The translations under genes and the position numbers were made by a program. This document shows, in pieces, positions 1 through 64,000 of a DNA stretch of 64,000 nucleotides (position 1 is its first letter; every line of letters starts with the position of its first letter). The notes beneath the pieces are model-generated. The model was not told the DNA's origin, made no database searches, and saw only the letters and a list, made by a program, of their open reading frames with translations. The stretch is from Oculina patagonica (taxonomy: Eukaryota): assembly GCF_052425735.1 (NCBI RefSeq), contig NC_135765.1, positions 27,218,001-27,282,000 of the forward strand, read 5' to 3'.

Positions 1-515
1 TTATACAGGCGCCTGCTATGCAGGCTAACAAAAAGGAAGAGAGATAGTAAAGTTTGGGAAAGATTGTTACAGATTACGATGGGTCGACAGAAAATCTCGC
101 TCAGTTGACTCAAAACCACATGTGTAAAACTACTGCCTTTCTTGAGAGACATTAAATTCCACTTTTTAAAATGATCCCCTTCTCTGGCCCACCCTGATTA
201 TCACTCCGTAGGGTGTATTGGAGACCCCGTAAGAAAATAATGGAGGTTAAACGATATAGCATCAGTTTGTGTGAACAGGCGCCCTAGCAGGGTAAAGGGC
301 GGGGAAAAAATCGGCGAGGGGAGACTGGTCTCCTCTTGCACAGACGGAACTCGGGTCACTTCGCTCGTCGTTCTAGTCACGCCCTGTAACCCCCCCCCCC
401 CCCTCCCCCCGTACTGTCCAAGGAGCGTATTGACAGGCCATATGACATAAACACAAACAATTTATAGTTATCATTTTTTAACGTTTCTAAGGTTTTCCTC
501 TCATTGATGTTTCAG

Positions 516-609
516 TTATTCAAACAATGATGTAAACGCCGAGATCTTGAAATCTTACACCGGAAGCAGCGAGGCTCTTCCCGCATTGGTTCTGGTAAAT
601 CATGCTAAG
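516..609 (+). CDS. TXNDC16: TXNDC16/ERp90-like, third-last coding exon (YSNNDVNAEILKSYTGSSEALPALVLVNHAK)
   Basis: ttcAG acceptor at 514-515 and GT donor at 610. The phase joins the next exon. The peptide resembles the vertebrate TXNDC16 segment ILRAYFDPLPPLPLLVLVN (recalled, not searched). Confidence 0.75.
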
Positions 610-1209
610 GTTGGTCCAATATTGGTTTTGTAATGTAATCCTAGTATTGTAAGTATTGCTGGTGTATAGTGGCGATAATGACACGGAAAAAGCGTCGTTT
701 AAGAATCACAATGTGTCCTGAATTGGACATGGTGTTCTGTGGAAATGAGGCTGGCTTCACGTGGATTTAGTTAAAGAAAACCAAATTCTTCAAACCAACA
801 CTGAAAGAAATGTACAGTTGTTAGAAGGAGAATCTATGTTGTGATCGAAAGGAAAATTAAATAAATAACTTTAAATCTATGTATCTAAGAGGCAAAGTCT
901 GTCATCTCGATCTTTATGTCCCAAGTGTGGCTAAAATGTAAATTCTCTTTACCATGTCAGTACATTGTCACAAGCAGACGGTTAGTGAGATTAACGAAAT
1001 TCATCAACTAGGGGACATTTTATTGGTGTAACACTTAATCATCGAAACTAACATTAAAAAATATAATTACAAGCCTGAATTTTTTAAGGGTTTAATCTTT
1101 CTACCCCTGTTATAAAATAAGAGTTATTAGCTTGTCGAAAAAACTTCCCTGCTATTAAGTGCTTTTCGTCATTTGCTGCTAATGTTACACATTTGATGTG
1201 CTCTTTTAG

Positions 1210-1303
1210 GGAGCCGTATATCACTTTAAAGAAGAGGTTACCAAACCTGCAGCCGTGAAAAGCTGGGTTGAAGATATTCTCTCTGGGAAAGTGCAGCCGA
1301 CGG
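1210..1303 (+). CDS. TXNDC16: TXNDC16/ERp90-like, penultimate exon (GAVYHFKEEVTKPAAVKSWVEDILSGKVQPT)
   Basis: tttAG acceptor and GTGAGT donor at 1304; phase 0 to phase 1. Resembles the C-terminal helix of a thioredoxin-like domain. Confidence 0.8.
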
Positions 1304-2200
1304 GTGAGTGATAGTTACAATTCTATAGAAAAAAAAAACTCTACCGCATTTGAATCAATCTATTAACCAACGAACGCATTGTTTCTGGAATTTCTCGAAA
1401 ACTCTTTGAATTTTTAAATTTTCTTCCTAAGCCCTAAAAAAAATAGTTAAAATATTCTCTTTAATTTTTAACACCTTCTCCTGGAAAACTCCTGTAATTT
1501 TATAGTTATATTAAAAAACAAAACAAATGAAATTGCTGTCAAAGCTTTTTCTAAAGTAAGTCAGTGAAAACTTCAGCATGAAATTCCTGAATTCTCGGTC
1601 CTGGAATTTTTGTCATTGTACCCTGGAAATCTCCTAGACTAACACCATCTCTGAGTAAACCAAACCCTGAAAAACGCTCGATAGAAAAACCCAGCATAAC
1701 GCAACAGTCTGCGAGCAGGGTTTTTACACGGGGAATATCGCTCTTGTTCTTTTCCCCTATACTTTTCCCCGGGTGGATAGCATGTCCCCAGGCTAACAAC
1801 ACACCTCCCGTATGAAGAGATCACGCCTTTGAAAAAACCTGTCATTTTTTAAGACACTGAATCGACTTAAAAGCAATTATCAACGGACTTTCGAAACTTG
1901 TAATGTGTTGAATTTGGTTTGCTGTTTGGTGAAGACTCCTGTATTATGCTTTGACCAATCAAAAACACTTGTTTTTTCGGCCAATTGGAAGCGAAAACGA
2001 ACTCAGTCGTCAATTGGGTTCCTGACTTTCCCGCGCTTGGGCGTCCGCTGCAAGGTCTCCTCGCGAGTTCTGATTGGTTAACTGCACAATTCGAGAACGC
2101 TGTGATTGGCTCATTAGAAAGGCTAGTTAATGAAATGCAGGAAGCGACTTCGGAAAACTTCGTTGATATTCGTAACTTTCCGTTCGCTTCTCGTCCACAG

Positions 2201-2451
2201 GACTTTTTGCGAAAGGGGAATGGAAGCCACAATTGGAGGGGTACGATTTCCTAAAAATGATAGACGAGGAGGAAGAAGAAAAAGAAAGAAAAAGGCTGAA
2301 ACAGCAGAAACTGGAAGAATTCTTTGATAAAGACGTAGAGGAAGAGCCAGACTGGCCTTCGCCTTCGCCGGAAGCTGAAAAGATCGAAGAGAAGAAATCA
2401 AGTCGCCTTAGGCGACCGGAAGTGAAGAGTTCATCACGAGATGAACTCTAA
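2201..2451 (+). CDS. TXNDC16: TXNDC16/ERp90-like, terminal exon (GLFAKGEWKPQLEGYDFLKMID...SSRDEL*)
   Basis: ccacAG acceptor at 2199-2200, in frame with ORF 2233..2451. WKPQLEGYDFLKMID matches the recalled TXNDC16 motif WKPPLPAYDFLSMID. Acidic tail and C-terminal RDEL ER-retrieval signal. Confidence 0.85.
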
Positions 2452-5400
2452 ACCAATACTCTGAAATAAAATATAATGTATTTTAATTTATTATGCGTGA
2501 AAGATTTGTACGCTCCTCGAGTTGGAGCAGACTTTATCTTTTAGTTGTGGATGTATGTATCATTTCTTGGAAATCTTCGCGGAAATACTGAGCACTCGTG
2601 TGGGTCAGCGGTCAAACTCAAAACCTCAACGCCACTTCCGCTTTATACTGCCCCGACTGTTTTTGTAAAAATTTGCAGCATCAGTCGGGGGAATAAGCGC
2701 CGGTTTTAGCAAATCTTCGTTGAAGCACTCGAAAAGGGTCCGAATTATTTCATCCAATCAAAAACTAACGCGAGCGCTATCGAGTACTCCGAAAGCAATC
2801 GCGAGTACAAATTCGTCATGTTGCTTAGCAACTTCTGGGACGAAAACCGCGGGCTTAGTCAGTTCTCGGAGAAGTGATGTCGCCATCAACTGGCACTTGT
2901 TTCCCCGACTGGCATTGTGTAAAAGAAGTTTGTAAGAAAAAATGTTGCGATAAGCACATACCACAACACGAGCCAAAATACTGGTAGATATAACTAAATT
3001 TTTTTGCAGATTTGACGTACGTAATTTAAGTTTTCGGTCAGTAAATGTTTCCACTTAGGCTTTAAAGTCGAAGCGTTGGTACATTTGAGACAGATATTTG
3101 TGTTTGTTAGCGGAAGTTTTGGCGGGAAATTCTCTCGCACCGCGCGTTTGACTGCTGCGTGCCCGCCGTGTTGCTTAGCAATCGCTTACTGCAGCACTGC
3201 AGGCCCAGAATTTCGTCCGAAGATAAAAGTTGTCTCTGAATTTGAATTACTGATAAATGAATCTGTAATTTTTGATTAGGTAGCTTACTATTTTAATTTG
3301 CGTTATCTCAAGCAAATGATGTATGTAATCTTGAGCAAATAAAGTTATTTTCTTTCCCGAAGCAAACCAAGGGCTCAATCTTGAAGTATGTCTGCATGAT
3401 AAATGCGGGTTTGTTTCAGTTCTTTGTGCCAATTTTTACCTAGCAGTGCTTCGCCCGCTTTGCACGCGTTGCGTACCTGCGGGACACCCGCTAACCTAAA
3501 AGAGATTTCGGGGGGATTCCTGTTTATTCGAAACAAAAAAGGGACACAGTAAAAACCGGTACAAACGCAAAATAGTAGTCATTGCATATTGCAACAAATC
3601 AAAGACCGATATTCTATATACTATGACCTGCTGGGACATCAGCTTTCTTTTTGTATGTGAATAGCTCGTTATATCGTGACAGTACAGTTTAATCACCCCC
3701 TCTCTACCCCTTACCTTCCGTTCTGCTCTAAAGGTTTGACTTGTATTCACAAGTTGCAGTGCACTATGCTTTCATTTCCATCTTTGCTTATAAACGATAG
3801 GTAAGCTAAGGAATTGCCATTTATTTTCTTGTGATTGGCTGGTCACGACACACCTCCCTCTGCGCCTTGAGTGACGAACGTTAACAAATGATGTTTTGAC
3901 CATTCGAAACAGTCATGTGGCTGTTCCAATAGAATTCGCCTCACAATAAATTATAAAGTAAATTTCCTGCCTCAGTCGCAGTCAGCAAAGTTCTTCCTGT
4001 TTAATTCAAAAATTGAAAACAGAGGCAAGGCAGTAGCCTCAAAAATTAGAAGTAGAGCCTCCACCAGACTGAATTTTGCCTTGCATAACTTTATTTTGTT
4101 TTGTTATTTATTTTTCTTTTTTGTGATCGTTTTCTATTGGCGTAGCAACAGAATCGTTTACGTCTAGGACAGATCTAAGTTTATTTCGCACTTTTTTCGC
4201 TCAAACCCGACTCGGATATACTGACCAAATATTTGACGGACCGAATACCGCAATACTGTGTTGTCTACGTTTTAAGAGACCTGTTCCTTGTTTTGAAGAA
4301 CGCGCGTGCAGAGTCCTTCAAGTGCGTTGTTACAGTTCAATGAGATTTTTTCCGCTTTTGTATACAACATTGTTATTTTAGTGACACGCGAACGTGAGGG
4401 TTTGCCCGTAGTTTCCCGCATACCCGCGGGTAAAAACAAATCTGAGGTCCGCAATACTTCGAAGTGTACGCAATTTTGTAATAAATCGTATTTTTTACGA
4501 GCAAAATGCTCTTCAAATGGCTCATGCATCTGGCTAATAAAAGTGTCTGCTGTTTTTAATTTCACGGGAAATTAGGCCGGGACAGGGTTGATGAAATAAC
4601 GTATACATGTGATCGTTCAAAAATTGATAAATCGAAATCGGGCTTACTTGAGAAGTGAAAATTTCGAGGGCAAAAAACTACCCTGCTAGATTTTGCATTT
4701 ATACAAGGGGTTACCTTTTTACTTAAAAGCAAAACATATTCGCCATTTGTGACCATTTGTAATCCATTTTACGGCCAGTCACGCGAAAGACTGAGACACA
4801 AAACATCTGTCTTTTTGTAACCCAACAGTGCACAGAAATACGGTGGGAAAATTATTATTGCTCAATAATGATAGAATTTCTAGGCTGACAGCCGATCTGA
4901 ACGAATACCAGACGCTAGAACAAGCTTTTCAGAGAAATAACAAACATATTCTGCATGTGTGATGACATGACACAAATCGGTTGTCTGTTATTAAAATTAA
5001 TGACTGACTTTTCTCGATTTCAATGTACACATCGCGTTGCAAGACAGTCTGTAAATGTTGATCTTTGAGAAATCAGAATATTTTACCCTTCGACACTTAC
5101 ATTTACGAAACGCCGTGCGAGAATTTGAAATTCCCAAAGAATGTTGTTTTCTGTTTTGAAGTAAACCCTTTACAAATGCAAATTCAGTGCCATTGTGAAA
5201 TCCCTTGGGGGTCGCTCGCTTACGTGTGTCACACCAGTGTTCATTTCCGCCAATGAGAAGCTAGCAAAGGGAACGTGCCCGGACTTGTCCTGTCAAAACA
5301 AAGTTCTTTTCTTCTGGAAAGCGTCCTTTGAACCGAATGATCGAGTTAACGCCAAAGAGTCTCGTTGCAAAAAGAAAATTCTTCGCAACATGCCTTTATC

Positions 5401-5531
5401 GCGCTCGCAAAGAAACGATCTTTCCCGCAACTGGTTGTGTTACGGCGAGTTGCGTGTTTGTTTGAGGTGAAAGAGATTGTGATGTTTTATTGACATCGGC
5501 TATAGCATGTGTATTGTATATGGGTTTTGTA

Positions 5532-5556
5532 ATTGGCTAATTGATCTTTGACCAAT
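5532..5556 (+). promoter_or_regulatory. Paired CCAAT boxes upstream of TNFR exon 1
   Basis: ATTGG at 5532-5536 and CCAAT at 5552-5556, about 80-100 bp upstream of the ATG at 5634. Confidence 0.4.
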
Positions 5557-5633
5557 CAACCGCGTTACACGACTGAACGTGGCGTTGGACCGGCGAAAAG
5601 CGGATCTGTAACGATCTCAAAGTCATCGTCGCA

Positions 5634-5651
5634 ATGGAGTTTAAAATTTTG
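5634..5651 (+). CDS. TNFR exon 1 (MEFKIL, start of signal peptide)
   Basis: gcaATGG context and GTGAGT donor at 5652. Completes the signal peptide in phase 0 with exon 2. Confidence 0.65.
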
Positions 5652-8600
5652 GTGAGTGCACATGCATTTATGTGATTTTCCTTCCGAGTACATGCTAAGC
5701 AAACCTTTGTTAGTTGCCTACAAAATGCATAACTTACTACCGAACATGCAAAAGTTATCTACGCGCGCTTAAATGTGCAGCATTGTTTTTGTGGAAAAAA
5801 TGCATCGTGCTCGTAGAATGGAATCAGCGATATTTTTAGAAACTTTTACTGTTTATTGTTGCCAGTTTAAACTACAAAATATCACCGCTTGCGTCTAAAA
5901 TCTTGAGCTTTTTTGTGAGTATTTTATAAGGTCAAACGAGGCAGCGTTTACCTTCGATTTGAGTGACGGAAATGGGAACTCGTGTCCACTTTTGACGTTG
6001 TTGCAAATTTCGCTTGAGTCCAGACAAGTTGTAACTTGCCCATTTGAGAGAGAAATAATAACTATTTACTACTTCTAAAGCCTAAAATGGAGTGTTCTAA
6101 GGGCATTTGACGTAAATATACTTAGTTTTACACAGTGTTTTGATGGAATCTATTTTGTTAGAAAAAATGTAACTAGTCAGCAATTTTTAGGCTGCGAGGT
6201 CCGCTTCGTGTTAACTCGATTTTAAGAGGCAATGTACAGCTTTTAACGGTTCAAGAAACACTAGTAATTCTCAAATATAAATATTTTCGCTTTGAAAACT
6301 CTATAACGACAACCAAACTCAAAAGAATTTCTCGCTGTCTACACCAAATATAATTTATTCGTCCCGTGCTGTGCTTTGTGAAGTGTGAGATATCGATGTA
6401 TAAAACAACGTTGTACTCTTACCGTAAATGGACTCAATTTCAGCTTCTATATTACTAAAGAGAGGTTTTTCTAACAAGATTGAAGTGTGTATGAGTTTTT
6501 CGATTTATTTTGCATCAGGTATTAGAGTATTCGCATGACATTTCATGGTATATTAAGTTAATTGAGAATCGATCAGTCTCGAATATTCAGTGAATTTAAA
6601 CTCAACTTATGGGTCATAATCATCGACTTATTTTGCTCAATATCTTTACTTAAAAGAACGAAGATAAAGACTATAAAGTTTGGCTTTATTTTGACTTCGA
6701 ATACAAAAACGCTTACAGAATCGTTTCAAAAGAAACTTGAAATATTCAGTATCAAACACATGCCCAAAGAAAAGGCAAGTGCTTGCTATCGAATGTAAAT
6801 TTGTCAGTTTCGCTTTTTCCTCTTTGACCTCTTACTTGTAGAAAATACTTAAAAGTTATTTTTATTCAACAAGTTTCTTGTTATAAATCAGATCCTTCAC
6901 GGTTTTATAGATCGGTAATATTTTGTTAACATTGCATCAGACCGAAGCAGAAATAGTTTAACCACACTGCTAATGACGAAACAAAGGAGATAACTTTACT
7001 TTGACAAACATCGTTTAGACCCCTACTGTATTTCACGGTTGGGTATAAAATACGAGAATTATCGATGACATCGAAATCTGTTGTCTTTATTTTCAATAAA
7101 AATAACTTCTTTAAAGCTTTGTTTTTCTCAAATTTGACCTGCAGTCGATCGGTGTTGCGGCGATAAAGTCGACCTCCTTGTGTTTTGAATGTAAATTCAG
7201 ACACAATCAGTCTTCGGACTTCAATATCTTTTTCTTGCACTTTGCTCCTTTCGCTTTCGTTTCAAATATATAAAACAGGGGGAAACGATTTTCTTAAAAT
7301 CGAGGTTTACTTTTTTATATGCATGCAAAGTTACACAAAGTGACAATTTTCAAAACACATTTTTGTTTGCCAATATCGTGTACGTTTAATATTTTCACGC
7401 CGTAAATAGTCTAGTCCATTTTCGTTTCGTTTCCGGATAACAGCGCGTGGGTTGAAGACGTCACGTTTAAGGGAAATGCACGTATTCCTAACGCATTAAA
7501 TTAATTTTGTCACTGTTAACAAATAAATTGGTTTCTAAATTCATGTTTTTCAGCTTGTTTTGAGTTTAATACTTCAAAACAACTCGGAAATAGACAGATA
7601 ATATGGAAAGTTAAACCGTCGTAAAGGCGCCTGATATCTCATAGCTTACGGTATTAAAACTTTACACAAGTAGGATTTGTAAGCGATTTATATTTGACTG
7701 CCTTTGGGTTCTCAACACAAAGTCACGAATTGTAAGTTGCATTTTTTTTGCAGTTGCTGTTTAGAAATAGAATGAGATTTCCGTTTAAAGGTTTCCTTTT
7801 TCAAGGCCGCTAGCTGAAACACCGCTCGATTCACTGTACTTTTAACCCCAAGAAATGTAACACATCTTTTACTCGCATTTTTTCAGTAAAGTTTGTTATT
7901 TGACTAAGACATCTGGTATAAAAATCTTATGAGGTTGAGCTCTAATAGCTTTTTCTCTAGAGCCTAGATCTCGATGAAACCTGACGACTAAATCTCAGTT
8001 TTATTTTCAAGGAGAAAGGTTGCCCTGCTACGATTTTGCAGGTCTCGAAACGTTTTTAAACCCAGTAAATTGCTTGTGTTCTCTGCATGTTCTGGTTTTC
8101 AGTTGGCTTCTGTGATTGCTGTATATGTTAGAGCAAATAGAATTAAAGCCGGTTACAGCAATGATATTAAAGGCAAATCTAATTTAATCTGCTACCCGGG
8201 TCGGCAAAGTTCCAAAATCTGTGAAGACGAGAGAAAACAACATGAAATAAACTGCTTAGCTGAAGGTATAGTGACTGAGTAACAATTTAAATTAAAGGTT
8301 ATCAAAACAAATCGTTTATATATTACTAAATTTCATGATACCGTATATATAAAGGAAAATTGCTCATAGGAAAATTTTTAACTTAGCGTTCTCAAGAAAC
8401 GTTTGGTATTATTCTTACAAATAGTTATTAAAGCTGCGAAAACGACTGAGTCAAGAAATTACTTTACGTCTTCTTGAAAGCAACATGATGTTTTGTATAA
8501 TTATTTTGACACTGCAGTTACGATAAGTTAGAATAAAAAGTCACAGAGTTAGCTCATTAGAATTTTTTTCGGTGTGGGACTGACTAGATTTGAACGAAGG

Positions 8601-11600
8601 TGACTGAAGCTCGCTTGCATTAAGTAATTGTCAACATTTTGCGAGTTCCTTTCGAAGCTTTAGGGCAGGGTTTCAGCAAGCCCTTGTGTATCAAATTATG
8701 TTTTTTAAAGCAAACGATTATAGTGTAATTAAGAATATAAAGTCACAGAGTTAGCTCATTAGAAACTTATTAGGTGAGGGAAATTAAATTCGATCAAGGG
8801 GCGACAGAAGCGCGCTTGCATTTTGTCAACATTTTGAGCGTTCCTTTCGAAACTTTAGGGCAGGGTTTCGGAAGCCGTTGTGTATCAAATTATGTTTTTT
8901 TTTTAAAGCAAACGATTATACATGTAGTGTAAGTAAGAATATAAAGTCACAAAGTTAACTCATTAGAAACTTATTCGGTGTGGGAAATTAAATTCGATCG
9001 TAGGTGACTGAAGCTCGCTTGCATTTTGTCAACATTTTGAGAGTTCCTTTCGAACCTTTAGGGCAGGGTTTCAGCAAGCCCTTGTGTATCAAATTATGTT
9101 TTTTAAAGCAAACGATTATAGTTTAAGTAAGAATATAAAGTCACAAAAAAAGCTCATTAGAAACTTATTCGGTTTGGGAAATTAAATTCGATCGTAGGTG
9201 ACTGAAGCTCGCTTGCATTTTGTCAACATTTTGAGAGTTCCTTTCGAACCTTTAGGGCAGGGTTTCAGCAAGCCCTTGTGTATTAAATTATGTTTTTTAA
9301 AGCAAACGATAATAGTGAAGTAAGAAAATAAAGTCACAGAGTTAGCTCATTAGAAACTTATTCGTTGTGGTTAATTAAATTCGATCGTAGATGACTGAAG
9401 CTCGCTTGCATTTTGTCAACATTTTGAGAGTTCCTTTCGAAGATTTAGGGCAGGGTTTCAGCAAGCCCTTGTGTATCAAATTATGTTTTTTGAAACAAAC
9501 GATTATAGTGTATGTCCGATTTAGACTTTAATATTAGATGCGTTTGTTAGTCCCCAAACATTTCGTCAAAGTTTATTTTCAGTACAAAGGACACGCCGGC
9601 AAAGCGAGGAATCATTTTATTGCGGTTTATAGTAATCAAGCGAAGCATGCAGCTTCAGTTATACATATAGTAACCATTTCAACGATTGAATTCTTTATTG
9701 TTCTTTCACAAAGACTTGTAGTCTCTCGGTCCACCAAAATGGCGTATCATACCGGCATACCTTTCATTTTCGAACCTTTATTCTCATTTGCATGCAAAAG
9801 GTTTCTAATAATGTTTCACAGAGAATTTCGCAGCTCCGCAAAGAAGGGGAAAGAAACCCATTTCCCTGCGCTGTCATGAAAATACTGAGCTACGATTTTT
9901 TGTTGCTTTGCTTTTCTGTGTCTGTTACAAAATGTTTCTACTCCTTCTAAACCTTTCAACTTCATTGCGAGTCCTTATTTGAAATGTAAGGTTTATAATT
10001 TGGCCGTGACTTCATGACTGAAACTGAATTGAACTGTTTTATAAACTAATGTGACAAAGTGTGTCGATTTCTCTCTAGTTTTCCTTTGTGTTCCTGAGTA
10101 AAGTTTTCGCTTTTGGTTTTCGCAGCGAAGTAGACCAAACTGAATTCGTGGTCGCGTACACCCGAGAAAAGACGTCGTCCGGGCTCTTCTTCGAAGTAAG
10201 CGGTCAGAGGAAGACGTCTGAAATTCAATTCGTCTCTTCTCGGGTGTAAGCGACCAGAGGAAGACGTGCTAAGTTCGTCAGCATTAAAATTCACCTTACC
10301 TTTCACAGCTAGACCGTCATTTATTTTTATTTTATCGATTACTTTGCTGTCTGCGGATAGTTTGGTTTCTAAAAAGTAGTTAAATGCAAGAATAATTGTT
10401 TCTTAAGTTTATTAAAACCAACGTCTTAGTTGAAGGAGTTAAACGAAGAGAAATTCTCAAACAAATAATTATTTTCTTGACATTCAGCCGTCAGTTTTCC
10501 TTGTTACTTCTCTTTCGGCAATGCCAATTCTGAATAACTGAGAAAAAATCCTGATTTTCTACAATTGCTGCTAGGAGTAGTTTATAAAACCCTGAACGAA
10601 TCTTTGTCTAGAATCGTAACCATGAATTGGACCTGAGCTTTGTTCGTTTTGTTTTACTAGGACATTATTGGTGTTTTTCTTTAGTACCTTAGTTTACCTG
10701 ATAACTTTGAGGATTCTCTTTTATTAGAAAGTAATTTTGTACAACGGCGAAGTGATTGAATATTGATTCTGTGACATATATCTCAGAAAGTCCTTACATG
10801 TATGTGAAAGTTAATTTTTCTAAAGTTATCCTGTACTGTATGAAACGATTGGCCAGCATATTAAGCGGCTAGCAATGTATTTGTAATTGTTGCACTTGTA
10901 GAAAAATATTAAAGGGTACCACATGTTCTCGCACTAAAATCGCCAACAACATAAATGTTTTGTGTCGACATGTTATAGAGTGACATTCCATTTGCATGTA
11001 GATACTTCTATTTCTCTGCGTTTTCTCGCAAGTGCATGGATACATACAAACATCATGCATACATCGACTTTATTTAAACCTCGGATTTACAGAGTAGCTA
11101 TAAAAGCTCATACGAAAGAGAGAAAGTAAAGAAAAGAAATCAACCGAGTATAATATATACAAGCCTACTCTTTAAACCAAATTATTATGATTTTAGTTAA
11201 GGTGGCTGGTAACGGTTTCCAGCACTTTCCAGCTCTTATACTTTGACGGGTCATTACTACAAATCTTTATCAGTTGATGCTACAATAATGGTATGAAATT
11301 AATGCCCAATGATTGGTGAATATGTTTTGGTTATTTTCATGACGTCAGTGGTTACTATAGCAATAGTATAACCTGTTAAAAACACCTTTAATTTTGTCTT
11401 TAAGTGCTTATAACTCAAAAACGAGCTCGGTGACCCCTATTTTTTATTATTGAACATTGATCAGCATGTTAAGATACAACTTTTTGCAAAGTTAAAAAAA
11501 TTTCTACGAAGCGGTTTCAGAGCCACCTTAAATATTTGAAAATTTAAGGTGGCTCTGAAACCGCTTCGTAGAATTTTTTAAAACTTTGCAAAAAGTTGTA

Positions 11601-14600
11601 TCTTAACATGCTGATCAATGTTCAATAATAAAAAATAGGGGTCACCGAGCTCGTTTTTGAGTTATAAGCACTTAAAGACAAAATTAAAGGTGTTTTTAAC
11701 AGGTTATACTATTGCTATAGTAACCACTGACGTCATGAAAATAACCAAAACATATTCACCAATCATTGGGCATTAATTTCATACCATTATTGTAGCATCA
11801 ACTGATAAAGATTTGTAGTAATGACCCGTCAAAGTATAAGAGCTGGAAAATGCTGGAAACCGTTACCAGCCACCTTAAGATGAGAAATAATGACTGTTAC
11901 TATAAAAATAAACACTTTTATGACCGGCGCGTGTAATTGCTCACCTAGTTTGCTCAAGGTTGGCTTTCAGAGAACTTCGAAAAAAAAATCGTGCAACTTA
12001 AACCACAGGTAGCCCAAGCTCCTAAAGGAGCCGTCAACATATAGACCACATACGACATTGCGTAATAACGTTATTATAAGGGTTTGTATGGGAATATAAC
12101 GATCGTAAAAAATAGTTCAAAATAGAGGAAAAATATCCAATAAAATTCACTTAACTATCCTCTTCTGTCTATATCTTGTGTTTCTATGCCGTTTGGAGGC
12201 GATTTGAAGCCATTTCAGTGGGTTTTAGGTTCGCTGGTTTCCTATCATTTAGGGTTTGTATGGGAACAACGATCGTAAAAAAAAAATTCAAAATAAAGGG
12301 GAAAATATCCGACAAAATCGACTTACCTATCCTCTTCTATGTAAATCTTGTGTTTCTATGCCGTTTGGGGGCGTTTTGAAGCGATTCCAGTGGGTTTTAG
12401 GTTCGCTGGTTTCCTCTCTATATATAATTCCTCAGGTAGGGCACCGAGTGCCGAGGCCAGCAGATCGACTGAAGGAACAGCCATAAATTCGCCCCAGCCC
12501 GATTGCCCAAATGCCCAGAGCACCGCCGAAGTGACCACTGTGCTCATCGATAATCGCCCGCCAAGGAGCAAATTTAGCTTGCAAATGTCACAAGGCTTTT
12601 CCATCGAGAGCCGTTGAAACATGCGTTGACTGTGTGATCCGTGCACGAAGGGTTGAAATGCTTAGCGACCCGGCCTTTTGGTTCAATTACCTGCGGACCC
12701 CACAGGAGAAGGGATAATGTAATGTTATTACCGTGCGGTGAACATTATCCCTTCTACCGTGGGGTCCGCAGGTATTTGAACCAAAAGGCCGGGTCGCTAA
12801 GCATTTTCAAACCCCTGCACGGATCACACAGTCAACGCATGTTCAACGGCCTCGATGGAAAAGCCTTGTGACATTTGCAAGCTAATTGCCCGGGGGCGAT
12901 TTATCAGATGAAGCACAGAAATGGTTAAAGCAACTATCGGCGGTGCCTGGGGAATTTGGGCCTCGGAGCCTGGGGGAATTTATGGCTGAATTCCTTCAGT
13001 CGATCTGCTGGCCTTCGGCACTCGAGTGCCCTACCTTGAGGAATTATATATAGAGAGGAAACCAGCGAACCTAAAACCCACTGGAATCGCTTCTAAACGC
13101 CCCCAAACGGCATAGAAACAAAAGATTTGCATAGAAGAGGATAGGTAAGTCGATTTTATCGGATATTTTCCCCTTTATTTTGAATTATTTTTTACGATCG
13201 TTATATTCCCATACAAACCCTTAAATGATAGGAAACCAGCGAACCTAAAACCCACTGAAATGGCTTCAAATCGCCTCCAAACGGCATAGAAACACAAGAT
13301 ATAGACAGAAGAGGATAGTTAAGTGAATTTTATTGGATATTTTTCCTCTATTTTGAACTATTTTTTACGATCGTTATATTCCCATACAAACCCTTATAAT
13401 AACGTTATTACGCAATGTCGTATGTGGTCTATATGTTGACGGCTCCTTTAGGAGCTTGGGCTACCTGTGCTTAAACATGTTATTTTTATAATCTTTGGTT
13501 AGAGGTTTTCACGTTGTTCTAAATTTAGCGTTTAATTGAAGTAAGAGGATGAACATTTGTTTATTTAGGCCCCCGCAATCAAAACAGATTTATAAAAATG
13601 CAGTCAAAAGTTTTTCTTGGCTGTTAAAAGGTGAAAGAGGGCATCTTGCCAAAATCGATCTTTGCTGTATGATAATTTCGCCTGCGTTGTTTTTTAATCT
13701 GGTGGTTTCTAATCTAAATTCTACTTCATTCTTGAATGAATAAAGGGACAATAATTTCGACAGAAACTAACTTTTCCAGCTTATAAGAATCACATAGGGA
13801 GGTTTTGTGTTGGGGTTCAAGTGAAAGGTTTAGAACAAGCCCTTGCGTGCACTCGTGACATTACAACGCCGTTTAAAAGACTCGAGGTCGGTAAGTTGTG
13901 CATTGCTTTCGAAACCGAAAATATGGCTCTCGGAAGAAGGGAAAAGCTTAAAATTCGGCAGATGCAACACGATATTCAACTTATAGCAGTAAGTACAAGA
14001 ATTTTTTGTAGACAGCGAAAATTTTTGCCTTTTATGTCCATTCATGTTGCTCCAATGAATTTGTAAATGATGTTCCGTTTTCGTTGTTTCCTTGGAGAGT
14101 ATATAGTTTAACAATAGCTTAACGTGAAACGAAGGGAGCGTTAGACAAAACTACGAGCACAGAATTGAAAAATATGCTTTGAATTCGCTAATTTGTTAGC
14201 TATATGTAACATAAACACAACTTTAATCAGTGAATTCAGAGAGTGTAGAATCGGCCTCGGCTGGGGCAGAATCGATAGCATCGGAGTCAGACTAGTGAAC
14301 GGCAAGAAAGGACCTCGTAACTCAAACTGCTTTTGTTCTGATTATTGCCAACTATATAACGCAAAAATTCTGCAGGTATTTCAAAGGAACGAATCATTTG
14401 CTGAGGTTGCCAGTGAAATTTATTGTTGATAGCAAGTATTTCACAACCTTTATCCGCCAATTCGTTTTTCTGTAGCACTCTGTAGAATCCAGGCTATTCA
14501 TTTCACCTAAGTTCGTTCATTTTGCTGCACTTTGCCTTCAGTTAGTGATGAAATGTTTGGCCTTTGGAGGCGAATAAATTTCACAAATTACAGTGCTGTA

Positions 14601-17600
14601 ATTCGCATGATTCCCTCAGTACAAAATGTAAGCCTTTTAAATGTTGAAATGTTTGTTACATAAACGAGCTGTGGCAGTTTTATGCTCGTGACTGCTTGTT
14701 GCACCGTTGTCTTTGTCTTAATTGAAGGACCAAATTCACAATCTTGGTACAAATTTTCAAGTAAAACTCTGTCTGTCAAAAACGTCTGTTAAAAAAGCAT
14801 CACCATTATTATGTCTTTTTCAGCATTGGAGGAAATATATATATCACAACAAGAGACAGTGTTTTTATCGGGAAATTCAAACATCGAGAAGAGAGTTGAA
14901 AACTGAATACAACGCGCAGCGGACTATTTTCAACGAAATTCGAGATGTTTAGCATGTTTAGATAGCCGATGTTTGTTGCATGAACGAGCTGTGGAAACTT
15001 TTATGCGTGTGACTGCATTGCAATGTATACACTGGCGATATTTTTGTTGCACCGTTGTCTTTTTCTAAATTGAAGGCACACATTCACAATCTTGCTACAA
15101 ATTTTCAAGTAACTGAGGAATATAATGAACACTCGCCGCTTACCTGACACCGAAATTCTTGTGGAAAATTTAGATAGATTTGTACAAAGCTGAGAGGAGA
15201 TTGCTAAAATTCAGGATAGTGAACAAACCTCTTGAAAATTATTTTAAATGCGTTCATGTTGAGATGATTATAATAATTTAATGTTTCAAGCTCTTTTAGA
15301 GGAAATGGTTATCAACTATTAGGAATTAACTGTATTTGCGCTGTTCAGGGGAAATTCGGCTAACTAACTGTTGCCTTTACAAAATGCTCGATATATTTTT
15401 CTTTCACTACAGCACACAAAAAAACTACTCACAGCACGAATACTTTCACTACTTACAATGCTTACAATACAATTACAGTTTTATACAGCTACTAACATTT
15501 TTTCAATATTATAACTTACAGTACTTATATAACACAATGAAATGCTCGGTATACATCGGAAATATATGCACGAATGCATGCATGTGAAACATTTAACGAA
15601 TCATTTTAAACTTTTTACAGTGAGCCGAGCGGTATATCGTTTAACATCGTGTTTGAATTATAAAAGGTCTTCTTGAGCTAACATGGCCGTGAAGGAGACG
15701 GTCACGATTATTATTATATAAACATCAGTGAATTACCAGGTAATCTTTCGCGCGAAAAAATCATATCTTCACTTGTGAAAATAACATGTTATTTTCACGT
15801 GTGAAGATATCGATTTTGAAACATTTTCTGACAAGTTTGCCGTGTTTCAATACTGAATAAGCCAAAGTAAATCGATATTAAGTCGAAACATCTTCGGATC
15901 TTCCTCGGCAATCTTCGGAAAACTTTCGGAAACATTCGTACGACCTTCGGACAACATTTTGCAAATCTTCGGAAAATGGTCGGCAATCTTCGGAAAATCG
16001 TCAAAAACATCGTAATTAGTAGGTTTATATAATAAACAGAATATTACATGGTTGCTTGGAGATATGAAATTTATCTTCTGGTGTTCAAATCGATATCCCA
16101 CTCGTTCGCTGCGCTCACTCAAGAGATATCGATTTGAACACTCGAAGATAAATTTCATATCTCCGCCCAACCATGTAATATCCTCTATATATGTACCAAG
16201 GAGAGTAGTTTCATTATCCCTGTTGATATTATTGGGGTAAAGTCTTATGTGAATTGCCTCTTTGACCCTGCGTTTGTACCAGTGTGGGTCACGATCACGT
16301 GGGTCACGGTTCTGAAGCATGGATGCCCACGATCAAAAAACACAACAACAGGAGAACCGGACGACAGCGGACCGCTGAGGGAACAACAGGACACAGAAAC
16401 AGTGAGGATCGAAATGCACCAATCACAGCTGTTGAAAACCAACCAATCACAGCGCGGCAGCGTGTTTTATAAGTTCACGCACAACCAGTCGACCTTATCG
16501 CCTGATGAAGACTAGTAGTGTGCAGTCGAAACGTCGCGATCTCCATCACACGTGACTACATCGTTAGACAAACGAAAAACACTTAATTATTATTGTACTC
16601 TACCACGATGAATAACCACAACATTTTTTACGAAAAGGTTATATTTTGCAAAGGCATGATTCTGTCTTTTTTTCAGGATTGGAGGAAACATACAACACAA
16701 GTGACATTGTTTCATCGGGATATCCAAACACCGAGAAAAGAGTTGAAAATACGACGGGCAGCGGAGTATTTTTAACGAAACTCGAGGTGTTTGGATAGCC
16801 GATGAAACACTGTCCCGAGGGTTTGATATATCTTCTCAATCGAAACAAAAACTACGGAGTAAACGGAGAAATATCGTAAAAAATCTATGCTAATTAAGAC
16901 CGGGTATCCAAACCTCCTTCACGTTTATGATTTTCTTTGTAACTTGATGAATTATTAATGAGTTTGAGAAGTGGAGTTAAACCATGTACTTCCTATATTC
17001 TTTTTAACCGTAAGATTCGTATCACGTCCTGTAAGGCTCTAGCAAGTGATGGCAATGTTACGGTCTTTTGTAGCCCGCAGCTAAAGTCTTTTCTATGTGT
17101 GTAAGCTTGCACGCATTTTTAAACGCGCTGCCTACACGTTGTTACCTCGGGCCTTGATTGTTCCATAACTTTAAGATTTTGCTCTTTTAGCAATTAGATT
17201 TTCTAGTCTTGAATTGTTTTATTATATTTGATTTTCACAAAATCGCGAAATTTAAGACCCGCGAATTTATTTTTAAACTTCTTTAACGCATTTTTTAACG
17301 CTTTTAACGTATTTTCGGCCAAATCGTGAAAATCAAGTCCTGCGAAAAAAAACGTTCCATTTTCGCGAGATTAAGTTCCCGCGAAAATAGGTAATAATTA
17401 ATTTTATTATTTTTTTTATTGTTTCAATTTTATGGCGCATTTGAATGTATGTCTATAGATATTTTCACCTTAAAAGTTAGAAATATAACAATTGTCACCA
17501 TCTTTTGCTACAGTGATGGACAGTTTTATACTATTTCTGGCTAAATCTGTTATTCTTAATACATATTTATCTTTCGTTTTAGATTTTCATTGTTTCCGCC

Positions 17601-20600
17601 CTCCTGGGCACGATGTATGCACTCAACTGCCCGGACGACATGTTCGACAACCTTAATTTCTGCTGTAAATTCTGTCCAGTGGGAACGTTCTTGAAACATC
17701 CATGCAACGAGAGCAAAGGCAGCTCTTTTTGTGAGCCATGCCCGGTAAGATTTCTTATTGATATATGTTCAGTTACTTTACAGGCTACTTACTTAATTAT
17801 ATCTTTCAGCGCTATGTTTGGTCTATGCAACGTGCCAAATTCTAAAGTAATGCCCGCTTACAGCGCGTTTGGCCCTCTCCAAGAGGTAAAATAAACTGTT
17901 TTGATACAGATCGTCGTGTACTACCCGTTAATTTTTGGTCCTTGTGCGAATTTCTAAGAACGCAATCGATGTGGAAAGTACATATAATCTTGCATTAGAT
18001 TAGACGCGCAAAAGCCAATGTTAATAACAATAACAGTGCAAGCTCGAGGTTTCTATCGGCTGGAAGTTCGCAAAACGCCAACTATTAAAAGCCAATAAAA
18101 ACCGAGAGCAAACCCTCTAGCTGTTTACGCAAAACTAGCCAATCAGATTGCAAGTTTGCTTTAAAGTCAGTCACTGGGTTATGCTAATTGTACTTATTTT
18201 GTCCTTTTCCTTTGAACAGCGAGAAACATACATGGATAAAATAAACAACATAACGCAATGTGAGCCTTGTAGGAAGTGCGGTCCTTCGCAAGTTGCACTG
18301 GTCTCATGCGAGCCAAGCCATAACAGAGAATGTGGCTGTGCGCCCGGAAAATATCACGACCCAGCTTTTCTCTTTTGTATGGATTGTCGTAAATGTACCG
18401 TGGGGGAGGGGGTAGTGTCGCAGTGCACACAAACAAGTAATACCAAGTGTCAGCCGTGTCCAAAGGTTAGTATACCAGTAATACTTCTCTCGTGGGTTCT
18501 CCCTATAGCTGACTATACGGGGAAGCTTTGAATTCTTCTAGATTTTAGTGCTACAAAAAGACCTTATTTCTATATGTCTGAAGAAATGGAAAACGTGCGA
18601 AATCGCTTTTTTCATTTCGTTATTTTCTATCAATCTCTCTTCATCTAACCATACGACTTTTTGGGCTTATCAAGTAGTCTTAAGGCTTTATTCCGACAGA
18701 AATAGTTAAAATAGCCGTCCCTTGTAATGGAGTTCGAAGGTATGTGCAGACATGCGACTCGTTGCTGAGTGTTTTCAACACAAAATGTAATAAGGAGGTT
18801 GTGTGATCGGTGATCGGTTAGATTCAAAACTGAAATTCGCCTTCCAACTAGAGTTTGGTCCTCATTCTTTAGTATGCAAGAACGAGTATGCTTTGGCCTG
18901 TTAAAAAAGGCATGATTATGTCTTATTTCAGCATTGGATGTGGAGTTCTTCAATGTAGCTCCTATTTATTAAATGCCTGACTGAATCTTGAGATTCGTAT
19001 CACGTCCTGTCACTAAGGCTCTAGCAAGTGATAGCAAAAATACGGTCTTTTGTAGCCCGCAGCTTAGGTCTATTTATTTCTCGTTCTTTTTTTCTGGGGG
19101 TCACCTTCACGCAACGCTTGAGGATCGTTGCGTGACGGCTGCAAAGGAGGCCAAGAATGCAAGAGCTCAATTTTAGTTCAGCACAAGTTGGGCATTCGTA
19201 ATCTTCCTCAATATTATTTTTTTAATCTCATTATCCGAAACTCTATTGTAACTTTCACTTTTTCCAATTTTAAGGCTGTTTTGTACGGCAACAAAGACGA
19301 CACAATGTCAATTAGATTGTTTGAATGTACTATTGTCAGAAAAAGGCAATTTATCAATTATTATTATTTTTTGCTTGTATAGGGAACCTTCTCTAGTAAA
19401 GAAAGTTATGAAGAGCATTGCATTCAATGCTCCAAATGTGAGCCAGGTGGCATTGTACTAGAAGAATGCAATGCATCACGGGATACAATATGCCAGAGAG
19501 CAAATGTAACACACACCGTCCAAGCATCAAATACGGTACCAACAGGTAAGAGTATTTTTAACAGCGGTGTCAGCAGATCAAAACTGAAATAAAAATTCAC
19601 GCTAATCCTAGAATAGCCTTCTCGGGCTTTGAACAACCCGGCCCTGAACTCACTCTTAAACAGGTTATAAGATAGTGGAAAACAAGAGGAACATGGTCTT
19701 GCGCTTCAATCTTCACGCCTCACGCTTCGCACTTCACGCCTCACGCCTCACGCTTTACGTCTCGCGCCTCACGTTTCACGCTTCACGCCTCACGCGTGTT
19801 TTTCCACGCGCGCCTTATGCGAGAAGCGTGGGGCCGATATTTAAAAGCAAAATTAAGGTGGCTCACAATAGTTTAGATTCAAAGTATTTACATCAGTTAG
19901 CCAATAAAGACTCGGAAAAATATATGTAGCCGGAACCAATCGTGGTTAAACAAGTAGTCTGAATAATTTTCGGTTGGTTTTCATTTGGATAAGGCGAATA
20001 TTTTTTTATTATTACCAATCACAGAGCAACAAGTACTGTGTTTCATTTTTTGCAGCTCCATTCACGGCCTCTGCACCAACAAACGGTGGAAACTCGCTAC
20101 AACCTATTAAAAATGAGGAGAACAAAAATTTAATTTACGTTCTTGGGATTTCCTTCGCCGTGGTATTTGTTATTGTTATTGTGTTCGCTATATATTGCTT
20201 GTGGAGGAGGCGGCGTGGTGACGAGGAAAACGAAGCTAACAACCACTCAGGTACATAGTGGCAGGAATAAAGGCGACCAACCTTTGTTCTATTAAAAGGT
20301 GATTTCCAGTCCGTACTGTGCAATCTCCGCCTGCAATGTTTATGTAAGTGCCGGGGTGGGGGGACTCCCCCAAAATACCTATATGGGTATGTGCCGCCTA
20401 ACGAGGTCCTGATTTTGGGCTAACATCCTGAAAAAATGCAGAGGCAAGTTGGAATGTCTGATATATGAAATGCTATTTATCAAGGAAATCAGACCAACCC
20501 TAAATACGCAAGCAGACTCCATCCGTGGGAAACTTTTTAATTAGCTGACATTTTCCCAATCAACTGACATTATTCGTTTCATTTTTGACACTCAGACTGC

Positions 20601-23338
20601 TATATATTCTAAAATTACAACTTTATAATTTGCATTTGTTAATGGCGACAGAATGACGCCGAAACGTCCTAGGGTATCATTTTGGATGCAAATTCTTTCT
20701 AAAACGGGGTGCTACTTTGGAGACCCGGGCGGCACATACCCACTCAAAACATGTACCTGAACACGCGCTGCAATGTAGGCATTGTAAGCAGTATTGTGTA
20801 CCAAGGCCTTAACAGTACAATGCTCAAGCCATGACGTAATTGGTGAGTTGCATGGAACAAGTTCTTCCCTTTAATACCATTATTAATAAGGTCTGTCACG
20901 CAATGCTGTCATGCAAACCGGAAAAATCGTTTCGTGATGGTGACACAAACGCCTGCAAAAGAGACTACAAAATGATCCCAGAAGTGATCCCTTGTGATAT
21001 AGCACCCAGATATTAAAGTTTAACTTTTTTTAATTTTATTATTTTCTTTCAGAAATGGAAGAAACAAAATATGATTTCGTTCCACCAACAACAGCCGAGA
21101 CGCCCGCACACGCGCGCTCCTCGCACGGGCTTCGAGGCAGGCGGACGAACAACTCCAAGCAAAGCGGCCATCAACGAGATTCCGACTCCCAGGGGAGTAG
21201 CGGCTCATTACAGGGTGTTAGTATAGGAAATGGTAAAAGTAAGTATGACCCTGTAAATGCTGTGTTTCTTGTTAAAGATAAAGATAGAGCAGTTTTCAAT
21301 TGAGTGCCGTAAAACCAAAACCAAAGTAATTACTCTGGCCAATCACAAAGGACACAGACAATCCAGTGAACCAATCAAAACTCGAAGCAAATACATGTAG
21401 CTGACACGAAGCGCGGAAAAACGTGCGCGAGCGAGTCACGATTGGTTTTGATATAACTCCTGATTGGCTGAGAAAGTGACGCGAGATTTTTAAGCCAATT
21501 ACTAAGCGTAGTAATGCAAAACCGAAGCAAACGCAATTTACTTTCGACACTCAAGTGAAAAACGCTCTAAAGATAAGATTATTTTTGCCACTCCAATAAA
21601 AATGGGTTTTCGGTGTCAAATTACAATAACATGTTTTAAAAATGTACAGTTAAAAAGAAATAAAAATCATCCTATTATAAAAGGTCTACGTATAAAAGGG
21701 TTTTATAAATCCATAAAATTCTTCCAAGCGCGACTCTTAATAGCAGCCTTAAAATAACTCAAACTGTTCACATCTGTTAGAGTCCGAGGTAATTCATTTC
21801 AAAGCCGAGTAGCTCTAAATACAAATGATTGCTGGCCGGTAGCTGTTTTGAATAACGGTACGACCAACTTGTTTCTGTGTCTAGTATTGAGAGAATTAAC
21901 ATCAGCTCTGCTGGTTTTCACTGTCACGCAATCAAAAAATAAATTCAAAACCATTCAACGACAGAAGCTATGAATTTTAAATATTATAGACGATAAATAG
22001 ATAAACAATTTCTCCAAGTTTCAGGTCTGTGCGGTGTACCGTTCGCGAGTTATCTGGAACTCATACTGTTTACAACACGGTCGGCAATCTTTGGCTCATG
22101 AGCTAGTACAGTTTCACATAAATACCACTTATTATATCTGAAATGTTCAATCTGCAGAAAATGGAAAGGAAAGGCCTTTTTTCAAACAAAACAGTTTTGT
22201 CACGGCACTCAGCTTGATGTCACATTACGACGGAAAACTCAAATATTCAAAATGCTCTGTAGAGAAAACGAATGACACTATCGATCTGGAAATTTGCAAA
22301 AATATATATTTTTAGTTTATCTTACGTCTAATGACAACGAAAATTTAGAAGGCCTAGTGAATTTTTATTTCAGAATTTTGTGACGTAACATGAAAATCAA
22401 GAATAAATTTGCTGCGCAAATATGCTGGGCTAGTCCGCTCAAACATTTTAAAGCCATTACAGCGTCTCTGACTTCAAGCTGCCAAGCAACTGGCAACCAA
22501 TGGAGTTGCTTTAACGAAAGGATGATGTGGTCAAATTTTCTTGTCCAGGTGGCAACCCTAGCCGCAAAGTTTTGCACTTTCTGAAATCGAGCAATGTTTT
22601 TCTTTGTTGTACTGGCCCAAACTGATGAACAGTAAAACATTTTACTGAAAACCAGAGAATTAGTCGATCGTTTTGTCGCTGAGTCGACATGTCTTTCAAA
22701 CATAATGCTGACCTTACCACAGCATGAAAACACAACTTTACTGTGGTGTAAAGTTCAAGTAAAGCTGGCATAAATTTGGAATTTAATCAGCTTTACGCTA
22801 ACTTTTTAATTTTTTTTAAAGCTGACCTTTATGCCAGCATTACACTCAAGTTAATTTTAAAGGCAGGGTAATGAGACTTCTTTACACCAACTTTAAATCA
22901 CATTTACACATGGTAGCGTAAAGATTAGTTTACTCACCTTTAAAAACATTTCATTGATGGTGTTAAGTTGGATAACCAACTTTAAACCAGATTTAACCAC
23001 CTTTAATTTCACGTAAATCCCAATTTTCATGCCGTGTTCGTTTCTGTTATTTTGTCGTAGGTAAGATTTTAGTTCGGGAACTTCCCGGGAATGTTTTTGT
23101 CGATTTGGGGCTGCTCCTCAACCCAAAGTCCAGCAAAAACTGGATAACTCTGGCTGGTCATCTCAAATTCACTGCAAATGAGGTGAAAAACCTGGAACTT
23201 TGTCCAGAGGAGGCCACGCAGAGACTGCTAGGGGAATGGGGACAACGAGATGGCTCAACGGTCGACATCCTAATCAACATCTTGAAAAAAATGAAGCGAG
23301 ACGATTGTTTGGAAGTCCTTAAGCAGTGGGATACATAA
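5634..23338 (+). CDS. TNF receptor superfamily, p75NTR/TNFRSF16-like death receptor, 415 aa; join(5634..5651,17583..17744,18220..18465,19383..19545,20056..20250,21053..21238,23061..23338)
   Basis: All introns are GT-AG with compatible phases (1248 nt in total). Signal peptide MEFKILIFIVSALLGTMYA, four 6-Cys CRDs, S/T/P-rich stalk, TM helix followed by RRRR, and a C-terminal death domain. Confidence 0.88.
8520..9511. repeat. Tandem repeat, ~193-204 bp unit, ~5 copies
   Basis: The motif GAATATAAAGTCACA recurs, with minor variants, at about 8531, 8733, 8937, 9131 and 9324. Confidence 0.9.
11201..11874. mobile_element. Near-perfect 674-bp foldback non-autonomous DNA transposon flanked by TTAA (Kolobok-like)
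   Basis: Termini GGTGGCTGG...CCAGCCACC with TTAA at 11197-11200 and 11875-11878. The arms are reverse complements around a 12-bp spacer (11532-11543). Confidence 0.8.
12004..13469. mobile_element. 1.47-kb foldback element with 7-bp TSD (P-superfamily/Galileo-like architecture)
   Basis: Termini CACAGGTAG...CTACCTGTG. CTTAAAC is duplicated at 11997-12003 and 13470-13476. Arms are ~720 bp and each contains a ~170-bp direct repeat. Confidence 0.8.
15713..16191. mobile_element. Non-autonomous element with ~140-bp terminal hairpin (copy 1)
   Basis: A near-identical reverse-complement copy lies at 25111-25603. Confidence 0.8.
16213..16620 (+). mobile_element. 5'-inverted Penelope-like retroelement 3' fragment
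   Basis: The minus strand encodes DRDPHWYKRRVKEAIHIRLYPNNINRD (GIY-YIG C-terminus). The plus strand continues EAWMPTIKKHNN and is followed by a hammerhead ribozyme. Confidence 0.8.
16497..16540 (+). ncRNA. Minimal type I hammerhead ribozyme
   Basis: ATCGC-CTGATGA-A-GACT(loop)AGTC-GAAA-CGTC^GCGAT: stems I and II, intact core and palindromic mini stem III. Confidence 0.85.
16684..16970. mobile_element. Non-autonomous element with terminal hairpin (related fragment at ~14835-14975)
   Basis: Inverted repeat TGTTTCATCGG..ATCCAAACACC / GGTGTTTGGATA.CCGATGAAACA. It is absent from the homologous block in intron 3. Confidence 0.65.
17583..17744 (+). CDS. TNFR exon 2 (signal peptide end + CRD1)
   Basis: tttttAG acceptor and GTAAGA donor; encodes CCKFCPVGTFLKHPC. 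Confidence 0.9.
18220..18465 (+). CDS. TNFR exon 3 (CRD2-CRD3)
   Basis: aacAG acceptor and GTTAGT donor; encodes CEPCRKC...CMDCRKCTVGEGVVSQC. Confidence 0.9.
19383..19545 (+). CDS. TNFR exon 4 (CRD4 + stalk)
   Basis: tatAG acceptor and GTAAGA donor; encodes GTFSSKESYEEHCIQCSKCEPGGIVLEECNASRDTIC. Not in the ORF track. Confidence 0.9.
19702..19795. repeat. (TCACGCY)n heptamer minisatellite
   Basis: About 13 degenerate copies. Confidence 0.8.
20056..20250 (+). CDS. TNFR exon 5 (transmembrane helix)
   Basis: tgcAG acceptor and GTACAT donor; encodes LIYVLGISFAVVFVIVIVFAIYCLWRRRR. Confidence 0.9.
20421..20668 (+). mobile_element. Penelope-like 3' fragment nested in a MITE (~20350-20760)
   Basis: Encodes ILKKCRGKLECLIYEMLFIKEIRPTLNTQADSIRGKLFN* (20425-20544; GIY-YIG C-terminus), followed by a degenerate hammerhead ending in GAAACGTC. 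The host carries inverted repeats GGTATGTGCCGC/GCGGCACATACC. Confidence 0.75.
21053..21238 (+). CDS. TNFR exon 6 (cytoplasmic linker)
   Basis: Strong pyrimidine tract plus AG. Donor GTAAGT at 21239, with an alternative same-phase GT at 21233. Confidence 0.8.
21285..21569. mobile_element. MITE with imperfect TIRs (TAGAGCAGTTTTCA...TGAAAAACGCTCTA)
   Basis: Imperfect TIRs, TA at both ends and internal CCAATCA/TGATTGG motifs. Confidence 0.75.
21910..22407. mobile_element. Non-autonomous TIR element (degenerate)
   Basis: Imperfect TIRs TGGTTTTCACTGTCAC / GTGACGTAACATGAAAATCA. Confidence 0.45.
22425..22680 (-). mobile_element. LINE (L2/CR1 group) reverse-transcriptase C-terminal fragment
   Basis: Encodes LVFSKMFYCSSVW...QKVQNFAARV...KFDHI...LKQLHWLPV. 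Confidence 0.85.
22718..23036. mobile_element. CACAG-terminated MITE (EnSpm/CACTA-like), copy 1
   Basis: TIRs CACAGCATGAAAA / TTTTCATGCCGTG. An inverted copy lies at 31711-32017. Confidence 0.7.
23061..23338 (+). CDS. TNFR exon 7 (death domain)
   Basis: cgtAG acceptor. NWITLAGHLKF...RLLGEWGQRDGSTVDILINILKKMKRDDCLEVL fits the death-domain pattern. Confidence 0.9.
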
Positions 23339-24712
23339 AGATCTGCTCAAAGAGGAACTGTGATGTCAAAGCGACGATATGCTAGACTTCAGATGATTAC
23401 TTTAGAAGTTCTGCGTCGAGAAACCTCGTTTGTTTTTTCGCTATACGTATACGCAACCATTTTGTTCAACTTCAAGTTGAAAAGTCTTGATATTATGGCA
23501 GAACCAAGCTAAAGATTAACCAAAAAAGCACCATAGATCTTAAGGCAATTGGTTGAACATTTTCTGTGAAACATTCCCCTTCACAGGAAGGCACATTTTT
23601 ACCCGTTTATAGCCGAGTCGTTTGTTTCTTGAACTTATTTTATGGTTGAACTAACGCGTAGAAATTTCGCGCTGTTTACAAAGCGAACAACTAGAGCACT
23701 GCTGTTTCCCAGAACGGAGAAGGGTGGGTACCCTAAGAAGAGAAAAACAAAATTACGCAAAAAGTGAAAGAATAATTAGTGATTGTCATATTTTGAATTC
23801 AAAGTTTTTGTAGGGGAGTGTGAAGCAACGGTTCCTACGTAGAGCTACGTCAAAGCTAGGTCATCAATATAGAATTTTGGAGGCGTTTCACGAACGGTGA
23901 TAACTTAGCACGTGAAGAGGGCGTCTGTTAACTCGCGTTAAGTAGAGATGTATATATAAAAGTAAGTTATAGTTAATAGTTTTAAAAGTAAGTGACTTTT
24001 CTCATATATCTGGCCTTCGCAACATGCCGCTAAGAGGTAAACCACTCGTCAAGCTAAAAAAGGCGCTTGATGAACACAAACCAGTAATTTATAAAATGCT
24101 ATTTTGCTACTCACATGTTTCAACGCTGATTGTAAATGAAAAGAGTTTAATTTAAAGTTTATAAATGTACATCTGGAATATCAAAAACCAAGGAAAAGTG
24201 AAAAATATCGAGTCAAATGAAATAGAACTGAAATTTTTTTTATAAATTACGTTGCAAGAAAATGATAATGAAAATTTGGAGGAAAAAAGGAAAAATATAT
24301 GGTCAAAAGGTTCAAATTAAAAATATACAGTGTAAAAAGGACAAAAAAGGAACAAGTTCGAAATAGGAGTCGTTTATTTTTATATAGTTTGCTCAAAGAC
24401 TGAAATGTTTTTGCACGTTATGTCCTTTATAAAAGAATGTATTTTTGGACGATACGAGACATAGTTGTAGAAGAATTGTTTTGGTTTAAATCGTAAGAAA
24501 AAAAAATGAAGGCTTTTGAAAAGAGTATATTTGTAATGGTATTGTTGTAAATATTAATTGTTAAAAAATAATTCTGAAAAACTGAATTTTCACCAAATAA
24601 AAGCCCAACATCTGCTACACATTACGTACTGGCTGGGTAAATCAAGTATACAGTCCGCCCAAGCAACAAATTCGCGGAAAAAGGTCACTTCTGAATGTTT
24701 CTAATTGATACA

Positions 24713-24890
24713 CAGGGATGTTGCTAAGGGCCTGCTGCCGGCTAATTTAACCAGCTGAAATAGAACTTAAATCCGGCTGAAATTTCACCTGAAAACAAAG
24801 ACTTAGGTAAAGGTTTAGAGCTGCCAAGGCCAGAAAAGCCAGCTGGGCTTGTTGATGAGCCGGCTCAGTGTTTTCTTAGCTACATCCCTG
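24713..24890. mobile_element. hAT-like MITE with 6-bp TSD
   Basis: TIRs CAGGGATGTTGCTAAG / CTTAGCTACATCCCTG. GATACA on both sides; empty site in copy B at ~34658. Confidence 0.8.
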
Positions 24891-25110
24891 GATACAATGG
24901 AATTTAAGCAAACCGCAACAAAGACGAAGCCATTTTGAAACCCCTTCCTGGTGGGGATGTTCCCTTGTTCCCTAAAAGTAGTTTGTCGATTTTTGCGATC
25001 CCTGTTCCCTAAAATATCAAAAACACAGCTTGATTTTCCTTTTGTTCCCTTGTTCCTAATTTGTTTGAAGTTGCAATTCAGTGAGGAGACTTACCAATGA
25101 CATAAAATAA

Positions 25111-25603
25111 ATAGAGGATATTACATGGTTGCGCGGAGATATGAAATTTATCTTCGAGTGTTCAAATCGATATCTCACGAGTGAGCGCAGCGAACGAGTG
25201 GGATATTGAATTGAACACGAGAAGATAAATTTCATATCTCCAAGCAACCATGTAATATTCTGTTTATTATATAAACCTACTAATTACGATGGTTTTGACG
25301 ATTTTCCGAAGATTACCGACCATTTTCCGAAGATTTCCGAAGATTTGCAAAATGTTGTCCGAAGGTCGTACGAATGTTTCCGAACATTTTCCGAACTTTT
25401 CCGAAGATTGTCGAGGAAGATCCGAAAATGTTTTGACTTAATATCGATTGACTTTGGCTCATTCAGCATTGAAACAAGGCAAACTGGTCGTAAAATGTTT
25501 GAAAATCGATATCTTGTGAAAATAACATGTTATTTTCACGTGTGAAGATATGATTTTTTCGCGCGAAAGATTTCCTGGTATTTCACTGATGTTTATATAA
25601 TAA
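25111..25603. mobile_element. Non-autonomous element with terminal hairpin (copy 2)
   Basis: Reverse complement of 15713-16191; absent from copy B at ~34935. Confidence 0.8.
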
Positions 25604-25769
25604 AGCAAATTAACAAAATAATTCTTCCATTCCTTAAAATCAGCCCTCTCCGTCCGACGCTTCCCCGATCTTTTATACACTTCCTTTTTTCATACGCAGT
25701 GTATAGCACTTTCTTTTTTCACACGCAATAGCACTTCCAAATATCCAAACATTTTAGAAATATATATAG

Positions 25770-26825
25770 ATTACTTCATAGAAAGTGCGCCGTACGGATT
25801 TATATTCACGAGTTGCAAAATTTTGGGAAACGAACGAGTGAGCGTAGCGAACGAGTGAGTTTTCCAAAGTTTTGCAACGAGTGAATAAAAATCCGTACAA
25901 AGCACTTTCTATGCTGTAATTTGTTTATTATATATATAACGAGAATTCAACCATTGAGCACTTTACGCCGATTTTTCCAGTTTATAACCTTTAGGTCCTT
26001 TAGCATACAACAGTTAAACGGCGCGAGAAAACAAAGCTGCAAATGCACATAGCTTTACAAGCGAATTCGCTATTTCAATAATATGAAAGAAAAATTACTG
26101 GCGACAAACTCTCCTAGCAAGAACTTTATTTAAATAAACACACTGCGTTACATTTATAAACTTCGTATCGCATCGAGGAAACTTCGCCACAAGCGAATAA
26201 ACTACAGGCGAATCAACTGGCGAATTTTGAACAAATTGTGACAACACAAGGAGTCGGTTAATTAAACTATAATTACGACGTAAATCCAATTAAAAAATAC
26301 AATTTACTTTACCAAGACGATCCCAAGAGTTCCTGAATACTCTTAGAAAGTCCTTGGATGTGTTGTAAGTTCCGATGAAAGTCTTGTCTTCAACTCGCTT
26401 TCACTTATCGACACTTCGCCTTCGCCTGTCTTCACTTCGCCTTTGAAGAGTGATTCTTATCACTGCTGTATTCGTTATGTTTTGCTTAGCGTGTTTCTGT
26501 TGGCTTGCATTTCCATTAAGTTCTTAAAAGGCAAACTTTTGTAAAGGAAGAAAACGTGTAGCCATGTTTTCAAAACATAAACTGCCGTCGAGAGCAAACT
26601 TGCCGCTCGCTCTCTCAACCTCGTTGGAAACCATTTAAATTCTCGCGCTGTGATTGGTTTAGTCGTACTAGTCTAGATGCTGATTGGTTATATTTTTCAC
26701 ATGTGAAGAAAGCTATACGCGAAGCTGATTGGACGTATCGCTTTTTTCACATGTGAAAATATAGCAAATATAGAATTCTATTTGCAAGGTTTATTGCTTA
26801 AAATTCTCGCTATATATATAATAAA
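25770..26825. mobile_element. ~1-kb non-autonomous element with terminal hairpin
   Basis: Hairpin CATAGAAAGTGC...GCACTTTCTATG, then a TTTATTATATA ... TATATAATAAA offset inverted pair; absent from copy B. Confidence 0.65.
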
Positions 26826-27649
26826 AAATAGATTTCAATGATAAGTCCTTGGATTTTTAAATTGTATAAGTCTGTTTAGGAAGCCTTTTAAACAGAAAAA
26901 GCTACAGTGGCATTTTATGATTATCATCATGGAATGCTTTTACCTATAAATTTAGTTTAAAATCATCCGCCGGTTTTTTCTTTTTCTTAACAGTTCAACC
27001 CTAAACGAGTCCTGGACGACTCAAAACGGGACAAAACTCCCGGTGTTGTGGTCTGGTGTTTGCCTCTACGTAGAGAGACGGCGAAGCGTTTTGACCGGGA
27101 GGGGGTGTCGTACAAAAAGCCAAGCGACACCCCCCTTAAACTTTTTGGGTTGTTTTTTTTTTAGTCGTCGGAGGGCATAAAATGAAGTCGCCGATGCCGC
27201 AGGCAATGTCAAATACAATCCTAACAGCTTGCAAACCTCTCCTAGAAGCGTTTTTGGGAGAGGAGTTTCGTTGAAAGTCCTATTATTTCGCTAAGCACGA
27301 TCCTGATAAAAAGATTTGTGAAAAAAACACGAGACTGAATATCTTGATAAACCAATTTTATGCTGCGCTAACGATACTTCAGGGATTGAAATGTGAAGGG
27401 CTGGGCCCCTCAAAGTTTTTGTTTGGGGTGGGGGGGGGGGGGAGGGGGCACAGCCAGCAACCATTACCCCCTTGCTCTGCCGCCTATGGCGTAGGCTGTC
27501 AAGGTTGGGCTTGGAATGCTAGGAGAGGGTGAATAAAGTACTCATTTCAGTTTAGATCAGGACTTAGAAAACTGTTTAATGTATGTTTGCGTAATACAGC
27601 AAGGAAATACAGCGGAAGAAAACAGAAAAAAAATGCGTTCACATCTTAA

Positions 27650-28564
27650 TCAACACAAAATATGCTTCATGGCTGTGCGAATCTCTCGATCTCGCCAACA
27701 GTACAACAAAGGGTTCAGAGAGGAATTAAGGAAGATTAATGTAGCTGCAGTATAATAAACACCTGGCCAAAGCCTTAGTCCTACAAGAAACATTTTGAAA
27801 ACGATAGAATAAGGCAAGTAACAAAAGAGAAGTAAAATAAACACGATAAATGTGTTGAAAACAGTTTTCTTAAATCTTATTACCCTGCGAACTACACTTT
27901 CTTCTTCTTGTTGATGATGATGATGATGATGATGATGATAATAATGATGAATTTGTCTTTGATGGCGTCTTACAATGAGGTAGATTTTCAAATAAACACC
28001 AAAGTTTCCAGCTAGTAGGCAGAGAAATACGAATGATGGAACTGTGTCACATAATGTCGAGTACCATAAACATGAACTTGTAAAAATTCCAGTGAAAACC
28101 CAAATCGAGACAACAATCCATGTGACACGAAACGGTGTCACCACTGCACGGTATCTCAAATGCAACTGAAGAGCAAGCAAGCGATCGACTGCAATTGCTG
28201 TTATGGTAATGAATGAAACGATGGTCAAAAAAGTACCCAAAATGTCACCAAGTTTGAAAAGAGTATGTTCTCCACTTAGCATGTGCCCTATAAACAAGGG
28301 CTGAACAAGCAAGCCGACAGCAAGGTCTGATACAGCAAGACTTGCTAGCAAGATGTTTGTCGCCGAATGCAATGAAGGCGTCTTCCAAATTGTTATTAGG
28401 AGCGCTGTGTTTCCAAACAGTGCCGTGAAGCAGATAATAGCGTGAATTACGCATATTGCTATCATGTAGTTTAGTACCAGTTCAGAAAAGTCGAGCTTAG
28501 AAAGGTGTTCACCTGATATGTTCTTGTCAGAATTATTGACGTACCAAGAATTATTTTTATCCAT
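27650..28564 (-). CDS. Intronless class A GPCR, subfamily A copy 1 (304 aa)
   Basis: Seven hydrophobic helices; GN, LAVSD, DRL, CYLPY and NPLLY motifs; polyH in ICL3. Confidence 0.93.
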   Translation of the reverse strand: MDKNNSWYVNNSDKNISGEHLSKLDFSELVLNYMIAICVIHAIICFTALFGNTALLITIWKTPSLHSATNILLASLAVSDLAVGLLVQPLFIGHMLSGEHTLFKLGDILGTFLTIVSFITITAIAVDRLLALQLHLRYRAVVTPFRVTWIVVSIWVFTGIFTSSCLWYSTLCDTVPSFVFLCLLAGNFGVYLKIYLIVRRHQRQIHHYYHHHHHHHHQQEEESVVRRVIRFKKTVFNTFIVFILLLFCYLPYSIVFKMFLVGLRLWPGVYYTAATLIFLNSSLNPLLYCWRDREIRTAMKHILC

Positions 28565-29315
28565 GGCTTATCCAAGCGTTCTTAAAAATTTTAGCTGCTT
28601 TCGTTGCCGTCTTCTTGCATTGTTGGATTAAAAAACACAATGGGAATAGAGTGTTGACCTTGAAGGAAGTTAATTATGTTTTATTTCATTACCGACCAGA
28701 GAGTAATAGTCAACAGCAAAGAAAATTTTAAACAGGATTCTGCAAATACGCCTGTCCTTTTCTCTTGCCAATTGTCATGTCATTATTATTCATTATTCTT
28801 GTTGGTCGAAAATGGGACAACATTTGAAAACCTTTTTAATTAAAATATTGCAGGGAAAACGTAATTTTAATACACATGTTGAAATGCTTAAAATAGAAAT
28901 CTAATTAATTTGGAAAGTGCATGTATGTATAATTGCATTTCAAGGTAATTTTGCGCTGAATGGAAAATTAAACAAAGGAAAAACGTCTATGAAAATTACA
29001 AGCTGAGAAAAAACACAAAGTGTACAAACAAAGTCCTTTTATCAGTTGCTTCATATAAATTTTAGGAATAAATATAAATGTTTTGTGTTATTCAGAAAGA
29101 GGATTTTCATTACAAGGCTAGATGAGGACAGGTGGTTATATAGAATCCCTTTTCAACATTCCCTCTGCTCTTGAAATGACTTTGGTGAGAGCCAAATAAA
29201 TGATTTATAAACTTCAGTCAGGGTTTTCATTGTATTCCAAGCTATTTGTTTTCCACAAATCAAGGCGACAACCAAAGCCGTTCTTGCTTTGAATGAAAGA
29301 AAACTCGAAAAAGCT

Positions 29316-30251
29316 ATGGAAAGTAATTTTTCTTGGCCTTCTAATGATTCTGATAAAAACAACGTTTTACGATTTAACAACTACTTTAAAGAAGAAATCA
29401 GTTTCTGGATCGCAATGGTTATAATCAATGCTATTATCTGCGTTACTGCGTTATTTGGAAACTCTGTGATTCTAGTTACAATTTGGAAGACATCTTCTCT
29501 GCATTCAGTAGCGAATATCTTACTGGCAAGCCTCGCTGTATCAGACCTTGCTGTTGGATTGATCGGCCAGCCCATGTATATTGGAGGCATTGTAAGCAGG
29601 AAGCATACATTTTTCTTAATTTTTAACATTATGGGTACATTCTTTAGCATGGCGTCTTTCCTCAACATAACAGCAATAGGTATCGATCGTTTGCTCGCTC
29701 TTGAATTACATTTGCGATATCATGTAGTAGTGACACCGTTTCGAGCGACTGCGCTCGTTATCTTTATTTGGGTCATTTCTGGTATTTTTGCTAGCGTCCG
29801 AAGCTGGCATTTAATGGTATTTTACAGTGCCCCAACAGCAACCTTTATCAGCCTTCTTCTTGTAAACTTTGTTGTTTATTTAAAAATCTATCTTATTGTT
29901 CGACGCCATCAGAGACAGATTCAACAACAAAATAATCAACAACAACAAGAGAATAACATTTTCAGAGTAAAAAGATTCAAGAGAACTGCTTTAAACACAT
30001 TTCTTGTATACATTTTACTTCTTTGTTGCTACACACCTTATTCCTGTGTCATCAGCTTTATGGTCATTGCAGGTGTAAACTTTCCACCAGGTTTTTATGT
30101 CACAACGTCTACATTAGTTTTCCTTAATTCCTCTTTAAACCCTTTATTGTACTGTTGGCGAGATCGAGAGATTCTGCACTGCCGTGAAGCAACTGTTTCG
30201 ACGTTGTTTTTAACGTATTTTATTCCAAGAGATATTGACCATGGTTTTTAA
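29316..30251 (+). CDS. Intronless class A GPCR, subfamily B copy 1 (C-tail frameshifted)
   Basis: 7TM with ATG at 29316 (the ORF track starts at a TTG). One extra base near 30177 alters the tail after WRDREI. Confidence 0.88.
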   Translation: MESNFSWPSNDSDKNNVLRFNNYFKEEISFWIAMVIINAIICVTALFGNSVILVTIWKTSSLHSVANILLASLAVSDLAVGLIGQPMYIGGIVSRKHTFFLIFNIMGTFFSMASFLNITAIGIDRLLALELHLRYHVVVTPFRATALVIFIWVISGIFASVRSWHLMVFYSAPTATFISLLLVNFVVYLKIYLIVRRHQRQIQQQNNQQQQENNIFRVKRFKRTALNTFLVYILLLCCYTPYSCVISFMVIAGVNFPPGFYVTTSTLVFLNSSLNPLLYCWRDREILHCREATVSTLFLTYFIPRDIDHGF

Positions 30252-30887
30252 AAGTTTTGGAATAATATATTAGGCGTTATTCAAACTAAAACCTTACAGG
30301 CGAAATTAGTTTCTCAGAAAGAAGTAAAAGTTTTTACTGCCCGACGTCTTTAGCACCCTTGATCGCTAACGCTTCGTCTTAAAAGACTAAGTGTTGCATA
30401 GAATGCACGTCGTTAAGTGGTTCATAGTGTGCAACGATGTTATTTAGAGATTTTCATACGGTTTTCCCCCTTTTGTCTACCTGCACAAATGTTTGGCAAT
30501 GTAAACAGCTTAAGGTGGCTTGAACAAAAATGTATATAAAGTTAACATCACGCACGAGTTTTTGTTATTTACATGCATATGAGGAAAAACCCCTTTCTTA
30601 TCAGACGTTTTAATATATCGGTGTCGTTTACTTTTTACCAGGTTCTTTTACTGGGTTTTTACCGGTTCTTTAATGTTCCTGGACATCTACGCCGTAACAT
30701 GTCTCTAAAATAGTTTCTTGTCTTTTAAATTTGTTATGTTGATTTTTACAAGCAACTTTTGGTTAATGGCGTGACTGCTTTAGTTTTGGAAAAGAACTGA
30801 TATATTAAATCACTTTGCGACGTGAAAACGAGGTGGCATCTTTAAGGTGCACAAGGCTGTGTACGCATCAGCTAAGTGAAATGGACA

Positions 30888-31092
30888 GGGGAGCAGGGTT
30901 GGTGCAGTTTCGAGAGCGCTCGCCTCCCACTTATGTGGCTCAGGTGCGATTCTGGCCCGGTATCATATCTGGGTTGAGTTTGTTGTTGGTTTTCGCCTTG
31001 CTCCGAGGGCAATTCTCCGGGTTCTCCGGGTTTCCTTCCTCCTGAAGAACCAATGTTTTCAAATTCCAATTCTACCAAGATAGAGGACTCGC
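30888..31092 (+). mobile_element. tRNA-derived SINE (degenerate)
   Basis: tRNA-like head with A/B-box remnants and a TTCTCCGGG..CTCCGG core; duplicated at 39653-39857. Confidence 0.7.
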
Positions 31093-31710
31093 TTCCCAAC
31101 AAACATTTTTACAAGTGTGCTTTCATATTATTGTTATTATTTGTTTGACGTACTCGCTTCCCTGCAAAGTTGAATACGATCAAACAGATACTTGTTACAT
31201 CGTATTTATCAACAAAAACGCAGTGAAAACGAAAAATATTACAAGATGACACCCAAGTTTGTTGGGTGGCCACGGTAAGGCGCGTCACACTGTGAAACCA
31301 GCAAGCGCTGATGTGGCAGCCTCTCCAGATATAGCCATTAATTATGGATGAACAAGGCACAAAGTTATACGCATGAGCACAAGCTCTATTTGTGAGTGGT
31401 AATTTCCAGGTGATTTCCCTCGTTCAATCGATCAAAATGTTGAACAAAATATTACAATGAATATGTGTACAACCGAAATGTAATTTATTTATTTTAAAAA
31501 TCCAATCTGCAAGTTGGTATTTAAACAGCAATATAGCGACTTTTATCATGGATATTACATTAATTTCGAAGTAATGTTATTAATATTTTATGGAATGTGA
31601 AAATGAACCTAGAAAGACAATTTCTAAAATCACTTTAAAAAAAATGAATCCTGATTGGTATAAAGTTTTCTTTTTAAATGAGATTTCACAGCGCATGGTA
31701 AGAAACTTAT

Positions 31711-32017
31711 CACAGCATGAAAATTGGGATTTACATTAAATTAAAGGTCGTTAAATCTGTTGTAAAGTCGGTTGTCCAACTTACACCATTAATTAAATGT
31801 TGGAAAGGTGGTTAAACCGACCTTTACACTACCGTGTGTAAATGTGATTTAAAGCTAGTGTAAAGAAGTCTCTTTATCTTCCTTTACACTTGAGGCTAAA
31901 GCTGGGATAAAGGTCAGCTTTAAAAAATGTAAAAACGGCCTATAGCTGAATAAATTCCAAATTTACGCCAGCTTTATTTAGGCTTTACACCACGGTAAAG
32001 TTATGTTTTCATGCTGT
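31711..32017. mobile_element. CACAG-terminated MITE, copy 2
   Basis: Inverted copy of 22718-23036; empty site in copy B at ~40495. Confidence 0.75.
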
Positions 32018-32430
32018 CTTAGATGACAAAAGCTTTGGGCCTTTTTTGTATGTCTCTGCTTTTTTATTTGGGTTGTCAGTCAGTTGACAAATGTCAATCA
32101 GTTGAAGTGTGATTCCAAATTCAAGCTGACTTACCTTATAACAAAAGAAAATTTAATAACTATGGTAAATTTTAAGCTTGATGAAAATTAAGAAAATGTT
32201 TATTTTGTTCATTGTCCCACGCTCGTGACAATGGACATTTCATCTTTATCAAAAGAAAACTTATTTACTGAAAGCGTAAAAATCTCCTGTGCTATTGACA
32301 TAACGTTGCTGGCGGTAATGAAAAAATAATTAATAAACTTCAGTAAATGTAAAAATTGCTTTTTTTAATATTAGAAGAAGACAACATAAGCACCCAAGCC
32401 TAAAAGAAAGAGAAAAAGCTCGGACCAGCC

Positions 32431-33330
32431 ATGGAAATTAATTTTACTTGGCCTTCTAATAATTTTGCCGAGAACAACCCTAGTAGAGACCTACCTGTTA
32501 TCTACGGATTTTCTGAAACAGACCTGAATTTCAAGATCGCAAACTCCGTTATCATTGTTATTCTCTCCTTCACGGCACTATTCGGAAACTCAGCGCTTCT
32601 AACAACAATTTGGAAGACATCTTCTTTGCATTTGGTGGCAAATATCTTACTGGCAAGTCTTGCTGTATCAGATCTTGCCGTTGGCTTGATTGCTCAGCCC
32701 TTATTTATAGCCAACATGTTTAGCAGCAGAGAAAATACTGTAAACAAAGTTATAAACATTTTAGGTCCCATTCTGTCTCTTGCATCATTTTTCACCATTA
32801 CAGCAATTGCGGTCGATCGTTTGCTCGCTCTTCAATTGCATTTAAGGTATAAAGCAGTGGTGACACCATTTCGTGTGACATGGGCAGTTATCCTCATTTG
32901 GGTATTCGCGGTCATTTTTGCAAGTACCAAACTTTGGATTGCAAGCCTTTCTCGCACTATCGTATCATTTATGATTATTACCATTCTGGTTGCAAACTTT
33001 GCTGTTTATTTGAAAATCTATCTTATTGTTCGACGCCATCAAAATCAGATTCAACATCAACAACAGCAGGCGAACAACGAAAACTTGTTCAGCGTTAAAA
33101 GATTCAAGAAATCTGCAATAAACACATTTCTTGTGTATATTTTACTCCTGTGCTGTTATGCGCCTTATTCGCTCAGCGCCCAAATGACATTTTCAGGTGT
33201 AGGCGTTTTACAAAATGTCTATATGACGACTTTTACATTAGTTTTTCTGAATTCTTCTTTAAACCCTTTATTATACTGTTGGCGAGATCGAGAGATACGC
33301 ACAGCCATGAAACAACTGTTATGCTGTTGA
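32431..33330 (+). CDS. Intronless class A GPCR, subfamily C copy 1 (299 aa)
   Basis: Intact 7TM ORF with the family motifs. Confidence 0.93.
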   Translation: MEINFTWPSNNFAENNPSRDLPVIYGFSETDLNFKIANSVIIVILSFTALFGNSALLTTIWKTSSLHLVANILLASLAVSDLAVGLIAQPLFIANMFSSRENTVNKVINILGPILSLASFFTITAIAVDRLLALQLHLRYKAVVTPFRVTWAVILIWVFAVIFASTKLWIASLSRTIVSFMIITILVANFAVYLKIYLIVRRHQNQIQHQQQQANNENLFSVKRFKKSAINTFLVYILLLCCYAPYSLSAQMTFSGVGVLQNVYMTTFTLVFLNSSLNPLLYCWRDREIRTAMKQLLCC

Positions 33331-35962
33331 CTTAATGCATTTTTGTGTCCGGAGGAAATCTTCTGCAGGAGTTTTCCTTACAACAATTACGGTACTGTGT
33401 GGAAAAGAGAAATCTAAGCGACATTTTGTCCATGTTCTTCCGAAATTTCGCCGAAATTGTGTCTGAGATGGATACTAACAACTTGCTAAAATGTCAGAAT
33501 TCACGAAGTCACACCGCCCCTTTGCGATATAACAACAGTTAGTAGAAACTCAGCTGTGTTCTATTGGAAATCCGCGAATCCGATTGGTTACAAAGCGAAC
33601 AACTAGAGCACTTCTGTTTCCCAGAACGGAGAAGGGTGGGTACCCTAAGAAAAGAAAAACAAAATTACGCAAAAAGTGAAAGAATAATTAGTGATCGTCA
33701 TATTTTGAATTCAAAGTTTTTGTAGGGGAGTGTGAAGCAACGGTTCCTACCTAGAGCTACGTCAGAGCTACGTCATCAATATTGAATTTTGGGGTCGAAT
33801 CTGAGGCGTTTCACGAACGGTGATAACTTAGCACGTGAAGAGGGCGTCTGTTAACTCGCGTTAAGTAGAGATGTATATATAAAAGTAAGTTATAGTTAAT
33901 AGTTTTAAAAGTAAGTGACTTTTCTCATATATCTGGCCTTCGCAACATGCCGCTAAGAGGTAAACCACTCGTCAAGCTAAAAAAAGGCGCTTGATAAACA
34001 CAAACCATTAATTTATAAAATGCTATTTTGCTACTCACATGTTTCAACGCTGATTGTAAATGAAAAGAGTTAAATTTAAAGTAATTATAAAGGTAAATCC
34101 ATCCGTTTGGAATATCAAAAACCATGGAAAAGTGAAAAATATCGAGTCAAATGAAATAGAACTGCAATTTTTTTAAATAAATTACGTTGCAAGAAAATGA
34201 TAACAAAAATTTGGAGGAAAAAAGGAAAAATATATGGTCAAAAGGTTCAAATTAGAAATATACAGTGGAAAAAGGACAAAAAAGGAACAAGTTCGAAATA
34301 GAAGTCGTTTATTTTTATATAGTTTGCTCAAAGAAATGTTTTTGCATGTTATGTCCTTTATAAAAGAATGTATTTTTGGACGATACGAGACATAGTTGTA
34401 GAAGAATTGTTTTGGTTTTAATTGTAAGAAAAAAAACGTAAACCGAAATGAAGGCTTTTGAAAAGAGTATATTTGTAATGGTATTGTTGTAAATATTAAT
34501 TGTTAAAAATTGTTCAAGATTAAGAGGTGTAACTGAATTTTCACCAAATAAAAGCCCGACATTTGTTGCACATTACGTCTTGGCTGGGTAATTCAAGTAT
34601 ACAGTCCGCCCAAGCAACAAATTCGCAGAAAAAGGTCAATTCTGAATGTTTCTGATTGATATAATGGAATTTAAGCAAACCGCAACAACGACGAAGCCAT
34701 TTTGGAGCCCCTCCTGGGGGGGGGGGGGGGGAATATTCCTTTGTTTCCCCCAAAATTTTACCTGCTGTTCCCTCAAAGTATTTTGTCGAGTTTTGTGATC
34801 CGTGTTTCCTTAAATATCAGAAACACATCTTTTGTTTCCGTGTTCCCAGCTTTATTTTCCTTTTCTTCCCTTGTTCGTATTTTGTTTGATGTTGTAATTC
34901 ATGCAGTGAGGAGACTCACCAATGACTTAAAATAACGACAATTTACAAAATAAACCCTCCCCACCTAACTCTTCGCAAGTCGTTTGTCAGTGTCGTATTG
35001 ATTACCGAGGGAAGCGCGGGCGCGAGACCGGGGTTGTATCCCCTCTGCTTCCCCGAGTCGACCCATTCTACCTAAAAATCCTTCCAAGAATAATCCCTTT
35101 CAAATATATAAGACAATCATGGGCGATTCATTAGATTTAGCTCTTGAAGAAAGACCATACGACTTCCAATTATAAGCCTCTTTATTATTGGGAAACTTGT
35201 TTTATTTTTGACATGTATGTCATTAAAATATACCTTGCCTTGCGATGTTGATAACAAACTGTAGTTTTATATCGTTATGACAAGAGAGTTATACCACATG
35301 GGTGATCTTGTATGTACTTTATTTTTTCATACGCAATAGCCTTCCAAATAAACAAATACTTTGGAAACGAAAAATCGATTTTCGATGATTTTTAATTCAT
35401 CAATCGGTATAACAGTGTTTTTTGTTTCTTCAACGTGCAACCCTAAACGAATCCTTGACAACTAAAAACAGGGCACGAAGTTCTCGGTGTTGTGGTATGG
35501 GGTGCTTTCCATTAAGCCAAATATTTCGGAAATTTTGGTCGGAAGTCAAATGGAAAGTTGCATTTCGGTTCGGTCTGACCAGAATATTCAGGACCACCTC
35601 TGAAGGTCATCTACTTTGACCGTTCGAACCGAAATATGCAGTTCCATTTTGAGAAACTGTTCAGTTGTCTTACTTCAGTACAGTAACTTCTCACACTACA
35701 CAGAATGCGGGAAACTGGTTTACAAAGGAATGCAAAACCATTCCACTCGGTTGGCCAGATTCAGTAAGCGGAAAATTTTGTTCCATTTTACAAAGATCAG
35801 TTCCTGTTGGGAATGCTCGGAGAGGACAAATAAAGTATTCATTTCAGTTCAGTTCAAAACTGTTTAATGAATGTTTACTTCATACAGCCATGACTGTAAA
35901 TTCATTGCGCCAAACGCGTAAGGGAGCAAGAAAACAGAAAAAACCGATCAAAAGAATACTTG

Positions 35963-36847
35963 CTAAACGGCAGTGCGGATCTCTCTATCTCGCCAACAGT
36001 ACAACAAAGGATTCAGAGAAGAATTAAGAAAGATCAATGTCGTTGTAGTGTAATAAACACCTGGCCAAAGCCTTATACCTACAAGAAACATTTTGAAAAC
36101 GATAGAATAAGGCAAGTAACAAAAGAGAAGTAAAATGAACACGATAAATGTGTTGAAAACAGTTTTCTTGAGTCTTAATACCCTGCGAATTACACTCTCT
36201 TCTTGTTGTTGATGGTGATGAGGATGATGATGAATTTGTCTTTGATGGCGTCTTACAATGAGGTAGATTTTCAAATAAACACCAAAGTTTCCAGCTAGTA
36301 GGCAGAGAAATACGAATGATGGAACCGTGTCACATAATGTCGAGTACCATAAACATGAACTTGTAAAAATACCAGTGAAAACCCAAATCGACACAACGAC
36401 CCAAGTGGCACGAAACGGTGTCACAACTGCACGGTATCTCAGATGTAACTGAAGAGCAAGCAAGCGATCGACTGCAATTGCTGTTATTATGATGAATGAA
36501 ACGATGGTCAAAAGAGTACCCAAAATGTCACCAAGCTGGAAAAGAGTATGTTCTCCACTCAGCATGTTTCCTATAAACATGGGCTGAACAAGCAAGCCGA
36601 CAGCAAAGTCTGATACAGCAAGACTTGCTAGCAAGATGTTTGTCGCCGAATGCAATGAAGGCGTCTTCCAAATTGTTATTAGAAGCGCTGAATTTCCAAA
36701 CAGTGCCGTGAAGCAGATAATAGCATGGATTACGCAGATTGCTATCATGTAATTTAGTACCAGTTCAGAATAGTCGAGCTTAGAAAGGTGTTCACCTGAT
36801 ATGTTCTTGTCAGAATTATTGACAAACCAAGAACTATTATCTTCCAT
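35963..36847 (-). CDS. Intronless class A GPCR, subfamily A copy 2 (294 aa)
   Basis: Intact 7TM. The TAG after RTAV trims about 5 C-terminal residues. Confidence 0.92.
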   Translation of the reverse strand: MEDNSSWFVNNSDKNISGEHLSKLDYSELVLNYMIAICVIHAIICFTALFGNSALLITIWKTPSLHSATNILLASLAVSDFAVGLLVQPMFIGNMLSGEHTLFQLGDILGTLLTIVSFIIITAIAVDRLLALQLHLRYRAVVTPFRATWVVVSIWVFTGIFTSSCLWYSTLCDTVPSFVFLCLLAGNFGVYLKIYLIVRRHQRQIHHHPHHHQQQEESVIRRVLRLKKTVFNTFIVFILLLFCYLPYSIVFKMFLVGIRLWPGVYYTTTTLIFLNSSLNPLLYCWRDREIRTAV

Positions 36848-37608
36848 GGCTTATCCAAGCGTTTATTCAGAGTTCTTAAAAATCTTAGCTGCTTTGGTTG
36901 CCGTCTTCTTGCATTGCTGGATTAAAAAAAACACAATTGGAATAGAGTATTGACCTTGAAGGAAGTTTATTATGTTTAATTTCATTACTGACCACAGAGT
37001 AATTGTCAGCAGCAATGGAAATCTTAAATAGGATTCTTCAAACACGCCTGTCCTTTTCTCTTGCCAATTGTCATGTCGTTATTATTGTTGGTAGATCCAG
37101 AGAAAATGGAACAACATTTGAAAACCTTTTTAATTAAAATATTGCAGGGAAAACGTAATTTTAATATACATGTTGAAATGCTTAAAAAAGAAATCTAATT
37201 AATTTGGAAATACATGTATGTATAATTGCATTTCACGGTAATTTTGCCCTGAATGGAAAATTAAACAAAGGAAAAACGTCTATGAAAATTACAAGTTGAG
37301 AAAAAACACAAAGTGTACAAACAAAGTCCTTTTATCAGTTGCTTCATATAAATTTTAGGAATAAATATAAATGTTTTGTGTAATTCAGAAAGAGGATTTT
37401 CATTACAAGGCTAGATGAGGACAGGTGGTTATATAGAATCCCTTTTCAACATTCCCTCTGCTCTTGAAATGACTTTGGTGAGAGCCAAATAAATGATTTA
37501 TAAACTTCAGTCAGGGTTTTCATTGTATTCCAAGCTATTTGTTTTCCACAAATCAAGGCGACAACCAAAGCCGTTCTTGCTTTGAATGAAAGAAAACTCG
37601 AAAAAGCT

Positions 37609-38505
37609 ATGGAAAGTAATTTTTCTTGGCCTTCTAATGATTCTGATAAAAACAACGTTTTGCGATTGAACAACTACTTTAAAGAAGAGATTAGTTTCTG
37701 GATCGCACTGGTTGTAATCAATGCTATTATCTGCCTCACTGCGTTATTCGGAAACTCTGTGATTCTACTAACCATTTGGAAGACATCTTCTCTGCATTCA
37801 GTAGCTAATATCCTCCTGGCAAGTCTTGCCGTATCAGACCTTGCTGTTGGATTGATCGGCCAGCCCATGTATATTGGAGGCATTGTAAGCAGGAAGCATA
37901 CATTTTTCTTAATATTTAACATTATGGGTACATTCTTTAGCATGGCGTCTTTCCTCAACATAACAGCAATAGGTATCGATCGTTTGCTTGCTCTTGAATT
38001 ACATTTGCGATATCATGCAATAGTGACACCGTTTCGAGCGACCGCGCTCGTTGTATTTATTTGGGTCATTTCTGGTATTTTTGCCAGCGTCCGCAGCTGG
38101 CATTTAATGGTATTTTACAGTGCCCCAACAGCAACCTTTATCAGCCTTCTTCTTGTAAACTTTGTTGTTTATTTAAAAATCTATCTTATTGTTCGACGCC
38201 ATCAGAGACAGATTCAACAACAAAATAATCAACAACAACAAGAGAATAACATTTTCAGAGTAAAAAGATTCAAGAGAACTGCTTTAAACACATTTCTTGT
38301 ATACAATTTACTTCTCTGTTGCTACATACCTTATTCCTTTGTTATCAGCGTTATGGTCATTGCAGGTGTAAACTTTTCACCAGGTTTTTATGTCACAACA
38401 TCTACATTAGTTTTCCTTAATTCCTCTTTAAACCCTTTATTGTACTGTTGGCGAGATCGTGAGATTCGCACAGCCGTAAAGCAACTGTTTCGACGTTGTT
38501 TTTAA
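37609..38505 (+). CDS. Intronless class A GPCR, subfamily B copy 2
   Basis: Intact 7TM with ATG at 37609. Confidence 0.93.
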   Translation: MESNFSWPSNDSDKNNVLRLNNYFKEEISFWIALVVINAIICLTALFGNSVILLTIWKTSSLHSVANILLASLAVSDLAVGLIGQPMYIGGIVSRKHTFFLIFNIMGTFFSMASFLNITAIGIDRLLALELHLRYHAIVTPFRATALVVFIWVISGIFASVRSWHLMVFYSAPTATFISLLLVNFVVYLKIYLIVRRHQRQIQQQNNQQQQENNIFRVKRFKRTALNTFLVYNLLLCCYIPYSFVISVMVIAGVNFSPGFYVTTSTLVFLNSSLNPLLYCWRDREIRTAVKQLFRRCF

Positions 38506-38807
38506 CGTTTTTTTTTTTTCACGAAATATTGACTATGATTTTTAAAACTTGTGGAATAATATATTAGGCTTTATCCAAACTCAACCTTTACCGATGAAAT
38601 TAGTTTCTCAGAAAGAAGTAAAGGTTTTTACTCCCCGACGTCTTTAGCACTCTTGATCGCTAACGCTACGTCTTGAAAGCCTAAGTGTTGCATAGAATGC
38701 ATGACGTTGAGTGCTTCATAATGTGCAACGATGTTTTTTGAAGATTTTCATGCGGTTTTTCCCCTTTTGTCTACCTGCACCAATGTTTGGCAAAGTAAAC
38801 AGCTAAA

Positions 38808-39309
38808 GGGCCTGTTTATGTGGAGTAGAGTTGTCCCTGGTAGGAGGGTTACCCTCTCCCCCGTGCTATCTTTTACCGAGCGTTTATATGAGAAGGTTGT
38901 CCCTGTTGACCGAGCCAAAACTTGGCCCTCCCGGTTCAAAAGACTGGCGAGAGTTATTTTGAAATATCTATTATGGCGGGCTTTTCTAAAATCAGGAACG
39001 CTGAAACATCCCGGAAGACCACTTTTGACAAATTTACCGCCGACTTCGATGTTGTTTTGGCCGATTCCAGCATTTGCGCATGCTCCGTATCTGTCAACTT
39101 GTCCCTGGTAGGCGAGGCAAAAATTACCAAACTGTTTATATGGAAAAAAGTTGGCTCGCTCCCAAGGGTCACCCTATCTTCAAAGCGAGTGACCCTCAGT
39201 GACCCAGCTTTTTATAAAGAAACGAATGAAAAGCTCTTTCGCCCGGGGTGGCTCGGTATGGAGGTTAACCCTCCTACCAGGGACAACTCTTCTCCAAATA
39301 AACAGGCCC
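38808..39309. mobile_element. PIF/Harbinger-type MITE
   Basis: TIRs of ~50 bp, GGGCCTGTTTA...TAAACAGGCCC. Inserted at a TAA that is empty in copy A (~30511). Confidence 0.8.
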
Positions 39310-39652
39310 TAAGGTGGCTGGAAGAAAAATGCATATAAAGTTACCATCAAGCACGAATTCTTGTTATTTACATGAGGAAAAAACTTTTTCTTATCAGACG
39401 TTTTAATATATTCGTGTCTTTTACTTTTTACTGGTTCTTTAATGTTCTGGACATACACGCCGTAACATTTCTCTAAAATAGTTTCTTGTCTTTTAAATTT
39501 ATTATATTAGTGTTTACGAGCAACGTTTGGTTAATGGCGTGACTGCTCTAGTTTTGGAAAAGAACTGATATGTTAAATCACTTTGTGACGGGAAAACGAG
39601 ATGGCATCTTTAAGGTGCACAAGACAGTGCACGCATCAAAGTGATATGGACA

Positions 39653-39857
39653 GGGGAGCAGGGCTGGCGTATTTGTGAGAGTGCTCGCCTCACACTTATG
39701 TGGCTCAGGTGCGATTCTGGCCCGGTATCATATCTGAGTTGAGTTTGTTGCTAGTTGTCGCCTTGCTCCGAGGGCAATTCTCCGGGTTCTCTGGTTTTCC
39801 TCCCTCCTGAAGAACCAATGTTTCCAAATTCCAATTCTACCAAGATAGAGGACTCGC
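39653..39857 (+). mobile_element. tRNA-derived SINE (duplicate copy)
   Basis: Homologous to 30888-31092. Confidence 0.7.
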
Positions 39858-39861
39858 ATTA

Positions 39862-40082
39862 CAGTGCGACGCGCCTTACCGTGGCCACCCAACAAACATT
39901 TTTACAAGTGTGCTTTCATATTATTATTATTTGTTTGACGTACTCGCTTCCCTGCAAAATTGAATACGATCAAACAGATACTTGTTACATCGTATTTATC
40001 AACAAAAACGCAGTGAAAACGAAAAATATTACAAGATGACACCCAAGTTTGTTGGGTGGCCACGGTAAGGCGCGTCACACTG
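39862..40082. mobile_element. Tc1/mariner-type MITE
   Basis: TIRs of ~36 bp (CAGTGCGACGCGCCTTACCGTGGCCACCCAACAAAC) with TA on the left. The copy A version (~31095-31292) has lost its left end. Confidence 0.75.
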
Positions 40083-40912
40083 TGAAACCAGCAAGCGCTG
40101 ATATGGCATCCTCTCCAGATATAGCCATTAATTATGGATGAACAAGGCACAAAGTTATACGCATGAGCACAAGTTCTATTTGTGAGTGGTAATTTCCAGG
40201 TGATGTCCCTCATTCAATCGATCAAAATGTTGAACAAAATATTACAATGAATATGTGTACAACCGAAATGTAATTTATTTATTTTAAAAATCCAATCCAA
40301 GTTGGTATTTAAACAGCAATATAGCGACTTTTATCATGGATATTACATTAATTTCGAAGTAATGTTATTAATATTTTATGGAATGTGAAATGAACCTAGA
40401 AAGACAATTTTTAAAATCACTTTTTTTAAAAAAAAAATGAATCCTGATTGGTATTAAGTTTTCCTTTTAAATGAGATTTAACAAGGTAAGGAACTTAGAT
40501 GACAAAGGCTTTAACCCTTTTTTGCATTTCTCTGTTTTTTTGATGTGGTTTGTCAGTCAGTTGACAAATGTCAATAGGTTGATGTGTGATTCCAAATTCA
40601 AGCTGAGTTACCTTATAACAAAAGAAAACTTAATAAATATGGTAAATTGTAAGCTCGATGCAAAATAAGAAAAAGTTCATTCTGTTTATCATTGTCCCAC
40701 GCTTGTGACAATGGACATTTCATCTTTATCAAAAGAAAAGTTATTTACTGAAAGTGTGAAGATCTCCTGTGCTATTGACAAAACGTTGCTGGAGATAATG
40801 GAAGAAAAATTAATTTAACTTCAGTGGATGCAAGAATTGCTTTTTTTGAACAGTACAAGAAGACAACAAAAGCGCTCAAACCTCAAAGAAAGAGAGAAAG
40901 CTTGGAACGGCC

Positions 40913-41821
40913 ATGGAAATTAATTTAACCTTGCCTTCCAATAATCTTGCCAATAACAACCCAAGTAGAGACCTCTTTGGTATCCACAGATTTTCTGAAC
41001 AAGACCTGAATTTCAAGATCGTAAACACCGTACTCAATGTTATTATCTTCCTCATGACGCTATTTGGAAACTCTCTGATTTTAATAACAATTTGGAAGAC
41101 ATCCTCTTTGCATTCGGTGGCGAACATCTTACTGGCAAGTCTTGCTGTATCTGATCTTGCCATTGGCTTGGTTGTCCAGCCCTTGTTAATAGCAAACATG
41201 TTTAGCGAGGTGTATATTTTTGGCTTAGCTATGGACATTTTATGTCCCATCCTATCTCTGACGTCTTTTTTCACCATTTCAGCAATTGCGGTAGATCGCT
41301 TGCTTGCTCTTCAGTTACATTTAAGGTATAAAGCAGTGGTGACACCATTGCGTGTGACATGGGCAGTTATTCTCATTTGGGTATCCGCTGCCATTTTTGC
41401 AAGTACCAAACATTGGATTGCAAGCCTATCTAACGCTGTCATATCCTCTGTGGTTATTACCATTCTTGTTGGAAATTTTGTTGTTTATTTGAAAATCTAT
41501 CTTATTGTTCGACGCCATCAAAGACAAATCGAACACCATCATCATCAACAACAACTGGTGGCGATCAACGCGAACATGTTCAGCGTTAAAAGATTCAAGA
41601 AATCTGCAATGAACACATTTCTTGTGTATATTTTTCTTCTGTGTTGTTACGCTCCTTATTCTCTCAGCGCCCAAATGATACTTGCAGGTGTAGTTATTTC
41701 ACCAAAGGTCTATTTGACGACTTTTACTTTAGTTTGTCTCAATTCTTCTCTAAACCCTTTACTGTACTGTTGGCGAGATCGAGAGATACGCACAGCCATG
41801 AAGCAACGGTTATGCTGTTGA
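40913..41821 (+). CDS. Intronless class A GPCR, subfamily C copy 2 (302 aa)
   Basis: Intact 7TM ORF. Confidence 0.93.
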   Translation: MEINLTLPSNNLANNNPSRDLFGIHRFSEQDLNFKIVNTVLNVIIFLMTLFGNSLILITIWKTSSLHSVANILLASLAVSDLAIGLVVQPLLIANMFSEVYIFGLAMDILCPILSLTSFFTISAIAVDRLLALQLHLRYKAVVTPLRVTWAVILIWVSAAIFASTKHWIASLSNAVISSVVITILVGNFVVYLKIYLIVRRHQRQIEHHHHQQQLVAINANMFSVKRFKKSAMNTFLVYIFLLCCYAPYSLSAQMILAGVVISPKVYLTTFTLVCLNSSLNPLLYCWRDREIRTAMKQRLCC

Positions 41822-43634
41822 CTTTTCCTTACAGCAATTACGGTAATGTGTGGAAAAGTAATTATAACCCAAGCGACATTTTGTCCATGTTCTTCCGAAA
41901 TTTCACCGAAATTGTAGCTAATTGTGTCTGAGATGGATACTAACAACTTGCTAAAATGTTAAAATTCACGAAGTCACACCGCCCCTTTGCGATATAGTAA
42001 TCAAATGGAGACGTAAAATAACAGATAATAACCGTTATACACACCAAAGAGAGATGAAAAAACCACAATGGAAAGTAGATGGTCACAATTGGGGAAGCCT
42101 AACAGGCCAAAAAGTTACACGTGTGTTTGATAAAGGTGCGATCGATAAAGGCTCTTTTCACTCAAGCATGCGCAGAAAATAATCCAAAGCCGCTCCCTAA
42201 TCAGTACTCCATTCTTTTGAAAAATACTGAACTTAATTAACACTCTCTTACTTTTGTACTGTAGTTTCTTTTATTATTTTAGCCTCACTTTATTTTGCAT
42301 TAATTTTAGATTCATTATTTTTTCATTTTTATCCATCGTGACTGTAGTCCGACAGCTGAAAGGTAGATTCTTTATAACTTTTTAGCAAGAGAACTTTTTT
42401 CATACATTTATTAAGGTATTGTTTTCTTTCAGCTGTTTTAAATAGTTCGAACAGTCAGTTCATAGAAGGAAGTCATACGAATGTACATCATATATTACTA
42501 TACTCGTAAACAAAAGCGTAATTTGTTTTTACAATGACAAAGTGAGTTAGAAACTTGCTATTTTTGTCTTAGCTTGCTCGATGTAGACTAAAAAAGAAAG
42601 AACAAAGTCGAGGATTTCCAATAGAACACGGCTGAGCTTTTGCTAAAAAGCGGTTAGTTGGCCATTCCCCTTTGGTAAAAGTGATATAGGTCTTCACTCT
42701 CTTTTTAATGGTATTGGGAAGATACGTCGTGTGACAGCTAGTTACCGTATCATTGACGTGTTGGCTCAGAGAAGCCTTTGATTAAAGCCTTTAAATTAGC
42801 CTTAATTGTTTTCAAAGACTTCCTTTTTTACAAGCATACACAACTTATAATATATAGAAGGTGTACAGCAATGTTTTTATCTTGGAACATTATATTTAGT
42901 GGGTTTAATGGCCTTCAAGGTTTCAGGTAATTTTTGAAGTCGATTTTACTATATTGATTCAAGCATTACACGTGAACGATACTGATGTAAAATAGTGAAC
43001 TTGAACTTTTGTCATTACATTAGGGTTCAATTTTTAATTTGTGAGCTGGCGCAAATAGGTTTGACATTTTGTCACTAAACGAGGTTTGCAGTGTTGTGCA
43101 TAATCACACAATTACTTGTGATAGCAGATGATCATACAATCCAAGTTATAGACGAAGTGGTCTCTCAGACAATGACAAAAAAAAAGACCAAAAGAGAACG
43201 CGAGAACAATAGAATATTTTTAATTAAAATCATGCAGGAAAAATTAGTTTAATAACTACATGTCGAAATGTTAAAAAATAAATCCAATTAATTCGGAAAG
43301 TAAGTGTGTACGTTGAATTGCAAATTAACAAAAACAAAATAAACAAACAAAGTCCTTTTATCGGTTGCTTCATATAAATCTAAGGAATGAATAGAAATCT
43401 TTTGTCTAATTTAGTAAAAGGATTTTCATTAAAAGGTAAAAATAAAGACAGGTGTTTATATAGAATCTCTTTTAGCATTTCCTCTGCTATTGAAATGACT
43501 TTGTTGAGAGTCAAATAATTGATTTATCAACTTCAGTCAGGGTAAACATTTTATTCCAAGGTATTTATTTCCAACAAATCAAAAACACAACCGAAGCAGT
43601 CGTGGCTTTGAATGAAAAAACAGTAAAATCAGCT

Positions 43635-44546
43635 ATGGAAAATGATTTTTCTTGGTCTCAGTCCAATAACTCTAACAGCGACAACACTGGTGCAAGCTTT
43701 TTACATTTTAGCAAATATTTTGAAGAAGAACTAAATTTCTGGATCGCGACCTGTGTTATCCACGCCGTCGTCTGCTTTACGGCGATACTCGGAAACTCTT
43801 TGATCCTGATTACAATTTGGAAGACATCTTCTTTGCATTCGGCGGCGAATATCTTACTGGCAAGTCTTGCTGTATCAGACCTTGCTGTTGGCTTGATTGT
43901 CCAGCCCATCTATATAGGAGGCATTCTTAGTAGGATACAAACAGTTTTCGTAACTTTTAACATTGTGGGTTCATTTTTGAGCATCGCGTCTTTCATCAAC
44001 ATAACCGCAATAGGTATCGATCGCTTGCTTGTTCTTCAACTACATTTGCGATATCATGCAGTAGTGACACCATTTCGTGTCACTGTGGTCGTTATTTTTA
44101 TTTGGGTCATTTCTGGTGTTTTTGCTAGCGTCCGCAGCTGGAGTTTAACAGCATTTTACACTGCCCCACCAACAACCTTTATCAGCCTTCTTGTTGTAAA
44201 CTTTGCCGTTTATTTGAAAATATACCTCATTGTTCGACGCCATCAAAGACAGATTGAACATCAATATCAACAACAACAACAACAACAACAACAACAAGAG
44301 AATAACATTTTCAGAGTAAGAAGATTCAAGAAAACTGTTTTAAACACATTTCTCGTATACATTTTACTTCTCTGTTGTTATGTGCCTTACTCGATTGTCA
44401 CCAATCTGGTCATTGCAGGTGTAAACTTTTCGCCAAGTTTTTATGTAACAACAGCTACATTAGTTTTCCTTAATTCCTCCCTGAACCCTTTATTGTACTG
44501 CTGGCGAGATCGTGAGATTCGCACAGCCGTGAAGCAACTGTTTTGA
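43635..44546 (+). CDS. Intronless class A GPCR, subfamily B copy 3
   Basis: Intact 7TM with ATG at 43635; Q10 tract in ICL3. Confidence 0.93.
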   Translation: MENDFSWSQSNNSNSDNTGASFLHFSKYFEEELNFWIATCVIHAVVCFTAILGNSLILITIWKTSSLHSAANILLASLAVSDLAVGLIVQPIYIGGILSRIQTVFVTFNIVGSFLSIASFINITAIGIDRLLVLQLHLRYHAVVTPFRVTVVVIFIWVISGVFASVRSWSLTAFYTAPPTTFISLLVVNFAVYLKIYLIVRRHQRQIEHQYQQQQQQQQQQENNIFRVRRFKKTVLNTFLVYILLLCCYVPYSIVTNLVIAGVNFSPSFYVTTATLVFLNSSLNPLLYCWRDREIRTAVKQLF

Positions 44547-44749
44547 CATTGATTAAAACGTATTTTTTGGTTTCAAAAAATATTGACCATGATTTTTTTA
44601 AAAGCTGTGTAATAATATATAAGGCTTTATTCAAGCTCAAACTTTACAGTTGAAATTGATATCTCAGAAAGAATTAAAAATTGTTATTGCACATCGTCTT
44701 TTAGCACTCGATCTTGACGAAAACGTTTCTTATCAGACATTTTAATATA

Positions 44750-45064
44750 CCGTAAAATTTCGGTTATAAGCCCTCCCGGTTATAGGCGCATCTACCTGGA
44801 AACAAAAAAATACATCCGATTATAAGCACCCCCGGATATAAGCCCCCCATCTGCCGGATGACAGTACTGAACAAGGCTAAATGTTGCTTTATTATGCGTT
44901 TTTAATTTAAAAACGTGTTTCGATCAACACGCACGTGGCTCTTTTCGAAACGTTTTTTTCCTTCCGCTTATAGGCCCTCCCGGATATAAGCCCCTCCGCT
45001 TATAAGCCCACCCAAAACCCTTTACGAAGTTGTATAGCCCAGGGCTTATAACCCGAATTCTGTA
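44750..45064. mobile_element. Tc1/mariner (pogo-like) MITE
   Basis: TA-CCGTAAAATTTCGGTTATAAGCCC ... GGGCTTATAACCCGAATT, with internal TATAAGCCC repeats. Confidence 0.75.
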
Positions 45065-45066
45065 TA

Positions 45067-45830
45067 GGGAACTCTTAGATTCTAATAACAATTTGGAAGA
45101 CCTTTTCTTTGCATTCGGCGGCAAATATCTTACTGGCAAGTCTTGCTGTATCAGACCTTGCTGTTGGCTTGGTTGTCCAGCCCTTTTTTATAGCAAACAT
45201 GATAAGCGAAGTATACACTGTTAACTTAGCTTTGAAAATTTTAGGTCCCGCCCTGGCCATCGCTTCTTTATTCACCATTACAGCTATTGCGGTCGATCGC
45301 TTGCTCGTTCTTCAATTGCATTTAAGGTATAAAGCAGTGGTGACACCATTTCGTGTGGCATGGGTAGTTATTCTCATTTGGGTATCCGCTGCCATTTTTG
45401 CAAGCACGAAACATTGGATTGCAAGCCTATCTCACGCTGTCATATCTTCCATAATTATTACCATCTCCATATCTCGTTGGAAACTTTGTTCTTTATTTGA
45501 AAATATATCTTATTGTTCGACGCCATCAAAGACAGATTAAACGTCATCATCAACTACAACAACAACAGGCGAACAACGAGAACATTTTCAGCGTTAAAAG
45601 ATTTAAGAAATCTGCTATGAACACATTTTTTGTGTACATGTTACTGTTATGCTGTTACGCGCCTTATTCTCTCAGCGCCCAAATGGCATTTGCAGGTGTA
45701 GTCATTTCATCAAATGTTTTTAGAACAACTTTGACATTGGTTCATCTAAACTCTTCTTTAAATCCTTTATTGTACTATTGGCGAAATGAAAAAATACGCT
45801 GTGCCATGAAGCAACTGTTTTGCTGTTTTG
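45067..45830 (+). pseudogene. GPCR pseudogene, subfamily C (5'-truncated)
   Basis: Begins mid-TM1 (GNS*ILITIWKT) next to the MITE. In-frame TAG, frameshift near 45465 and loss of the normal stop. Confidence 0.88.
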
Positions 45831-47232
45831 CCTCATGCATTTTTGTGTCAAGAACTTCTCTTGTAGGAATTGTCCTTAAAGGAGTTGCTGTACAGTATGG
45901 AAAAGTAATGAAAGCGATTTTTCGTCCATTCTTTTTCAAAAAGTTTTCCAAATTTCACCGAAATTGTTTTTGGTTTGGATACTAACAACACGCTAAAATG
46001 TCAAAATGAACGAAGTCACGCAGTCCCTTTAATTTGTGATATACCAATCAAATGGAACCGTTGAACAACAGATAACAAATATAAACGCACTAATTAGAGA
46101 ATGAATAACCACGATGGCACGTGAATGGTTAGAATTTTGAGGATTCATGATCACACGGATAACAAACGGCAGCGAACATAAAAAAATAAAGGATGAAGTC
46201 TTTAAGAGAACTTGAGAATACTTCTCTTAAGCTTTGAAATTTCTTTAAAATAAAGAACTTCTGTCAAACGTGACCTGTTCCTGGTGTTCTGTTAGGTTGT
46301 GAGCAGCGCCTAGGAGAACCAGAAACCTCTCGCTCTTTTCTCCATTTGATTTTCTTCACGCTAATCATCAACTAACCAGACGCTTCAAACAAGCGTATTC
46401 AGTTCTCTAAGATTACATTTCCAGCGCTGTAAGAGCTCTTTTTATATAACCCTGAACAACGCAAGTCGCCTTGAAATTTTACTGATTGAAACTTTTGACC
46501 ATCCGTCCGGGGTGATTTACATTGTTTCTGTAATTTTGTACTGATTCGTTGCGGCCAAAGTTTCTGCTTCAGTATCGAGTGTTTTTACGTGCTTTTTTAT
46601 TGTGCTTGCCTCGCCAGTAAAAAAAGCTTTAGAAAACACATGTTCACCGAAGGAAAACAAAAACTACCTTGATTTCATTTAAGTCCTTTTCTCGTCTAGA
46701 GTAAATTTCAGTACGAAAGTGAGCGTGTTAAAGTTGATTCTGTTTACCTATAAGCCTGGTGGTTTCTTGAAAGTCTCCTCGCCTTAGAGTAATTATTCCT
46801 GTAAGATTTCAATCTTAAAGTGGCTAATAAGTAATGATAATGATCTTATAAGGAGAAGTGGTACGGACAACCAAAAAACTTCAAAACATAAGTATAAGAG
46901 AGATACAATGGATGGATGGATGGATACAACCCGTGAAACAAGTGCAAGAATTAATTGACCTGAAACCATAACTTGACTAACTTTCCTTTTTTCGCAATCT
47001 AAAAAAACTTTCTCATTTATTTCCGTTTTATATATGTTTGTGCTTCATATGGAGGCATGACAGAGCTTTTTAACTCAATATTACACAAGTATAGACTTCA
47101 TCTTTTTCATACCCATTTTTGCTTTCTTTTTATTACTTTATTACAGCATTATCACACAACATAAAAAATTAACTATAAAAAGCTGCGATAAAATGTTTTT
47201 TAAAAACATATCAGGAAAACTTTGTAAAAAAG

Positions 47233-47271
47233 GACGACGTTTCGACGTTGAGCTTATGTCATTATCAAGTC
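47233..47271 (-). ncRNA. Hammerhead-like variant (Penelope-type, non-canonical core)
   Basis: The minus strand reads GAC-TTGATAA-T-GAC(loop)GTC-GAAA-CGTC-GTC; the core deviates from CTGANGA. Confidence 0.5.
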
Positions 47272-48350
47272 AAAATGAAAGTTGATAAAAATATATAAAT
47301 TTAAATTTGGTATTAATTATTAAGTTATTCGAAGTGGGAAGGCAGCTAGTTCATTCACGAGTTGGTTCTGAGAAGCCTTCGATTTAAACCTTTAAATCTG
47401 AACCATTAATGTGTAAAATCAAATATTACATTTCTTTATATTTTCACGCTTTCACAACTTGTAATAAAAATTTGCTATAAGTTTTCGTATTTTTAACTCT
47501 TATTTCATGAAAATTCAGAAATCGATTTTATTACATTTACACCACTGACGTAAAATACTGAAATGCATCTTTGAACATTAATAAGGGTTTTACTTCTTTT
47601 TGTGATGTGGTCTCGGTTTGACAGTCTGTGACTAAACAGGGTTCGCGGTGTTGTGCATAATTACGGAACTACCTGTGACAGCAGAAGAAAAAAAAGGTTA
47701 TCCAAGTTATAGACGTAGTAGTCTCTCAAACTATGACATGCGGAAGACCCAGAGAAAATGCAAGAACTATTGAAAATTTTTTAATTAAAATAATGCAGGA
47801 ATAAAATAATTCATCATCTACAGGTCGAAATCCAATTAATTTGGAAAGTACATGTGCGTAATTAATTTCACGTTGAATGACAAATTAAACAAAGGAAGAA
47901 AACGTCTATAAATATTGCAAAATATGAAAATCACGTGCACAAAATGAACAAACAAAATCCCTATAAAACCTAAGAATGAATAGAATTGTTTGACCTATTC
48001 GGGAAAGGAGTTTCATTACATGGTAAAAATGAAGACTGTTGTTTGTGTAGAAACGATTCCCGGTTGGTATGATCACTTTTTTTCTCTTTTGGATGAAAGC
48101 TATCAAGGAAATCAAATCCAAAAAGCATACTTTTTGCCGTTAACTGTGCCTTTTGATGTTGTGTAAATTCATTTTTTAGTGTGATTCTCAATACAAGCGA
48201 AAAAGGCAGCTGTATGTACCTAACTCCAAAAGAAAGTTAAAACAATTATTTTTTAACGCGGTTAATGTAAAACATTGAGTTTCGTGAACAATACAAGAAG
48301 ACATTAAAAGTGATCAAATTAAATAGAAAGGGAGAAAGTTCGGACCAGCT

Positions 48351-49274
48351 ATGGAAATTAATTTTACCTCGCGTTCCAGTAATTTTGCCAAGAACAACCC
48401 TAGAAGAGTTCTACCTGATCTCCATGGATTTTCTGAACAAGAACTGAATTTCAAGATCGCAAACACCGTAATTAATATTATTCTCTCCCTCACGGCGCTA
48501 CTCGGAAACTCTGCGATTCTACTAACAATCTGGAAGACGTCCTCTTTGCATTCGGCGGCAAATATCTTGCTGGCAAGCCTTGCTGTATCAGACGTTGCCG
48601 TTGGCTTGATTGTCCAGCCCTTGTTTATAGCAAACATGCTTAGTAGCGGAGAAAATACTGTTCACTTAGCTTTGAACATTTTGGGTCCCGTCCTGGCCAT
48701 CGCGTCTTTTTTTACCATTACAGCGATTGCGGTCGATCGCTTGCTCGCTCTTCAATTGCATTTAAGGTATAAAGCGGTAGTGACACTATTTCGTGTGACA
48801 TGGGCAGTTATCCTCATTTGGGTATTCGCGGTCATTTTTGCAAGTTCAAAACTTTGGATTGCAAGCTTATCTCACACTATCATATCTATTATGATTATTA
48901 CCATTTTGGTTGCAAACTTTGCTGTTTATTTCAAAATCTATCTTATTGTTCGACGCCATCAAAGACAGATTGAACCTCATCATCAACTACAACTTCAACA
49001 ACAACAACAACAGGCGAACAACGAGAACTTCTTCAGCGTTAAAAGGTTTAAGAAATCTGCTATGAACAAATTCCTAGTGAACATTTTTCTTCTGTGTTGT
49101 TACGCGCCTTATTCTCTCAGCGCCCAAATGAAATTTGCAGGTGTTGTCATTTCACCAAATGTTTTTATAACAACTTTTACATTAGTTTATCTTAACTCTT
49201 CTCTAAATCCTCTTTTGTACTGTTGGCGAGATCGAGAGATACGCACAGCCATGAAAAGACTGTTTTGCTGTTGA
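48351..49274 (+). CDS. Intronless class A GPCR, subfamily C copy 4 (307 aa)
   Basis: Intact 7TM ORF. Confidence 0.93.
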   Translation: MEINFTSRSSNFAKNNPRRVLPDLHGFSEQELNFKIANTVINIILSLTALLGNSAILLTIWKTSSLHSAANILLASLAVSDVAVGLIVQPLFIANMLSSGENTVHLALNILGPVLAIASFFTITAIAVDRLLALQLHLRYKAVVTLFRVTWAVILIWVFAVIFASSKLWIASLSHTIISIMIITILVANFAVYFKIYLIVRRHQRQIEPHHQLQLQQQQQQANNENFFSVKRFKKSAMNKFLVNIFLLCCYAPYSLSAQMKFAGVVISPNVFITTFTLVYLNSSLNPLLYCWRDREIRTAMKRLFCC

Positions 49275-50838
49275 CTTTATGCATTGTGTCACGAAAAACT
49301 TTTGGAAATTTCTCTCAAGATTTTTCCGAAATTTCGCCGAAATTGCGTCTGGTATAGTTACTAACAACTCACGGCTAAAATGTCAAAATGCACGAAGTCA
49401 CGCTGCCACTTTGTGATTAAGCAATCAAATGGAGCCGTAAAGTACGAGATAAATATACATACATACCAAAGAGAGAATGAAAAGCCAGGATGAAACTTGG
49501 ATGGTTAAAAGGGAGTTAGATTCTTTTTGGGTTACAAACGCCAGCGAACATTCAAAATGTAAGATCAAGTTTTCAGGAGAACATTTGGAAATACCTCCCT
49601 TCAGCTTTTCAATTATGCCTGATCCATGTGTTATGTAAGCCGGTGAGCAGCGCCTAGAACGGATATTGAAAAACGACGAGGGTTAGTCGGAGAACACGAA
49701 ACCCCTCGCTCTATTTTCCTCTTGCTTTCTTCGCACCAACTTACAGGACGCCTGGAACAGGCTAATTAAGCTCTCTTAGATAAATTCTCAATGCTGATAA
49801 AGCTCTCTACGTGTAACCCGGGACAACACATGTTGCCTTGAAATTTTCTGATTCCAACTTGCCCATTCGTCTCAGATGATTTATATTGTTTCTGTAATTT
49901 TGTACTCCGTAGATTCTGTTATAGTTTCTACTTCAGTATCGAATGCAATTTACGTGCTTTTTGACGAAGTGTCTTGCCCGTACTATATCTCTCAGTATGG
50001 AACACTCTGTTTGGTACTGAAATTAACTCTTGACAGAAAAACGTTTTAAACTTTAAGAATACTCTGAAATTAAATGTGTATAGTTTGTTCCTTTTTTGTT
50101 TTCGTGAACATGTTTGCTAAGGTCAAGCTAAGGCCTTCTCTTCAGTAGCGGCTCAGTAGCGGCCCAAATACAGTGACAAGCATAAGTGAGTTAATTTTTA
50201 AGATGGAAACAATCCGTGAAATAAGTGCAGATTTACACTTAACTAAAACATTAATGTTCCTTTTTTCACAAGCTATATATGTCCTCAACTTCCGATCTAC
50301 ACTGTTCCATGTGCAGGAGTGACAAAGCTTTTTAGCTCAATATTTCACAAGCAGGCTTCAACCCTTTTATACCAATATGTTTTTGCTTTTTTATTTCTTT
50401 ATTACAGCATTATCACACAACATGAATAAATATTTTAAAATTGCACTTAAAAACATGTAATATAAATACTATACTACTTCTAGGTATTATTTGAAAGTGA
50501 ATAAATAAGGATGTATTGAGTACATGAATTCGTTCTAACTTTGTTTTAGTGATGGTTGTATTCCTGAGATATTTTTATGTATCTGAAAGTCTGTTCTAAT
50601 CCTCACAAAAAGGGATTAGGAGTATTGCTACTCTACCTTGGATGGGATGCTAGTACATAGTAAAGTGCCCCCTCCCCAGTATTGTGTCTGCAGGTTGAAC
50701 TAACACTTTACTTGATTTCACACTAGAGCTCGTAAGTATAGTATAGGAGCATGCACTTGGAACCTACTTTGCGTGTAAAGGGGTAAAACGTACTTGAGAA
50801 CGCACTTGACCAATAGGAAATGGAAGCCATATGTAGTA

Positions 50839-51150
50839 CTAGTTATGCAACGCTTTCGAGTGGTATACTATGAAATATCCCACGAGTCACTTGTATTTTC
50901 TCGGTATACACACGAGCCTTTAGGCGAGTGTATATACCAAGAAAATACAAGTGACAAGTGGGATATTCCATAGTATACCACGAGAAAGTGTTGTGTAACT
51001 ACTTTATACCATGCCATAGAAAATACGCTCACTAAATTTCGACGAGAATACAATCGCAGCGCACGATGGGAAGGTTGGGTTGAATACCGTCGAATATACA
51101 ACGGCTATCCTGTATTCTGATTGGCTGTATTTTCTATGGCATGGTAAAAA
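50839..51150. mobile_element. Non-autonomous element with ~165-bp terminal hairpin
   Basis: Hairpin TAGTTATGCAAC...GTTGTGTAACTA, then TACCATGCCATAGAAAATAC ... GTATTTTCTATGGCATGGTA. Confidence 0.7.
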
Positions 51151-51349
51151 AAACAGTATGAAACTACTCAAAATTTCACGATCTCGCCAGCAGAACAAAA
51201 AAAGATTTAGATAAGAATTAAGGCAAACTAATGTAACTGTTACAATATGAAAAAGTGGCGAAGTAATTTAACCTGTAAGATACATTATTATGGCAATGGA
51301 ATGAGGCATGATACAACAGAGAAGGAAAGTATACCAGAAATAAGTTTAA

Positions 51350-52064
51350 AGCCTGGTCTTCACTAGCGACGCAAGCACAAGCGCAAGCACAAGCGCAAGC
51401 ACAAGCGCAAGCACAAGCACAAGCATAACAGCTCTTATTTCACCGTGAAAATAAGCACAAGCGCAAGCACATGCACAAGGATCAATTTTTTTTTCTTTTC
51501 TTGTGTTTGCGCTTGTTCTTGCGTTTGTGTGAAAACGAAACACCGCATAAGCACAAAAACATTGTTTACGTCTGGCGGTGCCTAGCCATTTAAAGCACTC
51601 GTTCCAAATTCCACTGTGTCTGAGAATTTGAACAAAGTAGCGGAGGTCGCGCTTGATTTTAATAACAGTTTTCAGTTTTCTGTTCGGAAAAGTGCAGGGA
51701 ATTTAAAGACAAAAACAAAAAGGTACAAGTGTCACAAGCGTGGGCTTGAATAGCGAAACAAATGGAGATGACTTCTTCATTCTTAAAAGTATGTAAAACC
51801 CCAAATGTTTTGTTCTCCTTTTTTTTAGTCACTTTTGCTTTCTTCGTCACAAGAGTGGAAGAGAAAACAAAACTCGATGCCTGAGTGTTTCTGCCGCGAT
51901 ATTTGCCGAGAGAACGGAGTCGAGAACGGAGCCTTCTAACTTGTAAACTTCGTGTTCTTATGCTTGTGCTTATGCTTTTGTCGACGTTCGTTTTCACTTG
52001 GCACAATCTACTTATGCATTCACATGCTTTCGCTTATGCTTGCGTTGCTAGTGAAAACCAGGCT
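51350..52064. mobile_element. PIF/Harbinger-type MITE with (GCACAA)n subterminal repeats
   Basis: TIRs AGCCTGGTCTTCACTAGCGACGCAAGCA / TGCTTGCGTTGCTAGTGAAAACCAGGCT. TAA TSD at 51347-51349 and 52065-52067. Confidence 0.88.
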
Positions 52065-52671
52065 TAAGGCAGATCTCCTAAACCTTTTCACACTGAAAAT
52101 GTTGTCCTTATTCGCCTCTTGCTGTTGACGTTGAATCGGTCTGTGATGGCGACGAACAATGAGGTAGATTTCGAAATAAATAACAAAGTTAACAAGGAGC
52201 ACGTAGAAAGCAAAAGCCGATGCGTCAATGTCAGATGCCCTTGTATTTCTTAGTTCCGCGACTGTACAAATACTGGAAAACATCCAAATAGAAATGACCA
52301 GCCAAGTGACACGAAACAGTGTCACTACTTCTTCGTACCTCAAGTGTAAATGAAGAGCGAGCAAGCGATCGACTGCAATTGCTATCAAAGTGAAGAAAGA
52401 AGTGGAGCAAAAAAAAATGTTAACACGTAAGGGGACAGTTTCATTCCCGGTTAAGAAGAACACCACAACTAGGGGCTGACCGATCAATCCAACAGCAAGG
52501 TCTGATACAGCAAAACTTGCCAATAAGATATTCTCCACCGAATGCAATGAAAATGTCTTCCAAATCGCTGTTAGAATCGCAGAGTTCCCAGAGCAGTAAG
52601 CAGAGAATGGCGTGTATTACAACCATTGCGTTCCAGATATTTAATTCGTGTTCAGAATATCTGTTATTGGT

Positions 52672-53080
52672 ATATACACACTCAGTGATCTTGGTGTTTC
52701 AAGCAATCTGATTGGTTCGTAATCTCGGGCTAATGAGCATTATTCACTCCCTACGGAGTGAATAATGCTTGATCCAAACTGAAACAAAATGGCCGGCGTA
52801 AACTCGCGTTTCGCCGGCGTTTCTGAATCGCAAATACTAAGAATACAAGAAGATGCTGAACCAGAAAAGACAGAAAAAGGCTAAGAAATTTGGCCTGATG
52901 GTTTTCAAAGTAAGAGAAGACTACATATTTCGCAATTTGCAGCACAATGTCCACACAACTCGAGTACTAAAACGATAAACAATTGCTTATCGTGAAGTTG
53001 CTCTTCGCCCGGCATCGGCAGAAATGAATACCGCAGATTCTACCACTATTCACCTCGATTTCAAATAATAATTGTTAAAT
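52672..53080. mobile_element. Non-autonomous element inserted in the pseudogene N-terminus
   Basis: Interrupts an otherwise contiguous GPCR N-terminal sequence; AT-rich ends. Confidence 0.65.
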
Positions 53081-53890
53081 ATCAAAAGCGCTTCCACCTG
53101 AGTTGTTCCTGGCAAAAGTATTCAAAGGTCAAGTAAAGTTTAAATTTCCTTGACTGATTCCGGCGTTCTTCAGTTGAAAGCTATGATTGCCTTTGTTGTT
53201 GTCTTGAATTTTCTGAAATTCATTTATTATTTGTTTCATTACCGTCAGCACGGTAGAGCAATAGCATAAGAAATATTTACATTTTCATAAAATGAGAGTT
53301 CTTTTGAGAATTCTGTGCATGTGCATACATCTGTCATTTGCCTTTTCATATGCGATGAAATTCCTGCTGTTAATTATATATTCAATTGGTCACTGTTAAA
53401 TAACATAAATATTCACTACAGAAAGAGTACTCTTTACCCTCAGTTTATTGTTTATTATCGTACTAAAGATAAGTTGGGTGGAAATCATTCCAACTATTTC
53501 AAAAACTCTCCTTCAGTTCTAATTCCTGTATTCTGATTTCTTGTAGAATTTAACTACGTTTCTTCATAATTATAGTGTTATTTAATTTCCATGAAAGCAT
53601 ATCCGGTATATCCGGTACATTTTATATGGTGGGCGAGTGAATGAATCGCGAACTGTCTTTCATTACTGTCTTGCATTATAATATATATACTTTGAACTTT
53701 AATAGCTTTCACCTAAATTACAATGGTGTCATAACGTTCAGATTCCCCATATAGGAATCATTTTCTAAACGTACTCAGTTAAAAGTACCCTCATCTCCAA
53801 AAGGGATAAACATTATTACCTTCCTACACAATACAAACTCACATATTATTAAAGTAAATGGTCTGAACTTAGAAGTATCAGTAGAACTGT

Positions 53891-53935
53891 TGACTCTGAA
53901 GATGACTTCCGCTCAGGTTGTCGAAACGTCAGTCA
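53891..53935 (+). ncRNA. Minimal type I hammerhead ribozyme in a Penelope-like terminal fragment (~53886-53990)
   Basis: TGACT-CTGAAGA-T-GAC(loop)GTC-GAAA-CGTC^AGTCA. Confidence 0.85.
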
Positions 53936-54095
53936 CCAACAACAGTTCTTCTCAGAACTACTCTCACCAGGACGATCACACTCTACGACTTACATATTAA
54001 TACAAGTAGTTAGCGTTTCTTAGCTATGGTAGTTGGTGTGGTTTATTCTTTGTTTTTGATAATTGTTAATTTTTACCTGAATGGAAACACTTTTG

Positions 54096-54183
54096 CCACT
54101 ACCACTACCACTACCACTACCACTACCACTACCACTACCACTACCACTACCACTACCACTACCACTACCACTACCACTACCAC
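54096..54183. repeat. (CCACTA)n microsatellite
   Basis: About 14 perfect copies. Confidence 0.95.
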
Positions 54184-54493
54184 GGCCACTGCTAGTGCTA
54201 CTACTACAAACCTTCGAAACAGTATTATAGCCACAGTTACACATCGTGTACCCATCTTTATAATAAACAATTTGACAAGACATTGAGAAAAGGGATGTGC
54301 GTATTACCTATTATTGTCAAAACATCTACGTAGGACTATAAACGTCCATATGTGTTTTAATTCTCAGAAAAAAAAAGACAAAGTTATGCAACCTGCATCA
54401 ATGCAATATCTCGTGCTACAACTGGCAAATCATTCTCGTGGACTAGAAATGAACATCTTTCCCTTTGTCTCAAAGTTTAAGCACTTGGTTATA

Positions 54494-55399
54494 TCAATGG
54501 CAAAATACTTGCTTTATAGCTGTGCGGATTTCACGATCTCGCCAACAGTACAATAAAGGATTTAGAGAAGAATTAAGAAAAATTAATGTCAAAGTTATTG
54601 TATAAACTCTTGGCGACATGCCACCGTCCACAAGAGCAAAGCAATAAGGCATATAACAAAACAGAAGTAATATGTACACCATGAAAGTGTTTAAAGCTGA
54701 TTTCTTGAATCTTGTAACGCTAAAGATGTTTGCATTATTCGCCAGTTGTTGTTGTTGTTGTTGTTGCTGATGTTGAATCTGTGTTTGATGGCGTCGAACA
54801 ATGAGGTAGATTTTCAAATAAACTGAAAAATTTCCAACTAGAAGACTGATTATCGTAACAAATTCGACAGTGTCAAGAAATCTTAGGGTCAAATTCGACA
54901 GCAGCGTTCTTACACCAGAGAACACCCAAATAAAAATAACAACCAAAGTCACACGAAAGGGTGTCACTACTTCATGATACCTCAAATGTAACTGAAGAAC
55001 AAGAAAGCGATCGACTATAATTGCTGTAATGGTGACGAACGACGCGCAGCCCAAAAATGAACTCGAATTGTTAAAAAGATGTCTTACAATATCATTTCTG
55101 GTCAGCAAGTATGCTGCAAACGAGGGCTCGACAATTAAGCCAACAGCAAGGTCTGATACAGCAAGACTTGCCAGTAAGAAATTTGCCACCGAATGCAAAG
55201 ACGATATCTTCCAAATTGTTATTAGGATAGCAGAGTTTCCGAACAACGCTGTGAAGGAGAGAGAGACATTCAAAATGCTTACAATCCAGTTATGCAATCC
55301 AATGGGTGCTTCTTCAAAAATTTCGTTTGGTTCTAAAAGGTTAATGAAAGTGTCATTTTCTTTAGAGTTATTAAATGGCCAAGAACAGTTAATGTTCAT
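54494..55399 (-). CDS. Intronless class A GPCR, subfamily D copy 1 (301 aa)
   Basis: Intact 7TM; DRF, CYMPY and NPLLY motifs. Confidence 0.93.
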   Translation of the reverse strand: MNINCSWPFNNSKENDTFINLLEPNEIFEEAPIGLHNWIVSILNVSLSFTALFGNSAILITIWKISSLHSVANFLLASLAVSDLAVGLIVEPSFAAYLLTRNDIVRHLFNNSSSFLGCASFVTITAIIVDRFLVLQLHLRYHEVVTPFRVTLVVIFIWVFSGVRTLLSNLTLRFLDTVEFVTIISLLVGNFSVYLKIYLIVRRHQTQIQHQQQQQQQQLANNANIFSVTRFKKSALNTFMVYILLLFCYMPYCFALVDGGMSPRVYTITLTLIFLNSSLNPLLYCWRDREIRTAIKQVFCH

Positions 55400-56908
55400 G
55401 GCTGATTCGAGCGTCCTGATTAGAGCGAAGTTACTTTGTTGTTTTCTTGCTCTGTTGGAAAGAAAATAGATTGGTTTAATAATATATTGTCTTTTACTAA
55501 ATTTTAATAATTTTCTATTTCATTTCCGCTAGGAAAGTGGTTTCAAGAGAACAGGAAATCTTTAAACGAGATGTTGCATATTCACCTGCTTGCTTTGCAA
55601 TAGCCATTAAGTGCGCAGTTTTATAAAGCAAGCCTACAAGTCGAATATAAGTGTCATCGAAAGGACAAGGCTCTACAAAGAAAAAAATAATTGTGAGTCC
55701 CTTTTTAATTTTCATTCTATAAAGAAAAGGAAAGAACAATCTTTTTTCTGGAATTGCCTCTCTATTTTTTTTTAATTCGCCATTTATACAATGTAAACAC
55801 CTTGCCTTCGAAATTACAATTTACTTACTTGCCACAAATGTATACATACCGTAGTCGTAAAAATCATGTTGGCAAAATCAAAGCAAGATCTTTTGCCCAT
55901 TGCTTAGAAAATTCAGGAGTTTAATGTACAATAAGTGACAACCATTTTTTTTTTCAAACTTAAAGCGCGTGGGAAATTTAAATTCCCATTGAATGTGTTT
56001 TTTTTTTTCAATTAACTTTAACAACGCTATAAACCAATAGGGACCTCTAGATGAGAGTACGGGCACGAGAACCAGTGACTCAGAAAATTAATGGGAGTTC
56101 TTTTGAGAATTCTGTGCATGTGCATACATCTGTCATTTTTCTTTCACATGTGGTGGCAACCTTGCTGTTATTATAAATTCAATTGTTTACTGTTAAATAA
56201 CATAAAAATTCAGTACAAAAAGTGTACTTTTTGACCTCAGTTCGATGTTAATTATTTTACTGAAGACAAAGTGAGTGGAAATTATTCACTTTTTTCAAAA
56301 GCTGTCTTTCATTTCTGCGTTCAGATTTCTTATAAAAATTAATTACATATCTTTCAAATTTATTTTATTACCATGAAAACAGCCGGTATATCTGGACTAC
56401 TTTATACGTAGCTAGTGCGTGAGTGAATTATATAAGAACTGCCTTTCATAAGTGTCCTATATTATATTATGTATATTTTAAACTTTAATAGCTCTAACTA
56501 TAATTACAATGGTGTCATACCGTTCACGTTTTTCAATTAGAAATCATTTACTTAACTTTACTTAACCTTCCTACACGTTACAAACCTTCGAACAAGCTTT
56601 ATATATATTAAAAAATAGTAGCCACAATTACACATGGTGTACCTATTTTAAAAAATCAACAAGAAATCATTGGCGAAGTTGTGACTGAGAAAGAAAATGC
56701 GAATTTTCGCAAAAGACGTGCGCAATACTCTTGATTGTCTGCACACCTAGGGCTGTAAACGTAGAGGGCAAACTTCTGGAAAAAAAATGTTCTTTAAACT
56801 ACATGGCAATATCACATGCTATGCGGCACTTAAAAAGCGGGGCCCGAAGGAGTATATTGGGAACTGAGATTGGCGCAATTGTTTACTGGAAAAATGGGAT
56901 TTAGTTAA

Positions 56909-57166
56909 AATGATAATGATAATGAATTTATATAGCGCATTTCTCATATATATATATGTTCAAATGCGCTGTACACATACTGTAATATACTACACAAGGC
57001 CAGACCACAACACCGGGAGCTTCGTGCCCTATTCTTTGCGAATAGTGTGTGGGTTCTTTAACGTCCCCTGTGATAAGACTGAAGATACAGAAGACGGGAC
57101 CTACGGTTTATCGTCCTTTTCCGAGAAGACTAGAATGTCTTTACATGTAATTACAAAGGCAGCACA

Positions 57167-57207
<41 letters not shown>

Positions 57208-57278
57208 TGGGGTTCGAACCCACGACCTCCCGCACAGCAGTCCGGCGCTCTACCAACTGAGCTAACCAGGCGGCGGTT
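56909..57278 (-). mobile_element. Full-length tRNA-derived SINE (Nin-domain-like) with L2-type 3' tail
   Basis: The minus strand has A box TAGCTCAGTTGG, B box GGTTCGAACC, core GGACGATAAACCGTAGGTCCCGT and tail AGCGCATTTGA...ATGCGCTATATAAAT(TCATTA)n. Confidence 0.85.
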
Positions 57279-57502
57279 CACTGGGACTGGGAATCAAAAA
57301 ACAAAAGCAATGGTTCTAAGAATGGAATTTGGGAAAATATGAAAAACAATACGCCAGGTAAGGGGATGTGGGCAAAATTTGGGCAAGAAATGGAATTTTC
57401 AACCTCCCTCCCTCCCTTCCATTAAGACCCGCTAAAAATTTTGCCAAACCACTCCCGTCGATTTCAAATAACAACTTTACGTCTGACTATCACTCGATTA
57501 AA

Positions 57503-58447
57503 TTAACCGAAAAACAATTGTTTTATGGCTGTGCGGATCTCTCGATCTCGCCAACAGTACAATAAAGGATTTAAAGAAGAATTGAGGAAAACTAATGTCA
57601 AAGTTATTGTATAAACTCTTAGCGACATGCCACCGTCCACAAGAGCAAAGCAATAAGGCATGTAACATAACAGAAGTAATATGTACACCATGAAAGTGTT
57701 TAAAGCTGATGTCTTGAATCTTGTTACGCTAAAGATGTTTTCATTACTCGCCTGTTGCTGTTGTTGATGATGTTGTTGCTGTTGTTGAATCTGTGTTCGA
57801 TGACGTCTAACAATGAGGTAGATTTTCAAATATACAGCAAAGTTTGCAACAAGAAGACTTATCGTCGTAGCAACTTCGACAGTGTCAAATAATTTCAGGT
57901 TTAAGTTCGACAATAGCGTGGCTACGGCAGTGAACACCCAAATAAATATAACTACCCAAGTCACACGAAAGGGTGTCACAATTGCATGATACCTCAAATG
58001 TAACTGAAGAACGAGCAAGCGATCGACTGTAATGGCTGTAATGGTGATCAAGGACACAGAGCACAGAAAGTAACTACAAATGTTAAAAAGTAGGTTAACG
58101 ATGCGTATTTTGCTTAGCAAGTATGCTATAAGCAAGGGCTGGACAATCAATCCAACAGCAAGGTCTGATACAGCAAGACTTGCTAGTAGGATATTCGCCA
58201 CCGAATGCAAGAAAGACGTCTTCCAAATTGTTAGGATAACCACAGTGTTTTCAAACAGCGCTATTGAGGCGAGAAAGGCATTCAAAACACAGATTATGAT
58301 CCATACACTATCATTAAAGGGAGCTTGTTCAAAAGTTTCGTTGGAATCAAGAGGCTCGATGCAAGTGTCATTCTTTTCAGAATTGTTAAAAGGCCAAGTG
58401 CAGTTCATTGTCGTGTTTGAGTCGAGCGTGATTGCATTTGAAGACAT
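57503..58447 (-). CDS. Intronless class A GPCR, subfamily D copy 2 (314 aa; alternative ATG at 58408)
   Basis: Intact 7TM ORF. Confidence 0.92.
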   Translation of the reverse strand: MSSNAITLDSNTTMNCTWPFNNSEKNDTCIEPLDSNETFEQAPFNDSVWIIICVLNAFLASIALFENTVVILTIWKTSFLHSVANILLASLAVSDLAVGLIVQPLLIAYLLSKIRIVNLLFNICSYFLCSVSLITITAITVDRLLVLQLHLRYHAIVTPFRVTWVVIFIWVFTAVATLLSNLNLKLFDTVEVATTISLLVANFAVYLKIYLIVRRHRTQIQQQQQHHQQQQQASNENIFSVTRFKTSALNTFMVYILLLLCYMPYCFALVDGGMSLRVYTITLTLVFLNSSLNPLLYCWRDREIRTAIKQLFFG

Positions 58448-59128
58448 CTTATGAAGATATGGCTGCTTTTGTCGTCTGTTTGCTCTGCTGGAGAGAAATT
58501 GATTGGATTTGCAATATTAATCTTACTGAACTTCATTAATTTTCTATTTATTACCGCCCGCAAAGCATTGTCAAAAGAAGAGGAAATCTTAGCAAGCTTA
58601 CTAAATACATCTGTCGCTTTCAGTTGCTATATGATTAAAAATTTATCAGATTTAGTTTTTCTTGATATCAGAATAATTTAAGACGAGATAAGTGTTAGTC
58701 ATTGACTTAAAAGATCAACTTTTAAGTCTGATCACTGAACGGAGACTTTATTCTTTGCCTATTTTTGTCTTTCCCTCAAATTTTGTCTTTCGTTTTCATT
58801 TTCGGATAAATTTATTTTTTAGACGGGGCCGAAAAAGATTCGATTTCTAGTCTTTTTCACAAAGCAAAATGAGCAAGATTGACCAATATTACGCGTGGTT
58901 ATTTTTAATAATTGCTAAATATACGTAGTTAAATTTGCCATATTCAGTGCATATTTGAAACTTCGCTCAAAAGAGATCCGTCCTACATCTCGTAAAGCGC
59001 TCCACAACCACAGCAAATTCGGAAAATGAGTTTTGTTTGTTTTTCACGCCTCCGAAACAAAAAAGTTGGGGGGAAATATGTGTGGTTTTACAACTTTCAC
59101 ATTTTATTGAATAAGGCAAGTGTTAAAA

Positions 59129-59795
59129 TCAATGGCAAAACAGTTGCTTCGAAGCTGTGCAGATCTCTCGATCTCGCCAACAATACAATAATAGGTTTAG
59201 GGAAGAATTAAGGAACCCTAATGTAACAACAGAAAAATATACAATTGGCGAAATGATTGTAACTCCTAAAAGTACCATTTTGACGGCAGCGAACGAACAA
59301 GCCATGTAACAACATAGTATCAAAATGTACACGAAAAATGTGTTCAAAGCAGATTTCTTGAATTTTTTTACGCTAAAAATAGAATCGTCATTCGAATCTT
59401 GTTGTTGATGTTGAATCTGTCTCTGGTGGCGTCGAACAATGAGATAAATTGTGAAATAAACGGCAAAGTTTCCAGCTAAAAGGCAGGTGATTAAAGTATA
59501 TAACGCAATGTCGGCTAGGCTTAAAGTCCACCGTTTCGTGAAAGGAAAAATAGCAGTGAATACCCAGATAAAAATTACCGGGTAACACGAAATGATGTCA
59601 CCACTGCACGGTATCTCAAATGTAACTGAAGAGCGAGCAAGCGGTCGACTGCAATTGCTGAAACGGCGATGAAAGATACCGTGCACAAGAGATGTCTCAA
59701 AATGACAACATTTCTCAGTGCAAAAAGTATCATACACTGTTATTCTAGGACCCAACATTTTCGCTATACACAAGGGCTGGACAACCAAGACAACA
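59129..59795 (-). pseudogene. GPCR pseudogene (5'-truncated, frameshifted)
   Basis: Starts in TM2 (VVQP). The TM3/DRL region is out of frame, TM5-TM7 are recognisable, and NP has changed to NL. Confidence 0.88.
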
Positions 59796-60501
59796 AGTGA
59801 TGTCTGTAGGGGAGTTAATCTTTAAAGTTTAAAGAAAATAAGTTTTATCACAACTCATGTAAAGTCCCTGATTTGATTGATTAAACTTTAGTTACCATAG
59901 CAACAGTGCAAAAGCTCGATTTTCATTCAATATTCGCACAATATTTTTGTAATTAAAAAATCTATCGATAGGTCAAATTACCTACAGTATGAGATAGTTA
60001 TTCAACAAACAATATGTGCTGAACAATGGCTCTGAAAATAAAAATAAATGACTTTTGAAAACATATAGTTAATATTGCATGAAAGTATTAATGGAATTTA
60101 TGAAAATAAAACAGCATGCAAATAACGACTTCTGTTCGAAAGGATATGCTATTATTTTATTCTTTTATAGCGTGAATTCGTTTTTTATGTCATCCCTCGG
60201 CAGCGTTGCTTAATTTATGAATTGGAAGAATGATTACATTTTCCAAACAATTATAGTATGACAGATCACGCAGCAATCGCGAGAGAGAGCCAGAAAGTGT
60301 GTACTGAGTCCCCAAAACCTTTATTAATTTCCTGTGCTATTGAAATAACTTTGTTAGCAGCAGTGAAATGAATAAGTAATAAACCACAGTTAATGTAAAT
60401 ATTGTTTCTGAAGCTGTTTTTTTTTTCCTCAGTAGAGAGAGACGACAGCGATATATATAGCTTTGAACGAAACGACGAACAGAAACTAATTGCATGCAAC
60501 G

Positions 60502-61404
60502 ATGGAAATCAACTTTACTGAGGCTAACAATAATTCTGACAAAACCAATTTTAGTGGAAACTTCTCGGGACGTGACAGATATTCTGTTGTACATAAACTA
60601 AATTACAGTATAGCACTCTGCGTCATCAATGTCATTCTCTGCTTTGCGACGGTGTTGGAAAACATTGGCTTTCTAATAACAATAAGGAAGACATCTTTGC
60701 ATTCAGTGGCAAAAATCTTATTGACCAGTCTTGCTGTATCAGACCTTGCAGTTGGTTTGGTTGGCGTTCCCTTGTTTATAGCAATCATGTTAAGCGGCGG
60801 CATAACTATTGTCATATTTGGTAACGTATTGGGTCCATTTTTAGGGATGGCGTCTTTTCTTACCGTTACAGCAATTGGTGTCGACCGCTTGCTTGCTCTC
60901 CAGTTGCACTTGATGTATGAAGCAGTGGTGACGTCGTCTCGTGTCACTTTCGTGGTCATTTTCATTTGGGTGTTCTCTGGTATGTGCACAAGCATGTTGC
61001 TCTTAAATTCAAAAGAACCTGGTTTGATTGCAATATCTGCTGTTTCCATCAGCTTTCTTGCTGGAAACTTTGTTGTTTATTTGAAAATCTACTCTATTGT
61101 TCGACGCCATCAAAGACAGATTCAACAACAGCAACAACAACAAGCAAATAACGAAAACATTTTCAGCGTTAAAAGATTCAAGAAATCTGCTATAAACACA
61201 TTTTTTGTGTTCATTCTACTCTTGTGTTGTTACACGCCATATTCTGTGTGCATTAGTTTGCGCCTTTCAGGTGCGTGTAGTTCGACAAACGTTTACAACA
61301 CAACAGTTACATTTGTTTATCTTGACTCTTCCTTAAACCCTTTATTGTACTGTTGGCGAGATAAAGAGATCCGCGCAGCCATGAAACAACTGTTTCGCTG
61401 CTGA
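60502..61404 (+). CDS. Intronless class A GPCR (300 aa), divergent member
   Basis: Intact 7TM with ATG at 60502; LDSSLNPLLY. Confidence 0.92.
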   Translation: MEINFTEANNNSDKTNFSGNFSGRDRYSVVHKLNYSIALCVINVILCFATVLENIGFLITIRKTSLHSVAKILLTSLAVSDLAVGLVGVPLFIAIMLSGGITIVIFGNVLGPFLGMASFLTVTAIGVDRLLALQLHLMYEAVVTSSRVTFVVIFIWVFSGMCTSMLLLNSKEPGLIAISAVSISFLAGNFVVYLKIYSIVRRHQRQIQQQQQQQANNENIFSVKRFKKSAINTFFVFILLLCCYTPYSVCISLRLSGACSSTNVYNTTVTFVYLDSSLNPLLYCWRDKEIRAAMKQLFRC

Positions 61405-62595
61405 TGAGATCAGATCAGATCAGATCAGATCAGNNNNNNNNNNNNNNNNNNNNNNNNNNNNNNNNNNNNNNNNNNNNNNNNNNNNNNNNNNNNNNNNNNN
61501 NNNNNNNNNNNNNNNNNNNNNNNNNNNNNNNNNNNNNNNNNNNNNNNNNNNNNNNNNNNNNNNNNNNNNNNNNNNGCGATGCGATGCGATGAGATGAGAT
61601 GATGAGATGATGAGATGAGATGAGATCGNNNNNNNNNNNNNNNNNNNNNNNNNNNNNNNNNNNNNNNNNNNNNNNNNNNNNNNNNNNNNNNNNNNNNNNN
61701 NNNNNNNNNNNNNNNNNNNNNNNNNNNNNNNNNNNNNNNNNNNNNNNNNNNNNNNNNNNNNNNNNNNNNNNNNNNNNNNNNNNNNNNNNNNNNNNNNNNN
61801 NNNNNNNNNNNNNNNNNNNNNNNNNNNNNNNNNNNNGAGATGCGATGCGNNNNNNNNNNNNNNNNNNNNNNNNNNNNNNNNNNNNNNNNNNNNNNNNNNN
61901 NNNNNNNNNNNNNNNNNNNNNNNNNNNNNNNNNNNNNNNNNNNNNNNNNNNNNNNNNNNNNNNNNNNNNNNNNNNNNNNNNNNNNNNNNNNNNNNNNNNN
62001 NNNNNNNNNNNNNNNNNNNNNNNNNNNNNNNNNNNNNNNNNNNNNNNNGAGATAAGATGCGATGAGATGAGATGCGATGCGATGAGATGCGATGAGATGA
62101 GATGAGATGTGAAGANNNNNNNNNNNNNNNNNNNNNNNNNNNNNNNNNNNNNNNNNNNNNNNNNNNNNNNNNNNNNNNNNNNNNNNNNNNNNNNNNNNNN
62201 NNNNNNNNNNNNNNNNNNNNNNNNNNNNNNNNNNNNNNNNNNNNNNNNNNNNNNNNNNNNNNNNNNNNNNNNNNNNNNNNNNNNNNNNNNNNNNNNNNNN
62301 NGATGAGATGCAATGAGATGAGATGAAACAAGATGAGATGAGANNNNNNNNNNNNNNNNNNNNNNNNNNNNNNNNNNNNNNNNNNNNNNNNNNNNNNNNN
62401 NNNNNNNNNNNNNNNNNNNNNNNNNNNNNNNNNNNNNNNNNNNNNNNNNNNNNNNNNNNNNNNNNNNNNNNNNNNNNNNNNNNNNNNNNNNNNNNNNNNN
62501 NNNNNNNNNNNNNNNNNNNNNNNNNNNNNNNNNNNNNNNNNNNNNNNNNNNNNNNNNNNNNNNNNNNNNTGAGATAAGTTAAGATGAGATGAGAT
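61405..62595. repeat. (GAGAT/CAGAT/GCGAT)n pentamer satellite with assembly gaps
   Basis: Pentamer arrays flank each N run. Confidence 0.9.
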
Positions 62596-63397
62596 AGGAA
62601 AAGATACTAAGATACGTTGAGTTCACCGTTTTGCAACTACCATAGGAGGTTATCAAAGCGACAGCATCACCAGTTAAAACACCCTTTAAAGTGTAACCCT
62701 CATTTAAAAAAGTTGTTAATATATATTATAAAGAGCGGTCAGGTTCAAAGGAAAAGATGTATTATTATAAATTAAATAATTAACAGTAGTCACGGCTATA
62801 ATAAATACTTAATAAATCAAAAGAATATAGACAGGGTCCCTTGATACAGAATATAAAGTTGAACCTCTATAAAACAAGGGGCCAACGGAATGGTAAAATA
62901 TGTACGCTGTTACGAGGTTTCGTCATATCAAGGTTGTATTCCATATATTTTACTATTTTAAAACACGTGACCTTAAATACAATGACCTATAAAGCCCCAC
63001 TTATCTCCAGCACTACCCCGCACTGGAAACGGACAGAGTATTGGCAGGTAAAATTGACTGTCAAACTGAGCACGTGACCTTGCCAGCGCTGGTTCGGAGA
63101 AGATTATTGGCAGGCCACAAATAAAGGTGCAGAAACAATGCCCAAAGCTTGGGGGAAGTCGCTACTAAATAGACTTAACCGCCAACCCCAAAGGCGGTGA
63201 CCCCCCAAGTTTATTGATAAGCAAGTAAGCTCCATTCTTTTTCACAACAAATGCTTACTGATTTATATAGCACACCGTTGAAGGGAAGTACTTTAACATT
63301 ATGCTTTTAAAGCTAGACATGCCTATGGTTGTGACCAATAGAAAACTGCCATCTTGCAGTTCATGCTGTGGCCTAATATGTAACACCTACTTGAATA

Positions 63398-63776
63398 CCG
63401 TATTTATTCGATTAAGCGCCCAACCTCGAATAAGCGCCCACCATGAAGGTAGGAAAAGTCAAAATAAGCGCTCAACCTCGAATAAGCGCCCACCCCCCAC
63501 CCCACAAAAAACTTAATTCCACAAGAGGAGTATCAATGAGATTGACATCGACTTAGTATTACTAACAGACTTCCCAATGACCGAGTTTTGTTAGTATTTT
63601 ACAGAAAGCTTCAGTGAATAGTTAAAATTCTGCTTTGGTACATTATCAAGGTTTGTTATTATTTGTTGTTTTGTTACAAAATAAACTTGCTACGTGCTGA
63701 AAATGGTGACAATTATATAAGCAGCCAGCGTCGAATAAGCGCCCGCTCCCAAACTCCAAAAATCGAATCAATACGG
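63398..63776. mobile_element. Tc1/mariner (pogo-like) MITE
   Basis: TA-CCGTATTTATTCGAT ... ATCGAATCAATACGG-TA, with internal GAATAAGCGCC repeats. Confidence 0.8.
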
Positions 63777-64000
63777 TAATGCACCTAATAAACTTGAACG
63801 TCACGCTCCATTAACTGCGTTTTGCTGCTTGTGCCGTAAATCTTTCTTGAGAAGAAAGGGTGCTTTAAACAATCACTGTTCTGGCTGCAGTAATTATTTA
63901 AGTTAGCAGTTGCGAAAATGTGCCTTTCCATGCCTTGTTCAAATCCGGAGCCATCTGACAGTTTAGAGTATAACATAAAGAAGGCAAGGCCGAAAAGCGT

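Follow-up and report, generated by a model that had tools for sequence, protein, structure and literature searches.

A tandem array of 14 homologous rhodopsin-class G protein-coupled receptor (GPCR) loci occupies positions 27650-61404 of the 64,000-nucleotide stretch of DNA analysed here (the window), from the scleractinian coral Oculina patagonica, and belongs to a coral-specific GPCR family, of class A and alpha-group-like, whose single-exon genes form many such arrays; that these genes serve as chemoreceptors is plausible. The loci, located on both strands, were identified by an ORF listing and by tblastn of the whole window, which returned no further homologous loci in the remainder. The single-exon receptors of about 300 aa, packed in both orientations into about 34 kb, agree with the description given in the first-pass annotation. 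Its count of 11 intact and 3 dead genes stands as to loci (14), open frames (294-314 aa; R01-R07, R09, R11, R12 and R14) and dead loci (R08psi, R10psi and R13psi), but not as to intactness: R02 and R04 are open yet carry helix-8/C-terminal lesions, and because helix 8 is replaced in the former and the last seven residues are removed in the latter, the fully canonical genes number only nine (Table 1).

Table 1 Features of the receptor array (positions in the window).
Feature	Position	Strand	Description
R01	27650..28564	-	Subfamily A, intact, 304 aa, His-rich ICL3
R02	29316..30251	+	Subfamily B, open ORF; 1-nt insertion near 30175 directly past the REI motif gives an unrelated 25-aa tail in place of helix 8
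R03	32431..33330	+	Subfamily C, intact, 299 aa; reference for AF2 model; CDS nearer R09, flanks nearer R06
R04	35963..36847	-	Subfamily A, recent duplicate of R01 (92% aa); AAG>TAG nonsense change, last 7 residues lost
R05	37609..38505	+	Subfamily B, intact, recent duplicate of R02
R06	40913..41821	+	Subfamily C, intact; positional duplicate of R03
R07	43635..44546	+	Subfamily B, intact
R08psi	45067..45829	+	Subfamily C pseudogene; 5'-truncated (first ~51 codons gone), TAG at 45076, +7 bp frameshift near 45465, lacks upstream block
R09	48351..49274	+	Subfamily C, ORF intact; lacks conserved upstream block; upstream flank unalignable to R03 or R06
R10psi	51139..52671	-	Dead, subfamily F (sixth); frame change near 52592-52597; TM6-7 piece displaced by inserted element
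Inserted element in R10psi	51349..52065		~717 bp, 41-nt terminal inverted repeats (90% complementary), TTAA-like flanks; separates TM5 from TM6
R11	54494..55399	-	Subfamily D, intact
R12	57503..58447	-	Subfamily D, intact; 13-aa N-terminal extension if first ATG used
R13psi	59129..59873	-	Dead, subfamily G (seventh); frameshift near 59582; degenerate 5' third, stops at 59850 and 59847
R14	60502..61404	+	Subfamily E, intact, single copy
Segmental duplication copy 1	27513..33531		R01-R02-R03 (A-B-C); partner 35810-41996
Segmental duplication copy 2	35810..41996		R04-R05-R06
17-nt upstream core ATTTCCTnTGCTnTTGA	32282..32298	+	Example, upstream of R03

The array is unusual neither for its host genome, in which at least 130 close paralogs are spread over many clusters, nor for corals, in which tandem-amplified rhodopsin-like GPCRs are the top amplified class (Noel et al. 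2023, PMC10236652). The orthogroups described there represent the same kind of locus (coral-specific class A genes, in tandem, with genus- or species-specific copy numbers), reported at the orthogroup and domain level only. The type of locus is thus already known in corals, and what is offered here is a detailed account of one cluster; within the literature searched, this is the first description of its division into subfamilies, cross-species synteny, dated lesions, gene-conversion signal and common upstream block.

The genes belong to class A, all seven ORFs tested matching the PF00001 7tm_1 profile (E 1e-20 to 8e-27, 74.6-94.8 bits, cut-off 30.5 bits). An AF2 model of R03 (pLDDT 80.4) comprises seven TM helices and helix 8; TM4 ends at residue 169 and TM5 starts at residue 171, so that ECL2 is reduced to about one residue, bearing out the very short loop proposed earlier. 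N1.50, D2.50, D/E-R at 3.49-3.50, W4.50, P6.50 and NPxxY are kept in all 11 open genes, and micro-switch variants include DRL/DRF for DRY, Y6.48 and Asn for Pro at 5.50. The absence of Asp3.32 and Cys3.25 and the replacement of CWxP by CYxP, all read from the sequence before, hold throughout the open genes: in 11/11, C-Y-x-P occupies 6.47-6.50 and one of Gly, Cys and Ser stands at 3.32, and 3.25 is F, N, G, H, R or V. The model matched A2A, 5-HT1E, beta1AR and H2 in Foldseek (TM about 0.75-0.78, 20-24% identity), and the best solved relatives by sequence (beta2AR, A2A, D2, H2, TAAR13e and MC3R) score alike at 20-24% identity. Judged by these similarity scores, which are alike across several receptor types, the genes have no 1:1 bilaterian orthologue; such orthology to a conserved hormone receptor had been named in the first-pass annotation as grounds for refutation.

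Several more specific identities were considered and rejected. Asp at 3.32 is the counter-ion for amines and is needed by TAARs; with no Asp3.32 in any open gene, an aminergic, TAAR or histamine H2 identity is rejected, in line with the earlier view that the receptors are not aminergic. In adenosine receptors Asn6.55 and a Phe of ECL2 contact adenine, and ECL2 carries disulfides. Here position 6.55 is F, S, T, A, I or a gap; with hardly any ECL2 and no Cys3.25, an adenosine receptor identity is rejected as well. The prediction that automated annotation would mislabel the family as melanocortin- or adenosine-like is nevertheless realized in databases, NCBI naming paralogs 'adenosine receptor A3-like', 'A2a-like' and 'histamine H2 receptor-like', and related cnidarian clusters carrying the automatic names 'melanocortin receptor 4-like' and 'adenosine receptor A2b-like'.

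The melanocortin receptors (MECA cluster, alpha-group) do share a very short ECL2, the absence of both a Cys3.25-ECL2 disulfide and Pro5.50, a compact size of about 300 aa, a short N-terminus and an intronless CDS with the coral family. They differ from it in overall sequence (about 20-24% identity) and in having DRY, not DRL, and Trp, not Tyr, at 6.48. Acidic residues at 2.60, 3.25 and 3.29 form the MC4R calcium and ligand site; in the coral family, where this site is not conserved, 2.60 is L, M, I or S, 3.25 is non-acidic, and 3.29 is D in three of the 11 genes and N in the others. Membership was rejected on the absence of this site and on the rank of MC3R, which is among the top PDB sequence matches (E 2e-20) but matches no better than beta2AR, A2A, D2 or H2.

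Vertebrate odorant receptor and TAAR clusters resemble the array in their single-exon CDS, tandem arrangement in both orientations, birth-and-death with pseudogenes, gene conversion, and a conserved intracellular face with a variable outer half. The coral family does not belong to them. The olfactory receptor profile (PF13853 7tm_4) is matched at 22.8-25.3 bits, under its 27-bit cut-off, and only over profile positions ~3-126 of 280, its N-terminal half; in addition, ECL2 is short and without a disulfide, and Asp3.32 is absent. Olfactory receptors, in contrast, have a long ECL2 with conserved cysteines and the Cys3.25-ECL2 disulfide. The parallels drawn by the first-pass annotation to the olfactory motifs LHxPMY, DRYVAICxPLRY and LNPxIYSLRNKE are generic to class A, since DRYxAIxxPxxY and NSxxNPxxYC recur as shared patterns in the alignment with beta2AR.

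The 14 loci sort into seven old subfamilies (A-G). In maximum-likelihood trees, a second coral assembly supplies starred sister clades for A, B, C, E and F and a further one for G, while the nearest relatives of D are own-genome paralogs (C8, 10.2 Mb); assemblies of other corals, Pocillopora meandrina among them, contain homologs with more than 50% identity. In the second coral, one locus (L001) carries A+, B+, C+, F-, E- and B+ within 21 kb, in the same gene order as here. R10psi is sister to the intact orthologous gene of this locus (support 100/100) and R13psi to an intact protein, P0017, of another coral (100/96). An ancestral cluster with at least seven subfamilies is thus older than the split from at least one other coral with the same gene order. 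Since then, A, B and C have expanded in this lineage via local and segmental duplication, F and G have died here, and the young duplicates R02 and R04 have already acquired C-terminal lesions. The segmental event, an approximately 8.3-kb three-gene (A-B-C) duplication, retains 91% identity across R01-R02, 88% in the intergenic part and 83% in the R03 block. Between R03 and R06 the flanks are 90-93% identical and the CDS only 78-84%, and R03 groups with R09 (support 99/93) although the R09 flanks are unalignable; from these alignments, subfamily C copies have probably exchanged coding sequence by gene conversion. Tandem duplicates, shared orthologous subfamilies, lineage-specific gains, and pseudogenes with intact orthologues elsewhere together confirm the birth-and-death evolution first proposed. 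Conservation of subfamilies and gene order between corals indicates that turnover has been moderate, not explosive.

Pairwise omega among open copies ranged from 0.19 to 0.47, with 0.19-0.25 for the young pairs R01-R04 and R02-R05, which indicates purifying selection on all open copies. Omega was higher in the outer half (0.36-0.42) than in the inner half (0.20-0.21) and exceeded 1 in no partition. Mean column entropy was 0.49 bits in the cytoplasmic half and 1.38 bits in the outer half (Mann-Whitney p = 3e-18), in agreement with the proposed near-invariant cytoplasmic face, shared as a G-protein interface, beneath a variable outer half; as most class A paralog sets show this pattern, it is not specific to chemoreceptors. 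The first-pass annotation had stated that a lack of excess variation at pocket-lining sites would refute its reading of a sensory array, and within the window canonical pocket sites indeed vary no more than other outer-half sites (p = 0.28 for entropy, p = 0.20 for Grantham distance). Family-wide, in a 70-sequence alignment, an excess is marginal (p = 0.046), and the top four outer-TM sites for radical variation (4.60, 3.37, 4.56 and 3.36) are all canonical pocket positions.

A 17-nt core lies in sense orientation 124-159 bp upstream of the ATG in 10 of the 11 open-frame genes, R09 being the exception. Besides the example in Table 1, it starts at 28710(-), 29158(+), 37006(-), 37451(+), 40762(+), 43477(+), 55543(-), 58571(-) and 60327(+). 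The window contains 14 core matches against 4.3 expected, a number reached by none of 100 shuffles, and in the coral with locus L001 the core is sense-oriented at a similar offset in six of six genes; genome-wide, the 17-mer is not GPCR-specific. The upstream block is conserved at 62%, the same level as four-fold degenerate sites (62%), so constraint on the block as a whole is not demonstrated. Each gene appears to carry its own upstream module of about 200 bp, with the core near -140 and a TATA-like stretch near -95, and with such a compact module per gene the copies may be transcribed autonomously. The genes were found in none of the runs on record as RNA; probable RNA runs yielded only trace, ambiguous coverage, in the form of single contigs of low depth over the 3' CDS of R03 and, for R12, of small word shares.

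The chemoreceptor reading follows a line of argument, from genomic clustering, single exons and rapid lineage-specific duplication, by which chemosensory use has been proposed for the 'surreal' GPCRs of sea urchins and for lineage-specific class A subsets of lophotrochozoans (PMC9897584; PMC11886862). For the urchin genes, differential expression in pedicellariae and tube feet is also cited as support (PMC9897584). The aboral sensory pole of coral planulae is enriched in GPCRs, which increase with settlement competence (10.1101/2024.10.30.621027; PMC5755313).

The moderate turnover would fit endogenous-ligand receptors equally well, and a paralog set for internal cell-cell signalling, responding to cnidarian neuropeptides, lipids or purine- or amine-like transmitters and not to the environment, is the alternative we take most seriously while judging it unlikely. 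Coral species share the seven subfamilies in a conserved order (D apart, whose closest relatives are own-genome paralogs), all copies are under purifying selection (omega about 0.19-0.47), and the architecture, with its minimal ECL2 and neither Cys3.25 nor Pro5.50, resembles that of the peptide-binding melanocortin receptors; moreover, of more than 1000 class A GPCRs in Nematostella, 31 from lineage-specific expansions were deorphanised as peptide receptors (PMC11087051). However, by both sequence and fold the family falls among the amine, adenosine and MECA-type receptors and outside the peptide-receptor group, it lacks the acidic residues that melanocortin receptors use, and the occurrence of pseudogenes, and of young duplicates already in decay, suggests that the genes are individually dispensable. 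The close paralogs, numbering at least 130, are also far more numerous than the 33 neuropeptide precursors of the Nematostella peptide library (PMC11087051).

Sensors of microbial or symbiont metabolites in host cells, expanded alongside the innate-immune receptor families of corals, appear less probable still. Expansions here are lineage-specific, and coral-amplified tandem GPCRs have been listed beside innate-immune receptors with suggested roles in immunity or host-symbiont relations (Noel et al. 2023, PMC10236652). A TNFR/p75NTR-like gene lies upstream within the window, an adjacency that by itself is weak evidence, but a Pfam search found no immune-type domain or motif in the proteins. 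Microbial cues being chemical cues, this explanation overlaps the chemosensory one. That the array is largely redundant or decaying, duplication outpacing removal by selection and most copies being silent and without distinct function, would accommodate the three dead copies of 14, the helix-8 lesions in two more, the missing upstream block of R09 and the trace RNA signal. It is very improbable given omega well below 1 in every comparison, young pairs included (0.19-0.25), class A micro-switches intact in 11/11 open copies, and orthologous subfamilies intact across species.

We read the array tentatively, and with slightly more doubt than confidence, as a coral-specific birth-and-death set of ligand-diversified sensors, chemoreceptors in the broad sense. 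As chemoreceptors, they would sense small, largely hydrophobic or amphipathic cues in an extracellular half that appears to form an open pocket, its ECL2 almost absent and free of a disulfide, with Tyr6.48 and a mostly hydrophobic lining. Because this half differs between copies, each receptor should have its own ligand preference, and because every copy presents the same cytoplasmic surface, all should feed one G-protein pathway.

ORF listing combined with a tblastn search in which the 11 open receptors were run against the full 64 kb recovered exactly 14 homologous single-exon loci (R01 to R14; psi denotes a pseudogene), on both strands and all within 27650-61404, and no further homologous locus in the rest of the window. 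All ORFs tested were rhodopsin-class GPCRs, scoring 75-95 bits against PF00001 (cut-off 30.5 bits). A profile search of the entire 529-Mb assembly placed all matches at 27.2 Mb of C8, the contig carrying the window, inside the window; among scored matches, the cluster is thus wholly contained. The first-pass annotation had counted 11 intact and three dead genes. Eleven loci (294-314 aa) are indeed open and three are dead, but two of the open genes are blemished: in R02, a 1-nt insertion right behind the REI motif leads to replacement of helix 8, and in R04, an AAG>TAG change removes the last seven residues. These two genes fall one in each of the two youngest duplicate pairs. The element that interrupts R10psi has terminal inverted repeats that are 90% complementary, TTAA-like flanks and internal GCAAGCACAAGC-type repeats; it is a non-autonomous-looking transposon, suggesting a TTAA-targeting (piggyBac-type) or TWA-targeting MITE once active in the Oculina patagonica lineage.

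Coordinates of features within the window
Feature	Position	Strand	Description
ORF with TNFR-type cysteine-rich repeats	18148-18531; about 23061-23338	+ (first interval)	CxxCxxC patterns; upstream of the array, in a multi-exon gene unrelated to GPCRs
Segmental duplication, first copy	27513-33531		Three genes
Segmental duplication, second copy	35810-41996		Three genes
ICL3 tract of R01	27895-27954		Flagged as repeat during read mapping
High-depth intergenic segments	30970-31009; 31257-31293; 31804-31854		30-50 nt; depth up to ~1000 in probable RNA runs
R03 3' CDS, contig in run X1	32939-33178		Low depth
R03 3' CDS, contig in run X2	33078-33299		Low depth
R08psi	45067-45829		First ~51 codons absent; TAG at 45076; +7 bp frameshift near 45465
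R09 upstream flank	48101-48350		Unalignable with the flanks of the closest paralogs; ORF perfect
R10psi	51139-52671	minus	Frame change near 52592-52597; last third split off by the inserted element
Element inserted in R10psi	51349-52065		~717 bp; 41-nt terminal inverted repeats at 51349-51389 and 52025-52065
Upstream block of R10psi	53336-53208		Still present
R13psi	59129-59873	minus	Frameshift near 59582; 5' third degenerate with stops
Masked tract directly past the last receptor	61434-62569		Five masked N runs broken by short Ser/His-coding repeat fragments

Self-alignment revealed a three-gene segmental duplication (~8.3 kb) with 91% identity over R01-R02, 88% in intergenic DNA and 83% over R03. 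Maximum-likelihood trees of the window genes, own-genome paralogs, other database homologs and the genes of L001, a 21-kb six-gene cluster in another coral assembly (ENA ERZ25067872), resolved seven subfamilies: A (R01, R04), B (R02, R05, R07), C (R03, R06, R08psi, R09), D (R11, R12), E (R14), F (R10psi) and G (R13psi). In the other coral, A, B, C, E and F each have a sister clade with strong support, and the L001 order (A, B, C, F, E, B) parallels that of the window (A B C, A B C, B Cpsi, C, Fpsi, D D, Gpsi, E); the ancestral cluster therefore predates the species split. The sister of R10psi is an intact L001 gene (100/100 support) and that of R13psi is P0017, an intact protein from a further assembly (100/96 support). 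From the trees and these intact sisters it follows that the A-C expansions are lineage-specific, and that F and G died in the Oculina patagonica lineage. Judged from the sequences, evolution of the array is birth-and-death in the strict sense. Within the genome the window cluster is not monophyletic, because paralogs at 10.2 Mb of C8 are sister to D and one paralog at 24.8 Mb of C8 lies near A and B.

R03 and R06 sit in equivalent slots of the duplicated blocks with flanks that are 90-93% identical, whereas the identity of their coding sequences is only 78-84%. The R03 CDS is nearer to that of R09, with which R03 is grouped in the tree (99/93 support), while the flanks of R09 are essentially unalignable with those of R03. 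Since dS between R03 and R06 is raised (0.29 vs 0.16-0.19 for co-duplicated pairs), amino-acid selection cannot account for this discordance, and ectopic conversion within subfamily C is its best explanation. A MaxChi-type test restricted to the intact coding sequences of subfamily C detected no significant recombination (p = 0.107); the significant triplets (p = 0.001-0.005) all include R08psi, and their signal may reflect pseudogene decay alone. The discordance between flanks and CDS is better evidence of conversion than these triplets.

In every subfamily, homology among the paralogs extends beyond the coding sequence, to ~200 bp 5' of the ATG. This block contains a 17-nt core, ATTTCCTnTGCTnTTGA, as a single sense copy 124-159 bp 5' of the ATG in ten of the 11 open genes, with a TATA-like stretch downstream of it at about -95. 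The window holds 14 matches to the core at three or fewer mismatches, compared with 4.3 expected and a count of 14 in none of 100 shuffles, and the core is also present 5' of all six L001 genes. R10psi still has the block, which is absent from R08psi, R13psi and the ORF-intact R09; the nearest paralogs carry degenerate copies. No constraint was detected on the block as a whole, its identity across subfamilies (62%) equalling that of four-fold degenerate sites (62%); the block stays alignable, whereas alignment of DNA farther 5' breaks down (40-47% when forced). The upstream block is probably a compact promoter plus 5'UTR that was co-duplicated with each gene, and R09 may have been orphaned transcriptionally, its ORF having yet to decay. 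As a genome-wide GPCR marker the 17-mer was rejected: it matched 357 times, the reversed control 130 times, and neither 17-mer nor block was found in distant clusters of the family. Many of the 357 matches are one recurrent variant resembling an unrelated repeat. A conserved 5'UTR splice acceptor was likewise discarded, a pyrimidine tract plus CAG being found in D and E only. E-box-like hexamers (CAGGTG, CAGATG, CAGCTG) lie about 185 bp 5' of the ATG in R02, R05, R07, R11, R12 and R09, at a conserved position 5' of the core (alignment columns ~105-115), and are altered or missing in A, R03/R06 and E; a hexamer is weak evidence. Proneural bHLH factors bind E-box-like sites.

The array genes gave no match in runs recorded as RNA. 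Four probable RNA runs were mapped to 27600-33400, and two of these (X1 and X2) yielded one low-depth contig each on the 3' CDS of R03; none of the four covered R01 or R02, and their intergenic signal consisted of short high-depth repeat fragments. For R12, word shares of 0.06-0.14 were recorded in several probable RNA runs. Such trace coverage fits very sparse expression as well as a complete lack of it. The high-depth intergenic segments are probably fragments of abundant repeats or of transposon transcripts rather than local transcription.

An alignment of the receptors with generic class A numbering, anchored on R03 (N53, D81, R130, W157, N189, P245, P279), bore out the motifs read in the first-pass annotation for all 11 open genes: position 3.32 is Gly, Cys or Ser and never Asp, Cys at 3.25 is absent, DRL or DRF replaces DRY, and C-Y-x-P at 6.47-6.50 and NPxxY are present. 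Overlooked in that reading was Asn instead of Pro at 5.50, again in 11/11. An AlphaFold2 model of R03 from a 70-sequence alignment (pLDDT 80.4, pTM 0.77) has seven helices plus helix 8 and a disordered 28-residue N-terminus with N-glycosylation sequons; TM4 runs to residue 169 and TM5 begins at 171, and ECL2 is therefore about one residue long. In all copies, ICL3 carries a low-complexity tract of variable length, which is rich in His (HHYYHHHHHHHHQQ) in subfamily A and poly-Gln elsewhere. The pattern suggests replication slippage, and the tract is possibly a metal-binding or scaffold-binding loop.

Profile searches of PDB sequences scored beta2AR, A2A, D2, H2, TAAR13e and MC3R nearly alike (E 1e-20 to 1e-24), and Foldseek against PDB and Swiss-Prot models returned A2A, A3, H2, 5-HT1E and beta-adrenergic receptors (TM ~0.75-0.80, identity 18-24%). 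Given these near-equal scores, the family is alpha-group-like without a specific orthologue. The suggested parallels to olfactory receptor (OR) motifs proved to be generic to class A, as the beta2AR alignment has the same DRYxAIxxPxxY and NSxxNPxxYC patterns. OR membership was rejected (Pfam 7tm_4 under threshold and on the N-terminal half only; long ECL2 and disulfide absent), and aminergic, TAAR, H2 and adenosine membership was excluded by the residues at 3.32 and 6.55. The alignment lacks the residues that define ligand binding in aminergic and adenosine receptors. The closest architectural analogue is the melanocortin receptor, with its minimal ECL2 and without the Cys3.25 disulfide or Pro 5.50, although its acidic ligand/calcium site is not kept in the array receptors. 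Mislabelling of the family had been anticipated and does occur: among paralogs the labels "adenosine receptor A3-like", "A2a-like" and "histamine H2 receptor-like" are in use, and related cnidarian clusters carry "melanocortin receptor 4-like" or "adenosine receptor A2b-like".

Pairwise omega (dN/dS) was 0.19-0.47. With sites partitioned at the helix boundaries of the R03 model, the extracellular half had an omega of 0.36-0.42 and a column entropy of 1.38 bits, compared with 0.20-0.21 and 0.49 bits in the cytoplasmic half (entropy, p = 3e-18); no partition had omega > 1. Entropy and omega thus agree with the proposed common G-protein face and diversified outer half, a description we regard as solid. 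A conserved inner and a variable outer half are typical of class A paralog sets.

The first-pass observation holds, and its interpretation is supported in part. We consider the array most likely to be a ligand-diversified set of sensors that signal through a single common interface, with birth-and-death and gene conversion shaping its evolution; the full statement including a chemosensory function is plausible, with doubt slightly outweighing belief. Within the window, 34 canonical pocket positions showed no excess of variation relative to other outer-half sites (entropy p = 0.28, Grantham p = 0.20); in the 70-sequence family alignment the excess was marginal (p = 0.046), and the four most radically variable sites family-wide are pocket positions (4.60, 3.37, 4.56, 3.36). 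The pocket-specific signal expected of chemoreceptors is accordingly weak. Two readings compete with the chemosensory one: that the array receptors serve endogenous ligands is somewhat unlikely, and a role as immune or symbiosis sensors is more improbable still. GPCR signalling has been linked to coral larval competence (PMC5755313) and GPCRs to the aboral sensory pole (10.1101/2024.10.30.621027), in neither case for the array family, and the argument from clustered single-exon GPCRs to chemoreceptors is established for urchins and lophotrochozoans (PMC9897584, PMC11886862).

Building on the chemosensory reading, the clade that includes the array could be a true cnidarian chemoreceptor repertoire of alpha-group (amine/MECA-like) ancestry, with an origin separate from that of bilaterian ORs and TAARs. 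Each gene would carry a duplicated, self-contained promoter module, made up of the 17-nt core and the TATA-like box. Under its control the genes would be expressed sparsely or mutually exclusively in sensory cells of the larval aboral side or of the tentacles, and copies that have lost it, R09 for example, would fall silent ahead of ORF decay. Taken jointly, this combination of independent repertoire, per-gene promoters and silencing is unlikely.

In the genome, close paralogs of full length (E < 1e-49) number at least 130 and lie in many tandem clusters, distributed over C11, C12, C14 and further contigs. Members of the family with >50% identity turned up across many coral assemblies, that of Pocillopora meandrina among them. 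Of the other large clusters of the family, the closest (G000:C14:11761036-11817544, where G000 is the Oculina patagonica assembly) spans ~56 kb with at least 12 matches, two of them with internal stops, and one member is the NCBI "adenosine receptor A3-like". Rhodopsin-like GPCRs are the commonest domain in coral-amplified, tandemly duplicated orthogroups (34/192), and the function of these amplified orthogroups is unknown (Noel et al. 2023, PMC10236652). Since published work already covers tandem GPCR amplification in corals and many such arrays exist in this genome, the value of the cluster lies in providing a worked example and a target set for deorphanisation.

To our knowledge, no cnidarian chemoreceptor has been identified so far, and the sensing of settlement, microbial and food cues by coral larvae and polyps bears on reef restoration. 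The cluster is a compact, well-resolved test case, with seven conserved subfamilies and clear orthologues in other corals, in which gene deaths are dated, a candidate promoter block is shared, and young duplicates allow ligand tuning to be compared.

Follow-up and report, generated by a model that had tools for sequence, protein, structure and literature searches.

A conserved upstream block shared by tandem class-A GPCR genes of the stony coral Oculina patagonica is a candidate subfamily-specific proximal promoter

The receptor genes of a tandem cluster in the stony coral Oculina patagonica carry a short conserved block directly before their coding exons, and this block is specific to one receptor subfamily. 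From its sequence we hold with moderate confidence that the block is a proximal promoter of this subfamily, which tandem duplication has passed on and mild selection has maintained. It probably takes in the transcription start together with the beginning of the 5' leader, and the promoter looks TATA-less. A common promoter of this kind is to be expected where genes have been copied in tandem, and we see no evidence for a switch that selects one receptor per cell.

Results

The analysed stretch of DNA (the window, 64 kb) harbors a tandem cluster (27650..61404) in which 11 class-A GPCR genes, intronless and ~300 aa long, are intact; they were recognized by their open reading frames, Pfam 7tm_1 and six-frame matches. 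The cluster also contains three fragments or pseudogenes, located at ~45.06-45.83 kb, ~52.08-52.68 kb and ~59.13-59.58 kb. Masked runs of N are present in the window at 61434-62569. The receptors that carry the block are young, fast-evolving coral surface receptors; in coral genomes no other gene family has been expanded by tandem duplication as strongly as the rhodopsin-like GPCRs, whose function is unknown (PMC10236652).

The initial annotation had placed a conserved element of ~65 bp before 11 receptors of the cluster. An nhmmer profile generated from these 11 sites finds exactly the same 11 in the window (E 9e-19 to 2e-32), all of them on the coding strand, the one on which the following receptor ORF lies, and the next-best match has an E value of 0.42. 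Ten of the copies lie before intact genes and the remaining one (53146-53289) lies before a pseudogene; conversely, 10 of the 11 intact receptor genes carry the block. The unit itself turned out to be larger than annotated, ~130-150 nt, as it takes in a T-rich tract as well as a purine-rich box on its 3' side, and the segment reported at 60-165 nt before the ATG was measured at ~85-175 nt.

The block consists of three boxes without indels. Box1, ATTTCCTNTGCTNTTGA, has a constant length of 17 nt. Box2 is AT-rich, contains TAAT, is 28-29 nt long and often has CTTCAGT at its end; its consensus includes ATGAAATAA, an upstream ORF of two codons. Box3 is a purine-rich module of 23 nt, CAACAR..CAAGAAGACAAC..AAGCA. 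The spacer between Box2 and Box3 varies from 27 to 47 nt. From the end of the block to the ATG of an ORF of the same family on the same strand there are 9-67 nt, a distance that applies to the window as well as to further clusters of the genome and to other corals. With up to three mismatches Box1 has 14 matches in the window (4.3 expected in shuffles), and GCGGTAATGAAA with up to two mismatches has 16 (6.5 expected in shuffles). No conserved RNA fold was found on the block (RNAalifold gives 0 pairs, with no covariation), and no Rfam family overlaps any of its copies.

The coordinates of the copies were obtained by a covariance-model search (cmsearch), and each spans the interval first annotated:

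28593..28741, minus strand, block of receptor gene 27650-28564(-); cmsearch 88.6 bits; ATG 27 nt past the block end
29144..29282, plus strand, block of receptor gene 29316-30251(+); cmsearch 95.6 bits
32266..32395, plus strand, block of receptor gene 32431-33330(+); cmsearch 81.8 bits
36887..37037, minus strand, block of receptor gene 35963-36847(-); 85.9 bits; recent duplicate of 28593-28741
37437..37575, plus strand, block of receptor gene 37609-38505(+); 95.6 bits; recent duplicate of 29144-29282
40746..40877, plus strand, block of receptor gene 40913-41821(+); 82.1 bits; duplicate of 32266-32395
43462..43601, plus strand, block of receptor gene 43635-44546(+); cmsearch 91.8 bits
48223..48317, plus strand, degenerate remnant before intact receptor gene 48351-49274(+); nhmmer E 0.42; read by eye
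53146..53289, minus strand, block of a receptor pseudogene, the most degenerate in the window; cmsearch 62.8 bits
55430..55573, minus strand, block of receptor gene 54494-55399(-); cmsearch 88.5 bits
58461..58603, minus strand, block of receptor gene 57503-58447(-); cmsearch 91.5 bits
60314..60451, plus strand, block of receptor gene 60502-61404(+); cmsearch 83 bits

The blocks 28593..28741(-) and 29144..29282(+) are arranged head-to-head with ~400 nt between them. The segment 27671-33333 is 85-96% identical to its duplicate 35969-41824, and this single recent segmental duplication accounts for 6 of the 11 block copies in the window. Therefore the 11 copies are not independent of each other and represent about eight lineages. 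The pseudogene behind block 53146..53289, a remnant at ~52083-52677 (tblastn, two frames), carries a frameshift, and an inserted stretch of ~380 nt follows the block. In the remnant 48223..48317 Box3 is kept, Box1 is gone, and ~25 nt of the AT-rich box including CTTCAGT are deleted. The close paralogs of gene 48351 are 32431 and 40913.

The genome contains at least 31 copies of the block in total, i.e. at least 20 beyond the window, with the same receptor subfamily. All but one of the genomic copies adjoin members of a clade with at least 52% identity, and the block was found in none of 13 upstream regions of GPCRs from distant subfamilies of the same genome (37-47% identity). Several other corals have it as well, including orthologous clusters of another coral, and at coral metagenome loci it is present in 13 of 22 cases with at least 46% identity versus 1 of 58 below 46%. 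The score of the block amounts to 82-96 bits in the window, 33-66 bits on chromosome 8 at 24.5 Mb and 22-35 bits on chromosome 14; it declines along with protein divergence, and more distant subfamilies have no block. The view of the element as a shared upstream module is thus borne out: its strand and position are fixed, it is conserved amid flanks that are otherwise randomised, and further copies exist throughout the genome and in other corals. Box1 was also considered as a general genomic motif, but this was rejected, as none of its 7 exact matches elsewhere adjoins a GPCR gene and these are chance matches.

Selective constraint on the block

The block shows an identity of 0.62-0.64 between paralogs whose proteins are 45-65% identical. 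Its flanks reach 0.40-0.47, which is no more than the shuffled level of 0.45, and fourfold sites among paralogs reach 0.54-0.59. In a common set of 23 genes the per-column identity reaches 0.753 in Box1 (P 0.0002), 0.693 in Box2 (P 0.0012) and 0.677 in the whole core (a value reached by 0 of 20,000 resamples), and these identities are inflated by an alignment fitted to the model and, in Box2, also by an AT-richness that raises chance identity. The codon reference from the same genes is 0.589 for third positions and 0.733 for positions 1+2. Partitioned maximum-likelihood rates are 0.97 for the core versus 1.37 for third positions, while the rate in the 3' half, 1.38, is about that of third positions. 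Across species the block (0.69) does not exceed third positions (0.74). In the comparison with synonymous divergence, which the initial annotation had named as a possible refutation, Box1 and Box2 exceed third positions, though only moderately. On average the constraint on the block is mild, and its conservation is moderately above the synonymous level.

It might be argued that the block is a neutral relic, a functionless portion of the duplicated unit that decay has so far spared and that was possibly homogenised by gene conversion from the coding region. The identity of the whole block, which is near synonymous both between paralogs and across species, agrees with this notion, as do the third-position rate in its 3' half, the drop of its score in step with protein divergence and its retention by pseudogenes. 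However, Box1 and Box2 are significantly above the third positions of the same genes, and the indels are found in the spacer and not in the boxes. Additionally, the conservation profile is non-monotonic: its maximum lies 90-165 nt from the ATG and conservation drops closer to it. Box1, although more distant, is better conserved than the leader adjacent to the ATG, and it also exceeds the 3' flank and the 150 nt directly upstream of the block. Such a profile speaks against gene conversion that spills over from the coding sequence, as decay or conversion that proceeds outward from the coding region predicts the reverse pattern. Also, Box2 can still be made out before a Pocillopora-type homolog whose protein is 53% identical. 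A neutral origin of the whole block is in our judgement unlikely.

Position of the transcription start

The TCAGT at the end of Box2 had been proposed as an initiator, and the match to one is inconsistent among the copies. The pentamer occurs in 9 of the 11 window copies but only in 25 of 64 copies overall (6.7 expected), and it is absent from most copies outside the window cluster. The published initiator consensus is BBCA+1BW in human (PMC5287114) and TCAKTY in Drosophila. The TTCAGT of the block agrees with BBCABW and, at five of six positions, with TCAKTY; BBCABW is found in 50 of 64 copies, which is not above chance (46.6 expected). Measured from the start of the AT-rich box, the spacing is 28-29 nt in 29 of 38 copies, and in this the block resembles a focused core promoter. 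It differs from a promoter with TATA and initiator in that TCAGT is missing in most copies outside the cluster and TATAWA is nearly absent from the block (4 of 64 copies versus 13-20 in shuffles), and a TATA box was rejected on the latter count. The Pocillopora-type homolog is the only one with TATAAATA at the aligned TATA place.

A search of sequencing runs for the locus turned up no true RNA run. Four candidate RNA runs over 27600-33599 gave contigs of 150-220 nt at a depth of 2-5 within two coding regions as well as a very deep repeat signal; the same runs had no joint or start at the blocks, and coverage of the leader was almost nil. The Logan/ENA contigs of homologs all look genomic, since they run well beyond the block or end in repeats. 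As a marker of the transcribed leader, the raw density of upstream ATG triplets drops after CAGT (0.78 versus 1.9 per 100 nt), but not below the expectation from dinucleotide composition.

An alternative to a promoter is that the whole block is transcribed as a 5' leader, with the promoter further upstream, and that the boxes act on the mRNA through translation, stability or localisation. This would fit the purine-rich Box3 and leader with their few ATG triplets, the lack of a canonical TATA and the inconsistent match to the initiator. Contigs of three independent samples of one coral, which all start 630-633 nt before the ATG, also point this way, although a repeat boundary at this shared start is equally as likely as a transcript end. 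On the other hand, the block has neither conserved secondary structure nor covariation, the DNA upstream of it is unconserved, which speaks against a shared promoter there, and just ~400 nt separate the blocks of head-to-head pairs. Moreover, ATG triplets are not depleted in the part from Box1 to Box2 (ratio 0.79-0.94), and the two-codon upstream ORF lies inside the consensus Box2. We consider a purely transcribed role improbable, and still less probable than a neutral origin.

The initial annotation had also suggested TTCAG as a splice acceptor. The block would then be the 3' end of a 5'-UTR intron, with TTCAG or the T-rich tract and CAACAG as acceptor and with a non-coding first exon elsewhere. 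In about half of the copies a T-rich tract is indeed followed by CAG before Box3, and Box2 ends in CTTCAG in most window copies. The AG is however variable: at CAACAG the G is present in 15 of 32 copies, and at TTCAG the A is present in 29 of 36 and the G in 26 of 37. Ahead of TTCAG lies an A-rich run and not a pyrimidine tract. Conservation 60 nt further upstream, in Box1, is not normal for intron ends, and the short distance between head-to-head blocks leaves little room for distant first exons. The single contig that spans a gene, X2 (28412-28603), is colinear with the genome over the last 39 nt of the leader and excludes a junction there only. An intron end is thus very unlikely. A mini-intron of 35-50 nt, which would begin at CAGT or AAGGT and end at CAACAG, was rejected as well, as neither GT nor AG is invariant.

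Discussion

Each tandem duplication copied the block along with the intronless coding exon; later the intergenic surroundings were scrambled, and three short modules resisted substitutions and, above all, indels. In the promoter reading, putative sequence-specific activators would bind Box1, which has a GGAAA-type core on the opposite strand, and Box2, which has TAAT cores of the homeodomain/POU type, and would give all subfamily members a common cell-type expression. Transcription would start at the end of Box2 or shortly past it, which would place Box3 in the 5' UTR. TAAT cores are present in 62 of 64 copies, hardly more than the 51.8 expected by chance in DNA so rich in AT. Against the promoter reading it can be said that pseudogenes retain the block, while the intact gene 48351 has lost most of it. 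O/E (Ebf), CTCF/CSE, E2F and STAT readings of Box1 and Box2 were also tried, and none fits the consensus as judged by eye.

The closest known parallel is that of the mouse V1R genes, whose subfamilies have conserved promoter regions containing the transcription starts (Stewart and Lane, 2007, PMC1955453; see also Michaloski et al., 2011, PMC3247230). In both systems the GPCR genes are tandemly duplicated, evolve fast and have one coding exon, and their upstream region is homologous within a subfamily; in both the homology fades between subfamilies and short common motifs remain. The V1R regions are however ~1 kb long, they are followed by a non-coding first exon, and their starts were mapped by 5'RACE, whereas the coral block of ~140 nt lies directly before the coding exon. 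Monogenic expression is known for V1R.

Mammalian odorant receptor promoters are TATA-less and AT-rich, with homeodomain/Lhx2 and O/E/Ebf sites near the start. The coral block is likewise AT-rich, apparently TATA-less, close to the gene and nearly always provided with TAAT, but its consensus lacks the palindromic O/E site (CCCNNGGG), and subfamily B has only the half-site-like ATTCCC. The conserved sequence element (CSE) that precedes every variable exon of the clustered protocadherins, with its CGCT core, binds CTCF and loops to a shared enhancer. A short conserved element at a fixed distance before each member of a tandem array is common to both cases; the consensus of the block however lacks the CGCT core and shows nothing that resembles a CTCF motif. 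Also, the coral receptor genes are independent units, whereas the variable exons of protocadherins are alternative first exons.

Within Cnidaria, the POU-IV (Brn3) element of Nematostella has the core AT(A/T)ATT(A/T)AT (Ozment et al., 2021, PMC8846589). The Box2 consensus holds ATAATTAAT, a perfect core, and the flanking ATAAATAATT resembles the Nematostella ChIP motif 3. However, the Nematostella core is found in 9 of 64 copies, the looser bilaterian core in 20 of 64, and in the window the count is 1 of 11. Thus the match is a property of the consensus and not a conserved site, and a POU-IV site was rejected, as most real copies do not have it.

A further interpretation is that the block acts as a choice element: the subfamily members would compete via factors on Box1 and Box2 for an activator or enhancer hub in limited supply, and each sensory cell would thereby express one or few receptors. 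If true, this would be an independently evolved cnidarian counterpart of promoter choice in odorant receptors, V1R or protocadherins. The one thing that speaks for it is the shared module, as in any co-regulated gene family, and the idea is pure speculation and the least probable of all those considered here.

By itself the shared block reveals no new mechanism. As a short candidate promoter it nevertheless offers a handle on which cells express these receptors, and Box1 and Box2 are defined sites for isolating the binding factors. Natural controls exist within the cluster, namely the intact gene 48351 without the boxes and a pseudogene with them. The upstream islands differ between the GPCR subfamilies of the same genome, and therefore regulatory diversification may track receptor diversification.

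Receptor cluster

Eleven intact single-exon ORFs, each of about 300 aa, occupy 27.6-61.4 kb of the window, and the cluster ORFs match Pfam 7tm_1 (rhodopsin class). Their closest database proteins share a contig with proteins named by NCBI 'histamine H2 receptor-like [Oculina patagonica]', which makes this the DNA of a stony coral, probably of that species. The most frequent gene-family expansion in corals is that of rhodopsin-like GPCRs by tandem amplification, and its role is not understood (PMC10236652). Three receptor fragments or pseudogenes accompany the intact genes:

45061-45826 (+), 5'-truncated with an internal stop
52083-52677 (-), frameshift and insertion of ~380 nt
59135-59584 (-), C-terminal half only

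A three-gene unit at 27671-33333, which includes a head-to-head receptor pair, recurs at 35969-41824 (85-96% identity) through a recent segmental duplication. Judged from codon substitution, the receptors are fast-evolving: in the cluster set of 23 genes, the rate at positions 1+2 is 0.57 times that at position 3, a pattern that is very relaxed or diversifying and typical of chemoreceptor-like families.

Apart from the receptors, an Rfam tRNA match (39.2 bits, 57199-57271, minus strand) lies ~230 nt downstream of receptor gene 57503-58447 and could be a genuine tRNA gene or a repeat of tRNA origin. Interspersed repeats occur at 30800-31400, 31600-32200 and 33400-33600, where contig depth reaches hundreds to thousands in all four candidate RNA runs, with many loose ends; part of the adjoining sequence (GGTTCGATTCC) resembles tRNA and suggests a SINE. 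A minus-strand ORF of 303 aa (61420-62331), lying mostly within five masked N runs (61434-62569), has no Pfam match.

The upstream block and its distribution

The initial annotation had marked a ~65-bp motif before 11 receptors. All 11 sites align, and a profile built from them recovers exactly those 11 in the window (E 9e-19 to 2e-32; next match E 0.42), but the conserved unit, here called the block, is actually 130-150 nt long: 3' of the annotated CTTCAGT it continues through a spacer of variable length and a T-rich tract into a purine-rich box. In every window copy the block lies on the strand of the adjoining receptor gene and ends 12-50 nt before the ATG; one (53146-53289) precedes the pseudogene with the frameshift and ~380-nt insertion. 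The 11 copies are not independent, because the three-gene unit is duplicated.

We aligned 49 copies, 38 of them non-redundant, to a sequence-only model. Box1, ATTTCCTNTGCTNTTGA, is exactly 17 nt in 32/34 copies, with several positions conserved in 35/38. Box2 consists of TAATGAAAT, an AT-rich run and AAACTTCAGT, and measures 28-29 nt in 29/38 copies. After a spacer of 27-47 nt comes Box3, CAACAR..CAAGAAGACAAC..AAGCA (23 nt in 15/20 copies), at a variable distance from the ATG. The intact receptor gene 48351-49274 is the exception in the window: at 48223-48350 it retains the purine-rich box only, Box1 is gone, and a deletion of ~25 nt has removed the AT-rich part together with CTTCAGT. The gene is ~79-82% identical to paralog 32431, and homology to its paralogs begins only 30-66 nt before the ATG; it offers a natural promoter-deletion control.

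The observation is correct, and the block also occurs far outside the window. A model search with 150 candidates scored found at least 31 copies genome-wide, a lower bound that includes the 11 in the window; of the others, some share the window's chromosome (24.5-24.8 Mb and 10.2 Mb) and some are on contigs C6, C14 (weak versions only) and C1. Same-family ORFs or pseudogenes follow all copies except the weakest, on C1. Six-frame protein searches placed the window genes in a clade of ~28 genes at least 52% identical to them, inside a much larger superfamily at 37-47%; the block is absent from 13 upstream regions of the latter, and the other genomic sites with an exact Box1 do not adjoin GPCRs.

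In a distant GPCR subfamily, 37-43% identical to the window genes, a different island is conserved ~110-145 nt upstream of the ATG, its core being TTTTTAGAAAATGCACTGAACTGTG. It seems, then, that every subfamily has an upstream module of its own. The island loci (L052-L054, L057, L058, L063, L064) lie in the same genome at:

C11, 20.50-20.57 Mb and 19.68 Mb
C9, 24.23 Mb

In a syntenic cluster of an ENA assembly, with coding sequence ~79% identical, the block precedes nearly every receptor, and it also occurs on contigs of several coral holobiont metagenomes and Logan assemblies. Across 80 metagenome loci it was present in 13/22 with at least 46% protein identity versus 1/58 below. A Pocillopora-type homolog keeps Box2 alone, with TATAAATA at the aligned place. 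At L034 1-5408, transposon-type genes (THAP/DDE_Tnp_4 and a 936-aa YqaJ-domain ORF) border the other coral's orthologous cluster; loci L033 and L034 resemble two haplotypes, or two copies, of one region.

Conservation of the block

The receptor family is young, therefore synonymous sites are unsaturated. Between paralogs at 45-65% protein identity, identity is 0.62-0.64 in the block and 0.54-0.59 at fourfold sites; the 150 nt upstream, the next 150 nt and the 3' flank reach 0.40-0.47, not above the 0.45 of shuffled sequence. The per-column and rate comparisons for the 23 genes were as follows.

Mean per-column identity and partitioned maximum-likelihood relative rates
Codon positions 1+2: identity 0.733; rate 0.78
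Codon position 3: identity 0.589; rate 1.37
Box1-Box2 core: identity 0.677 (reached by 0/20,000 third-position resamples); rate 0.97
Box1: identity 0.753 (P 0.0002 vs third positions)
Box2: identity 0.693 (P 0.0012 vs third positions)
Box3: identity 0.649 (P 0.07)
Remainder of block: identity 0.591; rate 1.38

The initial annotation had named synonymous divergence as the yardstick, and with qualifications the block passes: among paralogs Box1 and Box2 are more conserved than third positions, but between species the block (0.69), although far above neighbouring upstream DNA (0.45-0.49), does not exceed third positions (0.74). Constraint on the block is real but mild, focused on Box1 and Box2 and clearest as indel resistance, with the caveats that the alignment had been fitted to the model and that Box2 is rich in AT.

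Discussion

We consider the block to be probably a subfamily-specific TATA-less proximal promoter and leader start, copied with each gene and under mild selection. In head-to-head pairs the two blocks are only ~400 nt apart, so that distant first exons or far-upstream starts would hardly fit. The nearest precedent is mouse V1R, with its subfamily-conserved promoter regions (PMC1955453). The case for a classical core promoter with TCAGT as initiator is also weak: TATAWA is depleted (4/64 copies versus 20 expected), and TCAGT is found in 9/11 window copies but only 25/64 overall (6.7 expected); TTCAGT fits the human Inr consensus BBCA+1BW (PMC5287114), yet this consensus is not enriched in block copies. 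Four candidate RNA runs yielded a few contigs (150-220 nt, depth 2-5), all within the coding regions of the head-to-head genes 28564(-) and 29316(+), which hints at low-level transcription but marks no start; one follows the genome colinearly up to a point 39 nt upstream of the 28564 ATG, excluding a junction in those 39 nt only.

One would argue that the block is a neutral relic, left by simple decay or gene conversion spreading from the coding region. We regard this as unlikely, because conservation is maximal 90-165 nt from the ATG and declines nearer to it, the opposite of the expected shape. It is rather improbable that the block acts as a transcribed leader element: ATG triplets drop 2.4-fold in frequency past CAGT, which would fit a leader, but dinucleotide content accounts for this, and no conserved RNA fold or Rfam match was found in the block. 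An end of a 5'-UTR intron is very improbable, as the candidate acceptors are not invariant: CAACAG has its G in only 15/32 copies, and the TTCAG of the initial annotation, preceded by an A-rich run, has A in 29/36 and G in 26/37.

As for candidate factors, Box1 reads GGAAA on the opposite strand, and TAAT cores occur in Box2 of 62/64 copies versus 52 by chance. The Box2 consensus holds a perfect Nematostella POU-IV core (PMC8846589), which we rejected as a conserved site because only 9/64 real copies (1/11 in the window) contain it; the match characterises the consensus. Inspection by eye showed neither an O/E palindrome nor a CGCT/CTCF motif. That the block is a receptor-choice element is speculation, to which we give hardly any credence. 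The block is not surprising, but it is a useful entry point to a coral receptor family that has not been studied.
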